In this document: positions 1-64,000 of the stretch, in pieces
Numbering within the stretch: the stretch's first letter is position 1
Layout: every line of letters starts with the position of its first letter
Source: a virus
Lineage: Duplodnaviria; Caudoviricetes
DNA length: 64,000 nt
Reading direction: 5' to 3' (one strand)
IMG/VR virus record: IMGVR_UViG_3300010356_000549
Span: 11,107 to 75,106 of that record
Program-made: the position numbers and the translations under genes
Notes under the pieces: generated by a model
What the model saw: only the letters and a program-made list of their open reading frames with translations
Databases searched by the model: none
Told to the model about the DNA's origin: nothing

Positions 1-300
1 GAGAGTGACGAGAGGGTGCTTTCGAAGCGTCCCAGCTTCACTCCCCTAGCTATTGGGGCGGAGGAGCCGGGGGATGCGGAGGGGCTTTCTCCCGGCATCC
101 TACGCATCGACATAAATTGGTCCCCCGAACCTCCGGTTGATCTGGAGGAAGAACCCACTTGGCTGTTTGACAATCCTTATGTGGAGTCCCCCGAGCCAAT
201 CAAGCCTAAGCCTAAGGCCAAGGCCAAGGCCAAGGCACCCGCCAAGGCCACACCTAAAAAATCCACTATAAAAAAGGCGGCTCCCGCTTGCAAAACATGA
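1..300 (+). CDS. Hypothetical protein with Lys/Ala/Pro-rich C-terminus (frame open from base 1, so may be 5'-truncated or start at GTG 16)
   Basis: Frame 1 has no stop from base 1 to TGA at 298-300; tail PKPKAKAKAKAPAKATPKK. Confidence 0.55.
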   Translation, partial: ESDERVLSKRPSFTPLAIGAEEPGDAEGLSPGILRIDINWSPEPPVDLEEEPTWLFDNPYVESPEPIKPKPKAKAKAKAPAKATPKKSTIKKAAPACKT

Positions 301-315
301 CGATGACTTTATCCT
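288..315 (+). promoter_or_regulatory. Sigma70-like promoter for the lipoprotein gene
   Basis: TTGCAA(288-293)-16 nt-TATCCT(310-315). Inverted repeat CCTTGCG-GT-CGCAAGG (313-328) overlaps the predicted start site. Confidence 0.55.
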
Positions 316-355
316 TGCGGTCGCAAGGTAAATACAACCAAGCAATAGAACAAAA

Positions 356-1102
356 ATGAAGAATAAAATTATAACGTTGGCGGCCATATTGGCCGGAGTA
401 GGGTTAAGCATGATGATGGTAGGGTGTGATGGACCTCATCCGGTCCTTCCGGTTCCAGGGACCGTGACGGCTGCGGAGGCAGAGACTACCTACGATGACA
501 CCTATGTTTACGAACACAAGCTCACTGAGCCAATCGTGGTTGAAGACGGGGAGACATACGATGGATTGATTGACGGGAGGATGACCCGACTCAGCCGGGC
601 CGATGCCGACCCTATTGCCATCAAAAACATTCGAGGGGAGCTACTACACAACCAAGCTGGGATTGTCATGGAGTTAAAGCCGGGAGCCATAGTCAAGAAC
701 GTCATTATTGCTGAGAATTGCCAGATTGATGCAGTCCTAGCGGGGCGGATGAATATTTACCTTGAAAACGTGGAGTGGGAAGATTGTGCCGTGAATGTCA
801 TTACCAAAGATTCACCGGGTTACCTATCATTGACCAATTGCCATGGACAAGCCAGTATTACCTATGCACCTAACATTAGTGAGGCCGGGCCGGGAAACGG
901 ATCTCAGGAAATAGCGGAAGCCAAGCAGAGCAAGCCGAGCGATGACCTTAGCATCAGCAATGCACCGGATTACATGGGAAAGCGTTCTAAGTCAGCCTCA
1001 TCCGGGGTATCCGCACTCAAGCCCCCCAAATGGGTGCCGGGCAAGCCGTTCCAAAACTGGAAGGCTCAAATTGCTTACCATAAGGCCAAGCAAGCCTCCT
1101 AG
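356..1102 (+). CDS. Lipoprotein with a pectate lyase family 3 (PL3)-like beta-helix segment
   Basis: Signal peptide ending ...MMMVG-C. PIVVEDGETYDG and ELKPGAIVKNVII...LENVEWEDC resemble the PL3 consensus (.VPAGQTFDG; ELEDGATLKNVII...LENVWWEDV.EDA). Confidence 0.6.
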   Translation: MKNKIITLAAILAGVGLSMMMVGCDGPHPVLPVPGTVTAAEAETTYDDTYVYEHKLTEPIVVEDGETYDGLIDGRMTRLSRADADPIAIKNIRGELLHNQAGIVMELKPGAIVKNVIIAENCQIDAVLAGRMNIYLENVEWEDCAVNVITKDSPGYLSLTNCHGQASITYAPNISEAGPGNGSQEIAEAKQSKPSDDLSISNAPDYMGKRSKSASSGVSALKPPKWVPGKPFQNWKAQIAYHKAKQAS

Positions 1103-1124
1103 AATCAATAGAATCCCATCCCCC

Positions 1125-1152
1125 AAACCCGTCAGAAATGGCGGGTTTTTTT
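1125..1152 (+). terminator. Rho-independent terminator
   Basis: Stem AAACCCGTC / GGCGGGTTT, 6-nt loop, T-tract. Confidence 0.85.
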
Positions 1153-1193
1153 GTGTCCCTGAATATTAGTTAAAATAAATTACTTTTTTTCTC

Positions 1194-1222
1194 TTTACTA
1201 ATAAGGGTTAAGGGTTTATAAT
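1194..1222 (+). promoter_or_regulatory. Sigma70-like promoter, predicted leaderless transcript
   Basis: TTTACT-17-TATAAT; ATG at 1228 is 5 nt after the -10 hexamer. Confidence 0.75.
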
Positions 1223-1227
1223 GTGTT

Positions 1228-1509
1228 ATGGGAATAAATATAAATGTGGAAGGGATGGCGGCATTCACGGTACGTGAATTACTGCTCATGGGTCAACTGG
1301 CTAAGGCTGGCAGGGGGATGACGTGCAGTGAGCTGCGGCCTATGCTAGAAACCAGCTTATCGGGAATCACGTCAATCTGCCTCAGCTTGGAACGGCGGGG
1401 GCTGGTGATGCGTTCCAAGAGCGATCACCCGAAGTCGGCGGATAGGAGATGTGTCCACGTCCACTTAACGGAGGCCGGGGCGAAGCTCATCAACGATAAA
1501 CTGGTATGA
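1228..1509 (+). CDS. MarR-type winged helix-turn-helix regulator
   Basis: MTCSELRPML...SGITSICLSLERRGLVMR...DRRCVHVHLTEAG matches the MarR wing motif (DRR...V.LT..G). Confidence 0.85.
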   Translation: MGININVEGMAAFTVRELLLMGQLAKAGRGMTCSELRPMLETSLSGITSICLSLERRGLVMRSKSDHPKSADRRCVHVHLTEAGAKLINDKLV

Positions 1510-1760
1510 CAACAGTGGAGTTAGAGAAGCTGGTAGAGGCAAGCGTCTGCTGCCTTATTTCACAGAAATTCCATGACCTTACCTTTTCCGACAGCCTTCA
1601 ATGCCGCTTGGCTCATAATGAGATAACCGTCGTTGAACTTAAAGAGGTGTTCATGGCCGGGGTAAATGCGGTGCGGGTGGCCACAGGGGCGGCACTGCTG
1701 CCTTTGGAGGCGGCGGAGTTGGCTCTGGAGGAGCTGCGGAGACAAGAGGATATCCTCTGA
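1506..1760 (+). CDS. Hypothetical protein
   Basis: ATGA overlap with the upstream gene; 84 aa. Confidence 0.6.
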   Translation: MTTVELEKLVEASVCCLISQKFHDLTFSDSLQCRLAHNEITVVELKEVFMAGVNAVRVATGAALLPLEAAELALEELRRQEDIL

Positions 1761-1764
1761 TACC

Positions 1765-2076
1765 ATGAGGAAAATTGAGGAGGAAGAGGAGTGGCTTAAG
1801 CTCATTGCGAAGCCCAAAAAGAAGAGGGTCAAGAAGGCCAAGGCCATGAATCAGGTTGAGGCGGCCAGGATCGTTGCGCAGGCGACCAACGCCAGTGCTA
1901 ATACGGTCAAGGCGTGGTGGCGTAAAAACAAGGTGGCTGCCTCTCTAACTCTGGCCGAAGCGGTATTGAGGTCCGTTTGGCTGGGGCAGGCGGTTAGGGT
2001 GGGGCGACTCACCATCCGGGTGTGGGTAACTAAGGAGGACTCCATAGCGGATATTGAGGAGAAATTGATGGATTGA
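1765..2076 (+). CDS. Hypothetical basic protein (possible DNA-binding); start revised to ATG 1765
   Basis: In frame with the called ORF 1666-2076; ATG 4 nt after the upstream stop; helical, Lys-rich. Confidence 0.55.
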   Translation: MRKIEEEEEWLKLIAKPKKKRVKKAKAMNQVEAARIVAQATNASANTVKAWWRKNKVAASLTLAEAVLRSVWLGQAVRVGRLTIRVWVTKEDSIADIEEKLMD

Positions 2077-2100
2077 CACGGGGACGAGGCAGGGTAACCT
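2073..2100 (+). promoter_or_regulatory. Sigma70-like promoter
   Basis: TTGACA(2073-2078)-16-TAACCT(2095-2100). Confidence 0.55.
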
Positions 2101-2125
2101 AAGGAGTCGTGTTATTGCCTAGTGG

Positions 2126-2168
2126 AACCCAGCGGATTGTGGCGCAAGCTCGTCCGCTGGGTTTTTTT
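2126..2168 (+). terminator. Rho-independent terminator
   Basis: 11-bp perfect stem AACCCAGCGGA / TCCGCTGGGTT followed by a T-tract. Confidence 0.85.
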
Positions 2169-2169
2169 A

Positions 2170-2197
2170 TTGACGCTGCGGAACTTTGAACTATCGT
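2170..2197 (+). promoter_or_regulatory. Sigma70-like promoter of terS, predicted leaderless
   Basis: TTGACG-16-TATCGT; ATG 2203 is 5 nt downstream of the -10. Confidence 0.6.
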
Positions 2198-2202
2198 GGG
2201 GC

Positions 2203-2748
2203 ATGACTACCAAGAAAAGCCCTGCCAGATCGCGCACTAAGCCTAAGGATAACACCAAGGTTAAGGAGGACACGATCAGGCGGAAGAATCGAATGTTGAA
2301 AGCCTTGGCGGATACCAAGGGGAACATCTCAGCGGCCTGTGACCGGGTGGGGGTGGACCGCATTACCCACTACCGCTACATGGAGAACGACCCTGCCTAT
2401 GCCAGCAAGGTTAAGGAGGTCGAGGAGAGGTTGGTGGAGACGATTGAATCCCTGTTCATCAAATCGACGGTCAAGGCCGATGACAGGCGTTCGATGAAGT
2501 GGATTCTGGAGCGGTTGAACCGGGCGCGTTGGGGTAAAGTTGAGACTCACGAATTGTCCGGGCCGGGCGGGGAGCCTATACGCACCGAGGGCACTATCAC
2601 GGTGGCGACCCTGCGCCAGTATATCCCTGACCAATCTTTATGCGATGCCGTTATCGACATGGCTCGCTCAAAACCTCGCGTGATTCAGCCGTCCTCTGGT
2701 GAGGCCGTGGCCAAGAAACGCGATGAGGATGAAATCGGAATGAACTAG
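2203..2748 (+). CDS. terS: Terminase small subunit (start revised to ATG 2203)
   Basis: N-terminal HTH (ALADTKGNISAACDRVGVDRITHYRY), C-terminal K.ETHELSGPGGEPI motif, position upstream of terL. Confidence 0.8.
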   Translation: MTTKKSPARSRTKPKDNTKVKEDTIRRKNRMLKALADTKGNISAACDRVGVDRITHYRYMENDPAYASKVKEVEERLVETIESLFIKSTVKADDRRSMKWILERLNRARWGKVETHELSGPGGEPIRTEGTITVATLRQYIPDQSLCDAVIDMARSKPRVIQPSSGEAVAKKRDEDEIGMN

Positions 2749-2760
2749 ACATATAAAAGC

Positions 2761-3459
2761 ATGAGCATGAAAAGAAAAGACACAAAAGGCAATCGCACGG
2801 CGACATTAGACGTGCGAGTAATGGCACTGGCAGACCTACAGGAGCACCCAAGGAATGCCGAGATACGCAAGCACCCAGCTCCGGGAACGGCTAAGTGGGA
2901 GACACTGAAGAAGTCGCTGAAACATGATTACTTTGATCCCATCGTGCTCAACCTAAGGAACGGCCAACTGGTATCGGGCCACCTGCGCAGGCGCGTGATG
3001 ATGGAGGATGACATGTACACCCATGCGAGTGTGGTGTGTGTGGATTATGATGAACCCACCCACATGGCGAGAATGTTGGCGGCCAACAAAAGCGTGGGGG
3101 ACAACGACCTTGAGGGTCTCAAACAATGGTTCTCGGAGTTCTCGACCATTGATGACTTTAATTTTGACATAACGGGCTTTGACATGGGGGAGATTGACGG
3201 GATGGGTAACTTTGACCCTGCTTTCGACTTTGACGACGAGGATGACACGACCGGGGAGCCGCCACCAGAGGCGGGGGAGGCTGATTACCGGGGGATTCGC
3301 TACCTTCAACTCATCTACTCACCGGAGGAGTATGAGGAGATCCAGACCTTGATTGCTGCCTACAAAAAGGCAAAAAACAAGGAGCTGACAGCTACCTTCG
3401 GGGACGACTGTAATGACTTCGCAAACATCGTGCTCCACCTGTTTCGTCATGCAAGTTAA
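2761..3459 (+). CDS. ParB N-terminal (ParBc) domain protein with acidic linker and possible ribbon-helix-helix C-terminus
   Basis: LADLQEHPRNA...LKKSL....DPIVLN...LVSGHLR (ParB GxxR motif); C-terminal strand-helix-helix pattern IRYLQLIY-SPEEYEEIQTLI-...-FANIVLHL. Confidence 0.8.
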   Translation: MSMKRKDTKGNRTATLDVRVMALADLQEHPRNAEIRKHPAPGTAKWETLKKSLKHDYFDPIVLNLRNGQLVSGHLRRRVMMEDDMYTHASVVCVDYDEPTHMARMLAANKSVGDNDLEGLKQWFSEFSTIDDFNFDITGFDMGEIDGMGNFDPAFDFDDEDDTTGEPPPEAGEADYRGIRYLQLIYSPEEYEEIQTLIAAYKKAKNKELTATFGDDCNDFANIVLHLFRHAS

Positions 3460-4429
3460 GCGTATCCGAGAGCTTCCCTTCCGGGAGGTTTACCTGCCTC
3501 CGTGCCTCACTGAGGCGGAGACAAACGCCAAGCTCGGCACCCTACTAAATGATTCCGACTTTGATGAGGACAAAATTTTCCGGGAGAACGTCAATGCCTA
3601 CTGTGCCGAGACAAAGGCTCCCCTTTTTTTCTTGCGGAGGGGGATTATCTCAAAGGAGCTGGTCGTCACCGCATTCAACTCGTTCCTTAAAGCGGCTGGC
3701 AAATCTTACAACCGAGGCATGGCGTCTGGTTCTGACCCTGGGGAGGAAGCCCTGTCTGAATTGCTGAGGCTAACCGGGGCAGTGGCTTACCGTAAAGCCA
3801 AAGGCAACGCTACCCGCTATGAGGTGCTGTGCTCTGACGGGAGCTGGTCAAACACGTCCTATGCGGCTCCCATAAACTCAGGGGTGGCGGGATTTTACCC
3901 CAAGACACCCCGAGTGCCTTACTGCCGATTGACGGCATTCACTCAGAACCATGTGGAGGAGTTCCGGGCCGGGCTGCCCTTGGTGCATTTGGTGGATAAT
4001 GTTTACAAGGCGCTGGTTCCTGACAGCTATGCGCTTCAACGGGAGGAAGCTAACCGAACATCACCGGACTTTGTGATCAAAGACACGTCTTTCACCACCA
4101 TCACGGTCAACAAAAACTGGCAGACAGCATGCCATACCGATAAAGGCGACTTCGAGCAGGGCTTTGGGAATTTGGTGGCTCTGCGCAAGGGGAAATACTC
4201 CGGGGGATTCACTATTCTGCCAAGATACCGGGCCGGGGTGGACCTACAAAACGGTGACGTGCTGCTGATGGACGTTCATAAGGTGCATGGGAACAGCAAG
4301 ATCGTGAAGATGGCACCGGGGGCGGTCAGGCTTTCCTTAGTGCATTATTACCGGGCGGACATGATTAATTGTGGCACGCAGAAGGATGAGCTGGAGGAAG
4401 CCAGACGCAAACGTCAAAAGCTGCTATGA
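3449..4429 (+). CDS. TET/JBP-family 2-oxoglutarate/Fe(II) dioxygenase, paralog 1 (start revised to ATG 3449)
   Basis: FTTITVNKNWQTACHTDKGD (HxD), MDVHKVHGN (distal His), RLSLVHYYR (2OG-binding Arg) in the double-stranded beta-helix arrangement. Confidence 0.85.
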   Translation: MQVKRIRELPFREVYLPPCLTEAETNAKLGTLLNDSDFDEDKIFRENVNAYCAETKAPLFFLRRGIISKELVVTAFNSFLKAAGKSYNRGMASGSDPGEEALSELLRLTGAVAYRKAKGNATRYEVLCSDGSWSNTSYAAPINSGVAGFYPKTPRVPYCRLTAFTQNHVEEFRAGLPLVHLVDNVYKALVPDSYALQREEANRTSPDFVIKDTSFTTITVNKNWQTACHTDKGDFEQGFGNLVALRKGKYSGGFTILPRYRAGVDLQNGDVLLMDVHKVHGNSKIVKMAPGAVRLSLVHYYRADMINCGTQKDELEEARRKRQKLL

Positions 4430-4827
4430 TCATCCGCAAATTCAGCCGCTCTGACGAGGCATGGATTAAGCCGATATGGATTCAGGGAGAAAAAATGGGT
4501 GCCTTCGGTGCCTTTTTCTTCATGTGGAGCGGCTTAGTGCAGGGCAGGCCCAAAGGAGTCGACGCCGTCGTATGTCAGGGCAAGGGGTTTATGCGGTTCG
4601 TGAATAAAAACGGGGTATGTGAGGTCAAGGAAATCATAGTTGCCGAGTCTGCCCGTCGTCAAGGCGTGGGGCGAGCATTACTTGAGGAGCTGCCAAGACC
4701 TATCGTGCTGGAGACCAATGAATGGAACGAGAGCAGCCTGCTATTCTACAAGAGTTTGGGCTTTCAACAAAAAGGATCAAGAAGGACGCCCAAAGGTAAG
4801 GTCTTGATCCAGCTAGTGAGGAAATAA
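4426..4827 (+). CDS. GNAT-family acetyltransferase
   Basis: Acetyl-CoA motif A IIVAESARRQGVGRALL; motif B SLLFYKSLGF. Confidence 0.9.
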   Translation: MIIRKFSRSDEAWIKPIWIQGEKMGAFGAFFFMWSGLVQGRPKGVDAVVCQGKGFMRFVNKNGVCEVKEIIVAESARRQGVGRALLEELPRPIVLETNEWNESSLLFYKSLGFQQKGSRRTPKGKVLIQLVRK

Positions 4828-4828
4828 C

Positions 4829-5431
4829 ATGTGTGGAGTCGTTGCGTGGATAAAGGGAGGCCGGAGAAGCGTGCCGGGGATTTGTAAATTGCTGGAGGAG
4901 TCCGCTATCCGAGGAGTTCATTCATTTGGTTTTTATGGGCCGGGTGGCACCTCCAAGCACCATAGGCTGGCGGAGGCCGTGAAGCAAATGCCCATGGCAC
5001 CGTTCATCTTCCATAACCGTTATTCCACCTCAGGGGACTGGGATGACCATAATAACAATCAACCCATCATCTCCGGGAGCGTGGGAATGGCCTTTAACGG
5101 GACTTTGGATATGAGAACCAAGGAGGAGATGGAGGCGGCCCACGGGGTCAAGATGCGGACCTACAATGATGGGGAGCTTGCGTTGCTGGCTTACCTCAAG
5201 GGGGGCGACCGGGGGCTGATGGACTTTATCGAAGAGACGGGAGGCTCATTCGCAGGCGTGTTCTTGGAGCCGGGGAGACTGTTCGCATACCGGAATACCA
5301 AGCGACCCTTATGGGTGGTGGATGAGGGGAGTCTTGCTGTCATAGCGTCCACTCAGGATATCCTCTCGCGGGCGGGCTTTAACGGGGCTGAGGAATTGGA
5401 GGCAGGGGAAATACACTCATGGACACTGTAA
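4829..5431 (+). CDS. Class II (Ntn) glutamine amidotransferase-like protein
   Basis: N-terminal MCG nucleophile Cys; RG.HSFG; FHNRYST; NNQP; FNGTL; NDGE; R..KRPL. Confidence 0.9.
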   Translation: MCGVVAWIKGGRRSVPGICKLLEESAIRGVHSFGFYGPGGTSKHHRLAEAVKQMPMAPFIFHNRYSTSGDWDDHNNNQPIISGSVGMAFNGTLDMRTKEEMEAAHGVKMRTYNDGELALLAYLKGGDRGLMDFIEETGGSFAGVFLEPGRLFAYRNTKRPLWVVDEGSLAVIASTQDILSRAGFNGAEELEAGEIHSWTL

Positions 5432-6318
5432 ACAGATATTTGGAGTATCACCTCCGATCCGCCAAAGAACGGGATATTGATCCGGCCAACGATGCGCTGA
5501 GATATTTGTCAAACCGTTTTGAGCTAAACAGGGAACAAAGGTATTGGTTGGCCTTCCTTTATGCCACCTGCTACTCCTCCACGACTGCCTACTACATGTA
5601 CAATGAGTTCCCCGACTTTGAGACGGTGGACCCAAAGCGCATGACCAGATGGTGGGAAGCTAACCGGGACAAGCTGCTGTTTCAGACCGACAGGAGATGG
5701 ACACGCAGCCGGAATCAATGGGTGGATTGCTTCCTCTCTTACCGCTCCTTAGTGGGGAGCGTAGGGAGCCAACACGCACTATTCAAGAGTGCCCTACGAC
5801 GCGCAGGAGGGTGTAATCGAGGTGCCTACGACATAGCCTTCTCCCTCAGTAGCACCATCTTCACGTTTGGGAGGTTTACCCTATTCCTGTATCTGGATGC
5901 CATAAATGCCATCACGGAAACATCGTTGAATCCACATAGCCTAGACTTAGTCAACGCTGCCTCTAGCCGGGGAGGATTGGCCTTCGCAGTAGGGATGAGT
6001 GTAGAGAGTAAAGATTACCCCAAACTCAATCGCAAGTTTAAGGAGTTGGAGGTGGCCGTGGGGGGGCTACCTATAGATGACCAGTTCAAGACGGTGTGGG
6101 CTATGGAAACTTGCCTGTGCGCCTTCCGCAAACACTGCCAGGGGAATAAACGATGGGTTGGCTACTACATCGAGAGGCAGCGCAAGGAGCTGGAGGCGAT
6201 GCAGGAAAAGGTTGCGACGGGGGTGAATTGGGACGTTTTGTGGGACTTTAGGGCGGAAACGTATAAGGATAAGCATCTTAAAAATGAAAAACGTAAAATT
6301 AATAGCAGTTGGAGGTGA
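5419..6318 (+). CDS. Amino acid:DNA transferase (aGPT-Pplase/AADT family, helix-hairpin-helix glycosylase-like fold)
   Basis: RYWLAFLYATCY, LLFQTDRRW, FGRFTLFLYLD and METCLCAFRK resemble phage thymidine-hypermodification AADTs; adjacent to a P-loop kinase. Confidence 0.7.
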   Translation: MDTVNRYLEYHLRSAKERDIDPANDALRYLSNRFELNREQRYWLAFLYATCYSSTTAYYMYNEFPDFETVDPKRMTRWWEANRDKLLFQTDRRWTRSRNQWVDCFLSYRSLVGSVGSQHALFKSALRRAGGCNRGAYDIAFSLSSTIFTFGRFTLFLYLDAINAITETSLNPHSLDLVNAASSRGGLAFAVGMSVESKDYPKLNRKFKELEVAVGGLPIDDQFKTVWAMETCLCAFRKHCQGNKRWVGYYIERQRKELEAMQEKVATGVNWDVLWDFRAETYKDKHLKNEKRKINSSWR

Positions 6319-6826
6319 GCCAGCCAGCGGGAAGACATCGGTATTTCGACATGTCCAGAGCAAGCTGGCACCGATGGGGCGGGAGTTCCGTTACAAGCTG
6401 GTCAGGGGCAGGATGAATGCGGCGGGCGACGTGCTTATGCTGGGGGTGTTTGACGGCTCCTTACATGAGGGGACAGACAAGCTGAGTATGGCGGTTCAGC
6501 CGGACCTTTTGGCGTTCCTGGATGTGCTGGAGGCCAAGGGTAAAAAAGTGGTGATAGTCTTTGAAGGGGACAGGTTATTCAACGGGGCGCTGTTTGATAA
6601 GGTGGAAGAGGACTGTTCGCTGTTTGTCTTGACAACCAACAGGCAAGCGGAGAACATACGAGCGAGGGGGACGAACCAGACAGACGCCTTCCTCCTATCC
6701 AAAAAAACCAAGGTTGCGAACATCTGTAAACGGTTTAAGCATACCCCAATAGAGAACAATCACCCGGAGTCTATGGAGGAGGCGGCGGAGGTGATCGTGA
6801 AGGAAATCAAAAGGCTCCTCTCATAA
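6284..6826 (+). CDS. P-loop nucleotide kinase, likely 5-hydroxymethyluracil DNA kinase
   Basis: Walker A GGEPASGKTS, GTDKLSM, IVFEGDRL, R.RGTNQ...F...KKTK; directly downstream of the AADT. Confidence 0.7.
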   Translation: MKNVKLIAVGGEPASGKTSVFRHVQSKLAPMGREFRYKLVRGRMNAAGDVLMLGVFDGSLHEGTDKLSMAVQPDLLAFLDVLEAKGKKVVIVFEGDRLFNGALFDKVEEDCSLFVLTTNRQAENIRARGTNQTDAFLLSKKTKVANICKRFKHTPIENNHPESMEEAAEVIVKEIKRLLS

Positions 6827-6830
6827 GGCC

Positions 6831-7766
6831 ATGGAGACAATCAAAAGAAACAAGGTATTAACGGACAGCGACACTGCGGCAATGGAGGGCTCGACCCTGC
6901 GCAAAAAACCATCTATGGTCATTAAGGGGGGGCACCCCCTTGGGGTTTTTTGTGCCGATACCGGGAGCTGCCTGCTCAAGTATTTGCCACAAGTGGTCCC
7001 CCGAAAAATATGGCTGCCCGCCTATAATGCGCTCGAAGACGCAGCGACCATGTCGGATAACCGGGGGATGGCGTCCGGGGAGCTGGATGACGAGGAGGCC
7101 ATGAAGCTGGCCATCCGGCAAGGCGGCATTGGTTTCCATAGGGTGAACAAATACCGCATCCAAGTGGTGTATGAGGGCAACAAGGTTAGCAGCGTGAACA
7201 GGTCAAAGCCATCCATGGGAGGCATAGTGGGATTCTTCGGGAGCGGCCCAAGACAGCCCTTCTGTAGGGTCACCGCCTATGCTCAGAAGGATTTTGTGAG
7301 GTTTAAACGATCATGGCCATTGGTTCGGGCGGTGAATAGCGTTTATCAAAAGGAGATGCCCCACAATTATGAGATACAGGAGGCAGCTTTGGCGGCTTCT
7401 AAAGGGCAGGATTTTATCATTACAGGGACGGCCTTCTCTACCCTGACAGTCAACCGCAATTTCCAAACGGCATGTCACTATGATCGGGGGGATTTTAAGG
7501 AGGGCTTCGGAAACCTGTTTGTCATACGCAAGGGGCAGTATGAGGGAGGCATTACCTGCTTCCCTCAGTATGACATGGGCGTGGACATGCAGACCGGGGA
7601 TGTGCTATTGATGGACGTTCACCGCCTTCACGGCAACACGCCTATCAAACCCAAGGAGCCGGGGGCGGTGCGGCTTGCCATTGTAATGTATCTAAGGGAA
7701 GACATTCTCAAGTGCTCCTCTATGGAGGAAGAGTTGAAAAAAGCCAGAATTGTTACCGCACTATGA
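6831..7766 (+). CDS. TET/JBP-family 2OG/Fe(II) dioxygenase, paralog 2
   Basis: FSTLTVNRNFQTACHYDRGD, MDVHRLHGN, RLAIVMYLR; clearly homologous to 3449-4429. Confidence 0.85.
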   Translation: METIKRNKVLTDSDTAAMEGSTLRKKPSMVIKGGHPLGVFCADTGSCLLKYLPQVVPRKIWLPAYNALEDAATMSDNRGMASGELDDEEAMKLAIRQGGIGFHRVNKYRIQVVYEGNKVSSVNRSKPSMGGIVGFFGSGPRQPFCRVTAYAQKDFVRFKRSWPLVRAVNSVYQKEMPHNYEIQEAALAASKGQDFIITGTAFSTLTVNRNFQTACHYDRGDFKEGFGNLFVIRKGQYEGGITCFPQYDMGVDMQTGDVLLMDVHRLHGNTPIKPKEPGAVRLAIVMYLREDILKCSSMEEELKKARIVTAL

Positions 7767-9265
7767 ACACGCTGTCGGAACAGGAGTACCAGAAGGCAAT
7801 CGAAGTGCTCATAGCTAAGGCCAGAACCGACTTCCTGACTTACTTTCACCTGTTTAATCCACAGGGAGCCGGGGCCATTATTTTGGGTGACCTTCACCGC
7901 TACCTGATTGAGCTTACCCAACAAGTGTACGAGGGAGGACCGGAGCGGGCGAATAATGCTGTGTCCGTTCCTCCGCAACACGGCAAGAGCACGATTCTAT
8001 CCGTGGAGGCACCGAGCTGGCTGCTGGGAGTTTCCCCCAACATATCCATCGCCATCACGGGTTTCTCCTACAGCCTTGTGACCAAGTTTTCAAAGGCAAT
8101 CAGGAGCCGTTTGGAGCATCCACTTTATCAGATCATCTTTCCAGGGGTTTACCCCGCCAAAGGGTCAAACAAGGAGGATGAATGGGAGACAGCCGTAGGG
8201 GGCAGCGTGATTGCCAAATCTTCCGGGGCAAAGCTGACCGGGCGACGGGTCGACTGGTTGATCATGGATGACGTTCACCCCGGTCGAGCCGAAGCGGAGA
8301 GTCCATCCATGAGGCGGAAGGTCATTGAGTGGTATTTCGCGGACTGTCTTACACGCTTACACCCCAAGGCGAAGACGTTTCTGGTGGGCACCCGCTGGCA
8401 CCCGCACGACTTGATTGGGCACCTGACTTCTCCCGAGTATCAAGCGGAGCTGGACCAAGAGCAAAGCTCCCGGAAGTTTACCAAAGTCAATATTGCGGCG
8501 ATTGCGGAGGAAGGCGTGCCGGACCCTCTGGACAGGCAACCCGGAGAAGCCCTATTCCCTGAGGAGCGTCCTTTGAGCTACCTGAAAAGCATCAAGGCGG
8601 CCATACCCTCCTACGAGTGGGACAGCCAGTACCAAGGCAAGCCTCGCTCTGCTGCGGGCGGGCAAATCGACCTTACCAATCTCCACTACCTGACTCCCGA
8701 TAACATACCGTGGAATGACATAGACGAAATTGTCAGGGGGTGGGACTTGGCCATGAGCGAGAAACAGACTGCGGACTATACCGCAGGGGCTTTGGTGGGG
8801 ATCAACTGGGATACGCGGGCGCTGTATATCCTGCACATCTACCGGAGGAGGATGGCGTGGGCCAAGATGCGGAAGGCCATCCTGGACACTGCGGCGATTG
8901 ACCTGAGGGGGTATCCCGCAAAGAAAGACGTGACATCCAAAAAGGTGCTGCGTGTGGGGCTGGAGGGGGTGGCCGGGTTCAAAGGGGTGGTTGAGGACGT
9001 GCGGCAGGAGCTACTGGGGACCGTCAAGGTGGAGTTGCGCAACCCGCCATCTCGATCACAAGGCGGAGGCAGCAAGCTACTTCGGGCACAGCCTTGGCTG
9101 AATAAGCTGGAGAAGGGGCTTGTTTATGTGGTCCGGGGCGACTGGACTAAGGATTTCATTGATGAGCTTGACCACTTCCCTGATGGGCCTAAAGATGACC
9201 AGATTGATGCCGTATCCATTGGGAATGAGATGTTTGACAGGCGGGCGCAATTATTGATTGCCTAA
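7763..9265 (+). CDS. terL: Terminase large subunit (start revised to ATG 7763)
   Basis: Walker A PPQHGKS, Walker B LIMDD, GTRWH, nuclease domain GWDLA...DYTAG and DDQIDAVS. Confidence 0.95.
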   Translation: MNTLSEQEYQKAIEVLIAKARTDFLTYFHLFNPQGAGAIILGDLHRYLIELTQQVYEGGPERANNAVSVPPQHGKSTILSVEAPSWLLGVSPNISIAITGFSYSLVTKFSKAIRSRLEHPLYQIIFPGVYPAKGSNKEDEWETAVGGSVIAKSSGAKLTGRRVDWLIMDDVHPGRAEAESPSMRRKVIEWYFADCLTRLHPKAKTFLVGTRWHPHDLIGHLTSPEYQAELDQEQSSRKFTKVNIAAIAEEGVPDPLDRQPGEALFPEERPLSYLKSIKAAIPSYEWDSQYQGKPRSAAGGQIDLTNLHYLTPDNIPWNDIDEIVRGWDLAMSEKQTADYTAGALVGINWDTRALYILHIYRRRMAWAKMRKAILDTAAIDLRGYPAKKDVTSKKVLRVGLEGVAGFKGVVEDVRQELLGTVKVELRNPPSRSQGGGSKLLRAQPWLNKLEKGLVYVVRGDWTKDFIDELDHFPDGPKDDQIDAVSIGNEMFDRRAQLLIA

Positions 9266-9286
9266 GGGCTTGAGACGTTATAAGGT
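9258..9286 (+). promoter_or_regulatory. Sigma70-like promoter of the GroES gene
   Basis: TTGCCT-17-TAAGGT; ATG at 9299. Confidence 0.45.
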
Positions 9287-9298
9287 GGCGACCTACTT

Positions 9299-9859
9299 AT
9301 GGGCAAAAATTACGAAATACTACAACCACTTGGAACAGGCGTCTTAATCAAGAGAAGCAAGCCGAGAACCGTCACCGAGGGAGGCATTCATTTGCCTGAA
9401 ACGGAGGTGGAGCGGCCACCAGAAGGGCTGGTCTTGAGGACTGGGACCGGGCCCAAGAAGGCGGAGGCGGATAAATGGGGCGGCTTTACGGTGGAGCAGG
9501 GCGACTTTGTGCTGATAAACAGGTATGGAGCCAGGGATGTCACCGACGACCTCGCCATAGTGAAATCTGAGGACATTCTGGCGCGTATCGAGGGAGGGGA
9601 ACTGTTCCCGCTGGACACCACGTTACTGATTCGCGTCCTCCCGAGAGAGACGCAGGCGGGCTCCATCGTATTGCCCGAGTTCTCGCGCATGACTCAGGAG
9701 TTTGGTGTGGTGGTCGACCGGGGCGATAGGTGTAAAATCATCCATGAGGGCGATTATGTTTTCGTGGCATCGACTCAGGGGATGCACTACCGGGCGCATG
9801 GACAGGATTACATCCTGCTTCGGGAGGAGGCTGTCAAGGCATACGCTGACAACCAGTGA
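9299..9859 (+). CDS. groES: Tandem two-domain GroES/Cpn10 co-chaperonin (Cpn20-like)
   Basis: Domain 1: LQPLGTGVLIK...TEGGIHLP...GTG...VEQGDFVL..RYG...EDILA. Domain 2: LFPLDTTLLIR...GSIVLP...G.VVDRG...EGDYV...YILLREEAV. Confidence 0.85.
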   Translation: MGKNYEILQPLGTGVLIKRSKPRTVTEGGIHLPETEVERPPEGLVLRTGTGPKKAEADKWGGFTVEQGDFVLINRYGARDVTDDLAIVKSEDILARIEGGELFPLDTTLLIRVLPRETQAGSIVLPEFSRMTQEFGVVVDRGDRCKIIHEGDYVFVASTQGMHYRAHGQDYILLREEAVKAYADNQ

Positions 9860-9867
9860 AGTGCTGC

Positions 9868-9896
9868 TTGCGTAGGGGCGTGGGTTAGCTTAAGAT
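9868..9896 (+). promoter_or_regulatory. Sigma70-like promoter of the sulfotransferase-like gene
   Basis: TTGCGT-17-TAAGAT; ATG 9905 is 8 nt after the -10. Confidence 0.6.
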
Positions 9897-9904
9897 TCAT
9901 CCCA

Positions 9905-10600
9905 ATGAAGCAGGACTCTAAAAATATCTTAATTGAAAACCCACACACCGGGAATGCGTCTTTTGGTGATGCTCTCAAGCTCCTAAACGTGGAAGCGTTG
10001 CCTAAGTATGCTACTCCAGATGAGGCGCGTAAACACTTCCCCGATTGGGAGAAGCTGAGGAAAGTGGTCTTAATCCGCGACCCTCTGGAGCGGTTCGAGA
10101 GTGCGGCGACGGCCTATCTCCTAGGCCGGGATTCCCAGGGGGATCAAGTGGAGGATGAGGAACTGAGCAAGGCACTCACCCCTGAGAAGCGGGGGGAAGT
10201 GATCCTGCGTCGACTCTTAGCCGGGAAGGGGGAGACGCCTGTGGGCCTGCTACCCCAAAGCAACTGGCTAACCTGTAAGATGGACTTGATCCTCGCCACC
10301 CATGACATAGCCAGTTTTTTCAACGTTGTTGACGACCTTTCCCAAGCAACACGCAGCAATACCTTTGCTCACAATCCCGAGGTGCGGGACTTTTGGGTGA
10401 GGGCACGCAGCGACGATAACCGGGCGCTCGTTCGCGAGGTATATGCGAAGGATTACCAGACTTTCTCCACACTCCCGGTGTGGTCCCCGGACCCAAGCAA
10501 GGTCCGTTTCCTGACCGGGTATTGCCCGGACTGCCCCCTTCAGGATGGAAATTTGCAAGATCGTGCAAAATTGGAGCCAGTCAGGAAGCGTAAAAATTAA
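9905..10600 (+). CDS. Sulfotransferase family (Sulfotransfer_2-like) protein with a degenerate 5'-PSB loop
   Basis: ENPHTGNAS (canonical form has P-K-T-G/A), LIRDPLERFES (3'-PB motif), LLPQSNWL, VREVYAKDY..F. Confidence 0.65.
   Translation: MKQDSKNILIENPHTGNASFGDALKLLNVEALPKYATPDEARKHFPDWEKLRKVVLIRDPLERFESAATAYLLGRDSQGDQVEDEELSKALTPEKRGEVILRRLLAGKGETPVGLLPQSNWLTCKMDLILATHDIASFFNVVDDLSQATRSNTFAHNPEVRDFWVRARSDDNRALVREVYAKDYQTFSTLPVWSPDPSKVRFLTGYCPDCPLQDGNLQDRAKLEPVRKRKN
10552..10569 (-). repeat. 18-bp dispersed motif, copy 1 (TTTGCACGATCTTGCAAA, reverse orientation)
   Basis: + strand TTTGCAAGATCGTGCAAA, inside the 3' end of the sulfotransferase ORF, 36 nt before the portal ATG. Confidence 0.95.
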
Positions 10601-10605
10601 GTATC

Positions 10606-12012
10606 ATGTTTGAACAGTTAAAATCAGCCTTTTTGCGTCGCAGAGGTGAGCCTGACTTGAGCCGGGCGACTCCATCAGAGCTTGCCATGTTGTCCCGCAT
10701 AGGTAACCGAAAAGAGCGGGAGTTCATTGAGTCTAAGCTGGGCATCCCGCTTCACAAATTCAGTGACTTTTCCTCCTACCTATCCACTGGACATAAGCTG
10801 GTTTGGGCATCTTATCGTTCATGCAAGCTAATTGCGGCGGCCATGCTATCGGCTGATTTTAAGATCATATCAGTAGGGGGTCAGAGCCAATACACGCTGG
10901 TTCAGCTTCCCCCGCCACCTGTAAAGGGGGAGACTGACCCCATCTACTTCTCATCGGGCGGCTTTATCAAAAACCCCAACCCTTATGACTCATGGGAGGA
11001 GTTCGTGGAGATGACTGTTTTCCACCTGGAGTTGACAGGTAATGCCTATTGGCTCAAGGATGAGATTGACCTAAGTGGGCGGCCTTCTGCCTTGTACCCT
11101 TTGTTACCCCACAACATGGGGCCAGTGCCGGGCAAGAAAGAAAAGGTGGCCAGCTATGAATACAAGGTCAACGGCATTATCAAATCGTTCAAGCCTGAGG
11201 AGATCATCCACCTGAAAACCACAAACCCGGTCAACCTAATGCTGGGCATGGGGTCAATTGAGCCGTCCCAGCCGCTGTACAACCAGTTCATCAACAAGAA
11301 CAATCTGGATGAGAAGTTTGTGGAGAACGGTGCCCAAATATCCGGGGTACTGTCCCGCGAGGATGCCGAAGGGCTGGACTCGGAGGACTGGGACCGCTTC
11401 AAGAAAAAATTCAACTTGGATTATGCGGGCAAGGCCAACGCCGGGAAGACGGCTTTCCTTAACGGGAAGTGGTCATATCACCGCCTTGGTATGAACATGG
11501 CCGAGATGCAGGCGTTGGAACGGGAGAAGTGGACGGTTGAGCAAATCTTCATGAACCATGGTGTGCCCCTTTCGGTGGCCGGGATTCAGGGGGCGGCTAA
11601 CTACGCCACCGCTTCGCAAGATGAACGAAACTTCCGCAAATACAAGGTTGTGCCTCTGCTCGACATGATCGTGGGCAAGATCAACTCAGAGGGCTTTATC
11701 CAAGCTAATGATCCCAACTACACGCTGGTGTATGAAATGTCCGGTCTCATTGACGTGGATCAGATCGTCAAGGAGATGCTACCTTTGCTCAAGGCTGGAG
11801 TCATTACTCGCAACGAGCTTAGGGAAAAGATCAATATGCCGATCATCACAGACAACCCAATGATGGACGAGTTGACGGTGGAAATGACCACAATCCCACT
11901 GGCATTGGCCGGGGTGGGTAATCCTGCTGATTCCGATCTTGCCCCCAAGGAGACGCCTAAGGCGACAAAAGGAGGAGTGAAGAAAAAACGCTATGTCAAA
12001 AACATTCGTTAG
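10606..12012 (+). CDS. Portal protein (HK97/lambda-like Phage_portal family)
   Basis: LELTGNAYWL, LYPLLPHNM, F.PEEIIHLK, GMGSIE, ENGAQISGVL, GVITRNELREK. Confidence 0.93.
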   Translation: MFEQLKSAFLRRRGEPDLSRATPSELAMLSRIGNRKEREFIESKLGIPLHKFSDFSSYLSTGHKLVWASYRSCKLIAAAMLSADFKIISVGGQSQYTLVQLPPPPVKGETDPIYFSSGGFIKNPNPYDSWEEFVEMTVFHLELTGNAYWLKDEIDLSGRPSALYPLLPHNMGPVPGKKEKVASYEYKVNGIIKSFKPEEIIHLKTTNPVNLMLGMGSIEPSQPLYNQFINKNNLDEKFVENGAQISGVLSREDAEGLDSEDWDRFKKKFNLDYAGKANAGKTAFLNGKWSYHRLGMNMAEMQALEREKWTVEQIFMNHGVPLSVAGIQGAANYATASQDERNFRKYKVVPLLDMIVGKINSEGFIQANDPNYTLVYEMSGLIDVDQIVKEMLPLLKAGVITRNELREKINMPIITDNPMMDELTVEMTTIPLALAGVGNPADSDLAPKETPKATKGGVKKKRYVKNIR

Positions 12013-15000
12013 TAGGAGCACGGCGAGCGGGCGGGCCATGGACCGTGCCCGAGAAGCTGGGCAAAACGACCTCCTATTCGCAAGGTACCGCAAGTCACCC
12101 CAACCTCCTCCAGGGGGCTGGAATGCGGGGAACGTGACCACCTCTGTTCACATCGCCATAAACAGGGACATTGTGAACATCCAAAGGATGGAAAGGGCCA
12201 GGGGCATAAAGGCACTGACTCCAATCCTGACCAAGTTTATGGTCGAGCAGGTCGAGCAGATCATTGAAGTTGCCCTTATGCGGGCGCGGGTGATGTACGG
12301 TATCCGCAAGTCTAAGTCGGCCATTATTAATGCGGATGCGCATGTGTCCTTATGGGAGGCTGCGATTATGAACGAGCTTTCCGGGACCGGGGTGCTGGTT
12401 TCCCTTACCCAGCCCGCGCTGTCGACCGTTCATCAAAACGTCTATGGGAAGATTGGGCTGGTCCTAAATGGGGAAAACAACGTAGTCAACCCGCCTAGGC
12501 TAATGGCGCGGATGGAGGCCGTGGCTACACGCATCACCGCTATCGGGGAGACTACTCGGGCGCGGGTTAAAAGGGAGGTGATTGACAGCGTGGAACGGGG
12601 CAACACGGTGTTCGAGGTGGCCGAAAGTATCCGGGCGCGTATGCCTGAGATCGTCACCAACCGGGTGCCCACCATCGTCAGGACCGAGATGGGGAGGATC
12701 AGCGACGACGCCACCAAGTTTGCCATGAAAAACTCTAAAGTGGTTAGCCACATGAGTGTAGTTGGGTGCGAGGCCGTAGAGCCAGGCATTCCCACCTATA
12801 AGGGGAGGCCGACATGTAACATCGAGAACGTTCCCATTGAAGACGAGCAACTGCTGGAGTTCCACATCAACCACACGGGCGTGATTATCGCATCCAAGTT
12901 TTTCCCAGCCCGTATTGCGGGGCAGCCCACACGGTACGTGGCCATACCTGCGGGTGTGGCTCCAATATCCCCCAACCTTATGCCGCCGGGGGTGATTCAC
13001 CCAGAGGACTTGAGTGTGGACGAACTGGCAAATACTCTCATGGGCTACGTGGAGGAGCACCCCAATAACTACCCTGCGATTGAGGCGCTGCTGGTCGACT
13101 CTTACAAGGTGCCCAAGGCGGATTTTGATGATGCCGTGAAGAGGCTCAGGAAGACGCATAGTGGGTTCAATAGCAGGATGAGTAGGATATTCCTCTGGCC
13201 TAAGGCCGACCTAAACAACGCGGAAGCGCTGGCTGCTCGAATGACCTCCTACGTGGACAAGCACAATCCAACCGCGCTGGAGATGGCCATGTCGGCAGTC
13301 GACGTGGGGGCACCTGTTAAGACCGTGGAGGAGGCGGTTGCTATCCTACAGCGTTCCGGGCGGCTAATGGACGCGGTGACTGACCCTTCTCTGGTCAAAA
13401 ACTCCCTTGAGGCTGGATATGCCATCTACATCAAAGTTGCGAATAATGAGGCTTTCACCATGTCCTTAGACGACCTGCGCAAGTGGTGGTGGAAGTCAGG
13501 AGGGACTCTGGATATAGTCGAGCAGGGATTTGACGAAACCCTAATCATCTCCCCGAACGCATACATTCGATTCAGCCTAGAGGAGTGGAAAATCCATGAA
13601 AACGAAATGGTGGGGCGTCTCCAGCGGATAGGCGTGATGGATGAGGAGGGGGGCTTGATTGACCCCTGGAAACGGACCCTGGTGAAGACACCACCATTCT
13701 CCCGAAGGATCATAACACCACCTAATGTGCCTCCGGTTGACCTCAATATGTTCCCGAGTGGTAAATCCCACCTCAGGGATTTGAACGTCACGGAGCTGGC
13801 GGATACGTTGGTTAAATATGTTGATAAGTATCCACGTTCCTATGAGCAGATGGAGAGGCTGGCGGAGGGTTACCTTGTGCCTGAATGGGCTTTCAAGGAG
13901 GCAGTCAACAGGATCAGAAAGACGCACGATGGATTTGCCCGCGACTCTGCCCGTATATTCCTATGGGAGCGGTCTTTAGGGAGTAACCCGGTGGCTCTTG
14001 CCGCACGCCTTATGGACCTTGATACCAGGCACCCCAACTCTGAGCTGGAATTGGTTATCTCCGCACTGGATAACGGCATACCCTTGCACGTCTGGAAACA
14101 AGCCGAGGCGTTGGTGCAGGATAGAGGAGGGATGCCTAATGCCGTCACGGAGCCATGGAGGGTGCGCAATTACCATCAGGCGGCCTATGCCCTAAATGAC
14201 ATGGTTTTTCACACCCCTAGGACGAGCAGTACCCTGAGTGAGCTTAAGAGGCTGTGGGTGGACCGGGGCGGTGATGGTGGCACCATATTTGAACGGGGGG
14301 CGGATCAGCTTTATCGCGTGTACCCTTCCCGATGGATTGAGAGTTCGATCGGTATGGACCCTGACGCTGGCACACCCGCCTTGGAAGCCTTCTATGCACG
14401 TCTCCAGGCTTTAGGGGTGGTGGATAAGGACAGGAACATCATAGATGTGTGGCTTCGCCCTAGGTCCGAGCCTGTGATACCTCCACAGCGGGTGCAGGCA
14501 GCCAAGCCAAAAAAACCTGTAACGTCGTCGAGGCCTCCGTCCCCCCCGCTCCCGGAGGGTAAGAAAGCAATCAGCCCTAAGCCGGGGAGGCGGAAGCTAC
14601 ACCCCAATATTGGTAAATCCGCCCAGTATAACGCAGCTCTAAAGGCCGAGGAGATTCTTAAAGAATCCCTGAATTACAAGACAAGTGCGGAGTGGTCGAA
14701 GGAGTTCATTGCTCTGGACAATGAGAAGATTACCCTACTGAACAACATACCGACCCTGAACAAGGTATATCGCAATGTTCTACAAGCCCACGAAAAGGAG
14801 CCGACCAACGCCTTCCTTAAGACCACTCTGGCCTCCACGAAAAAGGACTTAGACAAGAAAGAGGCTAGGCTAAAGGTGGTCGAGGAGGAGATGGTAAAGA
14901 TGCGCAGCGAAAAGGCACCCGCCTATGATGTAATGGTGGGCCGGGCTGAGGGCAATATCAAAAAGATAACCGTGCTGGACGAGCTGAACTCGCTCATCTC

Positions 15001-17131
15001 CGGGGTATCCCAGGACTGGATGATGTACCCGCCGAGTAAGGAGGGCTTCAAGCAAATCATGAGGGAAGCCAAGGAGGGACTCGCCTTCATCGACCACTTG
15101 GTCCCAGAAAGTAAGATGGGCGGCCTTAAGCAGATTCACCTGCGTTATGCGGACAGGGCATATGCGGAGGCAGGAGCACAGGTCAACATTTACCTCGACC
15201 CTCACACCGGGCACTTGAAAACCATGGCGCACGAGCTGGGGCACGTTTTGGAGTTCCAATCGCCGGAGGTGATGCAGAACAGCCGATTGTTTTTGTTGAA
15301 ACGGGCGAAGGACCGGGAGGCGACCATTCAAGGCTTCCCCGGAGCGCAAGCGTGGGAGCAGTTTTGGGTGGGCAAGAACGGGGAGCCTATCCTAGGCAGG
15401 CCGGGCGGTGGGTATGTTGAGAAGTACACCAAGGCATACGCGGGCCGGGTTTACAACACCCGTGCCATCAACGGAAATACTGCCGAACAGTTGGCGGCCC
15501 ATAGCGCTGACCACTACGCTTCGGAGGTGATGACTATGGGGATTGAAAACCTCCTAACCGATCATGTCCAATTCGCCAAAGACGACCCTGAATGGTTCCG
15601 CTTTGTGGTAGCAAACCTGAGGGGCGATTATGTTGACAACGATATCCTGGCAGAGGCTACCGCTGCGGCTGGACCTAAAAAACCGAAGCCAGTCAAGCCG
15701 AAGCCCGTGGTCATTAAGCCGACCAAGCCGACCAAGCCAGCTCCCCCCAAAAAGAAGGTGCCCAAAAAGAAGCCGACGCCTAAGCCGACGCCCAAACCGA
15801 AGCCGAAGCCGAAGCCTATCGTGGTCAAGCCCAAGCCTGCACCTAAAAAGAAGGTGCCCAAAAAGAAAGTGCCCAAAAAGAAACCCGTAGCGGCTCCCGA
15901 TACCCCGATACCCAAACCGTCTCGGGCACCTGAGGCACCGATGGCACCGGAGAGGGTGCTGCGAACCGAGCCTGATACTTTGCCACTCCACACCAATCAG
16001 GCAGTCTCTGAGCAGTATAACGCTGCTCTAAAGGCCGAGGAGATCCTTGCTGAGTCGAGAAGCTACTCTCAGACAAAACTGCCTGAGGTTCGGCTGAATA
16101 GGCTTTTGGCTAACCGGGCGGAGTCTGCTGAGACCCTGGTGTGGGCGCAGAAAGTCATAAACGAGCTGGAGGCGCTGGGGCCAAACGCCACACCGGAGCA
16201 GGTGGCGGAGCTGGCGGAGTTCAAGGCCATCAAGGAACGCAACTTGGGAGCATTAAAGGACTTCGACCGGGCTATCAAAAAGAACTCAAAGGCAGGGCCA
16301 CTTTTTATAGACATGGTGGCCAAGGCGGAGGGTAACTCTTTACTGGATAGCCTAAAGGTGAAGGACCAGCTTGACAAGTGGGACACCAGACCCTCCATGA
16401 TCAAGGAGGATATTGAGCCGGAGATTTTAAAGGACATGCTGGGCAAAATCAAGGGCCGGGCCATGGACGGGCTCGCCTTCTTTGCCCACATGGTCCCTGA
16501 GGAGATGATGGGCGGCCTAAAGGCGGTGAAGATAAAGCTCAAGGACCGGGGGGAATGGGACGAGAAGACCAAGACGGTTTACCTTGAGCCGGGGGGCTAC
16601 CGGACGGAGCAATTGATGGCGCATGAGATGACCCATGCTTTGGAGGACGCATCACCTGAGGTGCTGGCCAACAGTAAGAAGTTTTTGCTCAAGCGGGCTA
16701 AGGAGCGCAAGGCGGTCGTGGGCACTCACCGGGGCATGACCAAGGACGAGGAGACCCTGATTGGGGAGGATAAAAAGCCCATTTTAGGCAAGGGCCAAGA
16801 GGAGGCCGGGACCAATGCGTATGCCGGGAAGCTGTATATCACCAGATGGTTGAAGGACGGCCTGACTGCGGAGGAGTTGGAGCACCCAGCCTACTCGGAC
16901 GCCATCTACGCCACGGAGGTGATGACGATAGGCATTGAAAAGCTAATGACCGACCATGTGAAGTTTGCCAAGGAAGACCCAGAGTGGTTTCGCTTTGTGA
17001 TAGCCAACTTCCGGGGCAAATACGTGGACAACGAGACTCTGGCGGCAGCGGAGGCGGCTAAGGCTTCGGCTGCGGCAACTGCCCCCAAGCACGGGCCGAG
17101 GATGATCAAAATCAGGTGGGGTGAGGGGTAA
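11993..17131 (+). CDS. MuF (SPP1 gp7-like) head morphogenesis protein fused to two unknown repeats and two zincin metallopeptidase-like repeats
   Basis: N-terminal ITAIGETTRARV...IVRTEMGR...HINHTG (MuF); AHELGH..SEVMTMGIE and AHEMTH..TEVMTIGIE (HExxH plus distal Glu); position between portal and protease. Confidence 0.8.
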   Translation: MSKTFVSRSTASGRAMDRAREAGQNDLLFARYRKSPQPPPGGWNAGNVTTSVHIAINRDIVNIQRMERARGIKALTPILTKFMVEQVEQIIEVALMRARVMYGIRKSKSAIINADAHVSLWEAAIMNELSGTGVLVSLTQPALSTVHQNVYGKIGLVLNGENNVVNPPRLMARMEAVATRITAIGETTRARVKREVIDSVERGNTVFEVAESIRARMPEIVTNRVPTIVRTEMGRISDDATKFAMKNSKVVSHMSVVGCEAVEPGIPTYKGRPTCNIENVPIEDEQLLEFHINHTGVIIASKFFPARIAGQPTRYVAIPAGVAPISPNLMPPGVIHPEDLSVDELANTLMGYVEEHPNNYPAIEALLVDSYKVPKADFDDAVKRLRKTHSGFNSRMSRIFLWPKADLNNAEALAARMTSYVDKHNPTALEMAMSAVDVGAPVKTVEEAVAILQRSGRLMDAVTDPSLVKNSLEAGYAIYIKVANNEAFTMSLDDLRKWWWKSGGTLDIVEQGFDETLIISPNAYIRFSLEEWKIHENEMVGRLQRIGVMDEEGGLIDPWKRTLVKTPPFSRRIITPPNVPPVDLNMFPSGKSHLRDLNVTELADTLVKYVDKYPRSYEQMERLAEGYLVPEWAFKEAVNRIRKTHDGFARDSARIFLWERSLGSNPVALAARLMDLDTRHPNSELELVISALDNGIPLHVWKQAEALVQDRGGMPNAVTEPWRVRNYHQAAYALNDMVFHTPRTSSTLSELKRLWVDRGGDGGTIFERGADQLYRVYPSRWIESSIGMDPDAGTPALEAFYARLQALGVVDKDRNIIDVWLRPRSEPVIPPQRVQAAKPKKPVTSSRPPSPPLPEGKKAISPKPGRRKLHPNIGKSAQYNAALKAEEILKESLNYKTSAEWSKEFIALDNEKITLLNNIPTLNKVYRNVLQAHEKEPTNAFLKTTLASTKKDLDKKEARLKVVEEEMVKMRSEKAPAYDVMVGRAEGNIKKITVLDELNSLISGVSQDWMMYPPSKEGFKQIMREAKEGLAFIDHLVPESKMGGLKQIHLRYADRAYAEAGAQVNIYLDPHTGHLKTMAHELGHVLEFQSPEVMQNSRLFLLKRAKDREATIQGFPGAQAWEQFWVGKNGEPILGRPGGGYVEKYTKAYAGRVYNTRAINGNTAEQLAAHSADHYASEVMTMGIENLLTDHVQFAKDDPEWFRFVVANLRGDYVDNDILAEATAAAGPKKPKPVKPKPVVIKPTKPTKPAPPKKKVPKKKPTPKPTPKPKPKPKPIVVKPKPAPKKKVPKKKVPKKKPVAAPDTPIPKPSRAPEAPMAPERVLRTEPDTLPLHTNQAVSEQYNAALKAEEILAESRSYSQTKLPEVRLNRLLANRAESAETLVWAQKVINELEALGPNATPEQVAELAEFKAIKERNLGALKDFDRAIKKNSKAGPLFIDMVAKAEGNSLLDSLKVKDQLDKWDTRPSMIKEDIEPEILKDMLGKIKGRAMDGLAFFAHMVPEEMMGGLKAVKIKLKDRGEWDEKTKTVYLEPGGYRTEQLMAHEMTHALEDASPEVLANSKKFLLKRAKERKAVVGTHRGMTKDEETLIGEDKKPILGKGQEEAGTNAYAGKLYITRWLKDGLTAEELEHPAYSDAIYATEVMTIGIEKLMTDHVKFAKEDPEWFRFVIANFRGKYVDNETLAAAEAAKASAAATAPKHGPRMIKIRWGEG
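15670..15900 (+). repeat. Low-complexity Lys/Pro linker with short tandem DNA repeats
   Basis: AAAAAGAAGGTGCCCAAAAAGAA-type units and AAGCCG runs encoding KKKVPKKK / KPKPKP. Confidence 0.85.
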
Positions 17132-17138
17132 AAAGGGC

Positions 17139-17167
17139 TTTACTTTTTACTAAGTCGCCTTTAGTAT
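17139..17167 (+). promoter_or_regulatory. Sigma70-like promoter, predicted leaderless transcript
   Basis: TTTACT-17-TAGTAT; ATG 17174 is 6 nt after the -10. Confidence 0.7.
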
Positions 17168-17173
17168 TTAAGC

Positions 17174-17443
17174 ATGACCATTATACGTTGCAAACTAACA
17201 GGGGTGGAAATAGCCTTGGGGGGCACTACTCCCACCGTCCATACCCAATCCGAGTATCCCGCCTCAACACAGGCAGCCTATGAAACGTGCCTGCTTGCTC
17301 TCAACCTACTCAGCCCGGAACTGGCGGGGTGGATGGACTGCGAAGGGCTCCTCGCCGACTACCTCATTGAGAAATTTGATTTTGAGATGGTTTCAAGGCC
17401 GGAGCAAGAGCTGGATGCGGCAGGTCGTCAGCGGGTTAATTAG
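17174..17443 (+). CDS. Small acidic hypothetical protein, candidate immunity protein for the MuF peptidase
   Basis: 89 aa, own promoter, immediately downstream of the MuF fusion; the function call is positional only. Confidence 0.6.
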   Translation: MTIIRCKLTGVEIALGGTTPTVHTQSEYPASTQAAYETCLLALNLLSPELAGWMDCEGLLADYLIEKFDFEMVSRPEQELDAAGRQRVN

Positions 17444-17447
17444 AAAA

Positions 17448-17465
17448 TTTGCACGATCTTGCAAA
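17448..17465 (+). repeat. 18-bp dispersed motif, copy 2
   Basis: Exact TTTGCACGATCTTGCAAA, intergenic, before the prohead protease. Confidence 0.95.
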
Positions 17466-17484
17466 CTGTGGTAATTCTTACCAC

Positions 17485-18318
17485 ATGATAAAAATCAAGA
17501 CGGAAGCAAAGAAGAAAAAGGCGGCTATCAACCTAACCGGGAAGATGGTCCTATGGAACCCCAAACACCCCAACTCTCAGGCCATCGCGGGGATCGTTCG
17601 GAGCCAGTCCGGGAAGACGGTTGAGGTGGATTTGGCAGTCCCCAACTCGGAGGGACTACTGGTGGTTGCCCGAGGCGCAACCGTTACCCTACACCGTGAA
17701 GACGTGGCCCAGTTTGGGGGCGTCTATCAGGATGGCCGGGATGTCAAGCTGTGGGAGAGCAATCAGCCCATCTCCGACGTAAAGCAGGCCACTGAGGTCA
17801 AGAGGGACAACGTCGTGGTGGATTACCGGGGAGTGTCCTTTGAGGGCTTCGGCTCCACCTTCGGGAGCGTGACCAACCGGGACCGGGATCAGGACTACGT
17901 GATGCCGGGGGCTTTTGACAAGTCCATCCGCCGATTCAAGGAGAACCCGGTGATGCTGATTAACCACACCCGGCAAGTGATAAGCCTGATGGGGCATTAC
18001 TCCAAACTTTCAGTCGTGCAAACGGGCTTGGCGGTGCGGGGGGAAGTCACCGACTCACCACACCCCGACGCGGTGCATACCCGCTTTCAAATCGTAGAGG
18101 GGTCACTTAAAACCCTGTCTATCGGGGGGATATTTTTCTATGCGGAGGACTTCAAAGGGATCAAGGAGGTGGACCTCCACGAGGTATCGCTGGTGGTTAT
18201 TCCGGCCAACCCGGACGCCACGGTGCAGGTTAGGTCGTTGAGCGAATCCATCGCCGAGTCCATATTCCGGGAGCACGCCAAGCGATTCGGGGGCGAGGTT
18301 CGTCATAAAAATTCTTGA
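17485..18318 (+). CDS. HK97-family prohead protease with N-terminal extension (start revised to ATG 17485)
   Basis: FEGFGSTF...DRDQD.VMPGAF...MLINH...LSIG...EVSLVVIPANPDA. Confidence 0.92.
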   Translation: MIKIKTEAKKKKAAINLTGKMVLWNPKHPNSQAIAGIVRSQSGKTVEVDLAVPNSEGLLVVARGATVTLHREDVAQFGGVYQDGRDVKLWESNQPISDVKQATEVKRDNVVVDYRGVSFEGFGSTFGSVTNRDRDQDYVMPGAFDKSIRRFKENPVMLINHTRQVISLMGHYSKLSVVQTGLAVRGEVTDSPHPDAVHTRFQIVEGSLKTLSIGGIFFYAEDFKGIKEVDLHEVSLVVIPANPDATVQVRSLSESIAESIFREHAKRFGGEVRHKNS

Positions 18319-18434
18319 CTTAACCGGAAATCCTGCGAAAAATTGTTTCAAATGAATTTCCCCTTCAAGGCGGTCACTGCAAAATGTGGTGCGGCCAGCG
18401 GAAACCAACCAATAGTAATCATAATCATACAAGA

Positions 18435-20153
18435 ATGAAATTCACCATTAAACAAAAGATGCGGTTGGCCGAGCTGTCTAACAGCGCCACGTTGACCGAT
18501 GCCGAGAAAACCGAACTGACCGAGCTTACCGATGCGTGTAAGGCGGCTGGTTTAACCCCTGCCACCGTCGTGAAGGAATTCACCGAGGCAGACGACGACG
18601 CGGAGGAAGGTATCTCTGAGGAGAAACTTGCTGCGCTTATCACCAAGGCGGTCACTGCGGCCATCCCTGCCAATAGCGGGGTGGACTCTGCGAAGTTGAT
18701 CGCCGAAATTCAAAAGGCTGCCGCCTCCCAAAAGGGCGAGGGTCTTACTGCCGATCAGGTCGAGAAGATCATGATCAAGCATATCGGAGGAACCAGCATC
18801 GACAAGGATGCGTTGGTGCTGGCCATTAAGGCGGCTATGCCTGAGGAAAAAGGGGTCACCCAAAAGGAGCTTTTGGCTACCCTTGATAAGTTTGCGGCCT
18901 CTATCAAGACGCCTTCCCGCAATGAGTTCGAGGTTGAGTATGCCCGCGACTTCCCGTTCGAGCACCGCAACCAGAATATGACCGTGGCGGAAAAGCAGCT
19001 TGCCAACGTCTGTCTCCACCACGTCTCTGACGAGCGCAAGGCGGACATGAAGGCTGCCAAGCAACACGTCCCGACCGGGATGAACGACGGAATCAGCGAT
19101 GAGCAACTTGCCTATGCTGCCCGCAAAGGGGCTGCGGCTTGGAAGGCGGCTCGCAACGCTCGCATCTATGGCGGGAAAACCCTGACCACTACTGGTTCGG
19201 GATCGGGCGCTGACCTCATTCCTTCGGACTTGAGTTCGGACCTGATGATGAGGATGTATCTGGAGTCCCAGCTTGCCAGCGAAATGCAGGCCAGCGAGAT
19301 CGAGATGCCCACTCCCGTCTTCAAGTTCCCGCTCACCACGACTCGCCCTAACTTCTATGTGGGCAGCGAGAATCCGGGGAGCGACCCTACCTCTTCGGAG
19401 CCGGGCACCGACTCGATCACGCTGGATTCCAAAAAGTTGATTGGTATGTCTGAATACAGCTACGAGGCTGACGAGGACGCCATCATCGCAATCCTGCCTA
19501 TGCTCCAGGAGTCGCTGGCTGCGGGCGCGGCTGACGCGTACGAGGGCGCGTTGATCAACGGTGACACCACCGGGACGCACCAAGACTCCGATATCCATGC
19601 GGTGTCCGGTCACCACGCGAAACTGTTCAAGGGCTTGCGGAAGTATGCCATTGCTGGTTCGCTGACCAAGGACATTTCCACCGGGAAAATCAACGCCACG
19701 AACATCATCGCCATGCGGAAGATGCTCAAGCGTTGGGGTGTCAAACCACGCGACTTGATGTTGCTGGTCGGACCTCAGGGCTACAACGATTTGATCGGCC
19801 TTGAAGAAACCCTTACCTTCGAGAAAGTCGGCAACCCTGCCGCTGCTCGAATCCTTACTGGTGAGGCTGGCTCCATCATGGGGATTCGCATCGTGGTTTC
19901 CGCTCAGGTTCGTGAGGACTTGAACGCATCCGGGGTGTATGATGGGACCACGATGACCAAGGGCAGCGTCCTTTTGGTTCACCGCCCATCTTGGATCAGC
20001 GGTGTGCGCCGGGGCTTTACCGTTGAGGTCGACGTTGACCGCAAGCGTCAGGTCAACTCTGTGGTGGCCAGTTTCCGCCGGGCGTTCGTGCCTAAGGAGA
20101 CGCCGAGCACGACTCTGCCCTCTGTGGTTCTCGGCTACAACTATGCTGTTTAA
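18435..20153 (+). CDS. Major capsid protein, HK97 fold, with long N-terminal scaffold/delta region (start revised to ATG 18435)
   Basis: Position after the protease; G..LIP..L....M, ITLDSKKL, EAD EDAIIAI, LINGDT; followed by a strong terminator. Confidence 0.9.
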   Translation: MKFTIKQKMRLAELSNSATLTDAEKTELTELTDACKAAGLTPATVVKEFTEADDDAEEGISEEKLAALITKAVTAAIPANSGVDSAKLIAEIQKAAASQKGEGLTADQVEKIMIKHIGGTSIDKDALVLAIKAAMPEEKGVTQKELLATLDKFAASIKTPSRNEFEVEYARDFPFEHRNQNMTVAEKQLANVCLHHVSDERKADMKAAKQHVPTGMNDGISDEQLAYAARKGAAAWKAARNARIYGGKTLTTTGSGSGADLIPSDLSSDLMMRMYLESQLASEMQASEIEMPTPVFKFPLTTTRPNFYVGSENPGSDPTSSEPGTDSITLDSKKLIGMSEYSYEADEDAIIAILPMLQESLAAGAADAYEGALINGDTTGTHQDSDIHAVSGHHAKLFKGLRKYAIAGSLTKDISTGKINATNIIAMRKMLKRWGVKPRDLMLLVGPQGYNDLIGLEETLTFEKVGNPAAARILTGEAGSIMGIRIVVSAQVREDLNASGVYDGTTMTKGSVLLVHRPSWISGVRRGFTVEVDVDRKRQVNSVVASFRRAFVPKETPSTTLPSVVLGYNYAV

Positions 20154-20186
20154 CCCCTGGTTAATCTGGTAATTGAGTAGATGGTC

Positions 20187-20222
20187 AGCCCGCTCTGGAT
20201 ACGTCCAGGGCGGGCTTTTTTT
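20187..20222 (+). terminator. Rho-independent terminator after the capsid gene
   Basis: 13-bp stem AGCCCGCTCTGGA / TCCAGGGCGGGCT, UACG (UNCG) loop, T-tract. Confidence 0.9.
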
Positions 20223-20237
20223 GCACGATCTTGCAAA
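20220..20237 (+). repeat. 18-bp dispersed motif, copy 3
   Basis: Exact; overlaps the terminator T-tract and ends 11 nt upstream of the next -35. Confidence 0.95.
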
Positions 20238-20248
20238 AATTATTGCCC

Positions 20249-20277
20249 TTGCGTATTAGCGCAGGCGGCTGTATCAT
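20249..20277 (+). promoter_or_regulatory. Sigma70-like promoter
   Basis: TTGCGT-17-TATCAT; ATG at 20290. Confidence 0.65.
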
Positions 20278-20289
20278 CCTGAACATAAT

Positions 20290-20790
20290 ATGCGAAGGGT
20301 AAAATACGAGGGCAAAGCAAGCAACATTGGCAGATTCGGGAACGTCAAAAAAGGAGACGTGCTGGAGCTGACCGAGATGGAGTGGTCTGACATACGGGCA
20401 GAGGCTCATTTTCAGCTAATCGACCAACCCCTATCCAAAGAGGAGCGTGAAATCGCGGCACGCATTGCCCCGTGGGGGAACGGCTATTTTGACCTGAGGA
20501 CTATCCCATGGGAAAACCCCAACCTTCCCCGGCAACTACTGGCGAGAGCACCCAAAACGCGGCTGGTCAGCATTCTGGACGCGGTTAAGCAAAACGGGGG
20601 CACCGTGGCGGAGGGCTACCGGGAAATGGGGGAGAGGCTATGGCTGGTTGACGCGGTGATGGCTGCGGCTACCTTACACGGCTGGACAGAGCTGACGATG
20701 GAGCAGAGGACAAACCTGCCGACTTTCGAGGAAAGAAAAACCAATACAACAACCGACCTGCCCGCAACTCGGGACAGGCGCAAAAAATAA
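20290..20790 (+). CDS. Hypothetical protein (head region)
   Basis: 166-aa ORF with promoter and A-rich leader. Confidence 0.7.
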   Translation: MRRVKYEGKASNIGRFGNVKKGDVLELTEMEWSDIRAEAHFQLIDQPLSKEEREIAARIAPWGNGYFDLRTIPWENPNLPRQLLARAPKTRLVSILDAVKQNGGTVAEGYREMGERLWLVDAVMAAATLHGWTELTMEQRTNLPTFEERKTNTTTDLPATRDRRKK

Positions 20791-20794
20791 ACAA

Positions 20795-21061
20795 ATGATA
20801 ACAAAGCAAATGATCAGAGCGGCGGCCCAAGCCACGCCTCAAGGAAGAGCAAGTGACACCTACGTGGAAAACGTCGTGGCCCAGTATGAGACACTTGACG
20901 AGCCAGGGAGGCAACGCCTTCATAACAGCCTAACCGGGGTAACGGTGGCCACCAAGGAGGGGGAAGTCGCCAAGGTGGGGGGTAAAACCTCCAAGTTGGA
21001 CAAGAAATTCGACGACAAGGTGGAGAAGCCGGGGGATACCAAAGGGGGGGTGACCGATTAA
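20795..21061 (+). CDS. Hypothetical protein (head region)
   Basis: 88-aa ORF, A-rich leader. Confidence 0.65.
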   Translation: MITKQMIRAAAQATPQGRASDTYVENVVAQYETLDEPGRQRLHNSLTGVTVATKEGEVAKVGGKTSKLDKKFDDKVEKPGDTKGGVTD

Positions 21062-21668
21062 TCCCTATTGCACAGTTGAGGACATTCAGCGGGAGACGCG
21101 CAACCGGGAAGCAGAAAACACCGTCTGGTTCGCCGAGTGCGCTTCCCGCGCATCCCGTTGGATCGACACCCACTGTGGGCGGGACTTCCTATTCCATGAC
21201 CACGCAGAGGGCGAGGCTCCCTATGAGGTGCCACGGAAGTATGTGCTGGCTAATGAGGTGTTTCTCCCTATCCCCATCATCACCCTGACGGGGCTGTGGG
21301 TTACCGAGGAGACCGCACCTGTGGAGGCGGATAAATTTGACCCGGAGGACTACTATTTCTCACTGCCTAACGCCAGTCACCGGGCGCGGATCGACACGCT
21401 GGGCACCTTTGGGCCTTATCCGTTTCGCTTGAATATGTTTCTGGAGGGCACCTTCGGATATGAGGTGGAGGATGAAACGTCACCGCCTAGCGGGATACCG
21501 GAAAACGTGAGGCGGGCTACCGTCCTATTGGCTGCTGCGTGGTCAGTGGAGAAGCGGTTGGAGAGCGTGGCACTGGACGGCTCAAGGGCTGAGGTGCTGG
21601 ACACGGGGATTCCCAGGGAGGTGTTTGACCTCATCAAACGATTCAGAATCAGAAACGACGAAATCTAA
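21057..21668 (+). CDS. Head-tail connector/adaptor (gp6/gp15-like), apparently starting at ATT 21057
   Basis: The called ORF (21228) extends in frame to ATT-AAT-CCC-TAT-TGC-ACA-GTT-GAG-GAC-ATT = (M)NPYCTVEDI...ASRWIDTHCGRDF, typical of connector N-termini; C-terminal GIPENVRRATVLLAA...IP.EV.DLI..FR. Confidence 0.7.
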   Translation: MNPYCTVEDIQRETRNREAENTVWFAECASRASRWIDTHCGRDFLFHDHAEGEAPYEVPRKYVLANEVFLPIPIITLTGLWVTEETAPVEADKFDPEDYYFSLPNASHRARIDTLGTFGPYPFRLNMFLEGTFGYEVEDETSPPSGIPENVRRATVLLAAAWSVEKRLESVALDGSRAEVLDTGIPREVFDLIKRFRIRNDEI

Positions 21669-22168
21669 TGGCACAGCTTGTCCTAGTCGCCCAAACCGGG
21701 CCAGCCAAGAGGCTGATAAAAAAACTTCACCGCAACCTGACACCTGAATCTATGGACAGGGTGGTCAGGGTGAGCGCTTTTAAGATTCATGCGAAGCTGG
21801 TCGTTGCCACCCCTAAAAGGTGGACCGGGCAAACGCGGAGAGGATGGACCGTTACCTTTGCAGGCGCGAGCCACTACGCGATATGGAACCGATCAAAGGT
21901 AATGCTGTGGCTGGAGAAGGGCACCCCTGCCAGAGGACCAGTCCGGGCGAAGGCGCTGTTTATCCCCCTTAACCGGAAGATGGCTCTGGCCGGGCCGAAG
22001 GCGTTGAAGAACCCCAATCATCGTTTCATCTACGGGGTGGACTACATCCTAAGGAAGTCAGTGAAGGGAGCCAAGGCGATGCACATCGTCAGAAACTTTC
22101 TGCCTACTGGCGAAAAGATTCTATTCGCTGAGATGCGGAGCTTCATCAGAGAAATTGCTTCATCATAA
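21668..22168 (+). CDS. HK97 gp10-like neck/tail-completion protein
   Basis: ATPKRWTGQTRRGW...YAIW...LEKGT...KALF. Confidence 0.75.
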   Translation: MAQLVLVAQTGPAKRLIKKLHRNLTPESMDRVVRVSAFKIHAKLVVATPKRWTGQTRRGWTVTFAGASHYAIWNRSKVMLWLEKGTPARGPVRAKALFIPLNRKMALAGPKALKNPNHRFIYGVDYILRKSVKGAKAMHIVRNFLPTGEKILFAEMRSFIREIASS

Positions 22169-22169
22169 T

Positions 22170-22715
22170 ATGGCTACCGTTTACAACTGCACAATGGCCA
22201 CCGCTGCCGCCTGGGTATTGAATGAGAGGATCATTCACCACTCCCAATCGGGCGGCTTGCTGGAGGGTCTTAAATTTGACAAGGAGGGCACCTACGACGT
22301 GGACGGGGAATCAGACCTGCCTTTGCTCCAACCGTTGGCGGTTAGCTTGACCGAAAAAGTTGGGCCGGGCTTCGGGGCTTCGGGGGCGCAGGGGAAGAAT
22401 GGCACCATATCCCCGACGTGGACAATGACCTACCGTTTGGCAACGTCTCGCAGGCGGCTTTTGTTTAGGCGCAACCCTGATGTGATATCGGAGCCGAAGG
22501 GCTTCATGGAATGGGCCTGTGCCATCATCGACGCCATGGAGATAAATCAAGACGGGGCGCTCGACGCCGGGCTGGAGGGCTCCATTGAGTCCCCGATGCT
22601 TGTAAATATCGGGGAGAACACCGCCTCGCAACTATCCTTTCAGGGCATCATGCAGGTGGTTCTCCATACCAAAAACCATTGCCGAGGGGAGCGTTCCTTC
22701 ACTCTCCCGGAGTAA
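22170..22715 (+). CDS. Putative tail terminator protein
   Basis: Position between the gp10-like gene and the putative tail tube gene; start revised to ATG 22170. Confidence 0.5.
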   Translation: MATVYNCTMATAAAWVLNERIIHHSQSGGLLEGLKFDKEGTYDVDGESDLPLLQPLAVSLTEKVGPGFGASGAQGKNGTISPTWTMTYRLATSRRRLLFRRNPDVISEPKGFMEWACAIIDAMEINQDGALDAGLEGSIESPMLVNIGENTASQLSFQGIMQVVLHTKNHCRGERSFTLPE

Positions 22716-22793
22716 TGGAGGGGCCATCAAATTACATTTGACATAACGGTCTGCTATGTCATCGTTTATCAACTTAAATTTTAATAAAAACAA

Positions 22794-23141
22794 ATGGCTT
22801 GCGGAACAGTAGTTGGAGCATCGTTGGAGTTTGGGATTGCGGCGGATGAGGCTTCGCTGACTACCCAAACTGTATCTGTCACGAACAAGAAGGACAAAAA
22901 GGAGGCGCGGGACAAGTGTGGCATTATCGTTGCCGTCTCGTTCTACAATGCGACTTCTGAGATTTCAATTGACGGTCTTGGGACCGCTGCGAACTCAGTG
23001 GGCACCGCGCTCTCTTTGAGTGGAACATACCTAACCTTAGCGGGGGCTACCTTTGTTGATGAGGTAGGGGTGGTCAAAACCAACGACGACTTTGTGAAGT
23101 CTTCGATCAAGGCCACCAGCTATGCTGGCATCTCTGTGTAA
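22794..23141 (+). CDS. Putative major tail (tube) protein
   Basis: Small, beta-rich, Thr/Ser/Gly-rich; long A/T-rich leader; followed by a stem-loop; upstream of chaperone and tape measure genes. Confidence 0.5.
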   Translation: MACGTVVGASLEFGIAADEASLTTQTVSVTNKKDKKEARDKCGIIVAVSFYNATSEISIDGLGTAANSVGTALSLSGTYLTLAGATFVDEVGVVKTNDDFVKSSIKATSYAGISV

Positions 23142-23153
23142 ACCCTTAACCCG

Positions 23154-23183
23154 TCTCCCACGGATTAAACGAGCCGTGGGAGA
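23154..23183 (+). other. Stem-loop after the tail tube gene (no T-tract; mRNA stabiliser or weak terminator)
   Basis: 10-bp perfect inverted repeat TCTCCCACGG / CCGTGGGAGA. Confidence 0.6.
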
Positions 23184-23192
23184 GCCATTCTT

Positions 23193-23675
23193 ATGGATTC
23201 AAAAACCAACCCGGTCCAACCGGGTCACGACAACCAACATATTGCCAAGGATTCGCTGGTCATTCATGTGACCAATATCGACCTGGCAATCTGCCTGATA
23301 AGCGTGGGCATACCCCTACGGGATGACCCTCCATTCACCCACATTCGGCTGCTGAATGGTGAGGAGCGCTTCATCTTCAATTTCCACTCTGCCTCTGAGG
23401 ATGGCACGGAGAACACCGGGAAGCTGATTCAGGCGTTTCGCGAGGATGCGAAGTTCATATCCGAGAACCCCACGCACCCCTTCACCTTCGCCATGTGTGC
23501 CCTTAAGAACCGGGAGCGCTTCCGCGAGGTTCTGAGCAAGAGCAAGCCCTGGGTGGCCTTTCGCAATTCCAGGGGGGGTAAGGCGAATTTATTGGTCGTT
23601 GAGGGGTCAAGGAAACACCAGCAATGTATCAGAAAAGGTATGGTGAGGACAGACCCTTACCGCAAAGATAAATAA
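23193..23675 (+). CDS. Hypothetical protein (tail region)
   Basis: 160-aa ORF tightly packed in the tail operon. Confidence 0.7.
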   Translation: MDSKTNPVQPGHDNQHIAKDSLVIHVTNIDLAICLISVGIPLRDDPPFTHIRLLNGEERFIFNFHSASEDGTENTGKLIQAFREDAKFISENPTHPFTFAMCALKNRERFREVLSKSKPWVAFRNSRGGKANLLVVEGSRKHQQCIRKGMVRTDPYRKDK

Positions 23676-23676
23676 C

Positions 23677-24123
23677 ATGAGTATGCTAGACGATGAACTA
23701 ACTAAGAAGGCGGCTGAGGCCGAAAAATCCATGATAGACTCGCACGCGGGAGGAGGCGTAGAGCTGCTGGGGATGCACATGAGGCCAGTCACCTTGGGCT
23801 CTTTGGTCATGCTAATGCAGGTCGGCTCTGAGCTGATTCGGGGGGTGCCTATCTCCCAATGCCGAAACATCCTAATGGATTGTTGTGTGTTTATACGGCT
23901 CCACACTCTCTCGTTCAAGCAAGCCGTCAAACTGACGCGGAACAAGGCTGCTCTGGAAGACGCGGCATTAGAGCTTGCGGAGAAGTTGAGTCCCGCTGAT
24001 GTAGGGGCTATTATTGATGCGGTCACCCTAATGATCAAAAAGGCCACCGAGACGCAGGTGGAGCCTATTCTTGAGGATTCCCTTATGGGCACCCGCGACG
24101 ATGACGTGCTGGGGGAGACCTAA
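23677..24123 (+). CDS. Tail assembly chaperone (G-like)
   Basis: Helical 148-aa protein two genes upstream of the tape measure gene, ending in a G-run. Confidence 0.7.
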   Translation: MSMLDDELTKKAAEAEKSMIDSHAGGGVELLGMHMRPVTLGSLVMLMQVGSELIRGVPISQCRNILMDCCVFIRLHTLSFKQAVKLTRNKAALEDAALELAEKLSPADVGAIIDAVTLMIKKATETQVEPILEDSLMGTRDDDVLGET

Positions 24124-24308
24124 GACCGCACTGGGTTACCCGACTCTGTGCCGTCGTATCTCTAGTTTCAGGGGAGAGTGCTCATTACATACTTAGGAAG
24201 ATGCCTCTGCGCATCGCCTATGATTTTGAGCACATTTTTTACAGGCGGGAGGGGTATAAGGTTACCACGCCGGGGGGCGGCGATTGTGAAATTCACAGAA
24301 TGAGGTAA
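24111..24308 (+). CDS. -1 frameshift extension of the tail assembly chaperone (GT-like product 23677-24308)
   Basis: GGGGG at 24111-24115. The -1 frame is open to TAA 24306-24308: GGDLRPHWVTRLCAVVSLVSGESAHYILRKMPLRIAYDFEHIFYRREG... Confidence 0.65.
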   Translation, partial: GGDLRPHWVTRLCAVVSLVSGESAHYILRKMPLRIAYDFEHIFYRREGYKVTTPGGGDCEIHRMR

Positions 24309-24311
24309 TAT
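24284..24311 (+). promoter_or_regulatory. Possible sigma70-like promoter for the tape measure gene, leaderless
   Basis: TTGTGA-16-TAATAT, ATG 24318 six nt later; the -35 overlaps palindrome TGTGAA-A-TTCACA. Confidence 0.4.
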
Positions 24312-24317
24312 GGGGGC

Positions 24318-26741
24318 ATGAATGAGACTATAACTATTGATGTTCTGGCTAATGCGGGCAAGGCCAACAAGAACCTAAAGGACACCAGCAACGCGGTCAA
24401 TGGGGTGGGCACTTCTGCCGCATCTACCGGGGGGAAAATGGGCGCTCTGGGTGCTATGGCTCGCAAGGTGGCGATAAGTATTGGGGCCATGGCGGCGGCC
24501 TTTGTCGGATTAGCAGGGGCGGTCTCCATCATGACCAAACTGATTAGGGTCAATGCGGTGTTTGAGGAGTCCATGTCACAGGTCCGAGCCGTGACCCAAT
24601 CAGCGGCAGGCTTCACGGAGGCGGCATTCCGCTCTATGAGCGAGGAGGCAAGGCGGCTCGGGGCGACCACCAAATACACTGCTGGGGATGCTGCGGATGG
24701 CCTTAAGTATCTGGCCATGTCCGGGTTTACCGCTCAACAAGCAACCGAAGCCCTAGAATCTACCCTTGAACTAGCACAAGCTGGTGGTCTGGAGCTGGGG
24801 GAGAGTGCGGAGATTGTGTCTAACATCCTTAACCAGTTTGGGGCGGCGACAAGTCGCACGGCGGAGTTTTGTAATGTCTTGGCGATCACGGCATCCCGTT
24901 CTAATACTGACGTGAGGCAGATGGGAGAGGCCATGAAGTATGCGGGTCCGGTTGCGGGCGGCTTGGGCAGGAGCGTCCAGGAGACAGCAGCAGCCATAGG
25001 AACATTAGCAAACAGCGGTATCCAAGCCAGTATCGCGGGAACGGCTCTAAGGGGTATGATGATCGGGCTGGCCGATAAGTCTTCCCACACCTATAGAACC
25101 CTGATTGAAATGGGAGCAACGGAGGAGTCCCTCAACGTACGCACCCGCTCCCTTGTGGATGTCATGCAGACATTGAAGGACGTAGGTGTGAATGCGGGGA
25201 ATGCGTACGCTATCTTTACCGACCGGGCGGGCGCGGCTGCGAACATGTTGACACGGAACCTTGATGTTTTTCGTAGCATGGACGAGGCCATTGGCAACAC
25301 CCCGGATGGGCTGAATGATATGGCAGATGCAATGGTTGATAACCTTGTAGGGGCTTCCAGAGAAGTGACCTCAGCATGGGAAGAGATGCTGCTACAGGTG
25401 GGAGACGGCGGCCTAAATGAGGGTCTTCGGGCCTTGGTCGACGGGACGGCCCAAATGCTGGTTGGATTCAATGAGCTGGAGATGGGCGTTGAGGTGGGGG
25501 AGAGCCTATCTGCGGCATTCTCCACTCTTGGTGCCATTCTCGGAGAGCTGCCGGGGGTCATGCAGGATCTTCACACCATCTTCGGGCCAATAGCTGCATC
25601 CATAGGTGCGTTGTGGAATAGCATGGGCAGCGAGGATACTTTCTTTGGCCAGATTAGGCAAGGAAAGCAGGAGAGGGATCTGGTTGGGGAGCACAAGAAA
25701 CAATCCAATTTCACTGAGGATATTAGGCAGCAAGTGAAGGATGCGGACAGCGATGAGGATTCTGAAAAGATTCAGAAGGCTTTGGAAGATCGTCAACGGG
25801 TGTTGGAGGAGACTAAGGCGGCTATTGAGCGGGACGCAACCATGGGTGAGGACATGAAGATACGCTCCCTCAGTCAGGTCAATCAGAGCATGGCGGAAAT
25901 CGCCAAGATGAGAGAGGCGGCTTACATTGATTTTGACGACAGGGGAGAGACGGTCAAAAACCTGCAAGCGGAGCTGGCCATGAATATCAAGATCAACCAA
26001 GCAAAGGCGGAGCAGGCCAGGATTGACAAGGAGAATGAGCCTTCTGACGCGGAGCAGGAAGAACAGGCGCGGGCATTCGCTAGGCGCAAGCCCATGCGTG
26101 AAAGTCTGGAGGCTTTTGATAACGCGGAGCGGGACCGAGACATAGCCAAGGGGCCAAAAGGGCAGGCTAAGGTGGATGCCTACCTTGCCACGGAGGGGAT
26201 AGACACAGAGGAGGACTTGGCTGATGAGATGGATGCCCTAAGGGCCAAGCTCAACACGGAGGGAGTGGTCATGTTCAGTGAGGAGGAGGAGAAGCGGATG
26301 GAAGCGTTGCTGGTTCTTATGGGTAAAATCAATGCTGCTAAACGCGAAAGCAAGGACGCAACAAAAGCTGATAAGGCGCTCGCAGATACTGAGGCCATTC
26401 TGGATGCTAAATTGGCCGGGAACAAAGAGGAGGTGGAAAGGCTGGAGCGGGAGGGCAAGATCAATAAGATGACCGAGGAGCTGGGCGGCGGGGATAAGGC
26501 GAGAGAAAACGCCACTCGGGTCGTTGATAAAACCATGGCTCTGGAGAAGCAAGGCCGGGAACGGGAGACAGCCCGGATTGGCCGGATCGGCGGGGCTATT
26601 AACGCCATCGTGGGGAGGAGTTCCGGGGAGCAGGTTGCCAAGTTGGCCAGTGAGCAGCTATCCCAACAAAAAGAGATCGTGAAGGAGTTGCAAGAGCACT
26701 CCCGTTATTTCAGAACCCAACAACGAACCAGTGTATTTTAA
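24318..26741 (+). CDS. Tape measure protein (TP901-like core)
   Basis: FEESMSQVRAV...ARRLGATTKYTA.DAADGLKYLAMSGF...ASRSNTDVRQMGEAMKYAGP...GTALRGMM. Confidence 0.93.
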   Translation: MNETITIDVLANAGKANKNLKDTSNAVNGVGTSAASTGGKMGALGAMARKVAISIGAMAAAFVGLAGAVSIMTKLIRVNAVFEESMSQVRAVTQSAAGFTEAAFRSMSEEARRLGATTKYTAGDAADGLKYLAMSGFTAQQATEALESTLELAQAGGLELGESAEIVSNILNQFGAATSRTAEFCNVLAITASRSNTDVRQMGEAMKYAGPVAGGLGRSVQETAAAIGTLANSGIQASIAGTALRGMMIGLADKSSHTYRTLIEMGATEESLNVRTRSLVDVMQTLKDVGVNAGNAYAIFTDRAGAAANMLTRNLDVFRSMDEAIGNTPDGLNDMADAMVDNLVGASREVTSAWEEMLLQVGDGGLNEGLRALVDGTAQMLVGFNELEMGVEVGESLSAAFSTLGAILGELPGVMQDLHTIFGPIAASIGALWNSMGSEDTFFGQIRQGKQERDLVGEHKKQSNFTEDIRQQVKDADSDEDSEKIQKALEDRQRVLEETKAAIERDATMGEDMKIRSLSQVNQSMAEIAKMREAAYIDFDDRGETVKNLQAELAMNIKINQAKAEQARIDKENEPSDAEQEEQARAFARRKPMRESLEAFDNAERDRDIAKGPKGQAKVDAYLATEGIDTEEDLADEMDALRAKLNTEGVVMFSEEEEKRMEALLVLMGKINAAKRESKDATKADKALADTEAILDAKLAGNKEEVERLEREGKINKMTEELGGGDKARENATRVVDKTMALEKQGRERETARIGRIGGAINAIVGRSSGEQVAKLASEQLSQQKEIVKELQEHSRYFRTQQRTSVF

Positions 26742-26743
26742 TT

Positions 26744-27517
26744 ATGCCAAACGATGTAGATATCAAAGGAGCAACAGAGCCTCATGCCATTGACAAAGAG
26801 AGTGGCTCTTTGAGTGCGGATGGGCTGGGTCAATCGACCCTGAATTACAGGGTGATGACCTTAGAGCAATGCACCACGTACAGCGAGGGGCACCCCTTAG
26901 GTTGGATTGAAAAGGGGCGCACTTGGGAGCTGCTGACCGGGGGACTCGGCTATGAATTGGCCATCAACTATGAAGGCACAGAGGAGGAGGATTCCGATGA
27001 TTATTCGCTGGATATTTCCTTCGCTGAGGAGCCTATTGAATCGCACCCGCGATGGGAGTTGATCAAGAAGGTTTACAAGGGCCGGGTGGAGGATGGCAAG
27101 GTTGTCTTCACCGAGAAGCTGGAGAGGGGAGGGGCTACCGGGCTGAATGCAGGAGGCGGAGGGCAGCGAAAAAACCCGTTATTTGGGGTAACATCTTATT
27201 TGGTGTTGAAAGGGGTGTTTGTCCACTCCTACACCACCACGCAAAAGCCACACTTGGACAGCATAGGGACCATAGTGAAGCACCTACCGGGGGACTTTGA
27301 CACGCCGCCCAACCACGATTGGCTGATGATGCCACCGAAGATGAAGCGGGCGGGCAAGAACGCGGAAGGGGAGAAGGTTTACCAAGTGACTCAGGAGTAT
27401 CTGATGTCGGCAATCGGAGGATGGCCCCCAGAGGTGTATGGCTTGATGGAACAAGGTGGAGCCGGGGGAAGGCCGGATGGCCTAAGCATAGGAAGTGTAC
27501 AGGGGGGCAGATTGTAA
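26744..27517 (+). CDS. Putative distal tail/baseplate protein
   Basis: Directly follows the tape measure gene; beta-rich. Confidence 0.55.
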   Translation: MPNDVDIKGATEPHAIDKESGSLSADGLGQSTLNYRVMTLEQCTTYSEGHPLGWIEKGRTWELLTGGLGYELAINYEGTEEEDSDDYSLDISFAEEPIESHPRWELIKKVYKGRVEDGKVVFTEKLERGGATGLNAGGGGQRKNPLFGVTSYLVLKGVFVHSYTTTQKPHLDSIGTIVKHLPGDFDTPPNHDWLMMPPKMKRAGKNAEGEKVYQVTQEYLMSAIGGWPPEVYGLMEQGGAGGRPDGLSIGSVQGGRL

Positions 27518-27521
27518 TAAC

Positions 27522-28154
27522 ATGCCTATCACCAACATAAACCAAGTGACGGCCAAGAAGGGGGATGCCATCCTCCCGAAATGGAAGCTGCTAGTTGAGC
27601 TGGTGCAAAGAGGCTTTCGCTTTGGTCGGGACGTTAAGCTGTCCATTCTACCGGGTGGCGGAATGCTGGTTTCTGCAGTGGGCGACCCTTACCCTTGGCT
27701 CCATCCGTGGAAGGTGGGTTACCCCGATGACAGCAATATGGTCAGCATCAGGCCGGGAACAGTAAATGGGGCAGTTCCCTTTATCAAGGAGGGGATGCGA
27801 CTGGGCGAGGTGGATAAGGACACTGGGGACACTCCGGGGCTGACCCTAAAGGCAGGAGAGGAAGGCGAGCGGACGTGGGTAATGGTGAGCGTGAGAGGGA
27901 CAAACACCATACGGGGAGAGGAGACGACCTATGACATGCTCAGAATGGATGCGGCCACGTCGTTGCCTAAAGGCATGGGGTCGGGAGGGGTGATTGCCAC
28001 AGATGAAGGGTGGGCGAGGTATCCGGTGGCGATGGTGTTATGGGGAGCAGACGAGCTGGCCGAAAGCATCTTCCAAATATCCTACCACAACCTAAATTAT
28101 GTCATGAGCAAGGCCGAAGGCCGGACCAATAGACACTTTTTTTTCGCAGCATGA
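27522..28154 (+). CDS. Putative tail-tip protein (start revised to ATG 27522)
   Basis: Tail operon position; shares the HPWKVG motif with the next gene. Confidence 0.55.
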   Translation: MPITNINQVTAKKGDAILPKWKLLVELVQRGFRFGRDVKLSILPGGGMLVSAVGDPYPWLHPWKVGYPDDSNMVSIRPGTVNGAVPFIKEGMRLGEVDKDTGDTPGLTLKAGEEGERTWVMVSVRGTNTIRGEETTYDMLRMDAATSLPKGMGSGGVIATDEGWARYPVAMVLWGADELAESIFQISYHNLNYVMSKAEGRTNRHFFFAA

Positions 28155-29212
28155 AGAGGGATGGTAAAATCAGAGGGCCAAAGATCCAGAAGGTAACCGG
28201 GCCGGAGCCTTTTTATCCTGAGGTTGCGGACTGGAACGGCTTGGCGGCCTGGCTCTACAAGACTCGCAACCTATTCATGGGGACAACGGCAAAGGAGGGC
28301 ACTTTCTCTCACCCGTGGAAGGTTGGGTGTGTATGGGATACCGCGCTGGGAAAATGGGTGATAACCGTTAAGGCGGGCTTCCTAAGGGGGCATGATGTGG
28401 TGGTTAAGGAGGTGGAGGGCTATTGCGCCGGGGATGCCACTTGGAAAAGGGAAACGGGAGCTGTCAACCCAGACCCTATGAACGCGAAGACGGGCAAGAC
28501 ATTTAAGAACGTGCCCTTGATTGAAAAGCCCATGATTCCAGTGCTCAAATGGAGGGTGGCGGCATCGGCGGACAAGGTGGTGCTCGCCGGGAGCGACGAG
28601 AAGCCCGTTCCGCCCTACTTTACCGAGCTAGGGGTGGTGGGGGCTAAGGTCATCTCCGTTGATCTGGATACACAAGAGCTGACCGTGACTGAGCCGGAAA
28701 CGATACCCCTATCAGCGGCGAGGCAACTCCGGTCTGTGGAGATTGTTTTAAATCAACCTAGGCCAGTGGTTAATTTTGTTGAGGCAGATGGAGCCCTGGT
28801 GCCTTCGGTGGATTACCCGGACCCAAAAAAGAAACCACCTTTCTTAAGGCTACAGCCGAAGCCTCCGGTCACGAGCACCGATGTGGTTTCCACTGCCATA
28901 ATACAAACCAGTCTCAACCAAGAGCTGCACATCGCAACAGTTTGGTTGATCGGACCTCCGGGCGACTTGGGCACGGTGGAGCCGGGGGAAGATTGGGAGT
29001 TTGTGAGCCAGAATTGGGTGTGGTGGAACCTTGATTACTCGGTCCACGTCAAAGCGACCGAAGTATCCCTGGAGCCAGTAGTCAATCCAGCGCTCGGGCT
29101 AACCGGGAGCGAGAATGCCCAAGTGATCGTGGACGGTCTCAATGCGCAGGCGAGGGCTGCGGAGGAGTTGGCAAGCAGTGTGCAAATAGATGGGGGATTC
29201 TGGACGATATGA
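28151..29212 (+). CDS. Putative tail-tip protein
   Basis: ATGA coupling; FSHPWKVG motif. Confidence 0.55.
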   Translation: MKRDGKIRGPKIQKVTGPEPFYPEVADWNGLAAWLYKTRNLFMGTTAKEGTFSHPWKVGCVWDTALGKWVITVKAGFLRGHDVVVKEVEGYCAGDATWKRETGAVNPDPMNAKTGKTFKNVPLIEKPMIPVLKWRVAASADKVVLAGSDEKPVPPYFTELGVVGAKVISVDLDTQELTVTEPETIPLSAARQLRSVEIVLNQPRPVVNFVEADGALVPSVDYPDPKKKPPFLRLQPKPPVTSTDVVSTAIIQTSLNQELHIATVWLIGPPGDLGTVEPGEDWEFVSQNWVWWNLDYSVHVKATEVSLEPVVNPALGLTGSENAQVIVDGLNAQARAAEELASSVQIDGGFWTI

Positions 29213-29400
29213 GCGAGGAAGTTGTAGGATTAACAGGTCCGAGGGAGTTCGAAGAGGAAAGGGCGACCGAGTTGCGCCTCAACCCCAAGTTTCCCTACTA
29301 TGCGCAGCCCTTCCCCTTTGACACGGTGATAGACTCCAAAAATTTGCACGATCTTGCAAATCCTGAGGAGGAACAAGGCATTGACAGCAATCAACTTTAA
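29209..29400 (+). CDS. Small hypothetical protein
   Basis: ATGA coupling; 63 aa; contains a motif copy. Confidence 0.5.
   Translation: MSEEVVGLTGPREFEEERATELRLNPKFPYYAQPFPFDTVIDSKNLHDLANPEEEQGIDSNQL
29343..29360 (+). repeat. 18-bp dispersed motif, copy 4
   Basis: Exact, inside the small ORF, 57 nt before the ATG of the 903-aa tail gene. Confidence 0.95.
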
Positions 29401-29417
29401 AACGACTGTAAAAATAA

Positions 29418-32129
29418 ATGACATTAACAGGGTATTATGACTTGGCGACTAAGCAGATTTTCAGCGATGTCGCAGGCAACCAAGGGATCAACGTTCAAAC
29501 GCTGATTGCTGGGGAGGCAGTAAAAATCAGCGCACGATTCCGGGAGGTGCGGGACGGTGTTCCTAGGGAATATCAGCCCAACGTTAGGGCGATGCGGGCA
29601 ACCCTGGGCTTTGTAGATTCCCGCCCAACTCTCGGCACCTTTAAGCTGTCAGTTGGAGGGGTGGAAACGGATGCGATCACCTACAACACCGATTCAACCG
29701 CATTTGCCACGGCTATTCAGGCGGCATTAAACGCGGTGAGCATAGCTGCGGGAGCGGCGACCGTGATCCACCGGGACTCGTCGTTCATCATCACGTTCGC
29801 CACGATCAGCGGGGCGGCGCAGGAAATCCTCATGGTTCAAAACCGACTACACCCAATAACGTTCGGGAGAGTCCGGGGCTACCAACGCGGAGACCGATGG
29901 GAGCATGAGCTACGCTTCATGAAGGCACCCCTGGCCCATACCAACACCTTCATTACCGAAGGCGCTCCCGTTCCCGTCATTGAGGTGCTGAGGGAAGGCG
30001 GGTCGGATGGCGATGTATCGTGGTCTGAGATTCAAAAACTTTACATCCCTCCGGGCTTCGCAGGCACCTTTCGGATCGTGCGGGATGGGGCCATACGGTC
30101 TGAGCCTTTAGGCGTCAAATCTACCGTGGAGGATATTGACGCTGCCATGACCAACCTACTTGATCCGGGGGGAGAGTTCATAGTCACCACGCCCATCAAA
30201 AACGTGGCTTATATTGAGTTCGCCGGGGACATGAAGGGGGGGAACTATCCCCTGCTCACTGTGGAAATCTTTGACTCCCCTCCGCCAGCCAAGGCTGTCA
30301 CCCTAAATACGCGCACTCGCGAGATGGCCGACTGGATGCAGGTGGTCAACGAGGGCTTGGCTTGGCTTGAGGTAAAGGCAGAAATCGAAGATGAGGAGGA
30401 TGTGTTTAAGTGGCACACCCTTTTCTATCGCGAGGTGCGGGTTCGGGAGAACATCGACTGGGAGGAGCTGGCGACTGCTCCGGGGATTGACTGGCTGAAT
30501 CCGCCTTCTTTCTACTCTTACAACACGTTTGCGCCGGGGCAAGTGAGCAATGGCCAAATCCACTACACGACCACGATTGGTGATGGGTCGGCTACATCCT
30601 TCCCCATCACCCATGGGCTGAACACGACAGTGGTTGATTTATCAATTCTGGAGACGGCTTCTCCGGGGGCAGCCATGATCGCGGGAACGGACTTTTCGTG
30701 GGAGAGGAACGGAGCAAATCAGGTAATTATAACGTGGCTCGGAACCACACCGACAACCGGGCAATATGTGGCTACCGTAAAGGGGCTGGCAATGACCAGC
30801 TTTTTTGACGATCACGGCCACGTTATCGACGACACGGAGGGGCTGCAAGAAATCATCGACGACCTACAGGGGCGGCTGGCCGTCCTTGAAATATCGTCAG
30901 GGGGCAGAACCCTGGAGGCACCGGGCGAGGAGGGGATTGAGGTGGCCAGATGGACTTTGCCTACCCTCTATGAGCTGTATCCTTCCAAGGTGCAACCGAC
31001 TCCACCGGAGTCTGGCAAATTGTCTGACCTTGACGCGGACGAGTTACGCGAGGGGTCAACCCGCAAGATCATCAGCCGGGGTAAAGGGCTGCTGCCAGCC
31101 GTCCATGACGCGAGTGTGGCGGCTTTGCCCGCTACTTTACCCGCTGCAAACTCAACTGCGGCTGAGGCATTTATTGGAGCCGTGGGGAGGCACGACGGCA
31201 CCGGGGAGCTGATACTTCCGGGGGGAGGAGGCAACGCATCTTCACGCATTCAGCCGGGCGAATTTGCGACGACCGACGGGGTGCTGTGGTATCCTGTGGT
31301 TCAATACGGTGACTATGAGGCCCATGTAGTGACGGCGAATGCCGAGACCGACAAGCTGACCTTCTCATCCCTGGCCACGGCTGAGATGCTTCCCGAAGGG
31401 GCAAACGTCGAGCTGGCCACGACCAACACCTTGCCAGCCGGGCTATCGACGGGGGTGACATACACCGTGTTTGGCATGGACTATGCCGATGGCTCGTTTC
31501 AACTCAAAGACAGTGGGGGTACGGTGGTGACCTTTACCGATACCGGGACCGGAGTTCATACCGTGGTGGTGGCGGGGCAAATCACTTATTACCCAAGGCA
31601 CTTCGAGCGGACCCTTTTTACCATCCATGTAAATGACAAGATGCTGAGGCCACGCAAACGGCTTGACGTGGGCTTCCAACTGGAGGCTGCGGTCTTGAAA
31701 TCCAACACGGAGGCGCAGTGGGTGGTCGTGATTGAGATTGGGGAAGCCCGGTCCGTCGCTACGGTGGGGACCGAGGGGCTGAATCTGAGTGAGATGGTGT
31801 GGCGTAAAATCCCTGCTCTTGAGCAACGCATTATCCTGACCAAGCAGGCCACGACACACCGTTTCGGCCTAAGGGTTCAACGGCGGCTGATAGACGGGCT
31901 GGACGTGTTTGATGCGTCCCGCTTCCTTTATGGTGCGCAAGAAACCGGGGTGGTCCCCCCTCTCACGGCCAACTTTGCGGTGAGGGGCAGGTTGACCCGA
32001 TTTGATACCATTGATTCCGTGTCTGACCCTAAGGGCTACGTGATTGTCTCGGGATTGAATTTTAAGGCAGAGGATGATGCCGCTAGCAATGGGACGGCTA
32101 TCGAGTATGGTTTCGCCATAGTAAAATAA
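29418..32129 (+). CDS. Large tail structural/fibre protein
   Basis: Beta-rich; YTTTIGDGSATSFPITHGLNT and LATTNTLPAGLSTGVTYTV...DTGTGVH modules typical of tail proteins. Confidence 0.7.
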   Translation: MTLTGYYDLATKQIFSDVAGNQGINVQTLIAGEAVKISARFREVRDGVPREYQPNVRAMRATLGFVDSRPTLGTFKLSVGGVETDAITYNTDSTAFATAIQAALNAVSIAAGAATVIHRDSSFIITFATISGAAQEILMVQNRLHPITFGRVRGYQRGDRWEHELRFMKAPLAHTNTFITEGAPVPVIEVLREGGSDGDVSWSEIQKLYIPPGFAGTFRIVRDGAIRSEPLGVKSTVEDIDAAMTNLLDPGGEFIVTTPIKNVAYIEFAGDMKGGNYPLLTVEIFDSPPPAKAVTLNTRTREMADWMQVVNEGLAWLEVKAEIEDEEDVFKWHTLFYREVRVRENIDWEELATAPGIDWLNPPSFYSYNTFAPGQVSNGQIHYTTTIGDGSATSFPITHGLNTTVVDLSILETASPGAAMIAGTDFSWERNGANQVIITWLGTTPTTGQYVATVKGLAMTSFFDDHGHVIDDTEGLQEIIDDLQGRLAVLEISSGGRTLEAPGEEGIEVARWTLPTLYELYPSKVQPTPPESGKLSDLDADELREGSTRKIISRGKGLLPAVHDASVAALPATLPAANSTAAEAFIGAVGRHDGTGELILPGGGGNASSRIQPGEFATTDGVLWYPVVQYGDYEAHVVTANAETDKLTFSSLATAEMLPEGANVELATTNTLPAGLSTGVTYTVFGMDYADGSFQLKDSGGTVVTFTDTGTGVHTVVVAGQITYYPRHFERTLFTIHVNDKMLRPRKRLDVGFQLEAAVLKSNTEAQWVVVIEIGEARSVATVGTEGLNLSEMVWRKIPALEQRIILTKQATTHRFGLRVQRRLIDGLDVFDASRFLYGAQETGVVPPLTANFAVRGRLTRFDTIDSVSDPKGYVIVSGLNFKAEDDAASNGTAIEYGFAIVK

Positions 32130-32130
32130 T

Positions 32131-34476
32131 ATGAGCTACTTAGACGCATTTGCACAAGAGGCCGTCGACGCAATTAACGTCGCACCTGAAATTGACCTCC
32201 TCACCTCCTTACTGGATGGCAAGGTGGGGGAGGAAATATCCTATCAGATGAAGGCTAGATACAAGCCTGAATATTGGTCAGCGGTTGGGCTACCTGAGGG
32301 GTGGGAGATTAATGCCTCCACCGGGCTAATCACTGGGGTGACAGAGGTGGCGGGTCTGTATAAGGCCATTATCACCGTTAGTAATTTTCAAAAGTTAGTC
32401 TTCACCTACTCAACCAATCGCGTTATCATTGGATCGCGGGCCTTGGTTACCGGGGAGATAGTTGGTGTTTACACGACGGGAACGCTCCCGTCGCCCTTAA
32501 ACGCCAGCACACTTTATGAAGTGTATGCTCCCGACACCCTGATTGGCGGGGGCGCGAACACGGACAGCGTGTATCTGGCACCTGTAGGGACAAGCAATTA
32601 CATCACCCTGACCGGGGGGACGGGCAGTTATTACCTAGTCAAACGGAGGATTGACGAGGCAGCTTTGATTATCCCAATCCTGGGAGACGCCATTAGTTCT
32701 GTTTCTGATGATTCCTTCACCCTACTGATGGACGTTGATATTGACTCCGGGGTGGTCACCTTCCCCACGATAAGTGTTAGCGATTGGAGTCCAGCGGCAG
32801 CGGAACAAAGGACCGATGGCTTGAAAGCTCCCAAGTTAGCCGTAAAGCGGGGGGACCGATTCCCGGTGGCAATAGGCTTCACGAGAGCGAATCAGCTACA
32901 AGACTTGCCCTTGGGGTCTGTCCTCATCGGCTCCAAGCAATACGCGCCTGAGCCATTGGTTCCCCTGAGCGATAGTTCGTTCACCAAAATAGGCTCTGGT
33001 AAGTCAACCAGATATGAGGTTGTCCTCAGTATCGCAGAGGCAGCGTGGTTGGGTATCCTCTCTGACGAGGAGGAGGATGAAGGCACCTACGTCAATTCCA
33101 TTTGTGAGGTGCAATACAGTACGGGGGGTGCCGCTACATGGGCGACAGTCAGTCAATTAATCGTGCATGATGCGCAGGCCATAAACCTATCCGTGGCCGA
33201 GCCAGTTTCTCAGGCGTTCGAGTTTGATGAACTGCCAGACAATGCGGATGAGCCTATTGACTTCCAGTTGACGCTAAATTTATCCGCTACCGGAAACGGG
33301 GTCACCACGGGCACATCAATAACCAAGCCGCTGACGGGATCACGAAATGGGGGTGTGTGGACTTTTGTGGATCGTGATCAGGATGGTTTATCTGATATAA
33401 CGACCGTGACAACGGGATACAGCGGCTCTCTTACCTTTACGTTTAGTAGATACAAATTCCCTGCTCTACAACCAATAGACATGTCAAATGGATCGACGTA
33501 CGGCGGTGTACTTGACCAAAAAATTTCGTATGTGGCTCCCGGCATCCCTTCATACCCTACTGCAATCCCAGGGTATGAATCAATCAGGTTTTACAATGCC
33601 TCTAATACCCTCCTTAAAACCATTCAAATAGGGGATGCGGACTGGGCAGCTAAGGTAATCATCCCGTGGGCGAATAATGGGACCACACTAACGGAGACAA
33701 AGACGATTACATACCTGCTGGGGGCGACTACCTCAACCATTACTCTGACCAGTGGGATGTCTTTGCTAGACTTGTGGGTAGAGCATATCGCTATACAGAC
33801 TGACCAGAGGGTAAAATTTCCAGAATGCTCTTTTAGTGGTCAGAATTTAGTACTGAAGTTTGGCCCAAGATGGGGCACACGACCAAGCCCATTCCGGGCT
33901 ACCGTGAACGCAGTAGCATACAACGCCACCTATGCCTACAATAACATGACTAATGATGAGGTTTTTCACGAAAGTCTCCGGGAGGTAATCGAAAAAATAA
34001 CTAATGCTTTGTATGGTTCCGTTTGGTCATCCGCTGCCAGACCAAAATTAGTTAGCGCAGGTATTTTTACGCCTAGTACAATTTCCATCCTGACGCAGAC
34101 CAACCTGAGTGCATTTGCTCAGTCAGTGGCTTACCTAAAAGACGAGTCCGATAATGTATATGTTTTCAATAAGACACCCTTTACGACGACCGTGGTGACA
34201 CCGTTTACTCCGCTGAATGTATCATCGGACACGATTCTAGCAGGTGGTTGGAAGGCTAATTTACGTTATTCGGGGATCGACTCTGTTTCGGCTTCGGAGG
34301 CTACAGTTAGCTCCCAGGTCGTTGCTTCAACCCTTATAGGGGGGTATGAACCCACGTATGGCGAGATTGTCGTTTCAGCGCAGTTGACGGCTCCCGCAAA
34401 GGAGGAGCAGACGGGTTACACCAAAACCAGCGAATCCTTTGTCCTTAGGGTCGAGGATGACCATATCGAAAATTAA
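32131..34476 (+). CDS. Tail fibre/receptor-binding protein with an Ig-like (He_PIG-type) domain
   Basis: WSAVGLPEGWEINASTGLITG...AGLYKAIITVSN; the AT-richer, Thr/Ser/Tyr-rich distal half is consistent with a variable receptor-binding region. Confidence 0.7.
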   Translation: MSYLDAFAQEAVDAINVAPEIDLLTSLLDGKVGEEISYQMKARYKPEYWSAVGLPEGWEINASTGLITGVTEVAGLYKAIITVSNFQKLVFTYSTNRVIIGSRALVTGEIVGVYTTGTLPSPLNASTLYEVYAPDTLIGGGANTDSVYLAPVGTSNYITLTGGTGSYYLVKRRIDEAALIIPILGDAISSVSDDSFTLLMDVDIDSGVVTFPTISVSDWSPAAAEQRTDGLKAPKLAVKRGDRFPVAIGFTRANQLQDLPLGSVLIGSKQYAPEPLVPLSDSSFTKIGSGKSTRYEVVLSIAEAAWLGILSDEEEDEGTYVNSICEVQYSTGGAATWATVSQLIVHDAQAINLSVAEPVSQAFEFDELPDNADEPIDFQLTLNLSATGNGVTTGTSITKPLTGSRNGGVWTFVDRDQDGLSDITTVTTGYSGSLTFTFSRYKFPALQPIDMSNGSTYGGVLDQKISYVAPGIPSYPTAIPGYESIRFYNASNTLLKTIQIGDADWAAKVIIPWANNGTTLTETKTITYLLGATTSTITLTSGMSLLDLWVEHIAIQTDQRVKFPECSFSGQNLVLKFGPRWGTRPSPFRATVNAVAYNATYAYNNMTNDEVFHESLREVIEKITNALYGSVWSSAARPKLVSAGIFTPSTISILTQTNLSAFAQSVAYLKDESDNVYVFNKTPFTTTVVTPFTPLNVSSDTILAGGWKANLRYSGIDSVSASEATVSSQVVASTLIGGYEPTYGEIVVSAQLTAPAKEEQTGYTKTSESFVLRVEDDHIEN

Positions 34477-34480
34477 CATA

Positions 34481-35245
34481 ATGGCTACCGTAAAAGGCTC
34501 AACAATAATCAGGGATCGTGAGAACGCGAATGCTCGCGCCAACGCGAATTTTAACGCGGGCAATTTCAATGCCGAGACACAGGCACGTATTGAAGGCAAT
34601 GCAATTGGGGGTGTACGTGGCCCCAATGGTGGGTGGGTTTACCCTAATAGCAGACCACTTGGCACGGGAAACATAGTTGCCACAGTAAATGGCTCTCCAA
34701 ATGTAGGGGGAGCCACCTCTGGAGGTGGAAGCGGAGGAAGTAGGAGCAGCAACCTAAGCGGAAAATCTTACAACGACCTTGTGAACACGGATATAGGTGC
34801 TCTGGTTGAGCCAGATGATGTGTTTAGCTTTGATGTGGATGCGGCGGGCAATCTGGTGAATGCCAAATTGGAGCGTGAAGGAGTAGCAGGGACTGGTATG
34901 AATTTCCCCACGGCTCTCCACCTTGCGAAGACGACCGGGTTTTTGGTGGGGAGGTCATCATGGCAAACGGCTGACTCCGGGAAGTGGCTTTACTACTACG
35001 GGGTGGCGTGGTTCCTCCTACTCATGGACGGGTCGGAGCTGGTAACGTCCGAGGGGGTCACGCGGGAGGTTGCCCCCAACTTTACCTATGGGGATGCCCT
35101 ATCCGAGGACTGGATTCTGCCGCCGGGTGCGGGCGCTGCTGGCTATCTACAATTCGAGCCGTTCGAAAGCACGATTAATGGTAAAACGCAAAAATACAAC
35201 CCACTAAGCCCACCCACTAGGATTGGCTATGGAATAACTTTATGA
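34481..35245 (+). CDS. Gly/Asn-rich protein with a C-terminal DUF2829 (Tad2-like) domain (start revised to ATG 34481)
   Basis: MNFPTALHLAKTTGFLVGRSSW...KWL...APNFTYGDALSEDW matches the DUF2829 pattern MNF..AL..K.G..V.R..W...P...D.LA.DW. Confidence 0.6.
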   Translation: MATVKGSTIIRDRENANARANANFNAGNFNAETQARIEGNAIGGVRGPNGGWVYPNSRPLGTGNIVATVNGSPNVGGATSGGGSGGSRSSNLSGKSYNDLVNTDIGALVEPDDVFSFDVDAAGNLVNAKLEREGVAGTGMNFPTALHLAKTTGFLVGRSSWQTADSGKWLYYYGVAWFLLLMDGSELVTSEGVTREVAPNFTYGDALSEDWILPPGAGAAGYLQFEPFESTINGKTQKYNPLSPPTRIGYGITL

Positions 35246-36294
35246 GCAGGAAGAGAGTGAAGAAAAAAACGTTTTGCCTAGTGGTCCCTTGGATGGCACT
35301 AGGAGGCGCGGATAGGTGCGGCCTTGATGTGCTCTCCTACTACAAGTCGAAGGGGTATCGGGCAGTGGTAATAGCTACCAAACACAATCCCCTTACCCAC
35401 CATCAAACGCAGGCTTTTGCTACAGTAGCTGACGCAATTTACACCGAGGAGGATATGCTTGCTACCATACAGGAGGAGGCTCCCGATATCGTGCTGATTA
35501 ATAATAGTCATCACGCTTACCAATACTTGGCCGGGATAAAGAAGGTGGCTCCAGCGTGTAAGTTATTCGCCCTAATGCACATGCTCTTACCCCACCCATG
35601 GGATTTTGAAGAGTATCTAAAAAAGGGCTTCGCCAAGGTGGATGGGGTCATCACCGTATCCAACAAGCTGAAAGCCGACCTTGCGGAGAAGGGGATTCGG
35701 AAGAAGGTTTATCCGCTCCATTGGTTCGGCTTTAAGGGAGATGGCCTCTCTTTCTCAAGGGAGTTGTCAAATCGGATTCTGTGCCCTATGAGGCTGGAGA
35801 CCCAGAAGCGTCCCGAGTTCATCCCTCTGGTGGCGGAGAAGATGCGGGCGCTCATACCCACGGCCAAGTTCATCATAACGGGCTCGGGGTATATGGAGGA
35901 TCGTGTCAAGGAGGTGGCCGTTGAGAGGGGTGTTATGGATATGCTGGAGTTCACCGGGGAGATACCACTGGATGAAATGGAGGCGCAATACACCAAGGCT
36001 GGGGCTGTCCTTTGCCCTTCCAGAGATGAGGGGATTCCTCTCATCTATTATGAGGCAATGCAAAGGGGTGTCCCGCTCGCGGCATCAAAGGTGGGGGCAG
36101 TGGGTGAAGTGGTCCCTCCAGAGTATCTTATTGAGTTTGAGGCGAGCGACGAGGCATACCTATATGCGGAGCTGCTGGCGAAGCACTTGATGAAATACAC
36201 CATCGAGCATGTGGTAAATACAAGTATCCGGGTTTCCAGGGACTTCTCACATGGTAAATGGGCAGAGAGGCTGGCGGCTATCATGGGGAGATGA
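35242..36294 (+). CDS. Glycosyltransferase, GT-B fold (GT4-like)
   Basis: GGADR, VITVSNKL, R....KRPE, FTGEI...YTKA...LCPSRDEGIPL...EAMQRGVP...KVGAVGEV (ExxxxxxxE). Confidence 0.92.
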   Translation: MSRKRVKKKTFCLVVPWMALGGADRCGLDVLSYYKSKGYRAVVIATKHNPLTHHQTQAFATVADAIYTEEDMLATIQEEAPDIVLINNSHHAYQYLAGIKKVAPACKLFALMHMLLPHPWDFEEYLKKGFAKVDGVITVSNKLKADLAEKGIRKKVYPLHWFGFKGDGLSFSRELSNRILCPMRLETQKRPEFIPLVAEKMRALIPTAKFIITGSGYMEDRVKEVAVERGVMDMLEFTGEIPLDEMEAQYTKAGAVLCPSRDEGIPLIYYEAMQRGVPLAASKVGAVGEVVPPEYLIEFEASDEAYLYAELLAKHLMKYTIEHVVNTSIRVSRDFSHGKWAERLAAIMGR

Positions 36295-37562
36295 TCACGA
36301 TAAGCAATGGCCGAATCCTATGGATTCTCAACCCAAAAACCGGGACACGCTCCGTGGTCGCTTCAAAGTTATTTGCGGGGTATGCGGAGAACTACATCAC
36401 CGGGGTGGAGCACCCTTGCTTTAAAAATCTCTACAAGGTGGCGGTGGTTAGAAACCCCTTTGATAGACTCGTTTCCTGCTTCTTTAACAAGGTTGATGTA
36501 GGAAAAGGATACGGGGGCAAAGACAGCGGGGCGATTCCTGAGCATGTCAGGCATAGCTTCTCAGCCTTTGTTCATTGGCTGGCGGAGGGGGACAACCTAA
36601 GGAGTGACGTTCACTGGCTACCTCAATCCGAGTATCTGCCCCCAGCACATCAGATTGACCACCTAATCAGGTTTGAGAGCTTGCGGAGGGGATTCGCCGA
36701 GGTGTGCAAAGTAGCAGGGCAGCCCTGCGAGTTGCCTCTTGACAACAACTCCTATCACGACCATTATTCCACCTATTTTGATGATGAGCTTGTGCAGGTG
36801 GCGAGCAGGCTATACGGTGAGGACTTACAACGATTTGGGTACAGTTTTAATGATATGAGCAAGGCAAGAATTGGGTGGGATAGATACGTCGAAAGCATGG
36901 TTGCACTTGGCCTGGTGCCGGGGGATGAATGGGCTAACCGGGAAAGGTGGGAGAGCATCTACAACGGTTTCCTGTCCAAACAAGCCGTAAAGGGGGAGGT
37001 CAGGAAATTTGTGGAGATTGGCCAGGGCTCCGGCAAATACACCCTGATGGCTCTGGCCGACCACAAGCCAGAGCTGGCGATCTGCTGTGACGTGTCCAAA
37101 CGTTTTTTGGACTATTGCGAGGAGAGAATCTCTAAGACTATGCCGGAGGCAACCGTACGCTATGAGCTACTGCCCCCAAAGAACAGATATGCGCTCATGG
37201 ACAGCGTCCTAAAGCATACCGGGCCGGAGACGGTCGACCTTGTGTTTTCCATTGATGTGATGGTTCATGTGGAGGCTCCCCTAATTCTCAACTACCTGAT
37301 GAATGCAAATAGTCTGCTCAGGCTCGGGGGGACCGTGGTAATGCAGGTGGCCAACGGTAGCACATCTTCAGGCGTTGAAAGGATGCTGGAGGACGTGGAG
37401 CCGATTCATGGGCCTGACGAGCATTTTGAGGGCAAGTTCCAGTGGGTTACCCCGTCCCTCATTACGCGGATGGCCACTCGGGCCGGGCTTGAGGTAGAAC
37501 TGATGACGTGTGAGAACGGGGTGGACCTTTACTTTTCAGCGACCAAAATAATGCACCTATGA
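36291..37562 (+). CDS. Sulfotransferase (Sulfotransfer_2-like)::class I SAM methyltransferase fusion (start revised to ATG 36291)
   Basis: NPKTGTRS, VRNPFDRLVS, HWLPQSEYL, RFESL, Y.EDLQRFGY; then VEIGQGSG, CDVS, DLVFSIDVMVH, LRLGG. Confidence 0.85.
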   Translation: MITISNGRILWILNPKTGTRSVVASKLFAGYAENYITGVEHPCFKNLYKVAVVRNPFDRLVSCFFNKVDVGKGYGGKDSGAIPEHVRHSFSAFVHWLAEGDNLRSDVHWLPQSEYLPPAHQIDHLIRFESLRRGFAEVCKVAGQPCELPLDNNSYHDHYSTYFDDELVQVASRLYGEDLQRFGYSFNDMSKARIGWDRYVESMVALGLVPGDEWANRERWESIYNGFLSKQAVKGEVRKFVEIGQGSGKYTLMALADHKPELAICCDVSKRFLDYCEERISKTMPEATVRYELLPPKNRYALMDSVLKHTGPETVDLVFSIDVMVHVEAPLILNYLMNANSLLRLGGTVVMQVANGSTSSGVERMLEDVEPIHGPDEHFEGKFQWVTPSLITRMATRAGLEVELMTCENGVDLYFSATKIMHL

Positions 37563-38236
37563 AAGCAATCGTCTATCAAGTGGACACCTACTACAACAGT
37601 CCCCACGTTACCGGGAGGCATTCCCATCACTACTATAACATGTGCGAATACCTGCTGCCGCAAACGCAGCAATGGTGTAAGGATATGGGGCACGCCTTTG
37701 AGCTGATTAGGCCGGACGTGGTGACCTGCACGAGGAATGAGGTATGGCCGGAGACCATGCGCCACACCATCAACACCATCCCTAGGTTCGCCGAGAGCGA
37801 GTATGATTACATGCTCTTCCTGGACTTTGACATCTACGTGCCGGAGAGGTATGAGTTCCCCTTCCGGGAGGGCGTGATTCAGGCACCCTCTTACCCGCGC
37901 AATGAAAGGTATGATTTTCTCAAGGCTAAGGTCAAGGAGATGACCGGGCTGGAGACCACCTCCGACTCCTACCTATTTTGTGCTGTGGCCATGAGCAAGG
38001 ACGTGGCACGGCGGCTCAACGTCCCTATGCTGACCAATCCGATGCCCAGTTACAATGGCACAGTTTACAGCAACGATGAGCTGACCCTCCTTTACCATGC
38101 CGATAGTAAGGGGGTGCCCTTTGAGGATATCAAGGGGATAGTCAAGCACTCCGGGTGGGGAAGGGGCAACCACATTACCCACTTTGGAGGGGACGGGAAG
38201 GATGTAATTCGGTCGTGGTTCAGCGGAGGTATTTGA
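37559..38236 (+). CDS. Putative GT-A fold glycosyltransferase
   Basis: YDYMLFLDFDIYV (DxD), NDELTL, ITHFGG. Confidence 0.6.
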   Translation: MKAIVYQVDTYYNSPHVTGRHSHHYYNMCEYLLPQTQQWCKDMGHAFELIRPDVVTCTRNEVWPETMRHTINTIPRFAESEYDYMLFLDFDIYVPERYEFPFREGVIQAPSYPRNERYDFLKAKVKEMTGLETTSDSYLFCAVAMSKDVARRLNVPMLTNPMPSYNGTVYSNDELTLLYHADSKGVPFEDIKGIVKHSGWGRGNHITHFGGDGKDVIRSWFSGGI

Positions 38237-38333
38237 CATTATGAAAAAGCGTAGGATGATACGTCAAACAAAGAGGCAGTCGCGGCCTAAAGTGGGCCGG
38301 GACGTGTTAAAAATATTACTCAATAAAGCAATT

Positions 38334-38705
38334 ATGATAGAGAGAGTAAAGTCAAGGAAACTGTGGGTGGCGGTCTTATCGGCGGCGCTGGTCGCCTTCG
38401 GAGACGGCATGGGCCTAAGTCAAGTGACCCAGTGGATCATCGGGATGATCGGCGGGCTCTACACCGTGGGGCAAGGTATTGCCGATGGTGGAAAGCAGGG
38501 GGAACTCCAGGCGCTGGCAGCAGAGCAGCGCCAAATGCAACGTGCGGCTGCGGCCTCCCGGAAGCAGATGGAGGCAGAGGCTAGGCAGGCGGCTCAATGG
38601 GGGCTACAACCTCAAGGGCAGTGGAACGGTTACCCGCCACAAGGGAACGTGCAAAATACCCAAGGTGTGCTGACTCCTAACAACCAGCAAAAACCTCAAC
38701 TATAA
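38334..38705 (+). CDS. Holin-like membrane protein with Gln-rich tail (start revised to ATG 38334)
   Basis: KSRKLWVAVL...two hydrophobic helices...YTVGQGIADG, a common holin-like motif. Confidence 0.6.
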   Translation: MIERVKSRKLWVAVLSAALVAFGDGMGLSQVTQWIIGMIGGLYTVGQGIADGGKQGELQALAAEQRQMQRAAAASRKQMEAEARQAAQWGLQPQGQWNGYPPQGNVQNTQGVLTPNNQQKPQL

Positions 38706-38746
38706 GCAATTAATTGGGTCGCTAACAAGAGTGCCCTTTTGAATAG

Positions 38747-38777
38747 AGTCCTCCCCCCGCCGTGGGGGGGGCTTTTT
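38747..38777 (+). terminator. Rho-independent terminator
   Basis: C-rich/G-rich stem followed by TTTTT. Confidence 0.7.
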
Positions 38778-38800
38778 ACTAAGATAAAACCAACAAAAAT

Positions 38801-39019
38801 ATGAAAAACATCATCATGCTATTGATCATCGCTTTCGCCCTATTTGGGGGTGTTCAAGCGGTTGAAGCTCGGCCTTCTAATCAGCCCTGCCGCTGTGCGG
38901 TGGACGGTTGTAAGAAGTGCCCGAAGTGCGGCGGCTGCCGCTGCGGGGCGAAGGATTGCAAGTGTAAGAAATGCACCTGCAAAAAGGCTCCCCCATTTAG
39001 GAAAAGGGGCCAGCGCTAA
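38801..39019 (+). CDS. Exported Cys-rich (metallothionein-like) small protein
   Basis: Signal peptide ending VEA; 11 Cys in about 31 residues arranged as CxC and CxxC. Confidence 0.65.
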   Translation: MKNIIMLLIIAFALFGGVQAVEARPSNQPCRCAVDGCKKCPKCGGCRCGAKDCKCKKCTCKKAPPFRKRGQR

Positions 39020-39070
39020 CCTTTCGGACATGACGACCTGGGGTAAGTCGCAAAACTATCCCGCCACCCC

Positions 39071-39098
39071 TTGCATCTCTCTCTCGGTGTGCTACATT
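39071..39098 (+). promoter_or_regulatory. Sigma70-like promoter of the endolysin
   Basis: TTGCAT-16-TACATT; a motif copy lies between it and the ATG. Confidence 0.5.
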
Positions 39099-39110
39099 CT
39101 GGCAAAAAAT

Positions 39111-39128
39111 TTTGCACGATCTTGCAAA
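39111..39128 (+). repeat. 18-bp dispersed motif, copy 5
   Basis: Exact; 8 nt before the endolysin ATG 39137. Confidence 0.95.
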
Positions 39129-39136
39129 TTACTATT

Positions 39137-39598
39137 ATGGACGAACGATCAGCCCGAATCATAAGCACCTTACACCCCAAAGCGCAGCCCGTATTTACGC
39201 GGCTCCTTGAAGCGGGAAAGACCATCGCCCTACTGCATGGGGCTGATTACGTCGCAATCTCCGGGCATCGGAGTTACGCAGAGCAAACGGAGCTGTATGC
39301 CAAGGGCCGGACCAAGCCGGGCCGGATCGTCACAAACGCTCGGGCGGGCTACAGCAACCACAACTTTGGGATCGCGGTGGATTTTGGGGTGTTCAAGGAT
39401 GGCAAATATCTGGACAGCGCCAAGCCTGCCCTTGCCAACAAGATCCACAAGCAAGTCGCGGAATGGGCGGCTAAACATGAGTGGATCATCGAGTGGGGGG
39501 GCAACTGGAAATCCTTTCAAGACATACCCCACTTCCAGCTCAAAGGCCACACCCTGGCCCAACTTCGCACGCTGGTAAAGGAGGGGAAATGGAGCTAG
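39137..39598 (+). CDS. Endolysin, M15 family (L-Ala-D-Glu peptidase-like) (start revised to ATG 39137)
   Basis: LHPKAQP, SGHRSYAEQ.ELYAKGRT, VTNARAG.SNHNFG.AVD, WGGNW..F.D.PHFQ. Confidence 0.95.
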   Translation: MDERSARIISTLHPKAQPVFTRLLEAGKTIALLHGADYVAISGHRSYAEQTELYAKGRTKPGRIVTNARAGYSNHNFGIAVDFGVFKDGKYLDSAKPALANKIHKQVAEWAAKHEWIIEWGGNWKSFQDIPHFQLKGHTLAQLRTLVKEGKWS

Positions 39599-39954
39599 GT
39601 AAAGTGACCCAATGGATTGACGAGCTAATCGCTCAAACCAAAATGCCCCCGCCTATGGAAGCCGACCCGCGCATTTTTTGTTACATGCTCGGGATTATCG
39701 CTTTCGGGGGTGTATCCGCGCTGGCGGCCCTTTTCTCCTCCGAGGCTTCCTTGACACCCCGTGTAGTGGTGGCGTATATGCTGTCGGGGCTTATCTCCTC
39801 AGGCGTTGTGGTGCTGCTACTGGTGGAAAGGTATGGTCTGTCGTGGTTTCTGGTAGGCATTGCCATCCTCGCGGGGTACAAAGCGGTGGACTTTTTGGCG
39901 GCTGGAAGTCTGTATGTAAGGAAACTAATCGGAAAGTTCGTAAAGCATGAGTAA
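39589..39954 (+). CDS. Holin-like membrane protein, about 3 transmembrane segments (start revised to ATG 39589)
   Basis: Hydrophobic segments LGIIAFGGVSALAAL, VVVAYMLSGLISSGVVVLLLV, WFLVGIAILAG; overlaps the endolysin 3' end. Confidence 0.6.
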   Translation: MELGKVTQWIDELIAQTKMPPPMEADPRIFCYMLGIIAFGGVSALAALFSSEASLTPRVVVAYMLSGLISSGVVVLLLVERYGLSWFLVGIAILAGYKAVDFLAAGSLYVRKLIGKFVKHE

Positions 39955-40414
39955 GGCAAGGTTAAGGGTCAGCGAATTACTACACGTATTATTGCTCGTT
40001 TTGGTAGGGGCAAGCCTGGGGGGCTACATCTTCGAGAAGGGTCACCGGAAGAGTGCCCACGAACGCATGGAATTGGCCTTTCACTCCGGGCGGGCCGGGT
40101 GGTGGGTGTTCAACGTGAGGAAGAACCAACTAGAATGGTCAGACGGCATGTTTGATTTATACCAGCAGAAGCCCGAGTCGTGGGAGCCGACTTATGCCGG
40201 GTTTATAAATTCTGTGCATCCTGAGGACCGGGTGGAGGTCACGTCCCTACTGGAGGAATGCTACACCAAGGGCACGCCTTACCGGGTGGGCTTTCGTATT
40301 GTATGGCCGGACGGTCAGGTTCACAAAATACTGGCATCAGGGGAACGCTCGCACGATGGCCGATACATCGTTGGAATCAACATCGAGGACTCGATGCTAA
40401 GGGTTTACGAGTAA
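39947..40414 (+). CDS. Membrane-anchored stand-alone PAS (PAS_3-like) domain protein
   Basis: N-terminal TM; ERMELA...GWW.FN...LEWSD....LY...F..SVHPEDR...FRIVWPDG.V..I..SG. Confidence 0.85.
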   Translation: MSKARLRVSELLHVLLLVLVGASLGGYIFEKGHRKSAHERMELAFHSGRAGWWVFNVRKNQLEWSDGMFDLYQQKPESWEPTYAGFINSVHPEDRVEVTSLLEECYTKGTPYRVGFRIVWPDGQVHKILASGERSHDGRYIVGINIEDSMLRVYE

Positions 40415-40468
40415 AGGGGCGATAACTTGCTGGCGATCAAGGGATAGTATTTTTGTTAAAAAAAGACT

Positions 40469-40496
40469 TTGCAAAGGCTTTAAAAGGGTTTACTCT
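40469..40496 (+). promoter_or_regulatory. Strong sigma70-like (early-type) promoter with A-tract UP element
   Basis: AAAAAAAGACT-TTGCAA-16-TACTCT. Confidence 0.7.
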
Positions 40497-40530
40497 TTAG
40501 TCGTCCACAGTAGAGGGACAATAAACGACA

Positions 40531-42189
40531 ATGAGTAAACAAAAGTATCAGAAGGCTCTAAGCCTTTTATCAGACAGCGGCATCGGTGTAATCCTCACCA
40601 GAACCCGCGAACCACTACGGGCTATCTCAGCTCTCCGGGAACTCTCCCAAACCAATCACCTTCCGTTCTGTCAGTGGGACGTTATGCGGGGCTGGCGCAG
40701 TTACGGTCCCAACGACCGGGAAGACACTCCACCTAAGGCGGAGAAAATCACCGACCCTTTTATGGCCTTGAAGGCCATCGAGGATATCGACAATGCAGGG
40801 ATGAACCGTAAAGAATCGGGCCTATTTGTGATGAGCGCTATTCATCATTGGATGGGCAAACACCCCGGCATAACGGAGTGCTTGCGTCACTACGTCAAAA
40901 CATTCGCTGAGAAGGCCGACCTTCGACTTGTGCTGGTCTGCCCGGAGTCGACGATGCTACCGGAGGAGCTGCAACATGATATCCCAATCGTGGACTTCGA
41001 CCTGCCCGACCATGAGGAAATCAAAAGCATTTACGAATACATCCTGGCCTCGTCAACGCTGGAGGGCGAGGATGTTCCTGAGCTTTACGGGGACGCGGAA
41101 ACTGAGGCACTAATCTCATCCGCCGGGGGCATGACCACCATGCAGGCGGAGGCGGCCTATTCGCTGGCCATCGTCAAAAACCGTCCAGTCGACCGGGAGT
41201 GGCATGACATTCCCTTCTCAGCCTTCAACGGCTCCGTGCTGGACTCCAAAACTGAGGCTGTCAAACAGTCGGAAGTGCTGGAGCTACTGGAACCCGTCGA
41301 AATGTCTGACGTGGGCGGTCTGGAGGTTCTCAAGGAGTGGATCACCGATGCAGCCCAAATGTTCTCCAAAGAGGCAAGGGATTTTGGGGCGGATATGCCG
41401 GACGGTATTGCGGCAGTCGGACCTCCGGGCACCGGGAAAACTCTTGTGGCCAAGGCTATCGCCACCACGCTGGGGCAGCCCTTAGTCAAGTTTGACGTAT
41501 CCAAGTGCTTCGGCAAATACGTCGGGGAGAGCGAAAGCAAGGTGCGGTCTGCCCTTAAGCAGCTTGAGGCCATGGGCCGGGTGGTCGTGCTTTTTGATGA
41601 GGTGGATAAGTCACTTGGCGGCTCTCACCAAGGCGGTGGGGATAACGGGGTTTCCCAAAGGGTGCTGGGGTCTATCCTGACCTTCCTTCAAGAAACGTCT
41701 GCCCCTATCTTTCCAGTGTTCACCGCTAACCGGACCAACTCCCTGCCACCGGAATTGCTCAGGAAGGGGCGGCTTGATGAGGTCTTTGCGGTGATGCCTC
41801 CCAACCGTATCGAGCGCGAGGCCATCCTGAAAATCCACCTGCGCAAGCGCAAGCAAACCGGGAAGATCAAAGATTTGGGCGTGGCAGTAGCGGCCAGCCG
41901 GGGTTACGTTTCCGCAGAGCTGGAGGCGGCAGTCAAAGAGGCGGTGAAGCACAGCTTCTGCCACGGCGTGGAGATTACCGGGCAACTGATAGCGGAGCAG
42001 CTTCTCAACATGGTCCCAATCTCTGTGGCCTTTGCCGAAGACTTTGCAGCGATGCAGGAGTGGGCAGCGAACAACGCTCGCCAAGCCTCTGCCCCTTGCG
42101 ATGAGGACGCCAATGAGTCTATACCGGAGCCTAAGCGGGCGCGGAGGCGGGCTATTCAGGGTGACAACAACATCAACTCGAAAAACTAG
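40531..42189 (+). CDS. AAA+ ATPase, Ycf46/SpoVK-like (degenerate N-terminal AAA plus active C-terminal AAA)
   Basis: DFDLPD.EEI, DVGGLE.LKEW, GPPGTGKT, FDEVDK, TANR...LPPELLRKGRLDEVF. Confidence 0.9.
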   Translation: MSKQKYQKALSLLSDSGIGVILTRTREPLRAISALRELSQTNHLPFCQWDVMRGWRSYGPNDREDTPPKAEKITDPFMALKAIEDIDNAGMNRKESGLFVMSAIHHWMGKHPGITECLRHYVKTFAEKADLRLVLVCPESTMLPEELQHDIPIVDFDLPDHEEIKSIYEYILASSTLEGEDVPELYGDAETEALISSAGGMTTMQAEAAYSLAIVKNRPVDREWHDIPFSAFNGSVLDSKTEAVKQSEVLELLEPVEMSDVGGLEVLKEWITDAAQMFSKEARDFGADMPDGIAAVGPPGTGKTLVAKAIATTLGQPLVKFDVSKCFGKYVGESESKVRSALKQLEAMGRVVVLFDEVDKSLGGSHQGGGDNGVSQRVLGSILTFLQETSAPIFPVFTANRTNSLPPELLRKGRLDEVFAVMPPNRIEREAILKIHLRKRKQTGKIKDLGVAVAASRGYVSAELEAAVKEAVKHSFCHGVEITGQLIAEQLLNMVPISVAFAEDFAAMQEWAANNARQASAPCDEDANESIPEPKRARRRAIQGDNNINSKN

Positions 42190-42193
42190 AGTC

Positions 42194-42844
42194 ATGCCCT
42201 ACATCAGAACATTAGTCGGGAACATCAATGAATACAGCGGCTCCTCCCAGGTGCGGGTGTTCCACTCCCCGCGAGCAGGCGGGCTCGGCCACCAAGAGCT
42301 TTTCTTGGATAAGGCTGCCGGGGAAGGGCCAACGGCTGGCAAGATTATCCAAAGGATGACCAACCCTATTTTCATCCCAGCCGTTGTGGGGAAGCCCAAG
42401 GAGATTGGGGGGATGCTGGTGGATCAAACCTTCTCCATCTCGGATGGTGAGATACTGAAAATCTTCGCTCATCTCCGGGGCGGCTACGGGAGCCGGGTTA
42501 AAACTGCCAACGTGTTTCTGCGGGTGCGGGAGGGCGCGGCAGTGCAAAAAATCAGAATCAAAATCTCAACCAATCCAAACGCGGCTTTCCAGTATGCGGA
42601 GATTGAGGGGGCTTTTGACATTCTGGACCCTGATGACGTGGAAGCAACGGGAGTGAAGATGCTGGAGCAATTCCGGGACTCCATGAGCCTTGCGAACCGT
42701 CAAAGGGTGATCAGTGAAGTGATAGTCATTCAGCCTGAGGTTAAGGCTGTCCAAAAAATGGTTAAAAAGGAAACCATCGGGGTCGACGGCACAAAGGTCG
42801 TCACCTTTGAAGTCAAACGTAAAAGAGCAATCAGAACCAAGTAA
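42194..42844 (+). CDS. Hypothetical protein in the AAA+ operon (start revised to ATG 42194)
   Basis: Fills the gap between the AAA+ and DUF1257-like genes. Confidence 0.7.
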   Translation: MPYIRTLVGNINEYSGSSQVRVFHSPRAGGLGHQELFLDKAAGEGPTAGKIIQRMTNPIFIPAVVGKPKEIGGMLVDQTFSISDGEILKIFAHLRGGYGSRVKTANVFLRVREGAAVQKIRIKISTNPNAAFQYAEIEGAFDILDPDDVEATGVKMLEQFRDSMSLANRQRVISEVIVIQPEVKAVQKMVKKETIGVDGTKVVTFEVKRKRAIRTK

Positions 42845-42857
42845 AAAAAGTAATATT

Positions 42858-43433
42858 ATGTCACATACAACGAGCATTAAGTCAGCTCCAATTAAGTCGG
42901 TGGCGGCCCTGAAGGGGTGTATCGCAGAAATGCGGGCCAATGGAATGAAGATCAACCTTAAAGAGAACGCGGTCCCGCGCATGTTTTACCGGGACCAAAT
43001 CTCGCGGCACGTTAAGGCGGCTGAGGCGGCGAGGGCACCCGCTGATAAGCTGGGTTTACAGTTCCACACAAACCCGGAGGAATGCGACTACGTTATTGAG
43101 CTGGAGGACGCATATTATGACATCGCCCTGATCAAAGACAAGAATGGCTATCTCGTGCCCTTCTTTGATGACTACAACTATCCCTCGCAGTCGAGTGGCA
43201 CTAAGGCCACCAAACCCATCCGGGGCGTTCTCGGGGCAAAATACGAGGGCAAGGTGGAGCACTGGAGCGGCGAGCGGGATGCCACAGATCAAACCCTGCA
43301 TTCCGTAGGGAAGCTGCTTCAAGGGTATGCCCGGCACGCGGCCATGGAGGCGGCGACTATGGCGGGCTACCAAGTGCTGGGGTATGAGGAGGATGACAAG
43401 GGGTGGCAACACCTGCTGGTCGAAGTCAATTAA
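42858..43433 (+). CDS. DUF1257/Ycf35-like protein (start revised to ATG 42858)
   Basis: MSHTTSIK...L...IAEM; ...YA.HAA...A...GY.V...E...G..HL. Confidence 0.65.
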   Translation: MSHTTSIKSAPIKSVAALKGCIAEMRANGMKINLKENAVPRMFYRDQISRHVKAAEAARAPADKLGLQFHTNPEECDYVIELEDAYYDIALIKDKNGYLVPFFDDYNYPSQSSGTKATKPIRGVLGAKYEGKVEHWSGERDATDQTLHSVGKLLQGYARHAAMEAATMAGYQVLGYEEDDKGWQHLLVEVN

Positions 43434-43468
43434 GCCTAACCGGAGTTCAACAATAACCGACTAAAATT

Positions 43469-43675
43469 ATGGGATCTAAACAAATCAAAATCAGCATCTC
43501 GCCCATCGGCGAGGTCAAGCTACTGACAGAGGGTTTCGCGGGGATGGGGTGTTTGGCGGCAGCCAAGCCCATTCTGGACGCCTTAAGCGACCACACCAAG
43601 CCTCCCGAGATTGAAATCACGGGGGAAGGCTATGCCACGGAAACTGAATCGGAGCTGGAGTGCCAAGTAGGATGA
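43469..43675 (+). CDS. DUF2997-like small protein
   Basis: KQIKISISPIGEVKL.TEGF.G.GCL.A.K.I.DAL. Confidence 0.75.
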   Translation: MGSKQIKISISPIGEVKLLTEGFAGMGCLAAAKPILDALSDHTKPPEIEITGEGYATETESELECQVG

Positions 43676-43998
43676 AGCAAGTCATCTCCATTGCGCCGGA
43701 CGGCTCCATGCACGCACTAAAGCAATGCAATGCGCTTGACCTGCGGGCTTTTGGCCGGGCGGATATTCGCCGGGCTACCCTGATTGAGTGGGATGCGGAC
43801 CTACAGGCATGGTTCATCCGCTGGTGCGACCCTAGGCTGGGGGAAGGCGTGTGGAAGCACGAGGATGGCCGGGTCATCACCTTCCAGGAGTATGAGGAGG
43901 CAGTGGCCCATGAGGTGGCCACCATCCAAACGATGCAGAGAGCTGGGAAACTGGCGGCTCTGGGGGCCATCCTCCATTGTGTTCAGGCCGAAGCCTGA
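43672..43998 (+). CDS. Conserved small protein of the Ycf46 neighbourhood (start ATG 43672)
   Basis: MKQVISIAPDG....LDLRAFG...IRRAT.IEW...W. Confidence 0.65.
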   Translation: MKQVISIAPDGSMHALKQCNALDLRAFGRADIRRATLIEWDADLQAWFIRWCDPRLGEGVWKHEDGRVITFQEYEEAVAHEVATIQTMQRAGKLAALGAILHCVQAEA

Positions 43999-44003
43999 AA
44001 GGT

Positions 44004-44053
44004 AAAAAAAGGCGGCTCCCTAGGAAAGTTTTTCCGAAAACCTAGGGAGCCGC
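44004..44053 (-). terminator. 13-bp inverted repeat with A-tract on the + strand side (terminator polarity on the - strand)
   Basis: AAAAAAA-G-GCGGCTCCCTAGG-16 nt-CCTAGGGAGCCGC. Confidence 0.6.
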
Positions 44054-44117
44054 AAACACACTGAGAAGTCACACATCTTTCGATGTCGCGGCAATAACTT
44101 AACGCTGGGAAGAACTA

Positions 44118-45287
44118 ATGTCTAGCAAATCTTTGATTACTTATCGAAATATTCATCGCCTGCTGGTTAGGGAGTGGGCACCTCACTTGACACATGTGGA
44201 ATATCGGGCATTACATTTTATATTGGATCGCACACTTGGATGGAACAAAACATGGGAAAAAATAACCCTCAAACAAGCCGTGGAGGGCATAGAAAACAAC
44301 GGGGTAATATACGCTTCCCCCTTCTCGCCAAACTCGGCCAGCGGAGCCAGCAAAGCCCTGAAAGGTTTACTGGAGAAGGGTGTGATCGAGGCTCAAGCCG
44401 GGCCGAACCGGACCAACAAATACAGAATAAACGAACAGTGGCAACCTATGAAAATATCAAAAAGGCGGGCGGCGGAGGGGAAAAAAGAGTACCTAGAGGA
44501 GGTAATCAGAGTACCTAATTTAGGTACGCCGGGAGTACCTAATTTAGGTACGCGAAGAAGTACAAAAGAAAGAGGAGAAACTGATAAGAGTTCCGATGCC
44601 GGGGGCATCGGTGATCTGGAGGAGCAATTCGCTCTGATAGCTGAAACCAGAAAGGGGAAGCTCAAGGGTAAGGCAAAGGAGGGGAAAGCGCTAAGGCCGG
44701 ATGGAACGGGATTCCGGCCTTTTCAAAAGAACGTCCCTGCCCTTTGGTTCACCCTGCTCTCCGAGCATCACCCTGAGGCACCCCGTTCCCTATCTCCCGT
44801 CTCTGCCTCCATCCTTTACAATTACTGGGGGTCATGGACTCAGGCCAGAGACTCCGGGGAGTTCGGGGAGTTCCTGGAGTGGGTGTTCAAGCGCTGGCAC
44901 AGCCTAGGGGCGATTGCCTTTCACTGGATGGGCGCTTTTCCCACCTACCCGGACGTGAGGATCATCACAGCCGTTTATCACCGGATGACCATTGAGGAGT
45001 GGTATCGCAATCAGGTGGCCTTCGAGGATTTAACTCACTTGACCCCGGACGAGCGCAGGAAGCGCTTCATGGAACGAGAATGGGGGATGGACGCCGGGGA
45101 AGCCGAGCGCAGGGTGGCCAAGATACGGGGTGAGCGGGACCAATTGGCCGAAGTGGAGCGCGAGAGGGCGCGGCTAAGGGTGGAGGTTGAAAGATTCAGG
45201 CAGGAGAAGGCTGCGGCATCCCGAGGCCGGGAAAGAACAAGGCGCAACGCGCCACTACAATTAATCGACGACGAACATGATGAATAA
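44118..45287 (+). CDS. Replication initiator, lambda O-like N-terminal wHTH
   Basis: LTHVEYRALHFILDRTLGWNK..EKITLKQ; internal iterons; upstream of loader-like and dnaB genes. Confidence 0.8.
   Translation: MSSKSLITYRNIHRLLVREWAPHLTHVEYRALHFILDRTLGWNKTWEKITLKQAVEGIENNGVIYASPFSPNSASGASKALKGLLEKGVIEAQAGPNRTNKYRINEQWQPMKISKRRAAEGKKEYLEEVIRVPNLGTPGVPNLGTRRSTKERGETDKSSDAGGIGDLEEQFALIAETRKGKLKGKAKEGKALRPDGTGFRPFQKNVPALWFTLLSEHHPEAPRSLSPVSASILYNYWGSWTQARDSGEFGEFLEWVFKRWHSLGAIAFHWMGAFPTYPDVRIITAVYHRMTIEEWYRNQVAFEDLTHLTPDERRKRFMEREWGMDAGEAERRVAKIRGERDQLAEVERERARLRVEVERFRQEKAAASRGRERTRRNAPLQLIDDEHDE
44487..44570. repeat. Iterons/candidate replication origin inside the initiator gene
   Basis: GAGTACCTAATTTAGGTACGC at 44509-44529 and 44533-44553, each containing the palindrome GTACCTAA-T-TTAGGTAC; partial GAGTACCTA at 44487; A-rich flanks. 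Confidence 0.75.
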
Positions 45288-45837
45288 AGACCAAGACGAG
45301 ATCAAGAAAATGCTTAGGGCGGCTGGAGTCCCTGCTTCCTATTGCGTGCCCAAAAAGTGGACAGAGCTGGGAGATGGAGCCGTGATCATATCAAACTGGC
45401 TCAAGAACGACGGGCTGGCGGCTTTGCAGGATGGCAAGGTGATGCTGCTGGAAGTGCCTCTTACACCCTCGATGAAGCCAGATAAGGCAATCGAGCAGGC
45501 CGAGAACATAAGGTGGACCTACAACTTATGTCACGCCTATGCTATACTCAACAAGCTGCCTACATCAAGGTTTGATGCCTGGGAGCTGCGGGAGGACGTT
45601 AAGTGGGAGGCACTGGAAGAGTCGTCCATAATTTTTGTGGAGGGAGTGTATTCGAGGGGCAGCACAGGGTTTACCCCAGAACAGCGTAGAACCATTGAGT
45701 TCTTTCTCAAGACCGCACTTGAGCGGAATATTGGGCTGGTGATTTTGCAAGATCGTGCAAATTCAGGCAATTCGTGGGAGGGCTTCTCCCAATCATTCGA
45801 GGCATTAATCCGGTCCCGCATCGCTATCTTGGTATGA
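45277..45837 (+). CDS. Possible degenerate helicase loader (DnaC-like position; no Walker A visible)
   Basis: Between initiator and dnaB; an IIFVEGV strand resembles a Walker B region. Confidence 0.4.
   Translation: MMNKDQDEIKKMLRAAGVPASYCVPKKWTELGDGAVIISNWLKNDGLAALQDGKVMLLEVPLTPSMKPDKAIEQAENIRWTYNLCHAYAILNKLPTSRFDAWELREDVKWEALEESSIIFVEGVYSRGSTGFTPEQRRTIEFFLKTALERNIGLVILQDRANSGNSWEGFSQSFEALIRSRIAILV
45744..45761 (-). repeat. 18-bp dispersed motif, copy 6 (reverse)
   Basis: Exact, in coding sequence, 72 nt before the dnaB ATG. Confidence 0.95.
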
Positions 45838-47123
45838 GTCAGGGAACTAAATTCATCAGGGCGGTGTGTGATGCCAACGACTGGAAAACCCTGCGCAGGG
45901 CGAGTGCTCGCCTTTTTACCGAGGAGGAGACGCCTTTGTTCAATTATGTCCGGGATTATCATGCCAACTATGGCACGTTGCCTACGGTACAGATCCTGAC
46001 TGCGGAGGCGGGATTTACCCTGCCAATGATAGGGACACGCGGCAACGCGGCTTTTTGGTTTGATTCGTTGCGCCAGCGTTACGCCCACACCAAGGTTAGG
46101 GAGCAATGGCCCGCCCTGATTGACAGTGTGGGGATGGGAGCGAGCGGGACACTGGACATTGCGGCCACTATTTCGACCTTAAGGGAGATGCTGGCTTCTG
46201 CGGCCTTCGGGGATACCGGGCAATTGGTCACGATGGCTGACATGGCGGAGGCAATCCGGGATAAGATCGCCTATGCCCGAAACCATCCGGGGCTTATCGG
46301 TATCTCAACAGGCTGGGCCACACTGGATGAGGCTACCCAAGGCATGATGGGGGGCGACCTAATTGTAATTGCGGGGCGACCATCCATGGGCAAATCTTAC
46401 CTGCTTATGGAGATGGCGCTGGCGGCCAATAGGCTGGGGAAAGTCATAGCCATGACTTCCATGGAGATGGGCCTGGATCAGCTCACCTTTAGGTGGCTGG
46501 GGAGGCTGACCGGGATTAACCCTACCTTGATACGCAAGGGGGAGCTGGACACCTACCAATATCAACGTGTCAGGGATGCCCTTGACGATATAGAAGACCC
46601 ACTTAGTGACATACACCTAATCGCCGGGAACATGTCCAAGTCAGTGGAGGCGATTGAGGCCATGATCATCGAGACCGGGCCTGAAATCGTCTTTATCGAC
46701 TCTGCTTACCTTTTGTCCCCCTCAGGTAAGGCGAAAGGCTACGTTTCCAAGTGGGAGAGCATAAGCGAGGTGGTCAAAGAGCTGAAACAAATGGCGCTAC
46801 GGTATGACATTCCGATCGTGATCACGGTGCAGTTCAATCGCAACCAAAAATCCACCTCAACAAAGGCGCTCGACATGGGCGATATTGGGGGGAGCGACTC
46901 CATACCGCAGGATGCGTCAATCGTGCTGGGCGCGAGGAAAGGGCCGAAGCCTTACACTGATACACGCAGGATTATTGAGGTAATGAAAAACAGGGAGGGA
47001 GCCTGCCCTACGTTCGCGACAGCCTTCTCCTTTGCCCCTGTCACGATGGAGGAAGTGGAGTATTCACCTTCAATCAATATTCATGGGGAACCAACCCCGG
47101 AACTAACAGCATGGATGGGATAA
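45834..47123 (+). CDS. dnaB: Replicative DnaB-like helicase (start ATG 45834)
   Basis: GISTGW..LD, IAGRPSMGKS, SMEM, VFIDSAYL, LKQMA, QFNR, SIPQDAS, KNREG. Confidence 0.95.
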   Translation: MSQGTKFIRAVCDANDWKTLRRASARLFTEEETPLFNYVRDYHANYGTLPTVQILTAEAGFTLPMIGTRGNAAFWFDSLRQRYAHTKVREQWPALIDSVGMGASGTLDIAATISTLREMLASAAFGDTGQLVTMADMAEAIRDKIAYARNHPGLIGISTGWATLDEATQGMMGGDLIVIAGRPSMGKSYLLMEMALAANRLGKVIAMTSMEMGLDQLTFRWLGRLTGINPTLIRKGELDTYQYQRVRDALDDIEDPLSDIHLIAGNMSKSVEAIEAMIIETGPEIVFIDSAYLLSPSGKAKGYVSKWESISEVVKELKQMALRYDIPIVITVQFNRNQKSTSTKALDMGDIGGSDSIPQDASIVLGARKGPKPYTDTRRIIEVMKNREGACPTFATAFSFAPVTMEEVEYSPSINIHGEPTPELTAWMG

Positions 47124-47338
47124 CAAATATGGAAAAAATATACGAGCTAATAGGAGGCCCACTTGATGGGGCGGTCAGACGGATAGACATGACAATCGAA
47201 GGGGTGGCAGTCAAGGAGTGGAGCAATCGCATATCCATCTACAGGCAACTAGCATACGGGGGCACCTCTGCGAGGGCCAAGACCATTCACCCGTCCCTGC
47301 TGTATAGGGGGACTGTAAGCAGGCCGACGGCCAACTAA
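47111..47338 (+). CDS. Hypothetical protein
   Basis: LIGGPLDG motif common in small phage proteins; start may be ATG 47129. Confidence 0.55.
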   Translation: MDGITNMEKIYELIGGPLDGAVRRIDMTIEGVAVKEWSNRISIYRQLAYGGTSARAKTIHPSLLYRGTVSRPTAN

Positions 47339-47341
47339 CAA

Positions 47342-47359
47342 TTTGCACGATTTTGCAAA
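47342..47359 (+). repeat. 18-bp dispersed motif, variant copy 7 (1 mismatch)
   Basis: TTTGCACGATTTTGCAAA, intergenic, before ATG 47371. Confidence 0.9.
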
Positions 47360-47370
47360 AAACACACAAT

Positions 47371-47901
47371 ATGGGAACGACATTGAATAAAGCAGAGTTG
47401 GAGCTGAGGATTGATGAAGCCGTCAAACTAAGCCTAGCTAAAATCCCCGGTTCCGACGTGGCGATAGCGGGGGCGTGCGTCCTTTACGCGCATGAGACGG
47501 CTAAGGTTCTACAGGAGGAGGGCTACACCGCGTTGGTGCAGGGCGGCTCGGCATTCTGGAGGATGGCACCTGATAGCGAGCCGGGGATGACTTGGTTTGG
47601 GTATGGCTTCAACAAGGACGAGGCTGCCCACGCGGTCACGAGGGGCTACCTTCCAGAGTTACACGCTTGGGTGGTGGTGATGGAAACCGAGGAGCTGGTC
47701 GATTGCACCGCGAAACACCAAGCTACACAATTGCGCAACACCTTCCTGTCCGAAGGGATCAGGAAGGAATGGAGGGAGCAGTACACCCTACCCTCCACGA
47801 TATGGAAAAAATGGAGCGACGTAGGGGCGCGGGAGAGATATGCTGCGGACGATTTTGCCACAGCCATCGTGAACAGAATGATCAAAAAATACTTTTTATG
47901 A
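47371..47901 (+). CDS. Hypothetical protein (start likely ATG 47371)
   Basis: GACVLYA, GGSAFW, LPELHAWV, VDCT. Confidence 0.65.
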   Translation: MGTTLNKAELELRIDEAVKLSLAKIPGSDVAIAGACVLYAHETAKVLQEEGYTALVQGGSAFWRMAPDSEPGMTWFGYGFNKDEAAHAVTRGYLPELHAWVVVMETEELVDCTAKHQATQLRNTFLSEGIRKEWREQYTLPSTIWKKWSDVGARERYAADDFATAIVNRMIKKYFL

Positions 47902-50900
47902 CCGAAAACCATTGGCCAAATATAAATGTGATAGAGGGCAGCCAAGCCAAGATCGTGGTGGTCTGCGACCTTACCACCAAGGCAGTGTGGGAGCGGGGGA
48001 TGGTGATGACCATTCCCGCTCTGGACCTATTCAAAACGGAGGCGGAGCGAAACGGCTTCGGGCCGGAGGATTTTGTGTTCGTGTCGCCTTCCCGACCTAT
48101 CGCGGAGGAGGATCAGGCGACCGAGAGCAAGACGGCCAAAGCCATGGGTATTGACCGGGCCGAGTTCCTGGAGGTGATCAAGGCATACCAGCCCGAAATC
48201 ATCCTGACCCTGGGCAAATGGGCGCTCCGGCAGCTCAAGGGTAATGCCATCAAAATAACCACGGCTAGGGGCACCGCTCAGGTGATTGACGTGGCGGGCC
48301 AGGAATACCCTGTGCTGCCCCTTCTGTCTCCCCGAGAGGTGCTTCGCTTCCCCGAGCGCAAGGTTATTTTCAGGACCGACTTCATGCAGTTGGCCAGCCT
48401 TAAGGAGCACGGTTATGACGTGGATCAATTCAGGGAGGGGGCGCAGGGCAAGGGCTACCGTTGGTGCCTTGACTTGGCTCACCTACTCGACAATCCCCCA
48501 CAACAGATTGCCTTCGACTGTGAGACCGTAGGTCTGGACCGTTATGACCCACGATTCGAGCTGGTGACCGTGCAGATCACAACCCGCAAGGGGGAGAGCT
48601 TAGTTGTCCCCCTCCACATCGAATGGTGGAACAATCCAGAGTTGATGTCCCTAGAATCTGCGGCTGCTCCACGTCTCACTAAGACCATCCGCAAAAAGCT
48701 CATTGGCCAGCTCAAGGAGCTACTGGAGAATCCGAAGGTGGCGGTGGTCGGCCACAACCTGAAATATGACATCCACGCCATGAGGACGGCTGGAGTGCGC
48801 ATTGCCAACTGGTATGCGGACACCATGCAGTTGGCGTTTGTTGTTGACGAGAACATGCAGCGGATGGGGCTTGACGATTGCGTTAGAAGGTGGCTCCCCC
48901 AATTCGCGGGATATGCCGACGAGTTCAATGCGAACATCGACAAGAGCAACATGCACAAGGTGCCGCATAGTCAATTCTTGGGGTATGCCGGGGGGGATAC
49001 TGAGGTCACTTGGCGGCTGGCCGGGGTGCTACTCGATGAGGCAAAGCGGGACATTTTGCAGTGGGGCACCTTCATAAAGGTGCAAATGCCAGCTCTAAGG
49101 GCTTTCGTGGGGATGGAGGAAGTGGGAGTTGGGATCAACACCACCGCTTTGACCGAGTTTGGGGTGTACTTAGAGCAACGTCACGCCGAGCTACAGGCGA
49201 AATTGCTGGATCAAGTCCCCCCTACCCTATTGCGGGCGCATGAAGAGAAGGGCTGCCGATTCTCTCGGGCCGACTTTGTGATTGACTGCCTTTTTGGGGA
49301 GGACTCCATCCGATTCCTGGAAGACGGGACCGTGGACCAACACAATGGGTCGCGGCTCAAGGCCAAGGTGTGGACTAAAGGTGGGCAACCCTCTACCAGC
49401 TCCACCGATCATTTACCCTACTTTGACCACTGCGAATGGGTGCGCGACTTAATGGAGTTAAGCAAGGTCAGCAAGATGATCTCAACCTATGTGGGGCATG
49501 ACCTCAAGGAGTGGCAGCAACCCATCAAGCGGACCAAGACCGGGCTGCTACCTAAGGTCGTCAGGGACATATTGGCCGAAAGAGGATACGTTGCCCCTTT
49601 ACAGGTGGCCGGGCGACTTCGGGAGCCGGATCAAGAAATCGTCAATTTCATCAGAAGCAACTACCCAATTTCAGCGTCCATACCTGACCGGGAGTTGAGC
49701 TGTAAAATCAATGGGATAACCTTTGACACCATGGGCCGGGTCTTCCGGGAATGCCGGGAGGAGGCAACCGGGTTCTGGCAATACCTCAAGAACAAGGAGA
49801 CAGCGCCACGCATTCACCCGTCCTTTCACCTCCACAGGACCGTTACAGGGCGGGCGGCTTCCTCCAATCCCAATGGACAGAATCTACCCAAGCGGGGTGC
49901 CTTGGCCAAAGCGTATCGTCGAATCTTCATCCCCACGGAGGGCTACACCTTTATTGAATGTGACCTTTCGCAGGCCGAGCTGCGCATCGCGGCATGGATG
50001 GCCGGGGAGCCTGAGATGCTGCGGATTTACCGAACCGGGGGGGATATCCACTCTGCTACGGCTGCGGCTGTCATGGGCGTGTCTGAGCGTGTCTTCAACG
50101 CGGGACTACATTCATCGACCCTGCTTCACACCGTAGCGGCAGAGTGGCCGGGGGCTAACTCCTACCTGCTTGCGGCTGGCAGCAAGATGATGGAGGTCAC
50201 CCTGAAAGCCTTCTTAGATTACAAACGATTTGCGGCCAAGGCCATTAACTTCGGATTCCTGTACGGGATGGGCTGGCGCAAGTTCCAAGTCTATGCCCGT
50301 GTTGAGTACGGACTGACCTTTACCGAGGCTGAGGCACAAGCCATTCGGAAGACCTTTTTTCGTAAATATGCGGGGCTGGAGGAGTGGCACGACCAAACGA
50401 GGGAGTTTGTCAAAGACCGGGGCTTTGTCCGGGCGCTTCATGGGGCTTTGCGCCACCTGCCCAATATTGAATCCGATGATGAGGGGGTCATAGGGGGGGC
50501 CAGCCGTCAAAGCATTAACTCACCTGTTCAGCGCTTCGCCAGCGACCTGGGGCTGATTGCTCTGAGCAGATTTGTGAGGGACTGCGACCATGACCGGATG
50601 CGGCCTTGCCTCTTTATTCATGACTCCAACATCATCGAGGCCAAACACGATTGCGTGGAAGAGGCGGCTGATGCCCTTAAATGGTACATGCAGTCTCAAC
50701 CCTTGATGGAGTGGTTTGGGCTGGAGTCGCCCATCCCGATTATTGCCGATATTTCGGTGGGGGTAAATTTGGAGCAGATGACCGCATGGAATGGGCGGGA
50801 CGGCACACCTAACTTATTGGGTAGGAAGCCGGAGTGGGCTTCCGATAGGGAAACACCTTTGGGATTTAGAGGTGTGAATCAACCAGTAAAGAAAAGGTTT

Positions 50901-50912
50901 ATCCATAGATAA
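47898..50912 (+). CDS. polA: Family A DNA polymerase with N-terminal degenerate uracil-DNA glycosylase (family 4-like) domain and 3'-5' exonuclease (start revised to ATG 47898)
   Basis: UDG-like AKIVVV..., QPEIILTLGKWA, ITTARG; ExoI FDCET, ExoII GHNLKYD, ExoIII YAGGD; motif A DLSQAELR, motif B KAINFGFLYG, motif C IHDS. Confidence 0.95.
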   Translation: MTENHWPNINVIEGSQAKIVVVCDLTTKAVWERGMVMTIPALDLFKTEAERNGFGPEDFVFVSPSRPIAEEDQATESKTAKAMGIDRAEFLEVIKAYQPEIILTLGKWALRQLKGNAIKITTARGTAQVIDVAGQEYPVLPLLSPREVLRFPERKVIFRTDFMQLASLKEHGYDVDQFREGAQGKGYRWCLDLAHLLDNPPQQIAFDCETVGLDRYDPRFELVTVQITTRKGESLVVPLHIEWWNNPELMSLESAAAPRLTKTIRKKLIGQLKELLENPKVAVVGHNLKYDIHAMRTAGVRIANWYADTMQLAFVVDENMQRMGLDDCVRRWLPQFAGYADEFNANIDKSNMHKVPHSQFLGYAGGDTEVTWRLAGVLLDEAKRDILQWGTFIKVQMPALRAFVGMEEVGVGINTTALTEFGVYLEQRHAELQAKLLDQVPPTLLRAHEEKGCRFSRADFVIDCLFGEDSIRFLEDGTVDQHNGSRLKAKVWTKGGQPSTSSTDHLPYFDHCEWVRDLMELSKVSKMISTYVGHDLKEWQQPIKRTKTGLLPKVVRDILAERGYVAPLQVAGRLREPDQEIVNFIRSNYPISASIPDRELSCKINGITFDTMGRVFRECREEATGFWQYLKNKETAPRIHPSFHLHRTVTGRAASSNPNGQNLPKRGALAKAYRRIFIPTEGYTFIECDLSQAELRIAAWMAGEPEMLRIYRTGGDIHSATAAAVMGVSERVFNAGLHSSTLLHTVAAEWPGANSYLLAAGSKMMEVTLKAFLDYKRFAAKAINFGFLYGMGWRKFQVYARVEYGLTFTEAEAQAIRKTFFRKYAGLEEWHDQTREFVKDRGFVRALHGALRHLPNIESDDEGVIGGASRQSINSPVQRFASDLGLIALSRFVRDCDHDRMRPCLFIHDSNIIEAKHDCVEEAADALKWYMQSQPLMEWFGLESPIPIIADISVGVNLEQMTAWNGRDGTPNLLGRKPEWASDRETPLGFRGVNQPVKKRFIHR

Positions 50913-50921
50913 AAATAATAC

Positions 50922-50949
50922 TTGCAAAGGGTAAAGGATAAGTTAGACT
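50922..50949 (+). promoter_or_regulatory. Strong sigma70-like promoter with A-tract
   Basis: AAAAATAATAC-TTGCAA-16-TAGACT. Confidence 0.65.
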
Positions 50950-50999
50950 AGGGGAAGCTAGTCCTAAGGACTCAATATAACAACAAATAAAAATCACAC

Positions 51000-51470
51000 A
51001 TGAGAGCAGTTAAGGCGACGACCAAGAAAACCATCACGACAAAAAACGCACCCAAAAGAGTGCCACGGAGCCGCGTTCCTGCGGCGACGCCTAAGGCGGA
51101 GGCCGGGACCAACCCTCTGGAGAAAATGGCGGCTGATTATTATGCGGCCAATGAGGCCAGGAAGAAATTCGCCACCGCATCGGAGAAGCTCCGGGAGCAG
51201 CTTTTGGGGGAGATGGGACGGCAGGGGATAGAGAAATTTGAGCTGCCTGCTCACGGCAACACCCCTGCATTGGTGGCCACTATTGAATCCCGCAATACGA
51301 CGACCATCGACCTTCAAGCCCTGTCCAAGCTGGTATCCTTCGAAGTATTAATGCAGGTGGTTTCCGCATCTGTCTCTGCGGTTACTGCGGTGGCCGGGAA
51401 GGAAGTGCTCGCCCAAGTGGCCATACCTGGGAAGAGCAGCCCAAACGTCAACGTTAATCCCAAAAAATAG
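51000..51470 (+). CDS. Hypothetical protein with basic N-tail and coiled coil
   Basis: Own promoter, A-rich leader; 156 aa. Confidence 0.7.
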   Translation: MRAVKATTKKTITTKNAPKRVPRSRVPAATPKAEAGTNPLEKMAADYYAANEARKKFATASEKLREQLLGEMGRQGIEKFELPAHGNTPALVATIESRNTTTIDLQALSKLVSFEVLMQVVSASVSAVTAVAGKEVLAQVAIPGKSSPNVNVNPKK

Positions 51471-51471
51471 G

Positions 51472-52485
51472 ATGAAAGAGGCGGCGCTGAGAGCACTATT
51501 GTCGAAGCTGGACATTGATGTTCAGTTCAAAAATGCCAAGGGATGGCTCTCAGCGCCATGCCCCTTTGCGGAACATCTTCACCAATACGGGACCGACTTG
51601 AATCCTTCTTTCATGGTGAAGGTGTCCGACCGGGGCGCATCTGGCTTCAACTGCTTTTCATGCCACCAACGGGGTAACCTTACCCGCTTAATGACCAAGC
51701 TCGGGAAGCTCAGGGGCCAGTCCTATGACCGGGAAATCATCCGGGCGGCCATTGAGGAGACGCCTAAGGATGTCGAGAGCTGGGATGACCTCAAGGATCA
51801 ATGGATTGCCGAGGCCATGCTGGATGAGCCGCTGGACTCACGCCTTTACAGGCGCATGTACCCCTCAGCATGGAGGGAGGAGGAGTCTCGCCTTTACCTA
51901 TTGGAGCGCGGAGTATCGGAGGTGGCAGCGACCGTCCTGGACCTCCGGCACGATCCAGATAGCCATCGCGTCCTTTTCCCAGTCTATGACGACGACCACT
52001 TCCTGTATGGCTTTACCGGGCGGGCCGTCTATGACGACATTGAGCCAAGGATCAGGGACTATGCCGGGCTTAAAAAAGATCGACACCTGCTGGGCCAGCA
52101 TCTTATATCGTCGAGGCCGGGGATGCCTATTGTATTGGTGGAGGGGCTGTTTGCTTTAGCCCATCTGGTGACCATCGGGGCGACCGATCTCGCAGTGCCC
52201 ATGGCCACGATGGGGAGCTACTTGAGCCAATACCAAGCAGGCATACTGGCAGACTACGGGAGGGCGGTTTACCTGCTATATGACAACGACATGGCCGGGA
52301 GCGAGGGGCTGTTTGGTTCATGGAGTGAGAGGCGGGGATTCGAGGGAGGAGGCGCGGTGGATAAGCTCAAGAGCGAGGTGCCGACCTTTGTGTGCTTATA
52401 CCCCGAAGGCGTGGACGATCCAGACGATTTGACGCTGACACAATTTACAGAATTTTTCTCCGAGGGGGGAAGAGAATACCAGTGA
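51472..52485 (+). CDS. dnaG: DNA primase (Zn-binding plus TOPRIM)
   Basis: CPFAEHLH...FNCFSC; RVLFP...GFTGR; IVLVEG; LYDNDMAG; DPDDL. Confidence 0.9.
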   Translation: MKEAALRALLSKLDIDVQFKNAKGWLSAPCPFAEHLHQYGTDLNPSFMVKVSDRGASGFNCFSCHQRGNLTRLMTKLGKLRGQSYDREIIRAAIEETPKDVESWDDLKDQWIAEAMLDEPLDSRLYRRMYPSAWREEESRLYLLERGVSEVAATVLDLRHDPDSHRVLFPVYDDDHFLYGFTGRAVYDDIEPRIRDYAGLKKDRHLLGQHLISSRPGMPIVLVEGLFALAHLVTIGATDLAVPMATMGSYLSQYQAGILADYGRAVYLLYDNDMAGSEGLFGSWSERRGFEGGGAVDKLKSEVPTFVCLYPEGVDDPDDLTLTQFTEFFSEGGREYQ

Positions 52486-52526
52486 GTTGGTAACAAAAAC
52501 AAACAACAAATAAATACAATAAATAA

Positions 52527-53585
52527 ATGAGGACTAACGCAAATAAGGGGAACACGGCACAGACCGCAGAGTCACGCCGGGGAGCACTACGGGAAGCCGT
52601 GGCCAGGGACGAGGAGGCAGCCAAAAAGAGGGCGGCTAACTCAAATCAACCATGGCGCTTTTTTCAGGCCAAGGGTGCAGAAACGGAGGTGATAATTCTG
52701 GACAAGGAGCTGGAGGAAGCCTTCTGGCGCAATGAGCACAACCTGGAAATCGCGGGCAAGTGGGGCAACTATGAGCCGTGTATAGCAGACTCAGGACCAT
52801 GTCCCCACTGTAAAGCGGGGTCATCCCCCTACCTTGTGGTGCTGCTTACCGTATTGGTGATTCAGCAATACACCAACAAGAAGACGGGCAAGGTGACCGA
52901 ATACTCCAAACGTTTGCTGCCCATCAAGCGCAGCCAGTTCGTGGCCTTTGAAAAGATCGAGAAAGTGGCGCTCAAGAAGTACGGCACGTTGCGGGGTGTG
53001 TCCATTCTACTGGCTCGATCAACGGAGGAAACCTCCTTTTCCACCGGGATGCCCGTTCCTAATGATGATGGGGAGGTCATCAATGACTTCCTCACCGAGA
53101 AGCAATTAGTGGAGGAGTTTGGTAATGCCGTGGAATTGGCTCGGGATGGCAAGACCGTGTTGAAGGCGAAGAACGAGGACTTGGTGGTTTATGATTATCA
53201 CAAGTATTTCCCAGAGCCAGATGCAGACGCCATCCGTGAGGAATATGACCTTGATGTTCCAGGGTCGAATCGGGCAAACGCCAAGACGGCGCAGCCTGAG
53301 GGTGGCCGGAGTCGCCGGGCTGCGTCCACGGAAGATGAAGCGCCAGCCACTACCGGGCGCAGGACTCGGGCAGTGAGGGTGGAAGTCGTTGACGATGTTC
53401 ACGACGACGATATTGATGTTCAACCCGTCAACCAACCCGTGGGGGGGCGGCGGAGCCGAACATCTGCTCCATCTGCTCCAGCCGAGGAGGAGGCGGAGGA
53501 GCCCAAACCCACCGGGAGACGCCGGGCATCCTCGAAACCTATCGTCATCGACCATGACGATGACGAGCCTGACTTCCGTGACTAA
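52527..53585 (+). CDS. Single-stranded DNA-binding protein (gp32-like) with acidic C-tail
   Basis: WRFF...VIILD, HNL...C...CPHC, acidic C-terminus DHDDDEPDFRD; location in the replication module. Confidence 0.7.
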   Translation: MRTNANKGNTAQTAESRRGALREAVARDEEAAKKRAANSNQPWRFFQAKGAETEVIILDKELEEAFWRNEHNLEIAGKWGNYEPCIADSGPCPHCKAGSSPYLVVLLTVLVIQQYTNKKTGKVTEYSKRLLPIKRSQFVAFEKIEKVALKKYGTLRGVSILLARSTEETSFSTGMPVPNDDGEVINDFLTEKQLVEEFGNAVELARDGKTVLKAKNEDLVVYDYHKYFPEPDADAIREEYDLDVPGSNRANAKTAQPEGGRSRRAASTEDEAPATTGRRTRAVRVEVVDDVHDDDIDVQPVNQPVGGRRSRTSAPSAPAEEEAEEPKPTGRRRASSKPIVIDHDDDEPDFRD

Positions 53586-53587
53586 TT

Positions 53588-53605
53588 TTTGCACTATCGT
53601 GCAAA
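53588..53605. repeat. 18-bp dispersed motif, variant copy 8 (2 mismatches)
   Basis: TTTGCACTATCGTGCAAA, between the SSB stop and the helicase start. Confidence 0.85.
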
Positions 53606-53624
53606 ATACAAACAGACAAACACG

Positions 53625-55118
53625 ATGCCAGTCCTAAGCTCAATGGTATGGTTCTCTGACTCCGAGGTGATTGAACATCGGATCAGGTATGAACATTACA
53701 AGGTGAAACCGAAAAGGGGTATCCCAACCGACCCTGAGCCTGAGCCTATCCCCTTATGGGTGCGGCGGGGCGCTTGTATCGGTTTACCCGTCGAGCTAGG
53801 GCTGGCAACTTGTGATAGGCTGGGATTAACGGTCATCAATCAACTGACCAAAGGGCACAAGATTCCGGTGCGCAAGATGCCCGACCCTCTACACCCTGCT
53901 GCCTCGCCGGGGCAGGGCCAATTTTTTAATGATCTGATGGGCGCGGCTAAAGACCACTTCTCCCTCTTGGTGGAGGCACCTACGGGGTCAGGCAAAACCG
54001 TGGCAGCCCTCTACATGATAGGCCAGCTCAAGCAATCAGCCGTGATCGTGGTCCCTTCCCGGTCATTAGCGGTTCAATGGATCAAGGAAGCCCGAACACA
54101 CCTGGGGCTGCTTCCAGAGGAGATAGGGCTGGTTGGGGACGGTGAGGAGGATTGGGAGGGAAAACACTTGGTCGTGGTCATCCTCCATAACCTTTTCCAG
54201 CGCGTGTTCCCCATGGACTTTTATGCCATGTTTGGAGTCGCAGTCTGGGATGAGTGCCACAACCTAGGGGCGCGGGAGTTCAGCAAAGTGATGCGGTGCT
54301 TCCCTGCGGAATACAAGGTTGGCCTGTCCGCTACACCTGACCGACGAGACAACTGCGAGGAGGTGTTCATGGCCTATTTTGGCCCAGTGCGGCTAAGGAG
54401 CATTCAGGCGGCTCTCCCCGTCAAGGTCACCGTCATACCTTTCCCCCTAGCACCTATTCCAGGAGGCTTGGCGCATTCCACGAACCCAACCAGGGCGCTC
54501 CAATTCATCTCCCGGCACGAGAAGCGCAACCAGCTACTGACTGGACTGATTACTTCCCTATTCACCGGGGGGCGGCGCATTTTGGTTTTGTGCAAGCATA
54601 TCGACCATGCGGAGGGGCTGCGACAAGCCGTAGTCGACAGAGGCGTGCCGGAAGAGGCGTGCGGCTTGTTCATAGGGCAACGGACGGCCATCTCGAAGGA
54701 CAAGAAACGGCTGGCTGCCCTTTTGTTGCTTTTCAACCATTCCCCTACCCTAGCGGTCACGTATGGATGGTTTATGCTGCTCCAAAGGGTAAAGGTCAAG
54801 GGGGAGGAGCTGGAGGCGGCTAAGGCCAAGACCATAATCTTTGCCACCTACGCCATGATCAAGGAAGGCGTGGATATACCCGCTCTTGATGCAGGCGTGG
54901 AGGCTTTACCCGTAGCGGATGCTCGCCAAGCTATTGGGAGGGTGCGCAGACCCTTACCGGGCAAGCCTATGCCTCTTTGGTTTTCCATAGCGGACAAGGC
55001 ACCTAGCGGGCGCGGAATGGATTTTTTGTATGGCTTCACTCGGGCGCGATTGAAGGGAATTGAAGACACTGAGAACGTCACCATCGAACACCTGAGCGCA
55101 ACACCGAAGTATGATTGA
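53625..55118 (+). CDS. Superfamily 2 helicase (UvsW/Res-like) (start likely ATG 53625)
   Basis: APTGSGKT, WDECH, GLSATP.R.D, EGVDIP.LD, QAIGRVRR. Confidence 0.92.
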   Translation: MPVLSSMVWFSDSEVIEHRIRYEHYKVKPKRGIPTDPEPEPIPLWVRRGACIGLPVELGLATCDRLGLTVINQLTKGHKIPVRKMPDPLHPAASPGQGQFFNDLMGAAKDHFSLLVEAPTGSGKTVAALYMIGQLKQSAVIVVPSRSLAVQWIKEARTHLGLLPEEIGLVGDGEEDWEGKHLVVVILHNLFQRVFPMDFYAMFGVAVWDECHNLGAREFSKVMRCFPAEYKVGLSATPDRRDNCEEVFMAYFGPVRLRSIQAALPVKVTVIPFPLAPIPGGLAHSTNPTRALQFISRHEKRNQLLTGLITSLFTGGRRILVLCKHIDHAEGLRQAVVDRGVPEEACGLFIGQRTAISKDKKRLAALLLLFNHSPTLAVTYGWFMLLQRVKVKGEELEAAKAKTIIFATYAMIKEGVDIPALDAGVEALPVADARQAIGRVRRPLPGKPMPLWFSIADKAPSGRGMDFLYGFTRARLKGIEDTENVTIEHLSATPKYD

Positions 55119-55665
55119 AGAAAACAAGCCAAAAAGGAAACGGGGGCGACCGCCTAGCGGGACACCCAAAAGGGTGCTGACACCGGAAGACATAGCTGCT
55201 AAAAAAGCCTATGCGGTGCAGTATCACAGAAACGTCAGGAAACCACGGATGCAACACCCTATTTACAAGGCGAGGCTGGCGATGCAGGAGAGGGAACGCT
55301 ACAAAAAGCGCAACCCCAACTTCAAGCCTCGCGAATATGGCAAATATGCGGGCAAGGCCGTCAGGTTCTCGGAGAGTCGCCCTGTAAACGGCATTAGCAT
55401 GTTGGTGATGACTTACTTAGGAGCGGCCAAGACACTAAACATCAGATTGTCCAGTCTACTAACGTGGCTAAAGCAGGGCAAGTTTCCGGGGGCTACCCTT
55501 ACAACGGATGAAGGAGAGAAGGTGTGGCACATCGAGGAGATAGATGCCATGGCAACGGTGCTCCAGAAACGACTTGAGGGCCGGGGTCTGTTTATGTCCA
55601 GCTACACCGACGTGATTGAAGAACTATTTGAGGTAATAACAGAACTAAACAATGAAGAAAAGTAA
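55111..55665 (+). CDS. Putative DNA-binding protein (AT-hook-like KRGRPP plus HTH)
   Basis: KRKRGRPP; GAAKTLNIRLSSLLTWLKQGKFP. Confidence 0.55.
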   Translation: MIEENKPKRKRGRPPSGTPKRVLTPEDIAAKKAYAVQYHRNVRKPRMQHPIYKARLAMQERERYKKRNPNFKPREYGKYAGKAVRFSESRPVNGISMLVMTYLGAAKTLNIRLSSLLTWLKQGKFPGATLTTDEGEKVWHIEEIDAMATVLQKRLEGRGLFMSSYTDVIEELFEVITELNNEEK

Positions 55666-56002
55666 TACACAAAACAAACCACCATCTACACAGAGGGAGC
55701 GGACGAGGGCGCAAGCCACCATGGAAACCAGCGTTGCTGTCAACGGGGGGACACCCAGGGAGCAGGCAACCACTCAAAACGTGGAGGTTGATACACCTGC
55801 CGATTGGGTGGCCAAGGTCACGATAGGTGGCGGAATGACTCACCCCACCGTGCCTTTCGGCAACGTAAAGATATGGTGCGAGGTCAGCCTTCCCTGCCAT
55901 GTGGAGGACGTGCAAAAAACGAGGACAACAGCATCTCAGATAGTCGGCGACTGGATCGCTGACGAGTATGAGCTGGCAACCGGGGAAAAATTAGGAGGCT
56001 GA
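55652..56002 (+). CDS. Hypothetical protein
   Basis: 116 aa, operon-packed. Confidence 0.6.
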   Translation: MKKSNTQNKPPSTQRERTRAQATMETSVAVNGGTPREQATTQNVEVDTPADWVAKVTIGGGMTHPTVPFGNVKIWCEVSLPCHVEDVQKTRTTASQIVGDWIADEYELATGEKLGG

Positions 56003-56004
56003 TT

Positions 56005-57162
56005 ATGGCAAGGGAAAGAACACAAAGGGCGGCGGAAGCCGGGCGGGATATCCACATGGAGGGTATGATTCAGGACGTTACCAAGGTCTGCGGGGATGGG
56101 CGTATGGTGAGGGCTACCGAGTTACCCTCAATAAACCATATCCCCACCGGGTCATTCATCATGGATTTTGCCACGTTGGGGGGGCTGCCCGACGGCATCC
56201 CGTCCATGTTCTACGGCTATCACTCCACAGCCAAGTCGACTGCCTACTACCATGTTGTGGCCAACTACCAAGTGAAGTACAGCTCGGACAACGCGGTTTG
56301 GATCGACGCGGAGGGGCTGTTTGACAGGGATTGGGCGCGGAAGATTGGTATTGACTTGGGGCGGCTGGTTCTCGGCTCCCCCGACAACGGAGAGGATGCA
56401 GTGGACATGGTTGAGAAGGCCATCAAGTGTAAGACGACAGGCTTGGTGATATTAGATTCGATACCCGCTTGTGTCCCTTTCAAGGTCGTGGAGAACTCAG
56501 CCGGGGACGATACCATGGGGGCATTAGCTAGGCTGATGGGCAAGATGTGCTCCAAAGTCACTTGCGCCATAAATGAGGAGCGGTCAGAAGGTCACCGGGT
56601 CACCTTCGGGATGGTCAATCAAATCCGGGAGAAGGTGGGTGTGATGTTTGGGTCACCCCTTACCAGGCCGGGGGGCAAACAAATCAACCACCTACCTGCA
56701 ACCGTGCTATGGCTCAAGCTGGTCAAACAACACGTCATCAAAGACAAGTATGACAACGAATGCCCTGACTACAATGAGCAGTCCTTCCACGTTGAGAAAT
56801 CAAAGGTCGGCAGCTCCCTCAAGGATGGCAACTTTAACCTCAACTTCAATACCGAACACTCGTTCGGGGTGCCCGAGGGCCATTATGACAACGTTCCGAC
56901 ACTGCGGGCCTTCGCTGTCAAGATGGGCTTTATCACCGGGAGCGGGGGGAACTATCAACTGGCGAGCATTGCCGAGCATCACCAAGGCACCAAATTCAAG
57001 ACGTACAAGGACATTGAGGCATACCTGTATGCGAACCAAGAGGAGCAGGATACCTTGGCACGTTCCATGATCGTGATGCAACGGGTGGCCAAAAATTTAT
57101 CACCGCTGCCTCCCGACGGCTACCTTGTTTCGCCTCATGGCCGACTGGTAACCCTGGAATAA
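56005..57162 (+). CDS. recA: RecA/UvsX-like recombinase
   Basis: IPTGS..MD.ATLGGLP, YGYHSTAKST (atypical Walker A), WIDAE, VILDSIPA, ARLM, NQIREKVGVMFGSP.T.PGG. Confidence 0.92.
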   Translation: MARERTQRAAEAGRDIHMEGMIQDVTKVCGDGRMVRATELPSINHIPTGSFIMDFATLGGLPDGIPSMFYGYHSTAKSTAYYHVVANYQVKYSSDNAVWIDAEGLFDRDWARKIGIDLGRLVLGSPDNGEDAVDMVEKAIKCKTTGLVILDSIPACVPFKVVENSAGDDTMGALARLMGKMCSKVTCAINEERSEGHRVTFGMVNQIREKVGVMFGSPLTRPGGKQINHLPATVLWLKLVKQHVIKDKYDNECPDYNEQSFHVEKSKVGSSLKDGNFNLNFNTEHSFGVPEGHYDNVPTLRAFAVKMGFITGSGGNYQLASIAEHHQGTKFKTYKDIEAYLYANQEEQDTLARSMIVMQRVAKNLSPLPPDGYLVSPHGRLVTLE

Positions 57163-57180
57163 TTTGCAAGATCGTGCAAA
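57163..57180 (-). repeat. 18-bp dispersed motif, copy 9 (reverse); exactly fills the intergenic gap
   Basis: TAA(57160-62)-TTTGCAAGATCGTGCAAA-ATG(57181). Confidence 0.95.
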
Positions 57181-57543
57181 ATGAAGGTATCCAAACGACG
57201 CAGGGGCAATCCTAACCTATTGACCGACTCCCACCGGAGAGCGCCAAAGCAGGAGGCAGAGCTTGCCAAGCGCACCGGGGGGAGGGTCACCGCCGGGTCA
57301 GGCTGCGGGAATGAGAAGGGCGACGTGAGAGTGCGTGGTGTTCTCAGGATCGAAGCCAAGACGACCAAAAACAAATCATTCTCTGTCACCAGAGACATGG
57401 TTCAATCAATCTGTAACACGGCAGTGGCCTATGGGGAGCTGCCCGCCTTGATCGTGGAATTTCTCAATGCGGCGGGGAAACCTGAGCTTGAAATTGCCAT
57501 CGTCCCAACCTACGTTTTAAACTCAATTATATCAAACGAATGA
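57181..57543 (+). CDS. PD-(D/E)xK nuclease, Holliday junction resolvase-like
   Basis: QEAELAK..GG....GSG....KGDV....RIEAKTT...S. Confidence 0.8.
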   Translation: MKVSKRRRGNPNLLTDSHRRAPKQEAELAKRTGGRVTAGSGCGNEKGDVRVRGVLRIEAKTTKNKSFSVTRDMVQSICNTAVAYGELPALIVEFLNAAGKPELEIAIVPTYVLNSIISNE

Positions 57544-58616
57544 ACACACCGAACACGCCGGGGGAAACCAAGTCACTACTCTTTAAGCGGATGGTGGAGG
57601 CATTAAATCCGCCCATGCTCATCGTCGAGCCACCCATTATGCGGAGAAGCCTAGTCAGGTATTTGGGGGGACCGCTACCCGTGGCATCCACACCTCAAGC
57701 GCAGGCCGAGGTCAAGGCGGCTATCGCTAAGGAGACAAAGGAGGCTCATTTTAAGCTGATGCCCACTGATAAACTGAAACTGGAGCCGGGGCGAATCCTG
57801 ATGGATGCCGGGCACTTTGTCTCCACCAGGGTTTTGGCCATGGATCAGGCACCGGAGGAACGCAGGGGCGGGAAGCACATTCACGGATCAAGCCTGCCTA
57901 CCCTTTGCCCGAGGCGGGAGATTCTGACTCAGCGAGCAGGGAACCGGAGCCAAGTGCCTGGGTCTGTCGACCGGGTGATTTGGGCGCTTGGCCGGGCTGC
58001 GGAGCACCACGTCAGGAGCCAGTTTATCCGGTCGATGGAGTACCAGGGGGTGATCGGGATATGGTCATGCCTTTGTGGGGTAACCTGCAATTCCGGGAAA
58101 TACGTGGGGGAGACTTGCCCGAAGTGCGACGCGCCTGCCGATCAATACGGGGAGCTAACGCTGGTCGATCCTGCTACCAACATTCAGGGGAACCCTGATT
58201 TGCTCTTTTACCAGCCAGGGTCAGAGGTCATGCACGTAGTTGAGATTAAGTCCATCAACAGGACCGCGTTTGAGGCGTTGACTGAGCCTATACCCGACCA
58301 CTTGTTTCAGGCGGCAACCTACCACAAGCTGGCTCTCCTCAGTGGGTTTAATGTGCATAAGCAAGTCACCATATTTTATGTGTGTAAGGATTACATCCGC
58401 AAGCCATACCTCTCTTTCACGGTCAACATCCCTACCCATATTCGAGCTGGCGTGGAACGGGCGTGGACATCGGCCTTAGGGCTCGCGGAGTGGCGGGAAA
58501 AGGACAAGGCAGGCGTGAGCCAGCCGCTGCCCCCGAGGCTATCTGTATGCCAAGGGGTCGGGGATACGCGAGCCAAAGCATGTGATCAGTGTGCTCTATG
58601 CTTTTCTTGTGAATGA
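57540..58616 (+). CDS. Cas4/RecB-like PD-(D/E)xK exonuclease
   Basis: SSL..LCPR, G.A.EH, GNPDLL, VEIKS, FQAATY, C-terminal C..RAK.C.QC..C (Fe-S cysteines). Confidence 0.8.
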   Translation: MNTPNTPGETKSLLFKRMVEALNPPMLIVEPPIMRRSLVRYLGGPLPVASTPQAQAEVKAAIAKETKEAHFKLMPTDKLKLEPGRILMDAGHFVSTRVLAMDQAPEERRGGKHIHGSSLPTLCPRREILTQRAGNRSQVPGSVDRVIWALGRAAEHHVRSQFIRSMEYQGVIGIWSCLCGVTCNSGKYVGETCPKCDAPADQYGELTLVDPATNIQGNPDLLFYQPGSEVMHVVEIKSINRTAFEALTEPIPDHLFQAATYHKLALLSGFNVHKQVTIFYVCKDYIRKPYLSFTVNIPTHIRAGVERAWTSALGLAEWREKDKAGVSQPLPPRLSVCQGVGDTRAKACDQCALCFSCE

Positions 58617-59032
58617 AAAAACAAAAGGACAGACCACACAATGGTGGGCAATGGACGGCGGCTAGGTATCGTTCATTCATTGTGGGCCTGCTTCGGCAGG
58701 GTCACCTAAGGTGGGGGCCAAAATACACGGCTCTAAAGCGGGCTTATGTGGGGCCGGGGATCAACCCGGAAACGGGGCGCAGGTGCAAGCTGCATCGCTG
58801 CGAGATGTGTATGGCTACCTTTCCCCTGAATGCCATGAGGGTGGACCACATCAACCCGGTCGTTGATCCGGTCAGGGGCTTCCAGGGGTGGGACGAATAC
58901 ATCTCCCGGATGTTCCAAGAATCCGACGGGTACCGGGCAATCTGCTCCCCCTGCCATGATAAAATCACTGCCCGTGATAACCGGATTCGCTTGGGGAAAC
59001 CAGCCCGAGAAAGAAAAAAACGATTTTCATAA
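58613..59032 (+). CDS. HNH endonuclease
   Basis: CEMC...VDHINPV...ICSPCHDK. Confidence 0.88.
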   Translation: MKKQKDRPHNGGQWTAARYRSFIVGLLRQGHLRWGPKYTALKRAYVGPGINPETGRRCKLHRCEMCMATFPLNAMRVDHINPVVDPVRGFQGWDEYISRMFQESDGYRAICSPCHDKITARDNRIRLGKPARERKKRFS

Positions 59033-59040
59033 AAAAAGAT

Positions 59041-59069
59041 TTGCAAAGAGTCACGACTAGATTTAAACT
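59041..59069 (+). promoter_or_regulatory. Strong sigma70-like promoter with A-tract
   Basis: AAAAAAAGAT-TTGCAA-17-TAAACT. Confidence 0.7.
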
Positions 59070-59114
59070 CAAAACAGTTAATTAAAACTACAAAACAAAA
59101 TCAATAACAATAAC

Positions 59115-60224
59115 ATGACTAATACCATGAAATCAGTGAAGAAAGCAGAGACCATCAAGAACGGCACCGCAGTAGTGTTCGTCAAATACACCGGGGACGC
59201 CGGGGAACTGAAAGAGGGCACCGCTCTGACTATCACATCGTTTGATTCCCGCAAGGGTCTGTATGACGTGGTGAGCGAAGACGGGATCGTGGACTCCCTC
59301 TTTGTGGATGAGTTCGAGGTGGTTGGGGCCGAGAAGGCTGAGAAACCCAAAACCAAAGTGGTCAAAACCGAGGCTCTCAAGAAAGCCGAGGCGGCCAAAG
59401 CCAAGGCGGCCAAGACTGAGGCACCTAAGGCAGCCAAGCCGGAGAAAATCAACGGGTCACACGTTGACAAGTCACCCGTCGTCGAGAAACCAGCCAAGGC
59501 AGCCAAAGAGGCACCCGTCAAGGCAGCCAAGGTGGAAAAGCCAGCCAAGGCCGAGAAGCCAACCCTGGAGCTGCCTGCCCTAGTCAAGACCAAGGGAGTT
59601 ACTGCGGCTATCAAGGCGGCAGCCGGGAGCGACTTGGGGGCAGCTATTGCTCTGGCAAACGAAAAGGAGCGGACCATCTTCATCCTGGGGGGTGTGCTGG
59701 CGGTCATCAAGCGCAACGGTTCTTTCCAGGCATTGAAGAACAGCGGAGGTAAGGAGTTTTATGAGGCCGGACTCAAGGGCTTCAACCTTTACGTGGAGGA
59801 GGAGCTGGGGATCAAAGCACGCATGGCCGATTACTACGTCTCCATGTATGAGGTATTCAGCCCTCTCGCAACGGAGGAGCAAATCGGGAAAATCGGTTGG
59901 AGTAAACTCCGGGAGCTGCTGCCTTTGCGCAAGCTGCTCACCGCCGACAACATCGAGGAGCTGCTCGACTACACTCGGGAGAACCCAGTGAAGGCTGTTC
60001 AGGAGAAGGTCACCAAGATGCTTAAGGACAATCCGGGCGCGGCTCATGGCTTGGCTGGCCAGGGCACCAAGATGGTGACCTACAAGCTGTCAGTTTTCGA
60101 CGATCAGGCCACCGTGGTGCAGGAGGCATTTGACCTTGCCCGCAACACGATTGGGTCAGAGGCTACTGAGGCGGAATGCTTTGTTCATATCTTGACCCAG
60201 TGGAGTTTGTCTCAAGCCAACTAA
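59115..60224 (+). CDS. Putative DNA-binding protein: beta-rich N-domain, histone H1-like Lys/Ala linker, DUF3102-like helical domain
   Basis: AKAKAAKTEAPKAAKPEK...; LGGVL..IK...FNLYVEEELGIKARMA.YY..MYEVF...GWSKLRELL. Confidence 0.6.
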   Translation: MTNTMKSVKKAETIKNGTAVVFVKYTGDAGELKEGTALTITSFDSRKGLYDVVSEDGIVDSLFVDEFEVVGAEKAEKPKTKVVKTEALKKAEAAKAKAAKTEAPKAAKPEKINGSHVDKSPVVEKPAKAAKEAPVKAAKVEKPAKAEKPTLELPALVKTKGVTAAIKAAAGSDLGAAIALANEKERTIFILGGVLAVIKRNGSFQALKNSGGKEFYEAGLKGFNLYVEEELGIKARMADYYVSMYEVFSPLATEEQIGKIGWSKLRELLPLRKLLTADNIEELLDYTRENPVKAVQEKVTKMLKDNPGAAHGLAGQGTKMVTYKLSVFDDQATVVQEAFDLARNTIGSEATEAECFVHILTQWSLSQAN

Positions 60225-60227
60225 GCC

Positions 60228-61109
60228 ATGGCCGGGGAAATTACCATCCACACCGACGGGAGCTGCAACAATAATCCAAGCGCAGCCAAGTCGGGTGGAT
60301 GGGCCTTTACTGCGGAGCATAAGGGCAAGATAGCAATCCGATGGGGCTGGGCGGAGCACACAACTTCCAGCGCCATGGAGCTTATGGCTGCGCTTTATGC
60401 GCTGAGATTTATCCCTGAGGGGACCACTCCAATCATCCTGATAACGGACAGCCAATACCTAAAAAATGCTATGACTGAATGGAGGCTAGGATGGGCCAGA
60501 CAGGGGTGGAAAAGTGCAACGGGGCGACCGCTCAAAAACTCGGCCATCATGTGGGACTTGCATGTGATAGCGGAGGGCCACCTAAAGACAAGGAGACTGG
60601 AGTTTCGGTGGGTTAAGGGGCACGCGGGCCACGATGGCAATGAGAAAGTGGACGGCTTGGCGGGCCGTGCGAGGACTGAGAAATCAACCAACTGGACGAG
60701 CAAAGACCATCGCTTTAGAGTGGGCAATTTGCACGATCTTGCAAAATCTGAGAACATGATAAAAGTTATTCAACAAGACAATGAGGGCATTAAGCGGGCT
60801 GATACCACACCCACACGGAGATTGACATGTTGCTGCTGCGGCAATGAGACGCGAGGGAGGCAGTGGTGGAACCGAGACACGGGCTATGGCCTATGTGTGG
60901 AGTGTATTGATGCCAATGGGGTGTCCAACGTGCCGATGGGAAGAGTGGCCGACTCCTTTGGAGTGCGGGGAGTCCATTGGGGCTTGACCGTGGAGCCGAT
61001 TGCGGTGCATCCTGATTGGGTGCGAGTCAAGGCGGGATACGACGTGCTGGATGAAGCGGGCAAGGCGGCTTTTGACGCTGCCCTGAATCGGGAAGGCGGT
61101 GAAGCATGA
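60228..61109 (+). CDS. rnhA: Ribonuclease HI with fused C-terminal Cys-cluster domain
   Basis: HTDGSC, GGWA, MELMA, TDSQY, WVKGHAG..GNEKVD.LA; C-terminal CCCCG...RQWWNRDTGYGLC..C. Confidence 0.9.
   Translation: MAGEITIHTDGSCNNNPSAAKSGGWAFTAEHKGKIAIRWGWAEHTTSSAMELMAALYALRFIPEGTTPIILITDSQYLKNAMTEWRLGWARQGWKSATGRPLKNSAIMWDLHVIAEGHLKTRRLEFRWVKGHAGHDGNEKVDGLAGRARTEKSTNWTSKDHRFRVGNLHDLAKSENMIKVIQQDNEGIKRADTTPTRRLTCCCCGNETRGRQWWNRDTGYGLCVECIDANGVSNVPMGRVADSFGVRGVHWGLTVEPIAVHPDWVRVKAGYDVLDEAGKAAFDAALNREGGEA
60728..60745 (+). repeat. 18-bp dispersed motif, copy 10
   Basis: Exact, at the RNase H/C-domain junction, 10 nt before an in-frame ATG (60756). Confidence 0.95.
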
Positions 61110-62593
61110 TCCTGAGATCACCCGTTAAAGGCAGAACCATTCTTGAGCTGGGCGTTGAGGGTAAACACGCCACCACTCCCGAGGAGGAGAAGCGTGGGAA
61201 CGTGGCCATCTACCTCACCTTGCTCATGTTGCTCCAACACGGTCGGAGGGACTTGATGCCGTTGGGATGGGCATGGGCCAAGGCCAACTTTGAGGCGGGG
61301 CGGCTCCCCAACCCTGAGGACTATGGGATGGACTGGGCAGCGGATTTTTGTACTCGAGTCGGCGATACCCTCATCGACAACGCATTCGACCACCTTATAG
61401 GCGGGGAGAGCGTTGCGGCAACCATGTCCCGAATGAGCCATATTGCGAGGACAGACAGGAAGTGGGGGAAGGACCGGGGAGGATCGGCCATGGAATATCT
61501 CGCCAGGGCTTTGGGTTTACCGGATTCCTTCTACAGGGAGATGGCGGTGGTGGTGCGTACAGGGTGCGCGGCTGATTGTATGGCCGATGCAGCGTGTGAG
61601 GCTTACAAGGCCAAAATCTCCGGGGACGATACCAAAGCCAAGGTGGTGAGCGCAGTTGCCCTGAGCACGATTAGTGCGCTGGAACCCTCATTCAACCACT
61701 ATCCCGAGGCGGTCATCTCCGCTTTTGGTAAGATGACCAACCCAAGTATGGCGGAAGTGTGGTGGAGGCTTCACTATGAGCTGTTCAAAGGGGGTAAAAT
61801 CACCATGCCGGAGCCTAGCGTGTTTGATTCACCCATCGCTCGCCGGGATGCTCTGTGGTGCCGGGGGAGTATCGACGGGAGTATTGCGGAGTTGCGGGAT
61901 ACCGTTTGCCATAAGTCGTGGGCTGATTTTGTCAGGGGCTTGTATTGTAACTTGTCCTCCACCATGGAGGAGGACAAGTTCATGGATGCCTTAGGCCATG
62001 TGAGGGACTCAGGCATGAAGGCACTCCTTGAGGGTAAGTATGCCATCCTGACCTTCCAAAACGACTCGGAGATGGCGATGTTCCGGGAGGCGGGCTGCTA
62101 CCAAACGGGCTACGACATACCACCGACCACGCCGGGCTTCTTTGACTACTCGGATGATCCTTTGTTTGGGAAGAGGGTGAACGACAAACGATTGTGGGGG
62201 GAGGAGGGCAGGAACATCACACCCGCTTTCCTCATCCATCTCGATGACACCGGGACGATTCAGCGGGCGCGGGCCAACTACGGCAGGCACGTCATCAAGT
62301 GGCCCATCAGTGTGCTGGACTATGCTACAATCTGCATCAATGACCATGAGAGCGTGCCCTACACCCTGCCTGCCACACATACGGTTATGACCAAAGCAAT
62401 CATGGCCGTCCACACCACCCACCTATTCGCCATGTCCGCGTTGACAGGCAATGGGCCAACTCCGGGCAACGTGCATCTGGTCAAGGCCATCAACCAAGCC
62501 ATAATGGGCCAGCCGCGTTGGTCGTCTGTGCTGGACATCCAAATCCACCGGAAAATGCCTTTAACCGAGGGGACCATACTGAATTATGATTGA
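61106..62593 (+). CDS. Hypothetical protein (495 aa)
   Basis: ATGA coupling; no family recognised. Confidence 0.75.
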   Translation: MILRSPVKGRTILELGVEGKHATTPEEEKRGNVAIYLTLLMLLQHGRRDLMPLGWAWAKANFEAGRLPNPEDYGMDWAADFCTRVGDTLIDNAFDHLIGGESVAATMSRMSHIARTDRKWGKDRGGSAMEYLARALGLPDSFYREMAVVVRTGCAADCMADAACEAYKAKISGDDTKAKVVSAVALSTISALEPSFNHYPEAVISAFGKMTNPSMAEVWWRLHYELFKGGKITMPEPSVFDSPIARRDALWCRGSIDGSIAELRDTVCHKSWADFVRGLYCNLSSTMEEDKFMDALGHVRDSGMKALLEGKYAILTFQNDSEMAMFREAGCYQTGYDIPPTTPGFFDYSDDPLFGKRVNDKRLWGEEGRNITPAFLIHLDDTGTIQRARANYGRHVIKWPISVLDYATICINDHESVPYTLPATHTVMTKAIMAVHTTHLFAMSALTGNGPTPGNVHLVKAINQAIMGQPRWSSVLDIQIHRKMPLTEGTILNYD

Positions 62594-62867
62594 GCCGACA
62601 ATCCTGTTTTATGTGCGCTCGGGCTGGTGGAAACGCGGCTGGGTGCTTGCCCGGAATGACCACCATGCGGTTTCGGTGGCGGCCAATACCGGGCTCCACC
62701 GTAGGGGGCACCGCATTACCGTGCTGGAGGCAGATGAGCGATTCTACACCCCTGAGATTCGGGAGATGGCTCGGGCATGGGGAGAGGGCCGGGTTTTATG
62801 GGCGAATCGCTGGTTGCGGCCAGACACCATCCTACTCAGAGAACCAAGCAACCTACGACTCAAATGA
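62586..62867 (+). CDS. Hypothetical Trp/Arg-rich protein
   Basis: Overlap-coupled to both neighbours. Confidence 0.5.
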   Translation: MIEPTILFYVRSGWWKRGWVLARNDHHAVSVAANTGLHRRGHRITVLEADERFYTPEIREMARAWGEGRVLWANRWLRPDTILLREPSNLRLK

Positions 62868-63538
62868 AACAAGAGGATTTTCCACACGTTTTAATCAACC
62901 GGATGGGCTTCTCCGGCCAGGACTTAAGAGGAGTCACGGGGTTTCTGGTAGAGCTGATTTACCTCAGAGAAATTACGAACCCTGGGGGGCGGCTCATACT
63001 AGGTGGCCTTGACTCAGATCGTCCTGGTTATCTGTATGTTAACATTCAGGGGGACCATTTCAGGCAACTGTTCGAGTCGACCAGAGGCCAACATAGCAAT
63101 GAATACACGGAGGTGCGGGATCACAGGGGGATGGTCACTGCGGTGCGGTATCTCGGAGGGGGAGTCCCCTCCTTATCCTACGACGAGCTGTTAGAGGCTT
63201 TGCCTAGGCCATTAACCTCCATCCAATACTCTGAATATGTTGGCCTTAGGTTGCTTGCGGCGGCTGAGGTAGATCCTAAGCGGCATTCCCATGCGTGGCG
63301 GAGCAACATTCAGGAGATCCACCGCTTTGAGCCTTTCTCAGGCATGGCGAGGTGTACGGAGTGGCGAAAAGACCTGTTCACCTTGATGCCGAAAGAACCC
63401 GCCGGGCCTGTGCTCCAAGCATGGATGGGGACTCCCAGCCCTGGCAAGGTGCGGCTGCGGCTATTGGCCCACGATATGCCCATCGTTGTGGAGGAACCAG
63501 CCAAGCCATCGCGCAGGAGGGCGATAAAACGGAAATGA
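62864..63538 (+). CDS. Hypothetical protein (start revised to ATG 62864)
   Basis: ATGA overlaps at both ends; N-terminal LINRMG motif. Confidence 0.65.
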   Translation: MKQEDFPHVLINRMGFSGQDLRGVTGFLVELIYLREITNPGGRLILGGLDSDRPGYLYVNIQGDHFRQLFESTRGQHSNEYTEVRDHRGMVTAVRYLGGGVPSLSYDELLEALPRPLTSIQYSEYVGLRLLAAAEVDPKRHSHAWRSNIQEIHRFEPFSGMARCTEWRKDLFTLMPKEPAGPVLQAWMGTPSPGKVRLRLLAHDMPIVVEEPAKPSRRRAIKRK

Positions 63539-64000
63539 AGAAAGGTGGGAAGTATGACCTGTGGCTGGCGGGCGCGGCGGAGCGTCGATCCATGCTAATA
63601 AACAGGATGGGCTGGGGCGACCTAAGGGGCAGCCGCTGCCTTTGGGTGGAGGTGTTTTACATCGGCAGATGGCCAGCTCTTGACCAATGGAAATTCCCTA
63701 GCTACGTGTATGCCGTCGTGTCCGAGGCACGCCTAAAGGAGGTGTTTTTGTCACCTATCGAGGATCGGCCCAGTCGAACATGGATGGATGAACTCAGCAA
63801 GGGGGCGGAAGTTGACCTCGACCCGTTCCTCTATTCCGAGGTAATCGCCAAAGTCTTTGTCTCGGCGGCGGGATACGGCTGGGAGGAAGGCACCGTGTGG
63901 TTCTCCAAGGATTCGCTGGATACTGCCAAGGGGCGGCGGCATATACACTCCAGCGGACATGCAGCCAAGGTTGTTTGGGAAAAGGGAGCCGTGTTTTTCC
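63535..64000 (+). CDS. Hypothetical protein, 3'-truncated by the window edge; paralog of the preceding gene
   Basis: Not in the ORF track. ATG 63535 is open to the end: MKKGGKYDLWLAGAAERRSMLINRMGWGDLRGSRCLWVEVFYI... Confidence 0.7.
   Translation, partial: MKKGGKYDLWLAGAAERRSMLINRMGWGDLRGSRCLWVEVFYIGRWPALDQWKFPSYVYAVVSEARLKEVFLSPIEDRPSRTWMDELSKGAEVDLDPFLYSEVIAKVFVSAAGYGWEEGTVWFSKDSLDTAKGRRHIHSSGHAAKVVWEKGAVFF

Follow-up and report, generated by a model that had tools for sequence, protein, structure and literature searches.

A phage gene cassette between terS and terL is predicted to hypermodify thymine in replicated DNA

We analysed 64,000 nt (the window) of an uncultured phage genome, comprising positions 11,107 to 75,106 of the 75,106-bp IMG/VR contig IMGVR_UViG_3300010356_000549 (CheckV completeness 86%). 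Seven genes at positions 2761–7766 of the window, all on the + strand and sited between terS and terL, likely represent a published class of cassette, in which thymine would be hypermodified wholly after replication by a pathway led by a ParB-dependent T-dioxygenase. As judged from protein families, predicted folds and gene order, the cassette would follow a five-step scheme: thymine in completed DNA is most likely oxidised and then fitted with an amino, probably acetylamino, group. Its position beside terS and terL would suit a modification made on replicated DNA ahead of packaging or while it proceeds. Cassettes of this type have been known since 2021, with partial proof following in 2026, and the window thus reveals no new pathway.

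The genes encode, in order, a ParB-like protein, a TET/JBP dioxygenase (TET1), a GNAT acetyltransferase, a class II glutaminase, an amino acid:DNA transferase (AADT), a P-loop kinase and a second TET/JBP dioxygenase (TET2), where neighbouring genes overlap by up to 47 nt or are separated by at most 4 nt (Table 1). An earlier note on this DNA had claimed this set of seven coupled genes in this order; its coordinates hold, and both the family assignments, by HMM searches, and the active sites, which are intact, were checked. The TerS-like protein upstream is 25–43% identical to the cassette-adjoining TerS of relatives. The arrangement is not due to chance, since the module ParB-TET-GAT-(GNAT)-AADT-kinase-TerS-TerL is syntenic in well over 100 viral contigs. 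The TET and AADT arms, which the earlier note took to be usually separate, are in fact joined in hundreds of metavirome contigs (129 AADT-related and 442 TET-related stretches).

Table 1 Genes of the cassette and its boundaries, with positions in the window.
Feature	Position	Strand	Supporting matches
TerS-like HTH protein, upstream cassette boundary	2122..2748	+	PHROG 4044/4102 terminase small subunit, E 1.9e-8 and 7.6e-7; Pfam HTH_8
ParB-like activator candidate	2761..3459	+	PHROG 620, E 3.2e-18
TET/JBP dioxygenase 1 (5mYOX), predicted thymine-to-5hmU DNA dioxygenase	3413..4429	+	PF12851, E 3.9e-22; PHROG 24024, E 1.8e-73
GNAT acetyltransferase, predicted capping of base-installed amine	4426..4827	+	PF13508, E 2.4e-9; PF00583, E 3e-7
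Stand-alone class II (Ntn) glutaminase, predicted AADT ammonia donor	4829..5431	+	GATase_6, E 6.4e-8
AADT (amino acid:DNA transferase, clade-2 aGPT-Pplase family)	5419..6318	+	PF18724, E 7e-23
P-loop kinase, predicted 5hmU DNA kinase (5-HMUDK-like, Ploopntkinase3 family)	6284..6826	+	Walker A; PF18751 via orthologues
TET/JBP dioxygenase 2, diverged TET1 paralogue	6831..7766	+	PF12851, E 6.5e-22
TerL, downstream cassette boundary	7712..9265	+	PHROG 38, E 1.2e-89; Terminase_6N/6C

The two dioxygenases score 78.7 and 77.9 bits against PF12851 (cut-off 34.9) and are 41% identical to each other over 273 aa by BLASTP (E 1e-79). In alignment A3, the H-T-D ... H-G-N motif and 2OG Arg of TET1 are invariant and the H-Y-D ... 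H-G-N motif of TET2 is intact; the iron ligands H216, D218 and H267 and the 2OG-binding R281 (TET2 numbering) are invariant. Each protein also has an invariant Cys, followed by a conserved acidic/basic tail of 16–19 residues. Most relatives have a single TET, to which TET1 is 41–45% identical; the nearest relative of TET1 is L085_a (54%), and TET2 groups with L085_b and L086 (clade support 100/99). One other contig has two TETs in this arrangement. Speculatively, the paralogues probably differ in the sequence context or DNA form that they recognise, which would raise modification density.

The ParB-like gene immediately precedes TET1, with which it overlaps (the true start of TET1 may be the ATG at 3449), and its homologues are likewise found directly upstream of TET in relatives. 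The AF2 model of the protein is confident for residues 17–110, which adopt a ParB-N fold; an acidic linker, disordered at residues 150–174, leads into a C-terminal helical domain (171–231), and there is no HTH. A GHLRRR motif is present, and the top PDB matches found by Foldseek are ParB-N (5K5D), ParB-CDP (6SDK), Noc and KorB. The ParBs associated with 5mYOX enzymes similarly consist of ParB-N and a C-terminal domain, with no HTH (O'Toole et al. PNAS 2026, PMC13229309; preprint 2025). The same study demonstrated ParB-dependent phage T-dioxygenases that oxidise T in vivo and in vitro, which outdates the view, held in the earlier note, that characterised phage TETs act on cytosine only. The published 5mYOX176 oxidises 5mC too, in vitro.

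The AADT scores 82 bits against PF18724 (cut-off 26.2) and its AF2 model has a pLDDT of 92.8. Foldseek matched this model to 8Z2N/8Z2M, the PaMx11 gp46 5-PmdU glycinyltransferase, which has an all-helical two-bundle fold (probability 1.00, TM 0.62–0.64); the next matches were unrelated, and sequence identity to gp46 is only ~15%. The invariant C234 lies in an ETxLC motif that aligns with ETVLC of M6 gp51. The AADT fold and Cys chemistry have been characterised on 5-PmdU, with a mechanism described for Cys247 (PMC11472151). The kinase has Walker A (GEPASGKT) and Walker B motifs and an FEGDR sequence. It had no Pfam match of its own, PF18751 being missed at E ≤ 0.1, but 18 of its 21 syntenic orthologues (29–47% identical) match PF18751, Ploopntkinase3 (best E 9.6e-24). 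Alignment by hhalign with M6 gp54, one of the reference 5-HMUDKs along with ViI gp67 and PhiW-14 gp37, gave a weak link (probability 62%, E 7.6e-5). Natural AADT-kinase fusions exist, some including a ParB-like part, and one AADT-kinase fusion, P0008, has a kinase part that shares 43% identity with the window kinase.

The glutaminase is a 200 aa protein scoring 33.1 bits against GATase_6 (cut-off 27), with the PurF glutaminase domain 6LBP as its best PDB match. Its N-terminus reads M-C-G, and 78 of 79 orthologues share the M-C start. Among 65 distinct orthologues, C2, R64-Y-S-T-S-G, N90-G91 and D114 are kept in 95% or more; after PurF and GlmS, we take these to be the catalytic Cys, the R-Y-x-T-x-G motif, the N-G oxyanion pair and the Asp. 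The polypeptide consists of the glutaminase domain alone, with no fused synthase or acceptor domain, so its partner must be a separate protein. The candidate is the AADT: the glutaminase gene lies immediately 5′ of this AADT subclade at all 80 loci, and overlaps it in the window. The GNAT carries the acetyl-CoA motif RRQGVGRA, and natural AADT-GNAT fusions are known (P0009/P0010).

We propose that the two TET/JBP (5mYOX) enzymes, aided by the ParB-like protein on double-stranded DNA, would hydroxylate the methyl group of thymine to give 5hmU, a reaction demonstrated with other enzymes of the subclass and very probably catalysed here too. The P-loop kinase would then convert 5hmU to 5-phosphomethyl-dU; homology, synteny and the natural fusion allow good confidence in this assignment. 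With the fold and catalytic Cys of the AADT established, its chemistry would follow the known pattern, in which the conserved Cys attacks C6, phosphate is expelled and an amine adds to the exocyclic methylene. The likeliest amine, at close to an even chance, is ammonia that the stand-alone Ntn glutaminase would free from glutamine, yielding 5-aminomethyl-dU directly; what suggests such an ammonia channel is the invariant GATase-AADT adjacency together with chemical logic. Acetylation of the amine by the GNAT, which would give 5-acetylaminomethyl-dU, the base of PaMx11, by a different route, is possible rather than probable. In Lee et al. (PMC8989533), 5-NmdU has a value of 257 u and 5-AcNmdU one of 299 u.

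A wider reading, which we put forward tentatively and at a little short of evens, is that the glutaminase pairs with this AADT subclade as the two subunits of an amidotransferase that accepts a phosphorylated base within DNA (5-PmdU to 5-aminomethyl-dU in one step, then GNAT acetylation), served by TET paralogues of complementary sequence or DNA-form specificity that raise modification density. If true, a glutamine amidotransferase would here be seen to act on a DNA base for the first time, and the PaMx11 base would be reached convergently, by a route lying wholly after replication.

An account that shares the first three steps would have the AADT transfer a free amino acid (e.g. Gln, Glu, Gly or Ser), as in M6, ViI and PaMx11; the glutaminase-like protein would deamidate, amidate or trim the residue and the GNAT acetylate the rest, leaving a new amino-acid-derived thymidine rather than 5-AcNmdU. 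The donor of characterised clade-2 AADTs has always been an amino acid or polyamine (PMC8989533, PMC13458397), the window AADT belongs to the same Pfam family with the same fold and size, and no GATase-AADT fusion was found among the natural AADT fusions searched. However, the glutaminase retains the full residue set for glutamine hydrolysis and no other domain, its invariable place directly upstream of the AADT resembles a two-subunit amidotransferase, and the Pfam and PHROG matches of the cassette include no PLP, radical-SAM or FAD tailoring enzyme. We regard transfer of a free amino acid as unlikely, though it carries appreciable weight.

The remaining alternatives concern the supply of the substrate. 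Neither PF00303 (thymidylate synthase/hydroxymethylase family) nor PF00145 (C5-MTase) nor PF02511 (ThyX) was found by six-frame searches of the whole contig, while both TETs were recovered by the same search as a positive control; the lack of a hydroxymethylase, thymidylate synthase or C5-MTase that had been remarked on for the window thus extends to the whole 86%-complete contig. Since the contig is incomplete and such genes occur in records of the TerL-defined lineage (a thymidylate-synthase-family gene in 1 of 10, G030, and a C5-MTase in 2 of 10), a supplier of either kind may lie in the missing part. A hydroxymethylase there could make 5hmdU before replication, with the TETs topping up 5hmU, oxidising iteratively or acting on host DNA. 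Against this, PF00303 is absent from all 25 relatives carrying the module, 19 of which are at least 90% complete; the G030 match covers the full Thymidylat_synt model at 398.6 bits, as expected of an ordinary ThyA, and no cassette genes were found in the G030 flank fetched around TerL. Pre-replicative supply is the least probable reading that we considered. A cytosine target is also highly improbable. It would need a C5-MTase, of the host or of the missing ~14% of the genome, to supply 5mC, which the TETs would oxidise to 5hmC for hypermodification by the kinase and AADT; but most of the complete relatives carry the module without a C5-MTase, T is the base oxidised in E. coli by ParB-associated members of the clade (PMC13229309), and the AADT chemistry described above is that of 5-PmdU. 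The cytosine reading draws some support from C5-MTase matches in 4 of the 25 module-bearing relative records (3 above the Pfam cut-off), from the Melnitz phages, which pair a related TET and a homologue of the window kinase with an HhaI-type methylase, and from the suggestion of Burke et al. (PNAS 2021, PMC8256090) that P-loop kinases may phosphorylate 5hmC in some contigs.

The inference of the earlier note that TET/JBP enzymes make 5hmU on DNA and feed the kinase/AADT arm is probably right, and is well supported because of the gene content, the complete relatives lacking a hydroxymethylase and the published experiments on this enzyme subclass. The pathway that it put forward as a candidate new one was already on record. 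Lee et al. (NAR 2021, PMC8989533, section 21, Fig. 2 sequences 22–25) had reported contigs with TET_JBP and kinase/AADT genes that lack a dUMP hydroxymethylase, proposed TET_JBP as the in situ source of 5hmU and noted 'glutaminotransferase' genes of unknown role; T-dioxygenases were later found 'consistently linked' to GATases, P-loop kinases and AADTs (PMC13229309). The window instead offers a compact and apparently intact test case, seven genes in 5 kb, for asking which base the GATase/GNAT/AADT-linked T-dioxygenase cassettes make and whether the glutaminase feeds ammonia to a DNA-base transferase. As two diverged T-dioxygenases occur here naturally beside a single ParB, the cassette could also serve for work on ParB dependence and sequence specificity. 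DNA labelling and restriction-resistant DNA are practical reasons for interest in enzymes that place defined amines on thymine once the DNA is complete.

Several known systems share parts of this design. In the C5-MT/TET clusters for 5hmC glycosylation (PMC8256090), a phage Tet_JBP likewise primes post-replicative hypermodification, often with ParB and terminase genes nearby, but these clusters need an adjacent C5-methyltransferase and glycosyltransferases, neither of which is in the window cassette. Kinetoplastid JBP1/JBP2 resemble the proposed scheme in that Tet_JBP oxidation of thymine to 5hmU in DNA is the first hypermodification step; a glucosyltransferase then completes base J, and no kinase, AADT, glutaminase or ParB partner takes part. 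The contigs of Lee et al. share with the window a 5-HMUDK-type kinase, an AADT and TET_JBP and the lack of a dUMP hydroxymethylase; that study was purely bioinformatic and discussed neither a role for ParB nor a two-TET arrangement. Neighbourhoods of 5mYOX clade C1 (e.g. 5mYOX176/ParB176; PMC13229309) are alike in many respects: an HTH-less ParB-like gene adjoins Tet_JBP, no C5-MTase gene is a neighbour, the genes for GATase, P-loop kinase and AADT are linked, a terminase is nearby, and the source is IMG/VR metaviromes. The clade C1 dioxygenases extend past their last conserved Cys (C280 of 5mYOX176), an extension to which the tails of the window TETs may correspond. The window differs in that two diverged dioxygenase paralogues bracket the tailoring genes and terS lies upstream, not downstream; the published work ends at 5hmU, short of the final base.

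The 5-AcNmdU pathway of Pseudomonas phage PaMx11 comprises gp46 (AADT/PUGT), gp47 (FAD lyase), gp48 (acetyltransferase) and gp49 (5-HMUDK). It has in common with the window a kinase, an AADT of the same fold with a conserved catalytic Cys, a GNAT and, probably, the end product 5-acetylaminomethyl-dU. The pre-replicative type found in M6, ViI and PaMx11 needs a phage dUMP hydroxymethylase, which was not found in the 86%-complete contig; in PaMx11-type phages that enzyme provides 5hmdU before replication, and the amine comes from glycine through an FAD-dependent lyase. In place of the PaMx11 hydroxymethylase and FAD lyase, the window carries a DNA dioxygenase and a glutaminase.

Seven plus-strand genes lie between a TerS-like gene and TerL, with neighbours overlapping by at most 47 nt or separated by at most 4 nt, on a contig that is a single linear IMG/VR virus sequence of 75,106 bp (86% complete by CheckV). 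The window spans contig bases 11107–75106. Pfam and PHROGs bore out the seven-gene list of the earlier note at window positions 2761–7766. Family HMMs agreed for the listed families except the putative kinase, which is 180 aa long and itself unmatched in Pfam, though most of its syntenic orthologues match PF18751. The cassette had zero blastn matches among 50,697 phage records, and promoter and terminator scans gave counts no better than chance. One strong terminator-like hairpin (9-bp stem with 5 G-C pairs, followed by a T-run) sits ~90 nt into the coding region of TET2, the second dioxygenase; as terminator counts are at chance level across the region, it may mean nothing.

Coordinates of the cassette, its flanks and other features of the phage (window positions unless marked L001, the whole contig)
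Feature	Position	Strand	Match or remark
TerS-like	2122-2748		upstream flank of cassette
ParB-like, first cassette gene	2761-3459	+	PHROG 620, E 3.2e-18
Tet_JBP (TET1), second	3413-4429	+	Pfam E 3.9e-22
GNAT, third	4426-4827	+	Pfam/PHROGs
GATase_6 (glutaminase), fourth	4829-5431	+	Pfam/PHROGs
AADT (amino acid:DNA transferase), fifth	5419-6318	+	PF18724, E 7e-23
180-aa protein (putative kinase), sixth	6284-6826	+	no Pfam match
Tet_JBP (TET2), seventh	6831-7766	+	Pfam E 6.5e-22
TerL	7712-9265		downstream flank of cassette
Terminator-like hairpin	6922-6952		within TET2
Family A DNA polymerase	47592-50912		1106 aa
AlkB-like oxygenase	L001:717-1439	-	PF13532, E 7.1e-11; outside window
Other cargo and the 1712-aa protein, jointly	356-1102, 9299-9859, 11993-17131; L001:5063-5965, 10322-11053

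Other cargo comprises a pectate-lyase-like protein, a GroES co-chaperonin, a GH114 glycosidase and a YkuD L,D-transpeptidase-domain protein. A 1712-aa protein 3′ of the portal gene had no Pfam match at E<=0.01, and a scan of the window for tRNA genes found none. Residues 153–257, in the N-terminal part of the DNA polymerase, weakly match the uracil-DNA-glycosylase superfamily, below the cut-off (E 9.4e-4).

The earlier note had proposed a new pathway, in which thymine is oxidised to 5hmU on DNA and feeds the kinase and AADT. That route is probably right, and matches the published mechanism (PMC8989533, PMC13229309); its novelty did not hold up, since the cassette class is already in both papers. 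The first T-acting phage TET was reported by Burke et al. 2021 (PMC8256090). Lee et al. 2021 inferred that the starting substrate, 5hmU, is formed within DNA by TET, and mentioned unexplained ‘glutaminotransferase’ genes (PMC8989533). O’Toole et al. 2026 found that clade C1 phage 5mYOXs (TET/JBP dioxygenases) convert T to 5hmU post-replicatively (PMC13229309; preprint 10.1101/2025.08.14.668559); in 5mYOX neighbourhoods terminases are frequent and a C5-methyltransferase occurs in only 6% of pathways (PMC13229309). The mechanism is therefore the published one, with the window as a further member. Our literature search found no assignment of the glutaminase role or of the final base.

TET1 and TET2 are 41% identical. 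The HxD...H iron ligands and 2OG arginine are intact in each, and invariant in an alignment of 16 homologues. A single-sequence scan with TET2 recovered no relatives, and these were then obtained by an alignment-based scan; PDB profile and single-sequence searches from the TET alignments found nothing. The tree joins TET2 to L085_b and L086 (support 100/99) and puts TET1 nearest L085_a; L085, a related viral contig, carries both types in tandem, 3′ of its ParB gene. The presence of both types in L085, together with the tree grouping, points to an older, recurring duplication that is not peculiar to this phage. The AlkB-like protein is a third 2OG-Fe(II) oxygenase, whose gene lies with others of the minus strand at the beginning of the contig; it may act in repair or be related to the modification. 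In the model of the ParB-like protein, a confidently predicted ParB-N domain is joined by an acidic, disordered linker to a helical domain at the C-terminus, with no HTH; the protein’s top PDB matches are ParB-N, ParB-CDP, Noc and KorB. The PHROG 498 label suggests a ParB-methyltransferase fusion, which was ruled out as the protein is 232 aa and has no MTase domain.

Supply of 5hmU at the nucleotide level is a minor rival. A six-frame HMM search of the whole contig, which recovered both TETs as a positive control, found no PF00303 (thymidylate synthase/hydroxymethylase), PF02511 (ThyX) or PF00145 (C5-methyltransferase), confirming the absence that the earlier note had reported for the window. 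No supplier gene was annotated in the replication module, which encodes AAA ATPase, DnaB, PolA, primase, helicase, RecA, exonuclease and RNase H, or in the 11 kb beyond the window, which holds GH114, YkuD and the AlkB-like oxygenase. Because the contig is incomplete, relatives were tested too. PF00303 was found in none of 25 viral records with the same module, 19 of them >=90% complete. Among TerL-related phages (70–97 kb, mostly without the cassette), a thymidylate-synthase-family gene was present in 1/10 and a C5-MTase in 2/10; the three complete ones have neither. A search for close relatives of the contig’s last gene, made to judge completeness, gave no match. The gene content of the relatives makes a hydroxymethylase or C5-MTase supplier in the missing 14% of the genome unlikely. 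Cytosine as the cassette substrate is likewise a minor alternative: PF00145 matched in only 4/25 records with the same module (three above the Pfam cut-off).

Structure prediction placed the AADT (pLDDT 92.8) with a single real match, the 5-PmdU (5-phosphomethyl-dU) glycinyltransferase PaMx11 gp46 (8Z2N/8Z2M; probability 1.00, TM 0.62–0.64). The link emerged by fold alone, as PDB profile and single-sequence searches from the AADT alignment found nothing. C234 of the AADT is invariant and lies in an ETxLC motif that M6 gp51 shares at the aligned position; it is the counterpart of gp46 Cys247, identified as the nucleophile (PMC11472151). The 180-aa protein has a Walker A motif (GEPASGKT) and FEGDR, and 18/21 of its syntenic orthologues match PF18751 (Ploopntkinase3; best E 9.6e-24). 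The family profile aligns weakly with M6 gp54 (probability 62%, E 7.6e-5), which BLASTP did not match; gp54 is a characterised 5hmU DNA kinase, as shown by Lee et al. 2021 (PMC8989533). The PHROG label ‘terminase small subunit’ on the 180-aa protein repeats the RefSeq annotation of M6 gp54 and Cr30 gp114, and for gp54 conflicts with that kinase function. Shared by M6 gp54 (L084:11686-12249), relatives of it such as Cr30 gp114 (L002:2789-3334), and PHROG 800, the label looks like a propagating mis-annotation.

An AADT-based scan returned 129 related stretches, and the glutaminase lies directly upstream of the AADT in all 80 kept loci. The commonest order is ParB-TET-GAT-(GNAT)-AADT-kinase-TerS-TerL, and a second group has ParB-small kinase-GAT-AADT-TET-TerS-TerL. 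Of the two closest fragments, L146 shares AADT (61%), kinase (51%) and TerL (62%), and L086 reads ParB-TET-GNAT-GAT-AADT-kinase-TerS-TerL. Longer AADT homologues include AADT-GNAT fusions (P0009, P0010) and P0008, an 859-aa ORF on a 5.8-kb contig that joins an AADT (45% identical to the window’s) and a P-loop kinase (43%) to a ParB-like C-terminal stretch with the ParB-N-like motif LTPHPNNPNTH. If not an assembly artefact, P0008 is a Rosetta-stone link of three cassette components. A GATase-AADT fusion was sought among these longer homologues and not found.

A TET-based scan gave 442 related stretches, with variants in which GAT/GNAT are replaced by other AADT subclades and genes of no known function. 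In L085:1-5980, ParB is followed by TET-a, TET-b, an uncharacterised protein of 328 aa, an AADT from a different subclade (PF18724, E 3.8e-26), and then kinase, TerS and TerL; the two-TET pair is kept, with different tailoring genes. In L087:445-4282, ParB and TET precede an AADT-like protein of only 240 aa (PF18724, E 4.9e-8), followed by an uncharacterised 263-aa protein, kinase and TerS; this arrangement, lacking glutaminase and GNAT, is common (L089–L092, L096 and others). Related pieces occur in cultured phages: Pelagibacter phage HTVC112P (ParB adjoining TET, 36%), Nonlabens P12024L, Caulobacter Cr30 and Methylophilales Melnitz. In Melnitz (MZ577095–MZ577098, ~3.9–8.0 kb) the related TET adjoins an HhaI-type C5-methylase, with a homologue of the window’s kinase ~1.5 kb downstream, suggestive of a pathway version that phosphorylates 5hmC. 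Six TerL-lineage relatives (L147, L149, L160, L163, L169, L176; TerL 46–63% identical) lack TET and AADT, and carry a ParB-like gene 45–57% identical to the window’s a few kb upstream of TerS/TerL. The ParB-led slot by the terminase looks like a variable modification island.

The glutaminase begins M-C-G, with an M-C start in 78/79 orthologues, and R64-Y-S-T-S-G, N90-G91 and D114 are kept in >=95% of them. It is 200 aa long and lacks an acceptor domain; the nearest solved structure is the PurF glutaminase domain. We suggest that TET1 and TET2, assisted by the ParB-like protein, would oxidise thymine in replicated DNA to 5hmU, as shown for the class, and that the kinase would yield 5-PmdU. The AADT cysteine, in keeping with its fold and conserved residue, would attack C6, the phosphate would leave and an amine would add. 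The main rival is that the AADT uses an amino acid, the Ntn-type glutaminase-like protein being a tailoring amidohydrolase; the gp46 match is to a glycinyltransferase. We favour ammonia from the glutaminase as the amine, giving 5-NmdU (5-aminomethyl-dU), because the GAT-AADT adjacency is invariant and the glutaminase site intact, because no PLP, radical-SAM or FAD tailoring enzyme is present, and because there is a GNAT, as in PaMx11. The GNAT may then acetylate 5-NmdU to 5-AcNmdU (5-acetylaminomethyl-dU); Lee et al. 2021 list these at 257 u and 299 u, respectively (PMC8989533). The cassette is a clean test bed for the glutaminase step and the two-dioxygenase arrangement. It resembles PaMx11 in having a GNAT and in an AADT with the fold of gp46.

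Follow-up and report, generated by a model that had tools for sequence, protein, structure and literature searches.

Dispersed copies of a lineage-private 18-bp palindrome at the gene boundaries of an activated-sludge phage are predicted sites of a phage-encoded DNA-binding protein

The closest known case to the repeat described here is that of the Cluster O mycobacteriophages, whose 17-bp dyad repeats (TGTTCGG-NNN-CCGAACA) are suspected to be bound by a dimeric protein (Cresawn et al. 2015, PMC4351075); repeats of this kind are therefore already known from other phages. We found that an uncultured phage from activated sludge also carries a multi-copy inverted repeat, which is enriched at gene boundaries without consistent orientation and does not occur as a repeat in bacteria. 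In both cases the repeats are dispersed, in tens of copies, lie mostly between genes or at 5' gene ends with some inside genes, show no link between orientation and transcription, and are absent from host genomes (here, 18 single matches in 596 Gb of bacterial genomes against about 17 expected by chance, with no genome holding more than one copy). The two systems differ in phage clade, host and sequence. Furthermore, the Cluster O arms are invariant 7-bp inverted repeats around a free centre, whereas our site spans 18 bp and its centre is nearly invariant too; and one repeat is common to the Cluster O phages, whereas here the palindrome differs between related lineages.

Other dispersed sites offer partial parallels. 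The L5/Cluster A stoperators, which Brown and co-workers are said to have described in 1997, are reportedly asymmetric 13-mers in one orientation that serve as binding sites for a temperate phage's prophage repressor. Stoperators occur in many copies in short intergenic gaps genome-wide, away from promoters, and the bound protein blocks elongating RNA polymerase. Our phage likewise has many short sites in short intergenic gaps across its genome; however, we rejected the L5-type class because the site is palindromic and used in both orientations (4 of 14 copies inverted, as is an ortholog in the relative L013), no integrase or repressor was found among the Pfam hits of this phage, which has its own replisome, and a search of 185,579 species genomes turned up no prophage relatives. 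The conserved inverted repeats (CIR) of the Streptomyces phage phiC31 and the C1 operators of P1 are also highly conserved, dispersed intergenic copies serving one phage regulator, and resemble our operator-like copies in their conservation across intergenic regions; those phages are temperate with known repressors, whereas no such repressor was identified here. One protein likewise serves a dozen or more dispersed short palindromes in KorB-OB of the IncP plasmid RK2 and RacA-ram of Bacillus subtilis, but these act on a plasmid or a chromosome, not a phage. RacA has a MerR-type winged helix, as does the candidate binder discussed below, although the resemblance is weak (E 0.086). The PeSL mobile promoter cassettes of T4-like phages, finally, are longer repeats combining a promoter and a stem-loop and flanking mobile genes; here conservation stops about 1-2 A/T bases outside each end of the 18-mer, and a PeSL-type cassette was rejected.

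The window, that is, the whole 64,000-nt stretch that we analysed, corresponds to positions 11107-75106 of the 75,106-bp phage record; positions are those of the window unless marked "record". The features discussed are as follows.

10552..10569, minus strand: exact copy, 36 nt 5' of the portal ATG (10606), within the 3' end of ORF 9905-10600
17448..17465, plus strand: exact copy 5' of the prohead protease, 4 nt past the stop codon of ORF 17174-17443
20187..20216, plus strand: strong intrinsic terminator 3' of the major capsid gene, abutting the copy at 20220
20220..20237, plus strand: exact copy, with the terminator on one side and a candidate promoter on the other
20249..20277, plus strand: candidate sigma70-type promoter TTGCGT-N17-TATCAT, predicted from sequence; the copy lies 11 nt before it and ATG 20290 lies 12 nt after it
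29343..29360, plus strand: exact copy, 5' of a 903-aa tail-region gene
29381..29409, plus strand: candidate (predicted) promoter TTGACA-N17-GACTGT, followed after 8 nt by ATG 29418
39111..39128, plus strand: exact copy, with the ATG of an M15 endolysin reading frame 8 nt downstream
45744..45761, minus strand: exact copy, 12 nt 5' of the DnaB-like helicase start, within the 3' end of ORF 45277-45837
47342..47359, plus strand: variant TTTGCACGATTTTGCAAA (one mismatch), with a stop 3 nt before and an ATG 11 nt after
53588..53605, no strand assigned: variant TTTGCACTATCGTGCAAA (two mismatches), the sole copy with C...G at the asymmetric pair
57163..57180, minus strand: exact copy filling the gap between RecA and the Holliday-junction resolvase
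60728..60745, plus strand: exact copy inside ORF 60228-61109, past the RNase H domain, 10 nt before an in-frame ATG
record 3010, 5097 and 10365: exact copies 5' of the window
record 8859: copy with one mismatch, 5' of the window

A motif scan recovered all eight exact copies of TTTGCACGATCTTGCAAA listed in the original prediction, where chance predicts none (0 matches in shuffled sequences), together with the two variants, giving ten copies when up to two changes are allowed. The pattern TTGCA-N6-TGCAA hits the same ten places in the window and no others. The whole record holds 14 copies, and an independent contig from a metagenome, which shares 98.6% identity with the record, contains both of the sites that it spans. 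The gene context first proposed was right for portal, protease, post-capsid region, endolysin, DnaB, SF2 helicase and resolvase, while the "major tail" function assigned to one further gene was not established. The RecA-resolvase gap does consist of exactly TAA, the 18-mer and ATG. Of four copies placed inside coding sequence, three are secure (10552, 45744 and 60728) and the fourth depends on a doubtful 63-aa ORF at 29343.

We found that 86% of the copies are no more than 60 nt away from a gene boundary, compared with 20% of random places, and that they are neither regularly spaced nor clustered. Most have no adjoining promoter; the majority fill stop-to-start gaps, and many lie 0-20 nt 5' of an ATG, directly after a stop. 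The variant at 53588, for example, begins 2 nt past a stop, 5' of an operon encoding the SF2 helicase, a 184-aa protein, a 116-aa protein and RecA. The sites occupy the scarce non-coding DNA of these compact one-strand genomes.

Scanning related phages showed that each sampled relative sharing the replication module has its own TTG...CAA palindrome of 15-18 bp. Palindromes of this one design were found in 12 related records or contigs, with 8-44 copies per whole record, and in eight of nine relatives tested 45-100% of copies lay within 60 nt of a gene boundary; the exception was G007, which lacked the enrichment (0.17 versus 0.20). L013 has the identical 18-mer at the orthologous protease site, inverted relative to the gene, and G2 (L023) has its own palindrome, ATTGCAAATTTTTGCAAA, at the equivalent post-capsid position. 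In G001 the RNase H gene ends at the equivalent of 60728 and a palindrome and promoter come next, and in G016 and G017 the RecA and resolvase genes overlap (ATGA), leaving no gap. G013 was compared with G015: eight of nine G015 sites are conserved in position, and across these eight orthologous sites the arms are identical at 96 of 96 positions, identity in the flanks is 62% and 70%, and every centre has changed, in sequence and in length. Site length shifts between 15 and 16 bp among orthologs, and G013 uses both. In G001, 12 copies carry a half-site change (TTTGAAAC...GTTGCAAA); none of its arm changes is compensated, the common variant putting an A.G mismatch in mid-stem. The imperfect half-site lies on the upstream side in 12 of 14 cases in G001 and in 5 of 5 in G016/G017. 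At the level of sequence comparison, these results demonstrate that the 18-mer is private to its phage lineage, that each related phage carries its own version of the palindrome, and that the half-sites are under strong purifying selection and evolve independently of one another.

A link to transcription is suggested by a subset of sites. In G001, a palindrome ends 6-28 nt 5' of 12 of the 23 promoter modules (1.8% by chance), with a constant spacing of 6-9 nt to the -35 box at 10 promoters, and the genome holds about 12 longer modules of palindrome plus promoter. The same layout is present in G006, G009, G010, G013 and G015 and, in our phage, at 20220 and 29343, the arrangement at 20249..20277 matching that in G013/G015. 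The order terminator, palindrome, promoter recurs in several genomes. The candidate promoter at 29381..29409 appears to be built like the 23 modules of G001. A MerR-type operator, in which the dyad lies between -35 and -10 boxes with a 19-bp spacer, does not describe these sites, since a -10-like hexamer stands at the right distance in only 5 of 14 copies, where it overlaps the start codon.

We favour, with a probability of about one half, the reading that the 18-mer is a predicted double-stranded DNA site of a lineage-specific, probably dimeric, phage-encoded protein, its copies forming a dispersed operator-like network throughout the genome. Conserved arms, free centres, uncompensated half-site changes and weak RNA hairpins all fit recognition of double-stranded DNA by such a protein. 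A minority of sites (20220 and 29343; record 3010 and 5097) would lie between the end of a transcription unit and the next sigma70-type -35 box, and protein bound there would modulate that promoter; at stop-to-start sites it would act as a roadblock or insulator against read-through transcription, as stoperators do. Some observations sit awkwardly with this reading. Most sites have no neighbouring promoter, an argument that Cresawn et al. also brought forward for Cluster O; the change from 15 to 16 bp should not be tolerated by a rigid dimer, but would be by a hairpin loop; and the upstream bias of the imperfect half-site is unexplained by a purely symmetric operator.

A genome-wide operator network was among the readings originally offered and is the best supported of them in general terms, but the binders named with it did not hold up. 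No homologue of the MarR-like gene (1228-1509) occurs in the palindrome-carrying relatives, and a host CRP/FNR-type factor is unlikely because the palindromes of related phages differ and the 18-mer occurs in bacterial genomes at chance level. A replication initiator was poorly supported as the binder. The candidate that we rank best, tentatively, is a conserved protein encoded in the helicase-RecA-resolvase module.

55111..55665, plus strand: candidate binder (184 aa) that combines a MerR-type winged helix-turn-helix with an AT-hook-like stretch, KRKRGRPP

Its profile matches MerR-type DNA-binding domains (CarA 2e-4, CarH 4e-4), and its structure model (pLDDT 84) gives weak best fold matches, all to the MerR family, RacA or BldC. 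The gene is syntenic in all relatives covering that region except G016/G017; these carry palindromes, but the gene is absent at the syntenic place and throughout the 19.6 and 31 kb examined, which counts against it as the binder.

Alternatively, the sites might bind the same kind of protein to organise the genome and not to control expression, serving in anchoring, condensation, replication or recombination like RacA ram, Noc or ParB sites; their confinement to intergenic gaps would then merely reflect that genes have no room for them. The majority of sites away from promoters, the copies retained inside ORFs, and the location of the 55111 gene with its matches to the chromosome-anchoring RacA all fit this idea, which we nevertheless consider unlikely given the constant distance to the -35 box in G001, the terminator-palindrome-promoter layout and the lack of either even spacing or clustering. 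That the repeat works as RNA, a short hairpin between cistrons that is a processing site, a 3'-end stabiliser or a translational operator at starts lacking a Shine-Dalgarno sequence, appears improbable. Such a role would suit the many copies between a stop and an ATG, the scarcity of Shine-Dalgarno-like sequences in these phages (26 of 87 ORF starts by a loose test), the loop-like variation of the centre and the orientation bias of the imperfect arm; however, hairpins of the main site form are weak (-4.3 to -6.3 kcal/mol, z -0.5 to -2.2) and in most cases do not surpass shuffled sequences, no arm change is ever compensated, the 4 of 14 inverted copies would present a different loop, and copies just 5' of promoters fall outside that promoter's transcript. 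An intrinsic terminator, with a stable G+C-rich hairpin and a U run, was rejected, as folding is weak, the T run is inconsistent and true terminators already adjoin some copies.

The original prediction also proposed that the phage's ParB-like protein (2761-3459) loads onto the sites as onto parS. That protein is indeed encoded (PHROG 620, 3e-18), with homologues in most relatives, and KorB of RK2 shows that a member of the ParB family can serve dispersed palindromic operators; yet the palindrome-less G011 has such a gene and none was detected in G013 with its 13 palindromes, and in our phage the gene heads a DNA-modification cluster. The protein yields no Pfam domain at E<=0.01 and matches no solved structure in sequence, so it lacks a recognisable sequence-specific DNA-binding domain, and the ParB-parS/KorB-OB class seems very improbable. 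Crossover sites for module shuffling, with a directional core, were the third proposal. Deletions between repeats are occasionally documented in Cluster O phages (PMC4351075), and the RNase H junction differs between our phage and G001 at a palindrome, but there is little room for this account: orientation is 10:4, the L013 ortholog is inverted, phage-specific modules (modification, 2761-7766; glycosyltransferase, 34439-38236) are not bounded by sites, positions are kept between genomes 66-77% identical, contigs of three metagenomes bridge sites without joints (weak evidence, from contigs only), the asymmetry is otherwise explained (see below), and no site-specific recombinase gene was found. 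That the phage has recruited a global regulator of its host (CRP/FNR-like, sigma54 or similar) is equally hard to credit. The 5-6-5 geometry resembles CRP-type sites, and there is a likeness in sequence to the sigma54 -24/-12 consensus as well as to the lambda CII site, but arm sequence and spacing differ between related phages and no bacterial genome has the 18-mer more than once. The sigma54 consensus is TGGCACG-N4-TTGCW, with GG and GC elements exactly 10 bp apart; our site reads TTGCACG-N3-TTGCA, with TG for GG and a spacing one base short, and a sigma54 promoter was rejected. A CII-activated promoter has TTGC-N6-TTGC straddling the -35 box and a -10 box about 12 nt downstream; TTGC-N6-TTGC is present, yet there is no -10 box at the required distance and no conserved downstream position, and relatives use N5.

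Returning to the protein-bound operator network, a more specific version is that a MerR-type winged-helix protein that evolves fast, together with its private palindrome, provides "genome punctuation" in a whole clade of lytic, one-strand, Shine-Dalgarno-poor phages, the bound protein being an orientation-independent roadblock or insulator that would mark off transcription units and set the timing of expression with no RNA polymerase of the phage's own. We regard this as speculative and rather doubtful; if true, it would be a lytic-phage counterpart of stoperators, whose prophage-silencing role is not directly applicable because the phage looks lytic. The clade should be useful for studying the function of dispersed private palindromes, as it offers about a dozen genomes with one design and different palindromes, a natural covariation series between site and binder, and orthologous sites with strictly conserved arms and free centres alongside a short list of candidate binders.

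The architecture of the site was only partly as first described. It is an 18-bp palindrome, but rather than a 6-bp asymmetric core between 6-bp arms it has a single non-complementary pair (C at position 7, T at position 12). We found that certain 6-bp palindromes are depleted in the phage (CGATCG, 2 versus 11.8 expected; AGATCT, 0 versus 5.1; CCCGGG, 0 versus 34), as are many others of that length. The "directional core" is better explained by such avoidance: the asymmetry would be invariant because symmetric versions would create CGATCG or AGATCT. The C7/T12 pair would then be no signal of direction, but the only way to keep a GATC centre flanked by C or A without forming either hexamer, a case illustrating how avoidance of restriction sites can determine the sequence details of an operator and give the impression of a directional core. 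At the 53588 variant, CGATCG is not formed because GATC there is changed to TATC.

The repeated 18-bp element is a real and strong feature of this phage genome. Pattern search of the window confirmed eight exact copies of TTTGCACGATCTTGCAAA at the coordinates and on the strands of the original prediction, compared with 0 in 100 shuffles, and the two variants that it named proved to be the sole extra places at up to three mismatches.

Copies of the element in the window
10552, reverse strand, exact
17448, forward strand, exact
20220, forward strand, exact
29343, forward strand, exact
39111, forward strand, exact
45744, reverse strand, exact
47342, variant
53588, variant
57163, reverse strand, exact
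60728, forward strand, exact

A looser pattern, TTGCA-N6-TGCAA, recovered the same ten places in the window and no others. The whole IMG/VR record (75,106 bp, with the window at 11107-75106) has 14 copies, oriented 10:4, four of them in the first 11 kb, upstream of the window. Furthermore, a different sample provided an independent contig of 4.9 kb (98.6% identical), which retains both of the sites that it spans. The conserved region ends 1-2 A/T bases beyond the 18-mer, in which eight of nine base pairs are complementary, the exception being position 7 (C) with position 12 (T). A full-text literature search with variants of the motif gave no match.

Pfam and PHROG searches assigned to the phage packaging and head genes (small and large terminase, Cpn10 co-chaperonin, portal, a MuF fusion of 1712 aa, prohead protease, a capsid protein distantly similar to that of T5), together with tail genes and an M15 endolysin. 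These are accompanied by a full replication and recombination set (lambda-O-like initiator, DnaB, PolA, primase, SF2 helicase, RecA, resolvase, exonuclease, RNase H) and a thymidine/cytosine hypermodification cluster including two TET/JBP oxygenases; one strand carries nearly all genes. No integrase or repressor was seen in this annotation, no prophage relative of the capsid in 185,579 species genomes, and no close DNA relative among GenBank phages, where the capsid match was only distant and T5-like. The phage was found in activated-sludge metagenomes. No RNA dataset is listed as containing this stretch, and a single wastewater run, presumably of RNA, yielded a few short contigs, unable to show transcript ends.

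A capsid profile search returned 43 related IMG/VR loci, and ten whole or large records were fetched. Nine of the ten share the replication module of this phage, and in each a different palindrome of this common design is abundant.

Palindromes of the related phage records
G001: TTTGCAAC-W-GTTGCAAA, about 36 copies
G006: TTGCAC-NNN(N)-GTGCAA, 11 copies
G007: TTGCAA-NNN-TTGCAA, 28 copies
G008: CTGCAAC-W-GTTGCAG, 30 copies
G009: TTTGAAAA-S-TTTTCAAA, 44 copies
G010: TTTGACCG-W-CGGTCAAA, 19 copies
G012: TTGAAC-NNN-GTTCAA, 8 copies
G013: TTGCACG-S or MK-CGTGCAA, 13 copies
G015: TTGCAC-NNNN-GTGCAA, 9 copies
G016: hybrid TTGAAC-NNN-GTGCAA (looser scan), locus L147 at 4556 and 9162
G017: same hybrid (looser scan), loci L145/L146 at 2680, 18191 and 22796

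All five hybrid copies have the same direction relative to genes. Three further partial relatives also have their own versions, and sites were strongly enriched at gene boundaries in eight of nine relatives tested, with no such enrichment in G007. Two short contigs of the phage's own lineage retain the site at syntenic places: in one (L013) an identical 18-mer precedes the protease gene but is inverted relative to it, and the other (L023) has its own palindrome after the capsid gene, in which the arms are unchanged and the centre consists of A and T only. G011, which has only structural genes in common with the phage, showed no palindrome family. In this more distant record (L090-L094) a direct word, ACCCGAAACGA / CCGAACCCGAA, is repeated about 20 times.

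The collinear genomes G013 and G015 (DNA identity 66-77%) revealed which part of the element is maintained. Of the nine sites in G015, eight could be paired with a site in G013, and at these pairs the arms are identical at 96 of 96 positions while the flanks (40 nt each side) are 62% and 70% identical and the centres differ in all eight, with a length change in two; it is thus the two arms that are under selection. Twelve G001 copies have the same change in one arm (TTTGAAAC...GTTGCAAA), and no arm change in its degenerate copies is compensated in the opposite arm. As RNA, the main form of the phage's element folds at -4.3 to -6.3 kcal/mol, mostly no better than shuffles. Taken together, the independent evolution of half-sites, the weak hairpins and the use of both orientations point to a protein that recognises duplex DNA through two reading heads, and disfavour a base-paired structure. 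A rigid symmetric dimer is a poor fit both to the joint use of 15-bp and 16-bp forms in G013 and to the imperfect arm, nearly always upstream, in G001 and G016/G017.

As one of three alternatives, it was previously proposed that the conserved directional core marks a crossover site. The genome is strikingly depleted of 6-bp palindromes, as follows.

Observed and expected counts of 6-bp palindromes
CCCGGG: 0 observed, 34 expected
CAGCTG: 0 observed, 24.5 expected
CGGCCG: 0 observed, 24 expected
GGATCC: 0 observed, 9.8 expected
GTGCAC: 1 observed, 9 expected
CGATCG: 2 observed, 11.8 expected
AGATCT: 0 observed, 5.1 expected

Half-site position 7 may be C or A, so that around a GATC centre a symmetric choice would give CGATCG or AGATCT, and only the mixed CGATCT has no 6-bp palindrome. 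Only the copy at 53588 has C on both sides, and there GATC is changed to TATC, and none of the even-length centres of G013 and G015 is self-complementary. Palindrome avoidance, the 10:4 orientation and the inverted L013 orthologue thus remove the crossover argument. Three observations weigh against the related proposal that modules are shuffled through these sites: the phage's own specific modules are not bounded by sites, sites hold their positions between diverged genomes, and contigs from three metagenomes cross sites without joints, although the last is weak evidence. Over the whole record, the words TCCGGA, GAGCTC, CACGTG, CCGCGG, GACGTC, AAGCTT and GGCGCC, like CCCGGG, CAGCTG, CGGCCG and GGATCC above, are absent where 10-34 occurrences of each were expected; this extreme avoidance holds despite the encoded hypermodification pathway.

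Several candidates for the protein that would bind the palindrome were weighed. A host factor, one of the binders originally suggested, is unlikely because the palindrome varies among related phages and the 18-mer never occurs more than once per bacterial genome, its 18 single matches in 596 Gb of bacterial genomes being at the chance level (about 17 expected). The MarR-like protein, also suggested, is confined to this phage with no homologues in the relatives, and the suggested ParB-like protein is present in the palindrome-less G011 and was not found in G013. An HTH_23 protein was likewise without homologues in the relatives, and a conserved 112-aa protein (43660-43998) gave no informative match among solved structures. 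The lambda-O-like initiator was rejected as the binder, being accounted for by its own iterons:

44118-45287, initiator gene
44487-44553, iterons in this gene: GAGTACCTAATTTAGGTACGC twice and one degenerate copy

The 21-nt iteron contains the palindrome GTACCTAA-T-TTAGGTAC, and in the homologous initiators of relatives corresponding repeats occur in the peptide at the equivalent position. The interval 44487-44553 is a replication origin of the lambda-O type, located within the gene of its initiator.

Among the conserved proteins, this leaves one with a recognisable fold for specific DNA binding, the 184-aa product of 55111-55665. It combines an AT-hook-like KRKRGRPP with a MerR-type winged helix; its family profile matches CarA (2e-4) and CarH (4e-4), and the best fold matches of its AlphaFold model (pLDDT 84), all weak, are to the MerR family, RacA or BldC. 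Only eight homologues, none named, were found in a large protein collection. Its gene lies between the helicase and RecA genes in every relative with this region sampled, except G016 and G017. The putative recognition helix varies among relatives, and similar helices pair with similar palindromes, a trend inseparable from phylogeny in few genomes. No homologue was found in the sampled DNA of G016 and G017, two thirds of those genomes being unsampled. An apparent co-absence of gene and palindrome in these two was overturned by their hybrid palindrome, so the phyletic test is unsupportive, unless that unsampled part contains the gene. We therefore regard the protein as a candidate binder, with a probability of about 25-30%.

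Sites fall into two position classes. Those of class P closely precede a sigma70-type promoter, in many cases straight after a terminator, and recur across genomes (G006, G009, G010, G013 and G015, with -35 boxes of CTTGCAAA or GTTGCG type).

Class P sites of the phage
20220, forward strand: terminator 20187-20216, site, candidate promoter TTGCGT-N17-TATCAT, ATG 20290
29343, forward strand: candidate promoter TTGACA-N17-GACTGT, 8 nt, ATG 29418
record positions 3010 and 5097: two leftward candidate promoters nearby

G001 has 23 copies (L018-L022) of a promoter module, TTGACnAyGAAWC, N about 9, yAAGyT, 6-9 nt, ATG; in 12 of the 23 a palindrome ends 6-28 nt upstream (chance 1.8%). Many of the downstream genes open with ATG AAA TCC ACC (MKST), and the transcripts look like leaderless early transcripts. 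Scanning with a sigma70 consensus gave no more sites than shuffled sequence did. Class I sites, the majority, occupy the space from a stop codon to the ATG that follows; the recA-resolvase gap is, as predicted, exactly filled by one copy (TAA, 18-mer, ATG), an extreme of this class, and in G016 and G017 the two genes overlap. A protein bound at class P sites could modulate promoters, and at class I sites it could block read-through in the manner of the L5 stoperators. Alternatively, the sites may serve genome organisation and be confined to gaps merely for want of room in coding sequence; the data are compatible with each of these readings.

Cluster O mycobacteriophages provide the closest described case, a 17-bp dyad repeat in 34 copies with invariant 7-bp arms and a free centre, mostly intergenic, with no orientation rule and of unknown binder and function (PMC4351075). 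Functional analogues are stoperators, phiC31 CIRs, P1 C1 operators, KorB-OB and RacA-ram, and the element is not assignable to any of these families. The palindrome belongs to an already known but unexplained kind of phage repeat, and the value of the finding lies in a clade-wide series of differing palindromes and a short, testable list of binders.

Several other elements were seen in the phage. In the record upstream of the window (L014, record positions 2930-3000 and 5000-5060), a repeated AT-rich GTGCAAGC-N-ATTTAAT-N-AAATTATTTTTA adjoins two of the palindromes; its minus-strand sequence resembles an UP-like stretch with TTGCAC, probably forming two leftward promoters of a small minus-strand gene block. 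Two strong candidate promoters with AT-rich upstream DNA and no nearby palindrome follow the PolA and HNH genes (50922-50950 and 59041-59069; TTGCAAAG-N15/16-TAGACT and TAAACT), and their CTTGCAAAG -35 box is common to G006, G010, G013 and G015. The MarR-like gene is preceded at 1128-1230 by a terminator, AT-rich DNA and a near-consensus promoter (TTTACT-N17-TATAAT), which together end 5 nt before its ATG, so that the mRNA may be leaderless or nearly so. Throughout the phage, Shine-Dalgarno-like sequences are rare (26 of 87 ORF starts, by a loose test). In ORF 60228-61109 (293 aa), the RNase H domain covers the first 150 residues only; beyond it come one copy of the palindrome and, in frame, an ATG (60756), and the G001 RNase H gene stops at the corresponding point; the ORF may thus be two genes joined in frame, or have an internal start.
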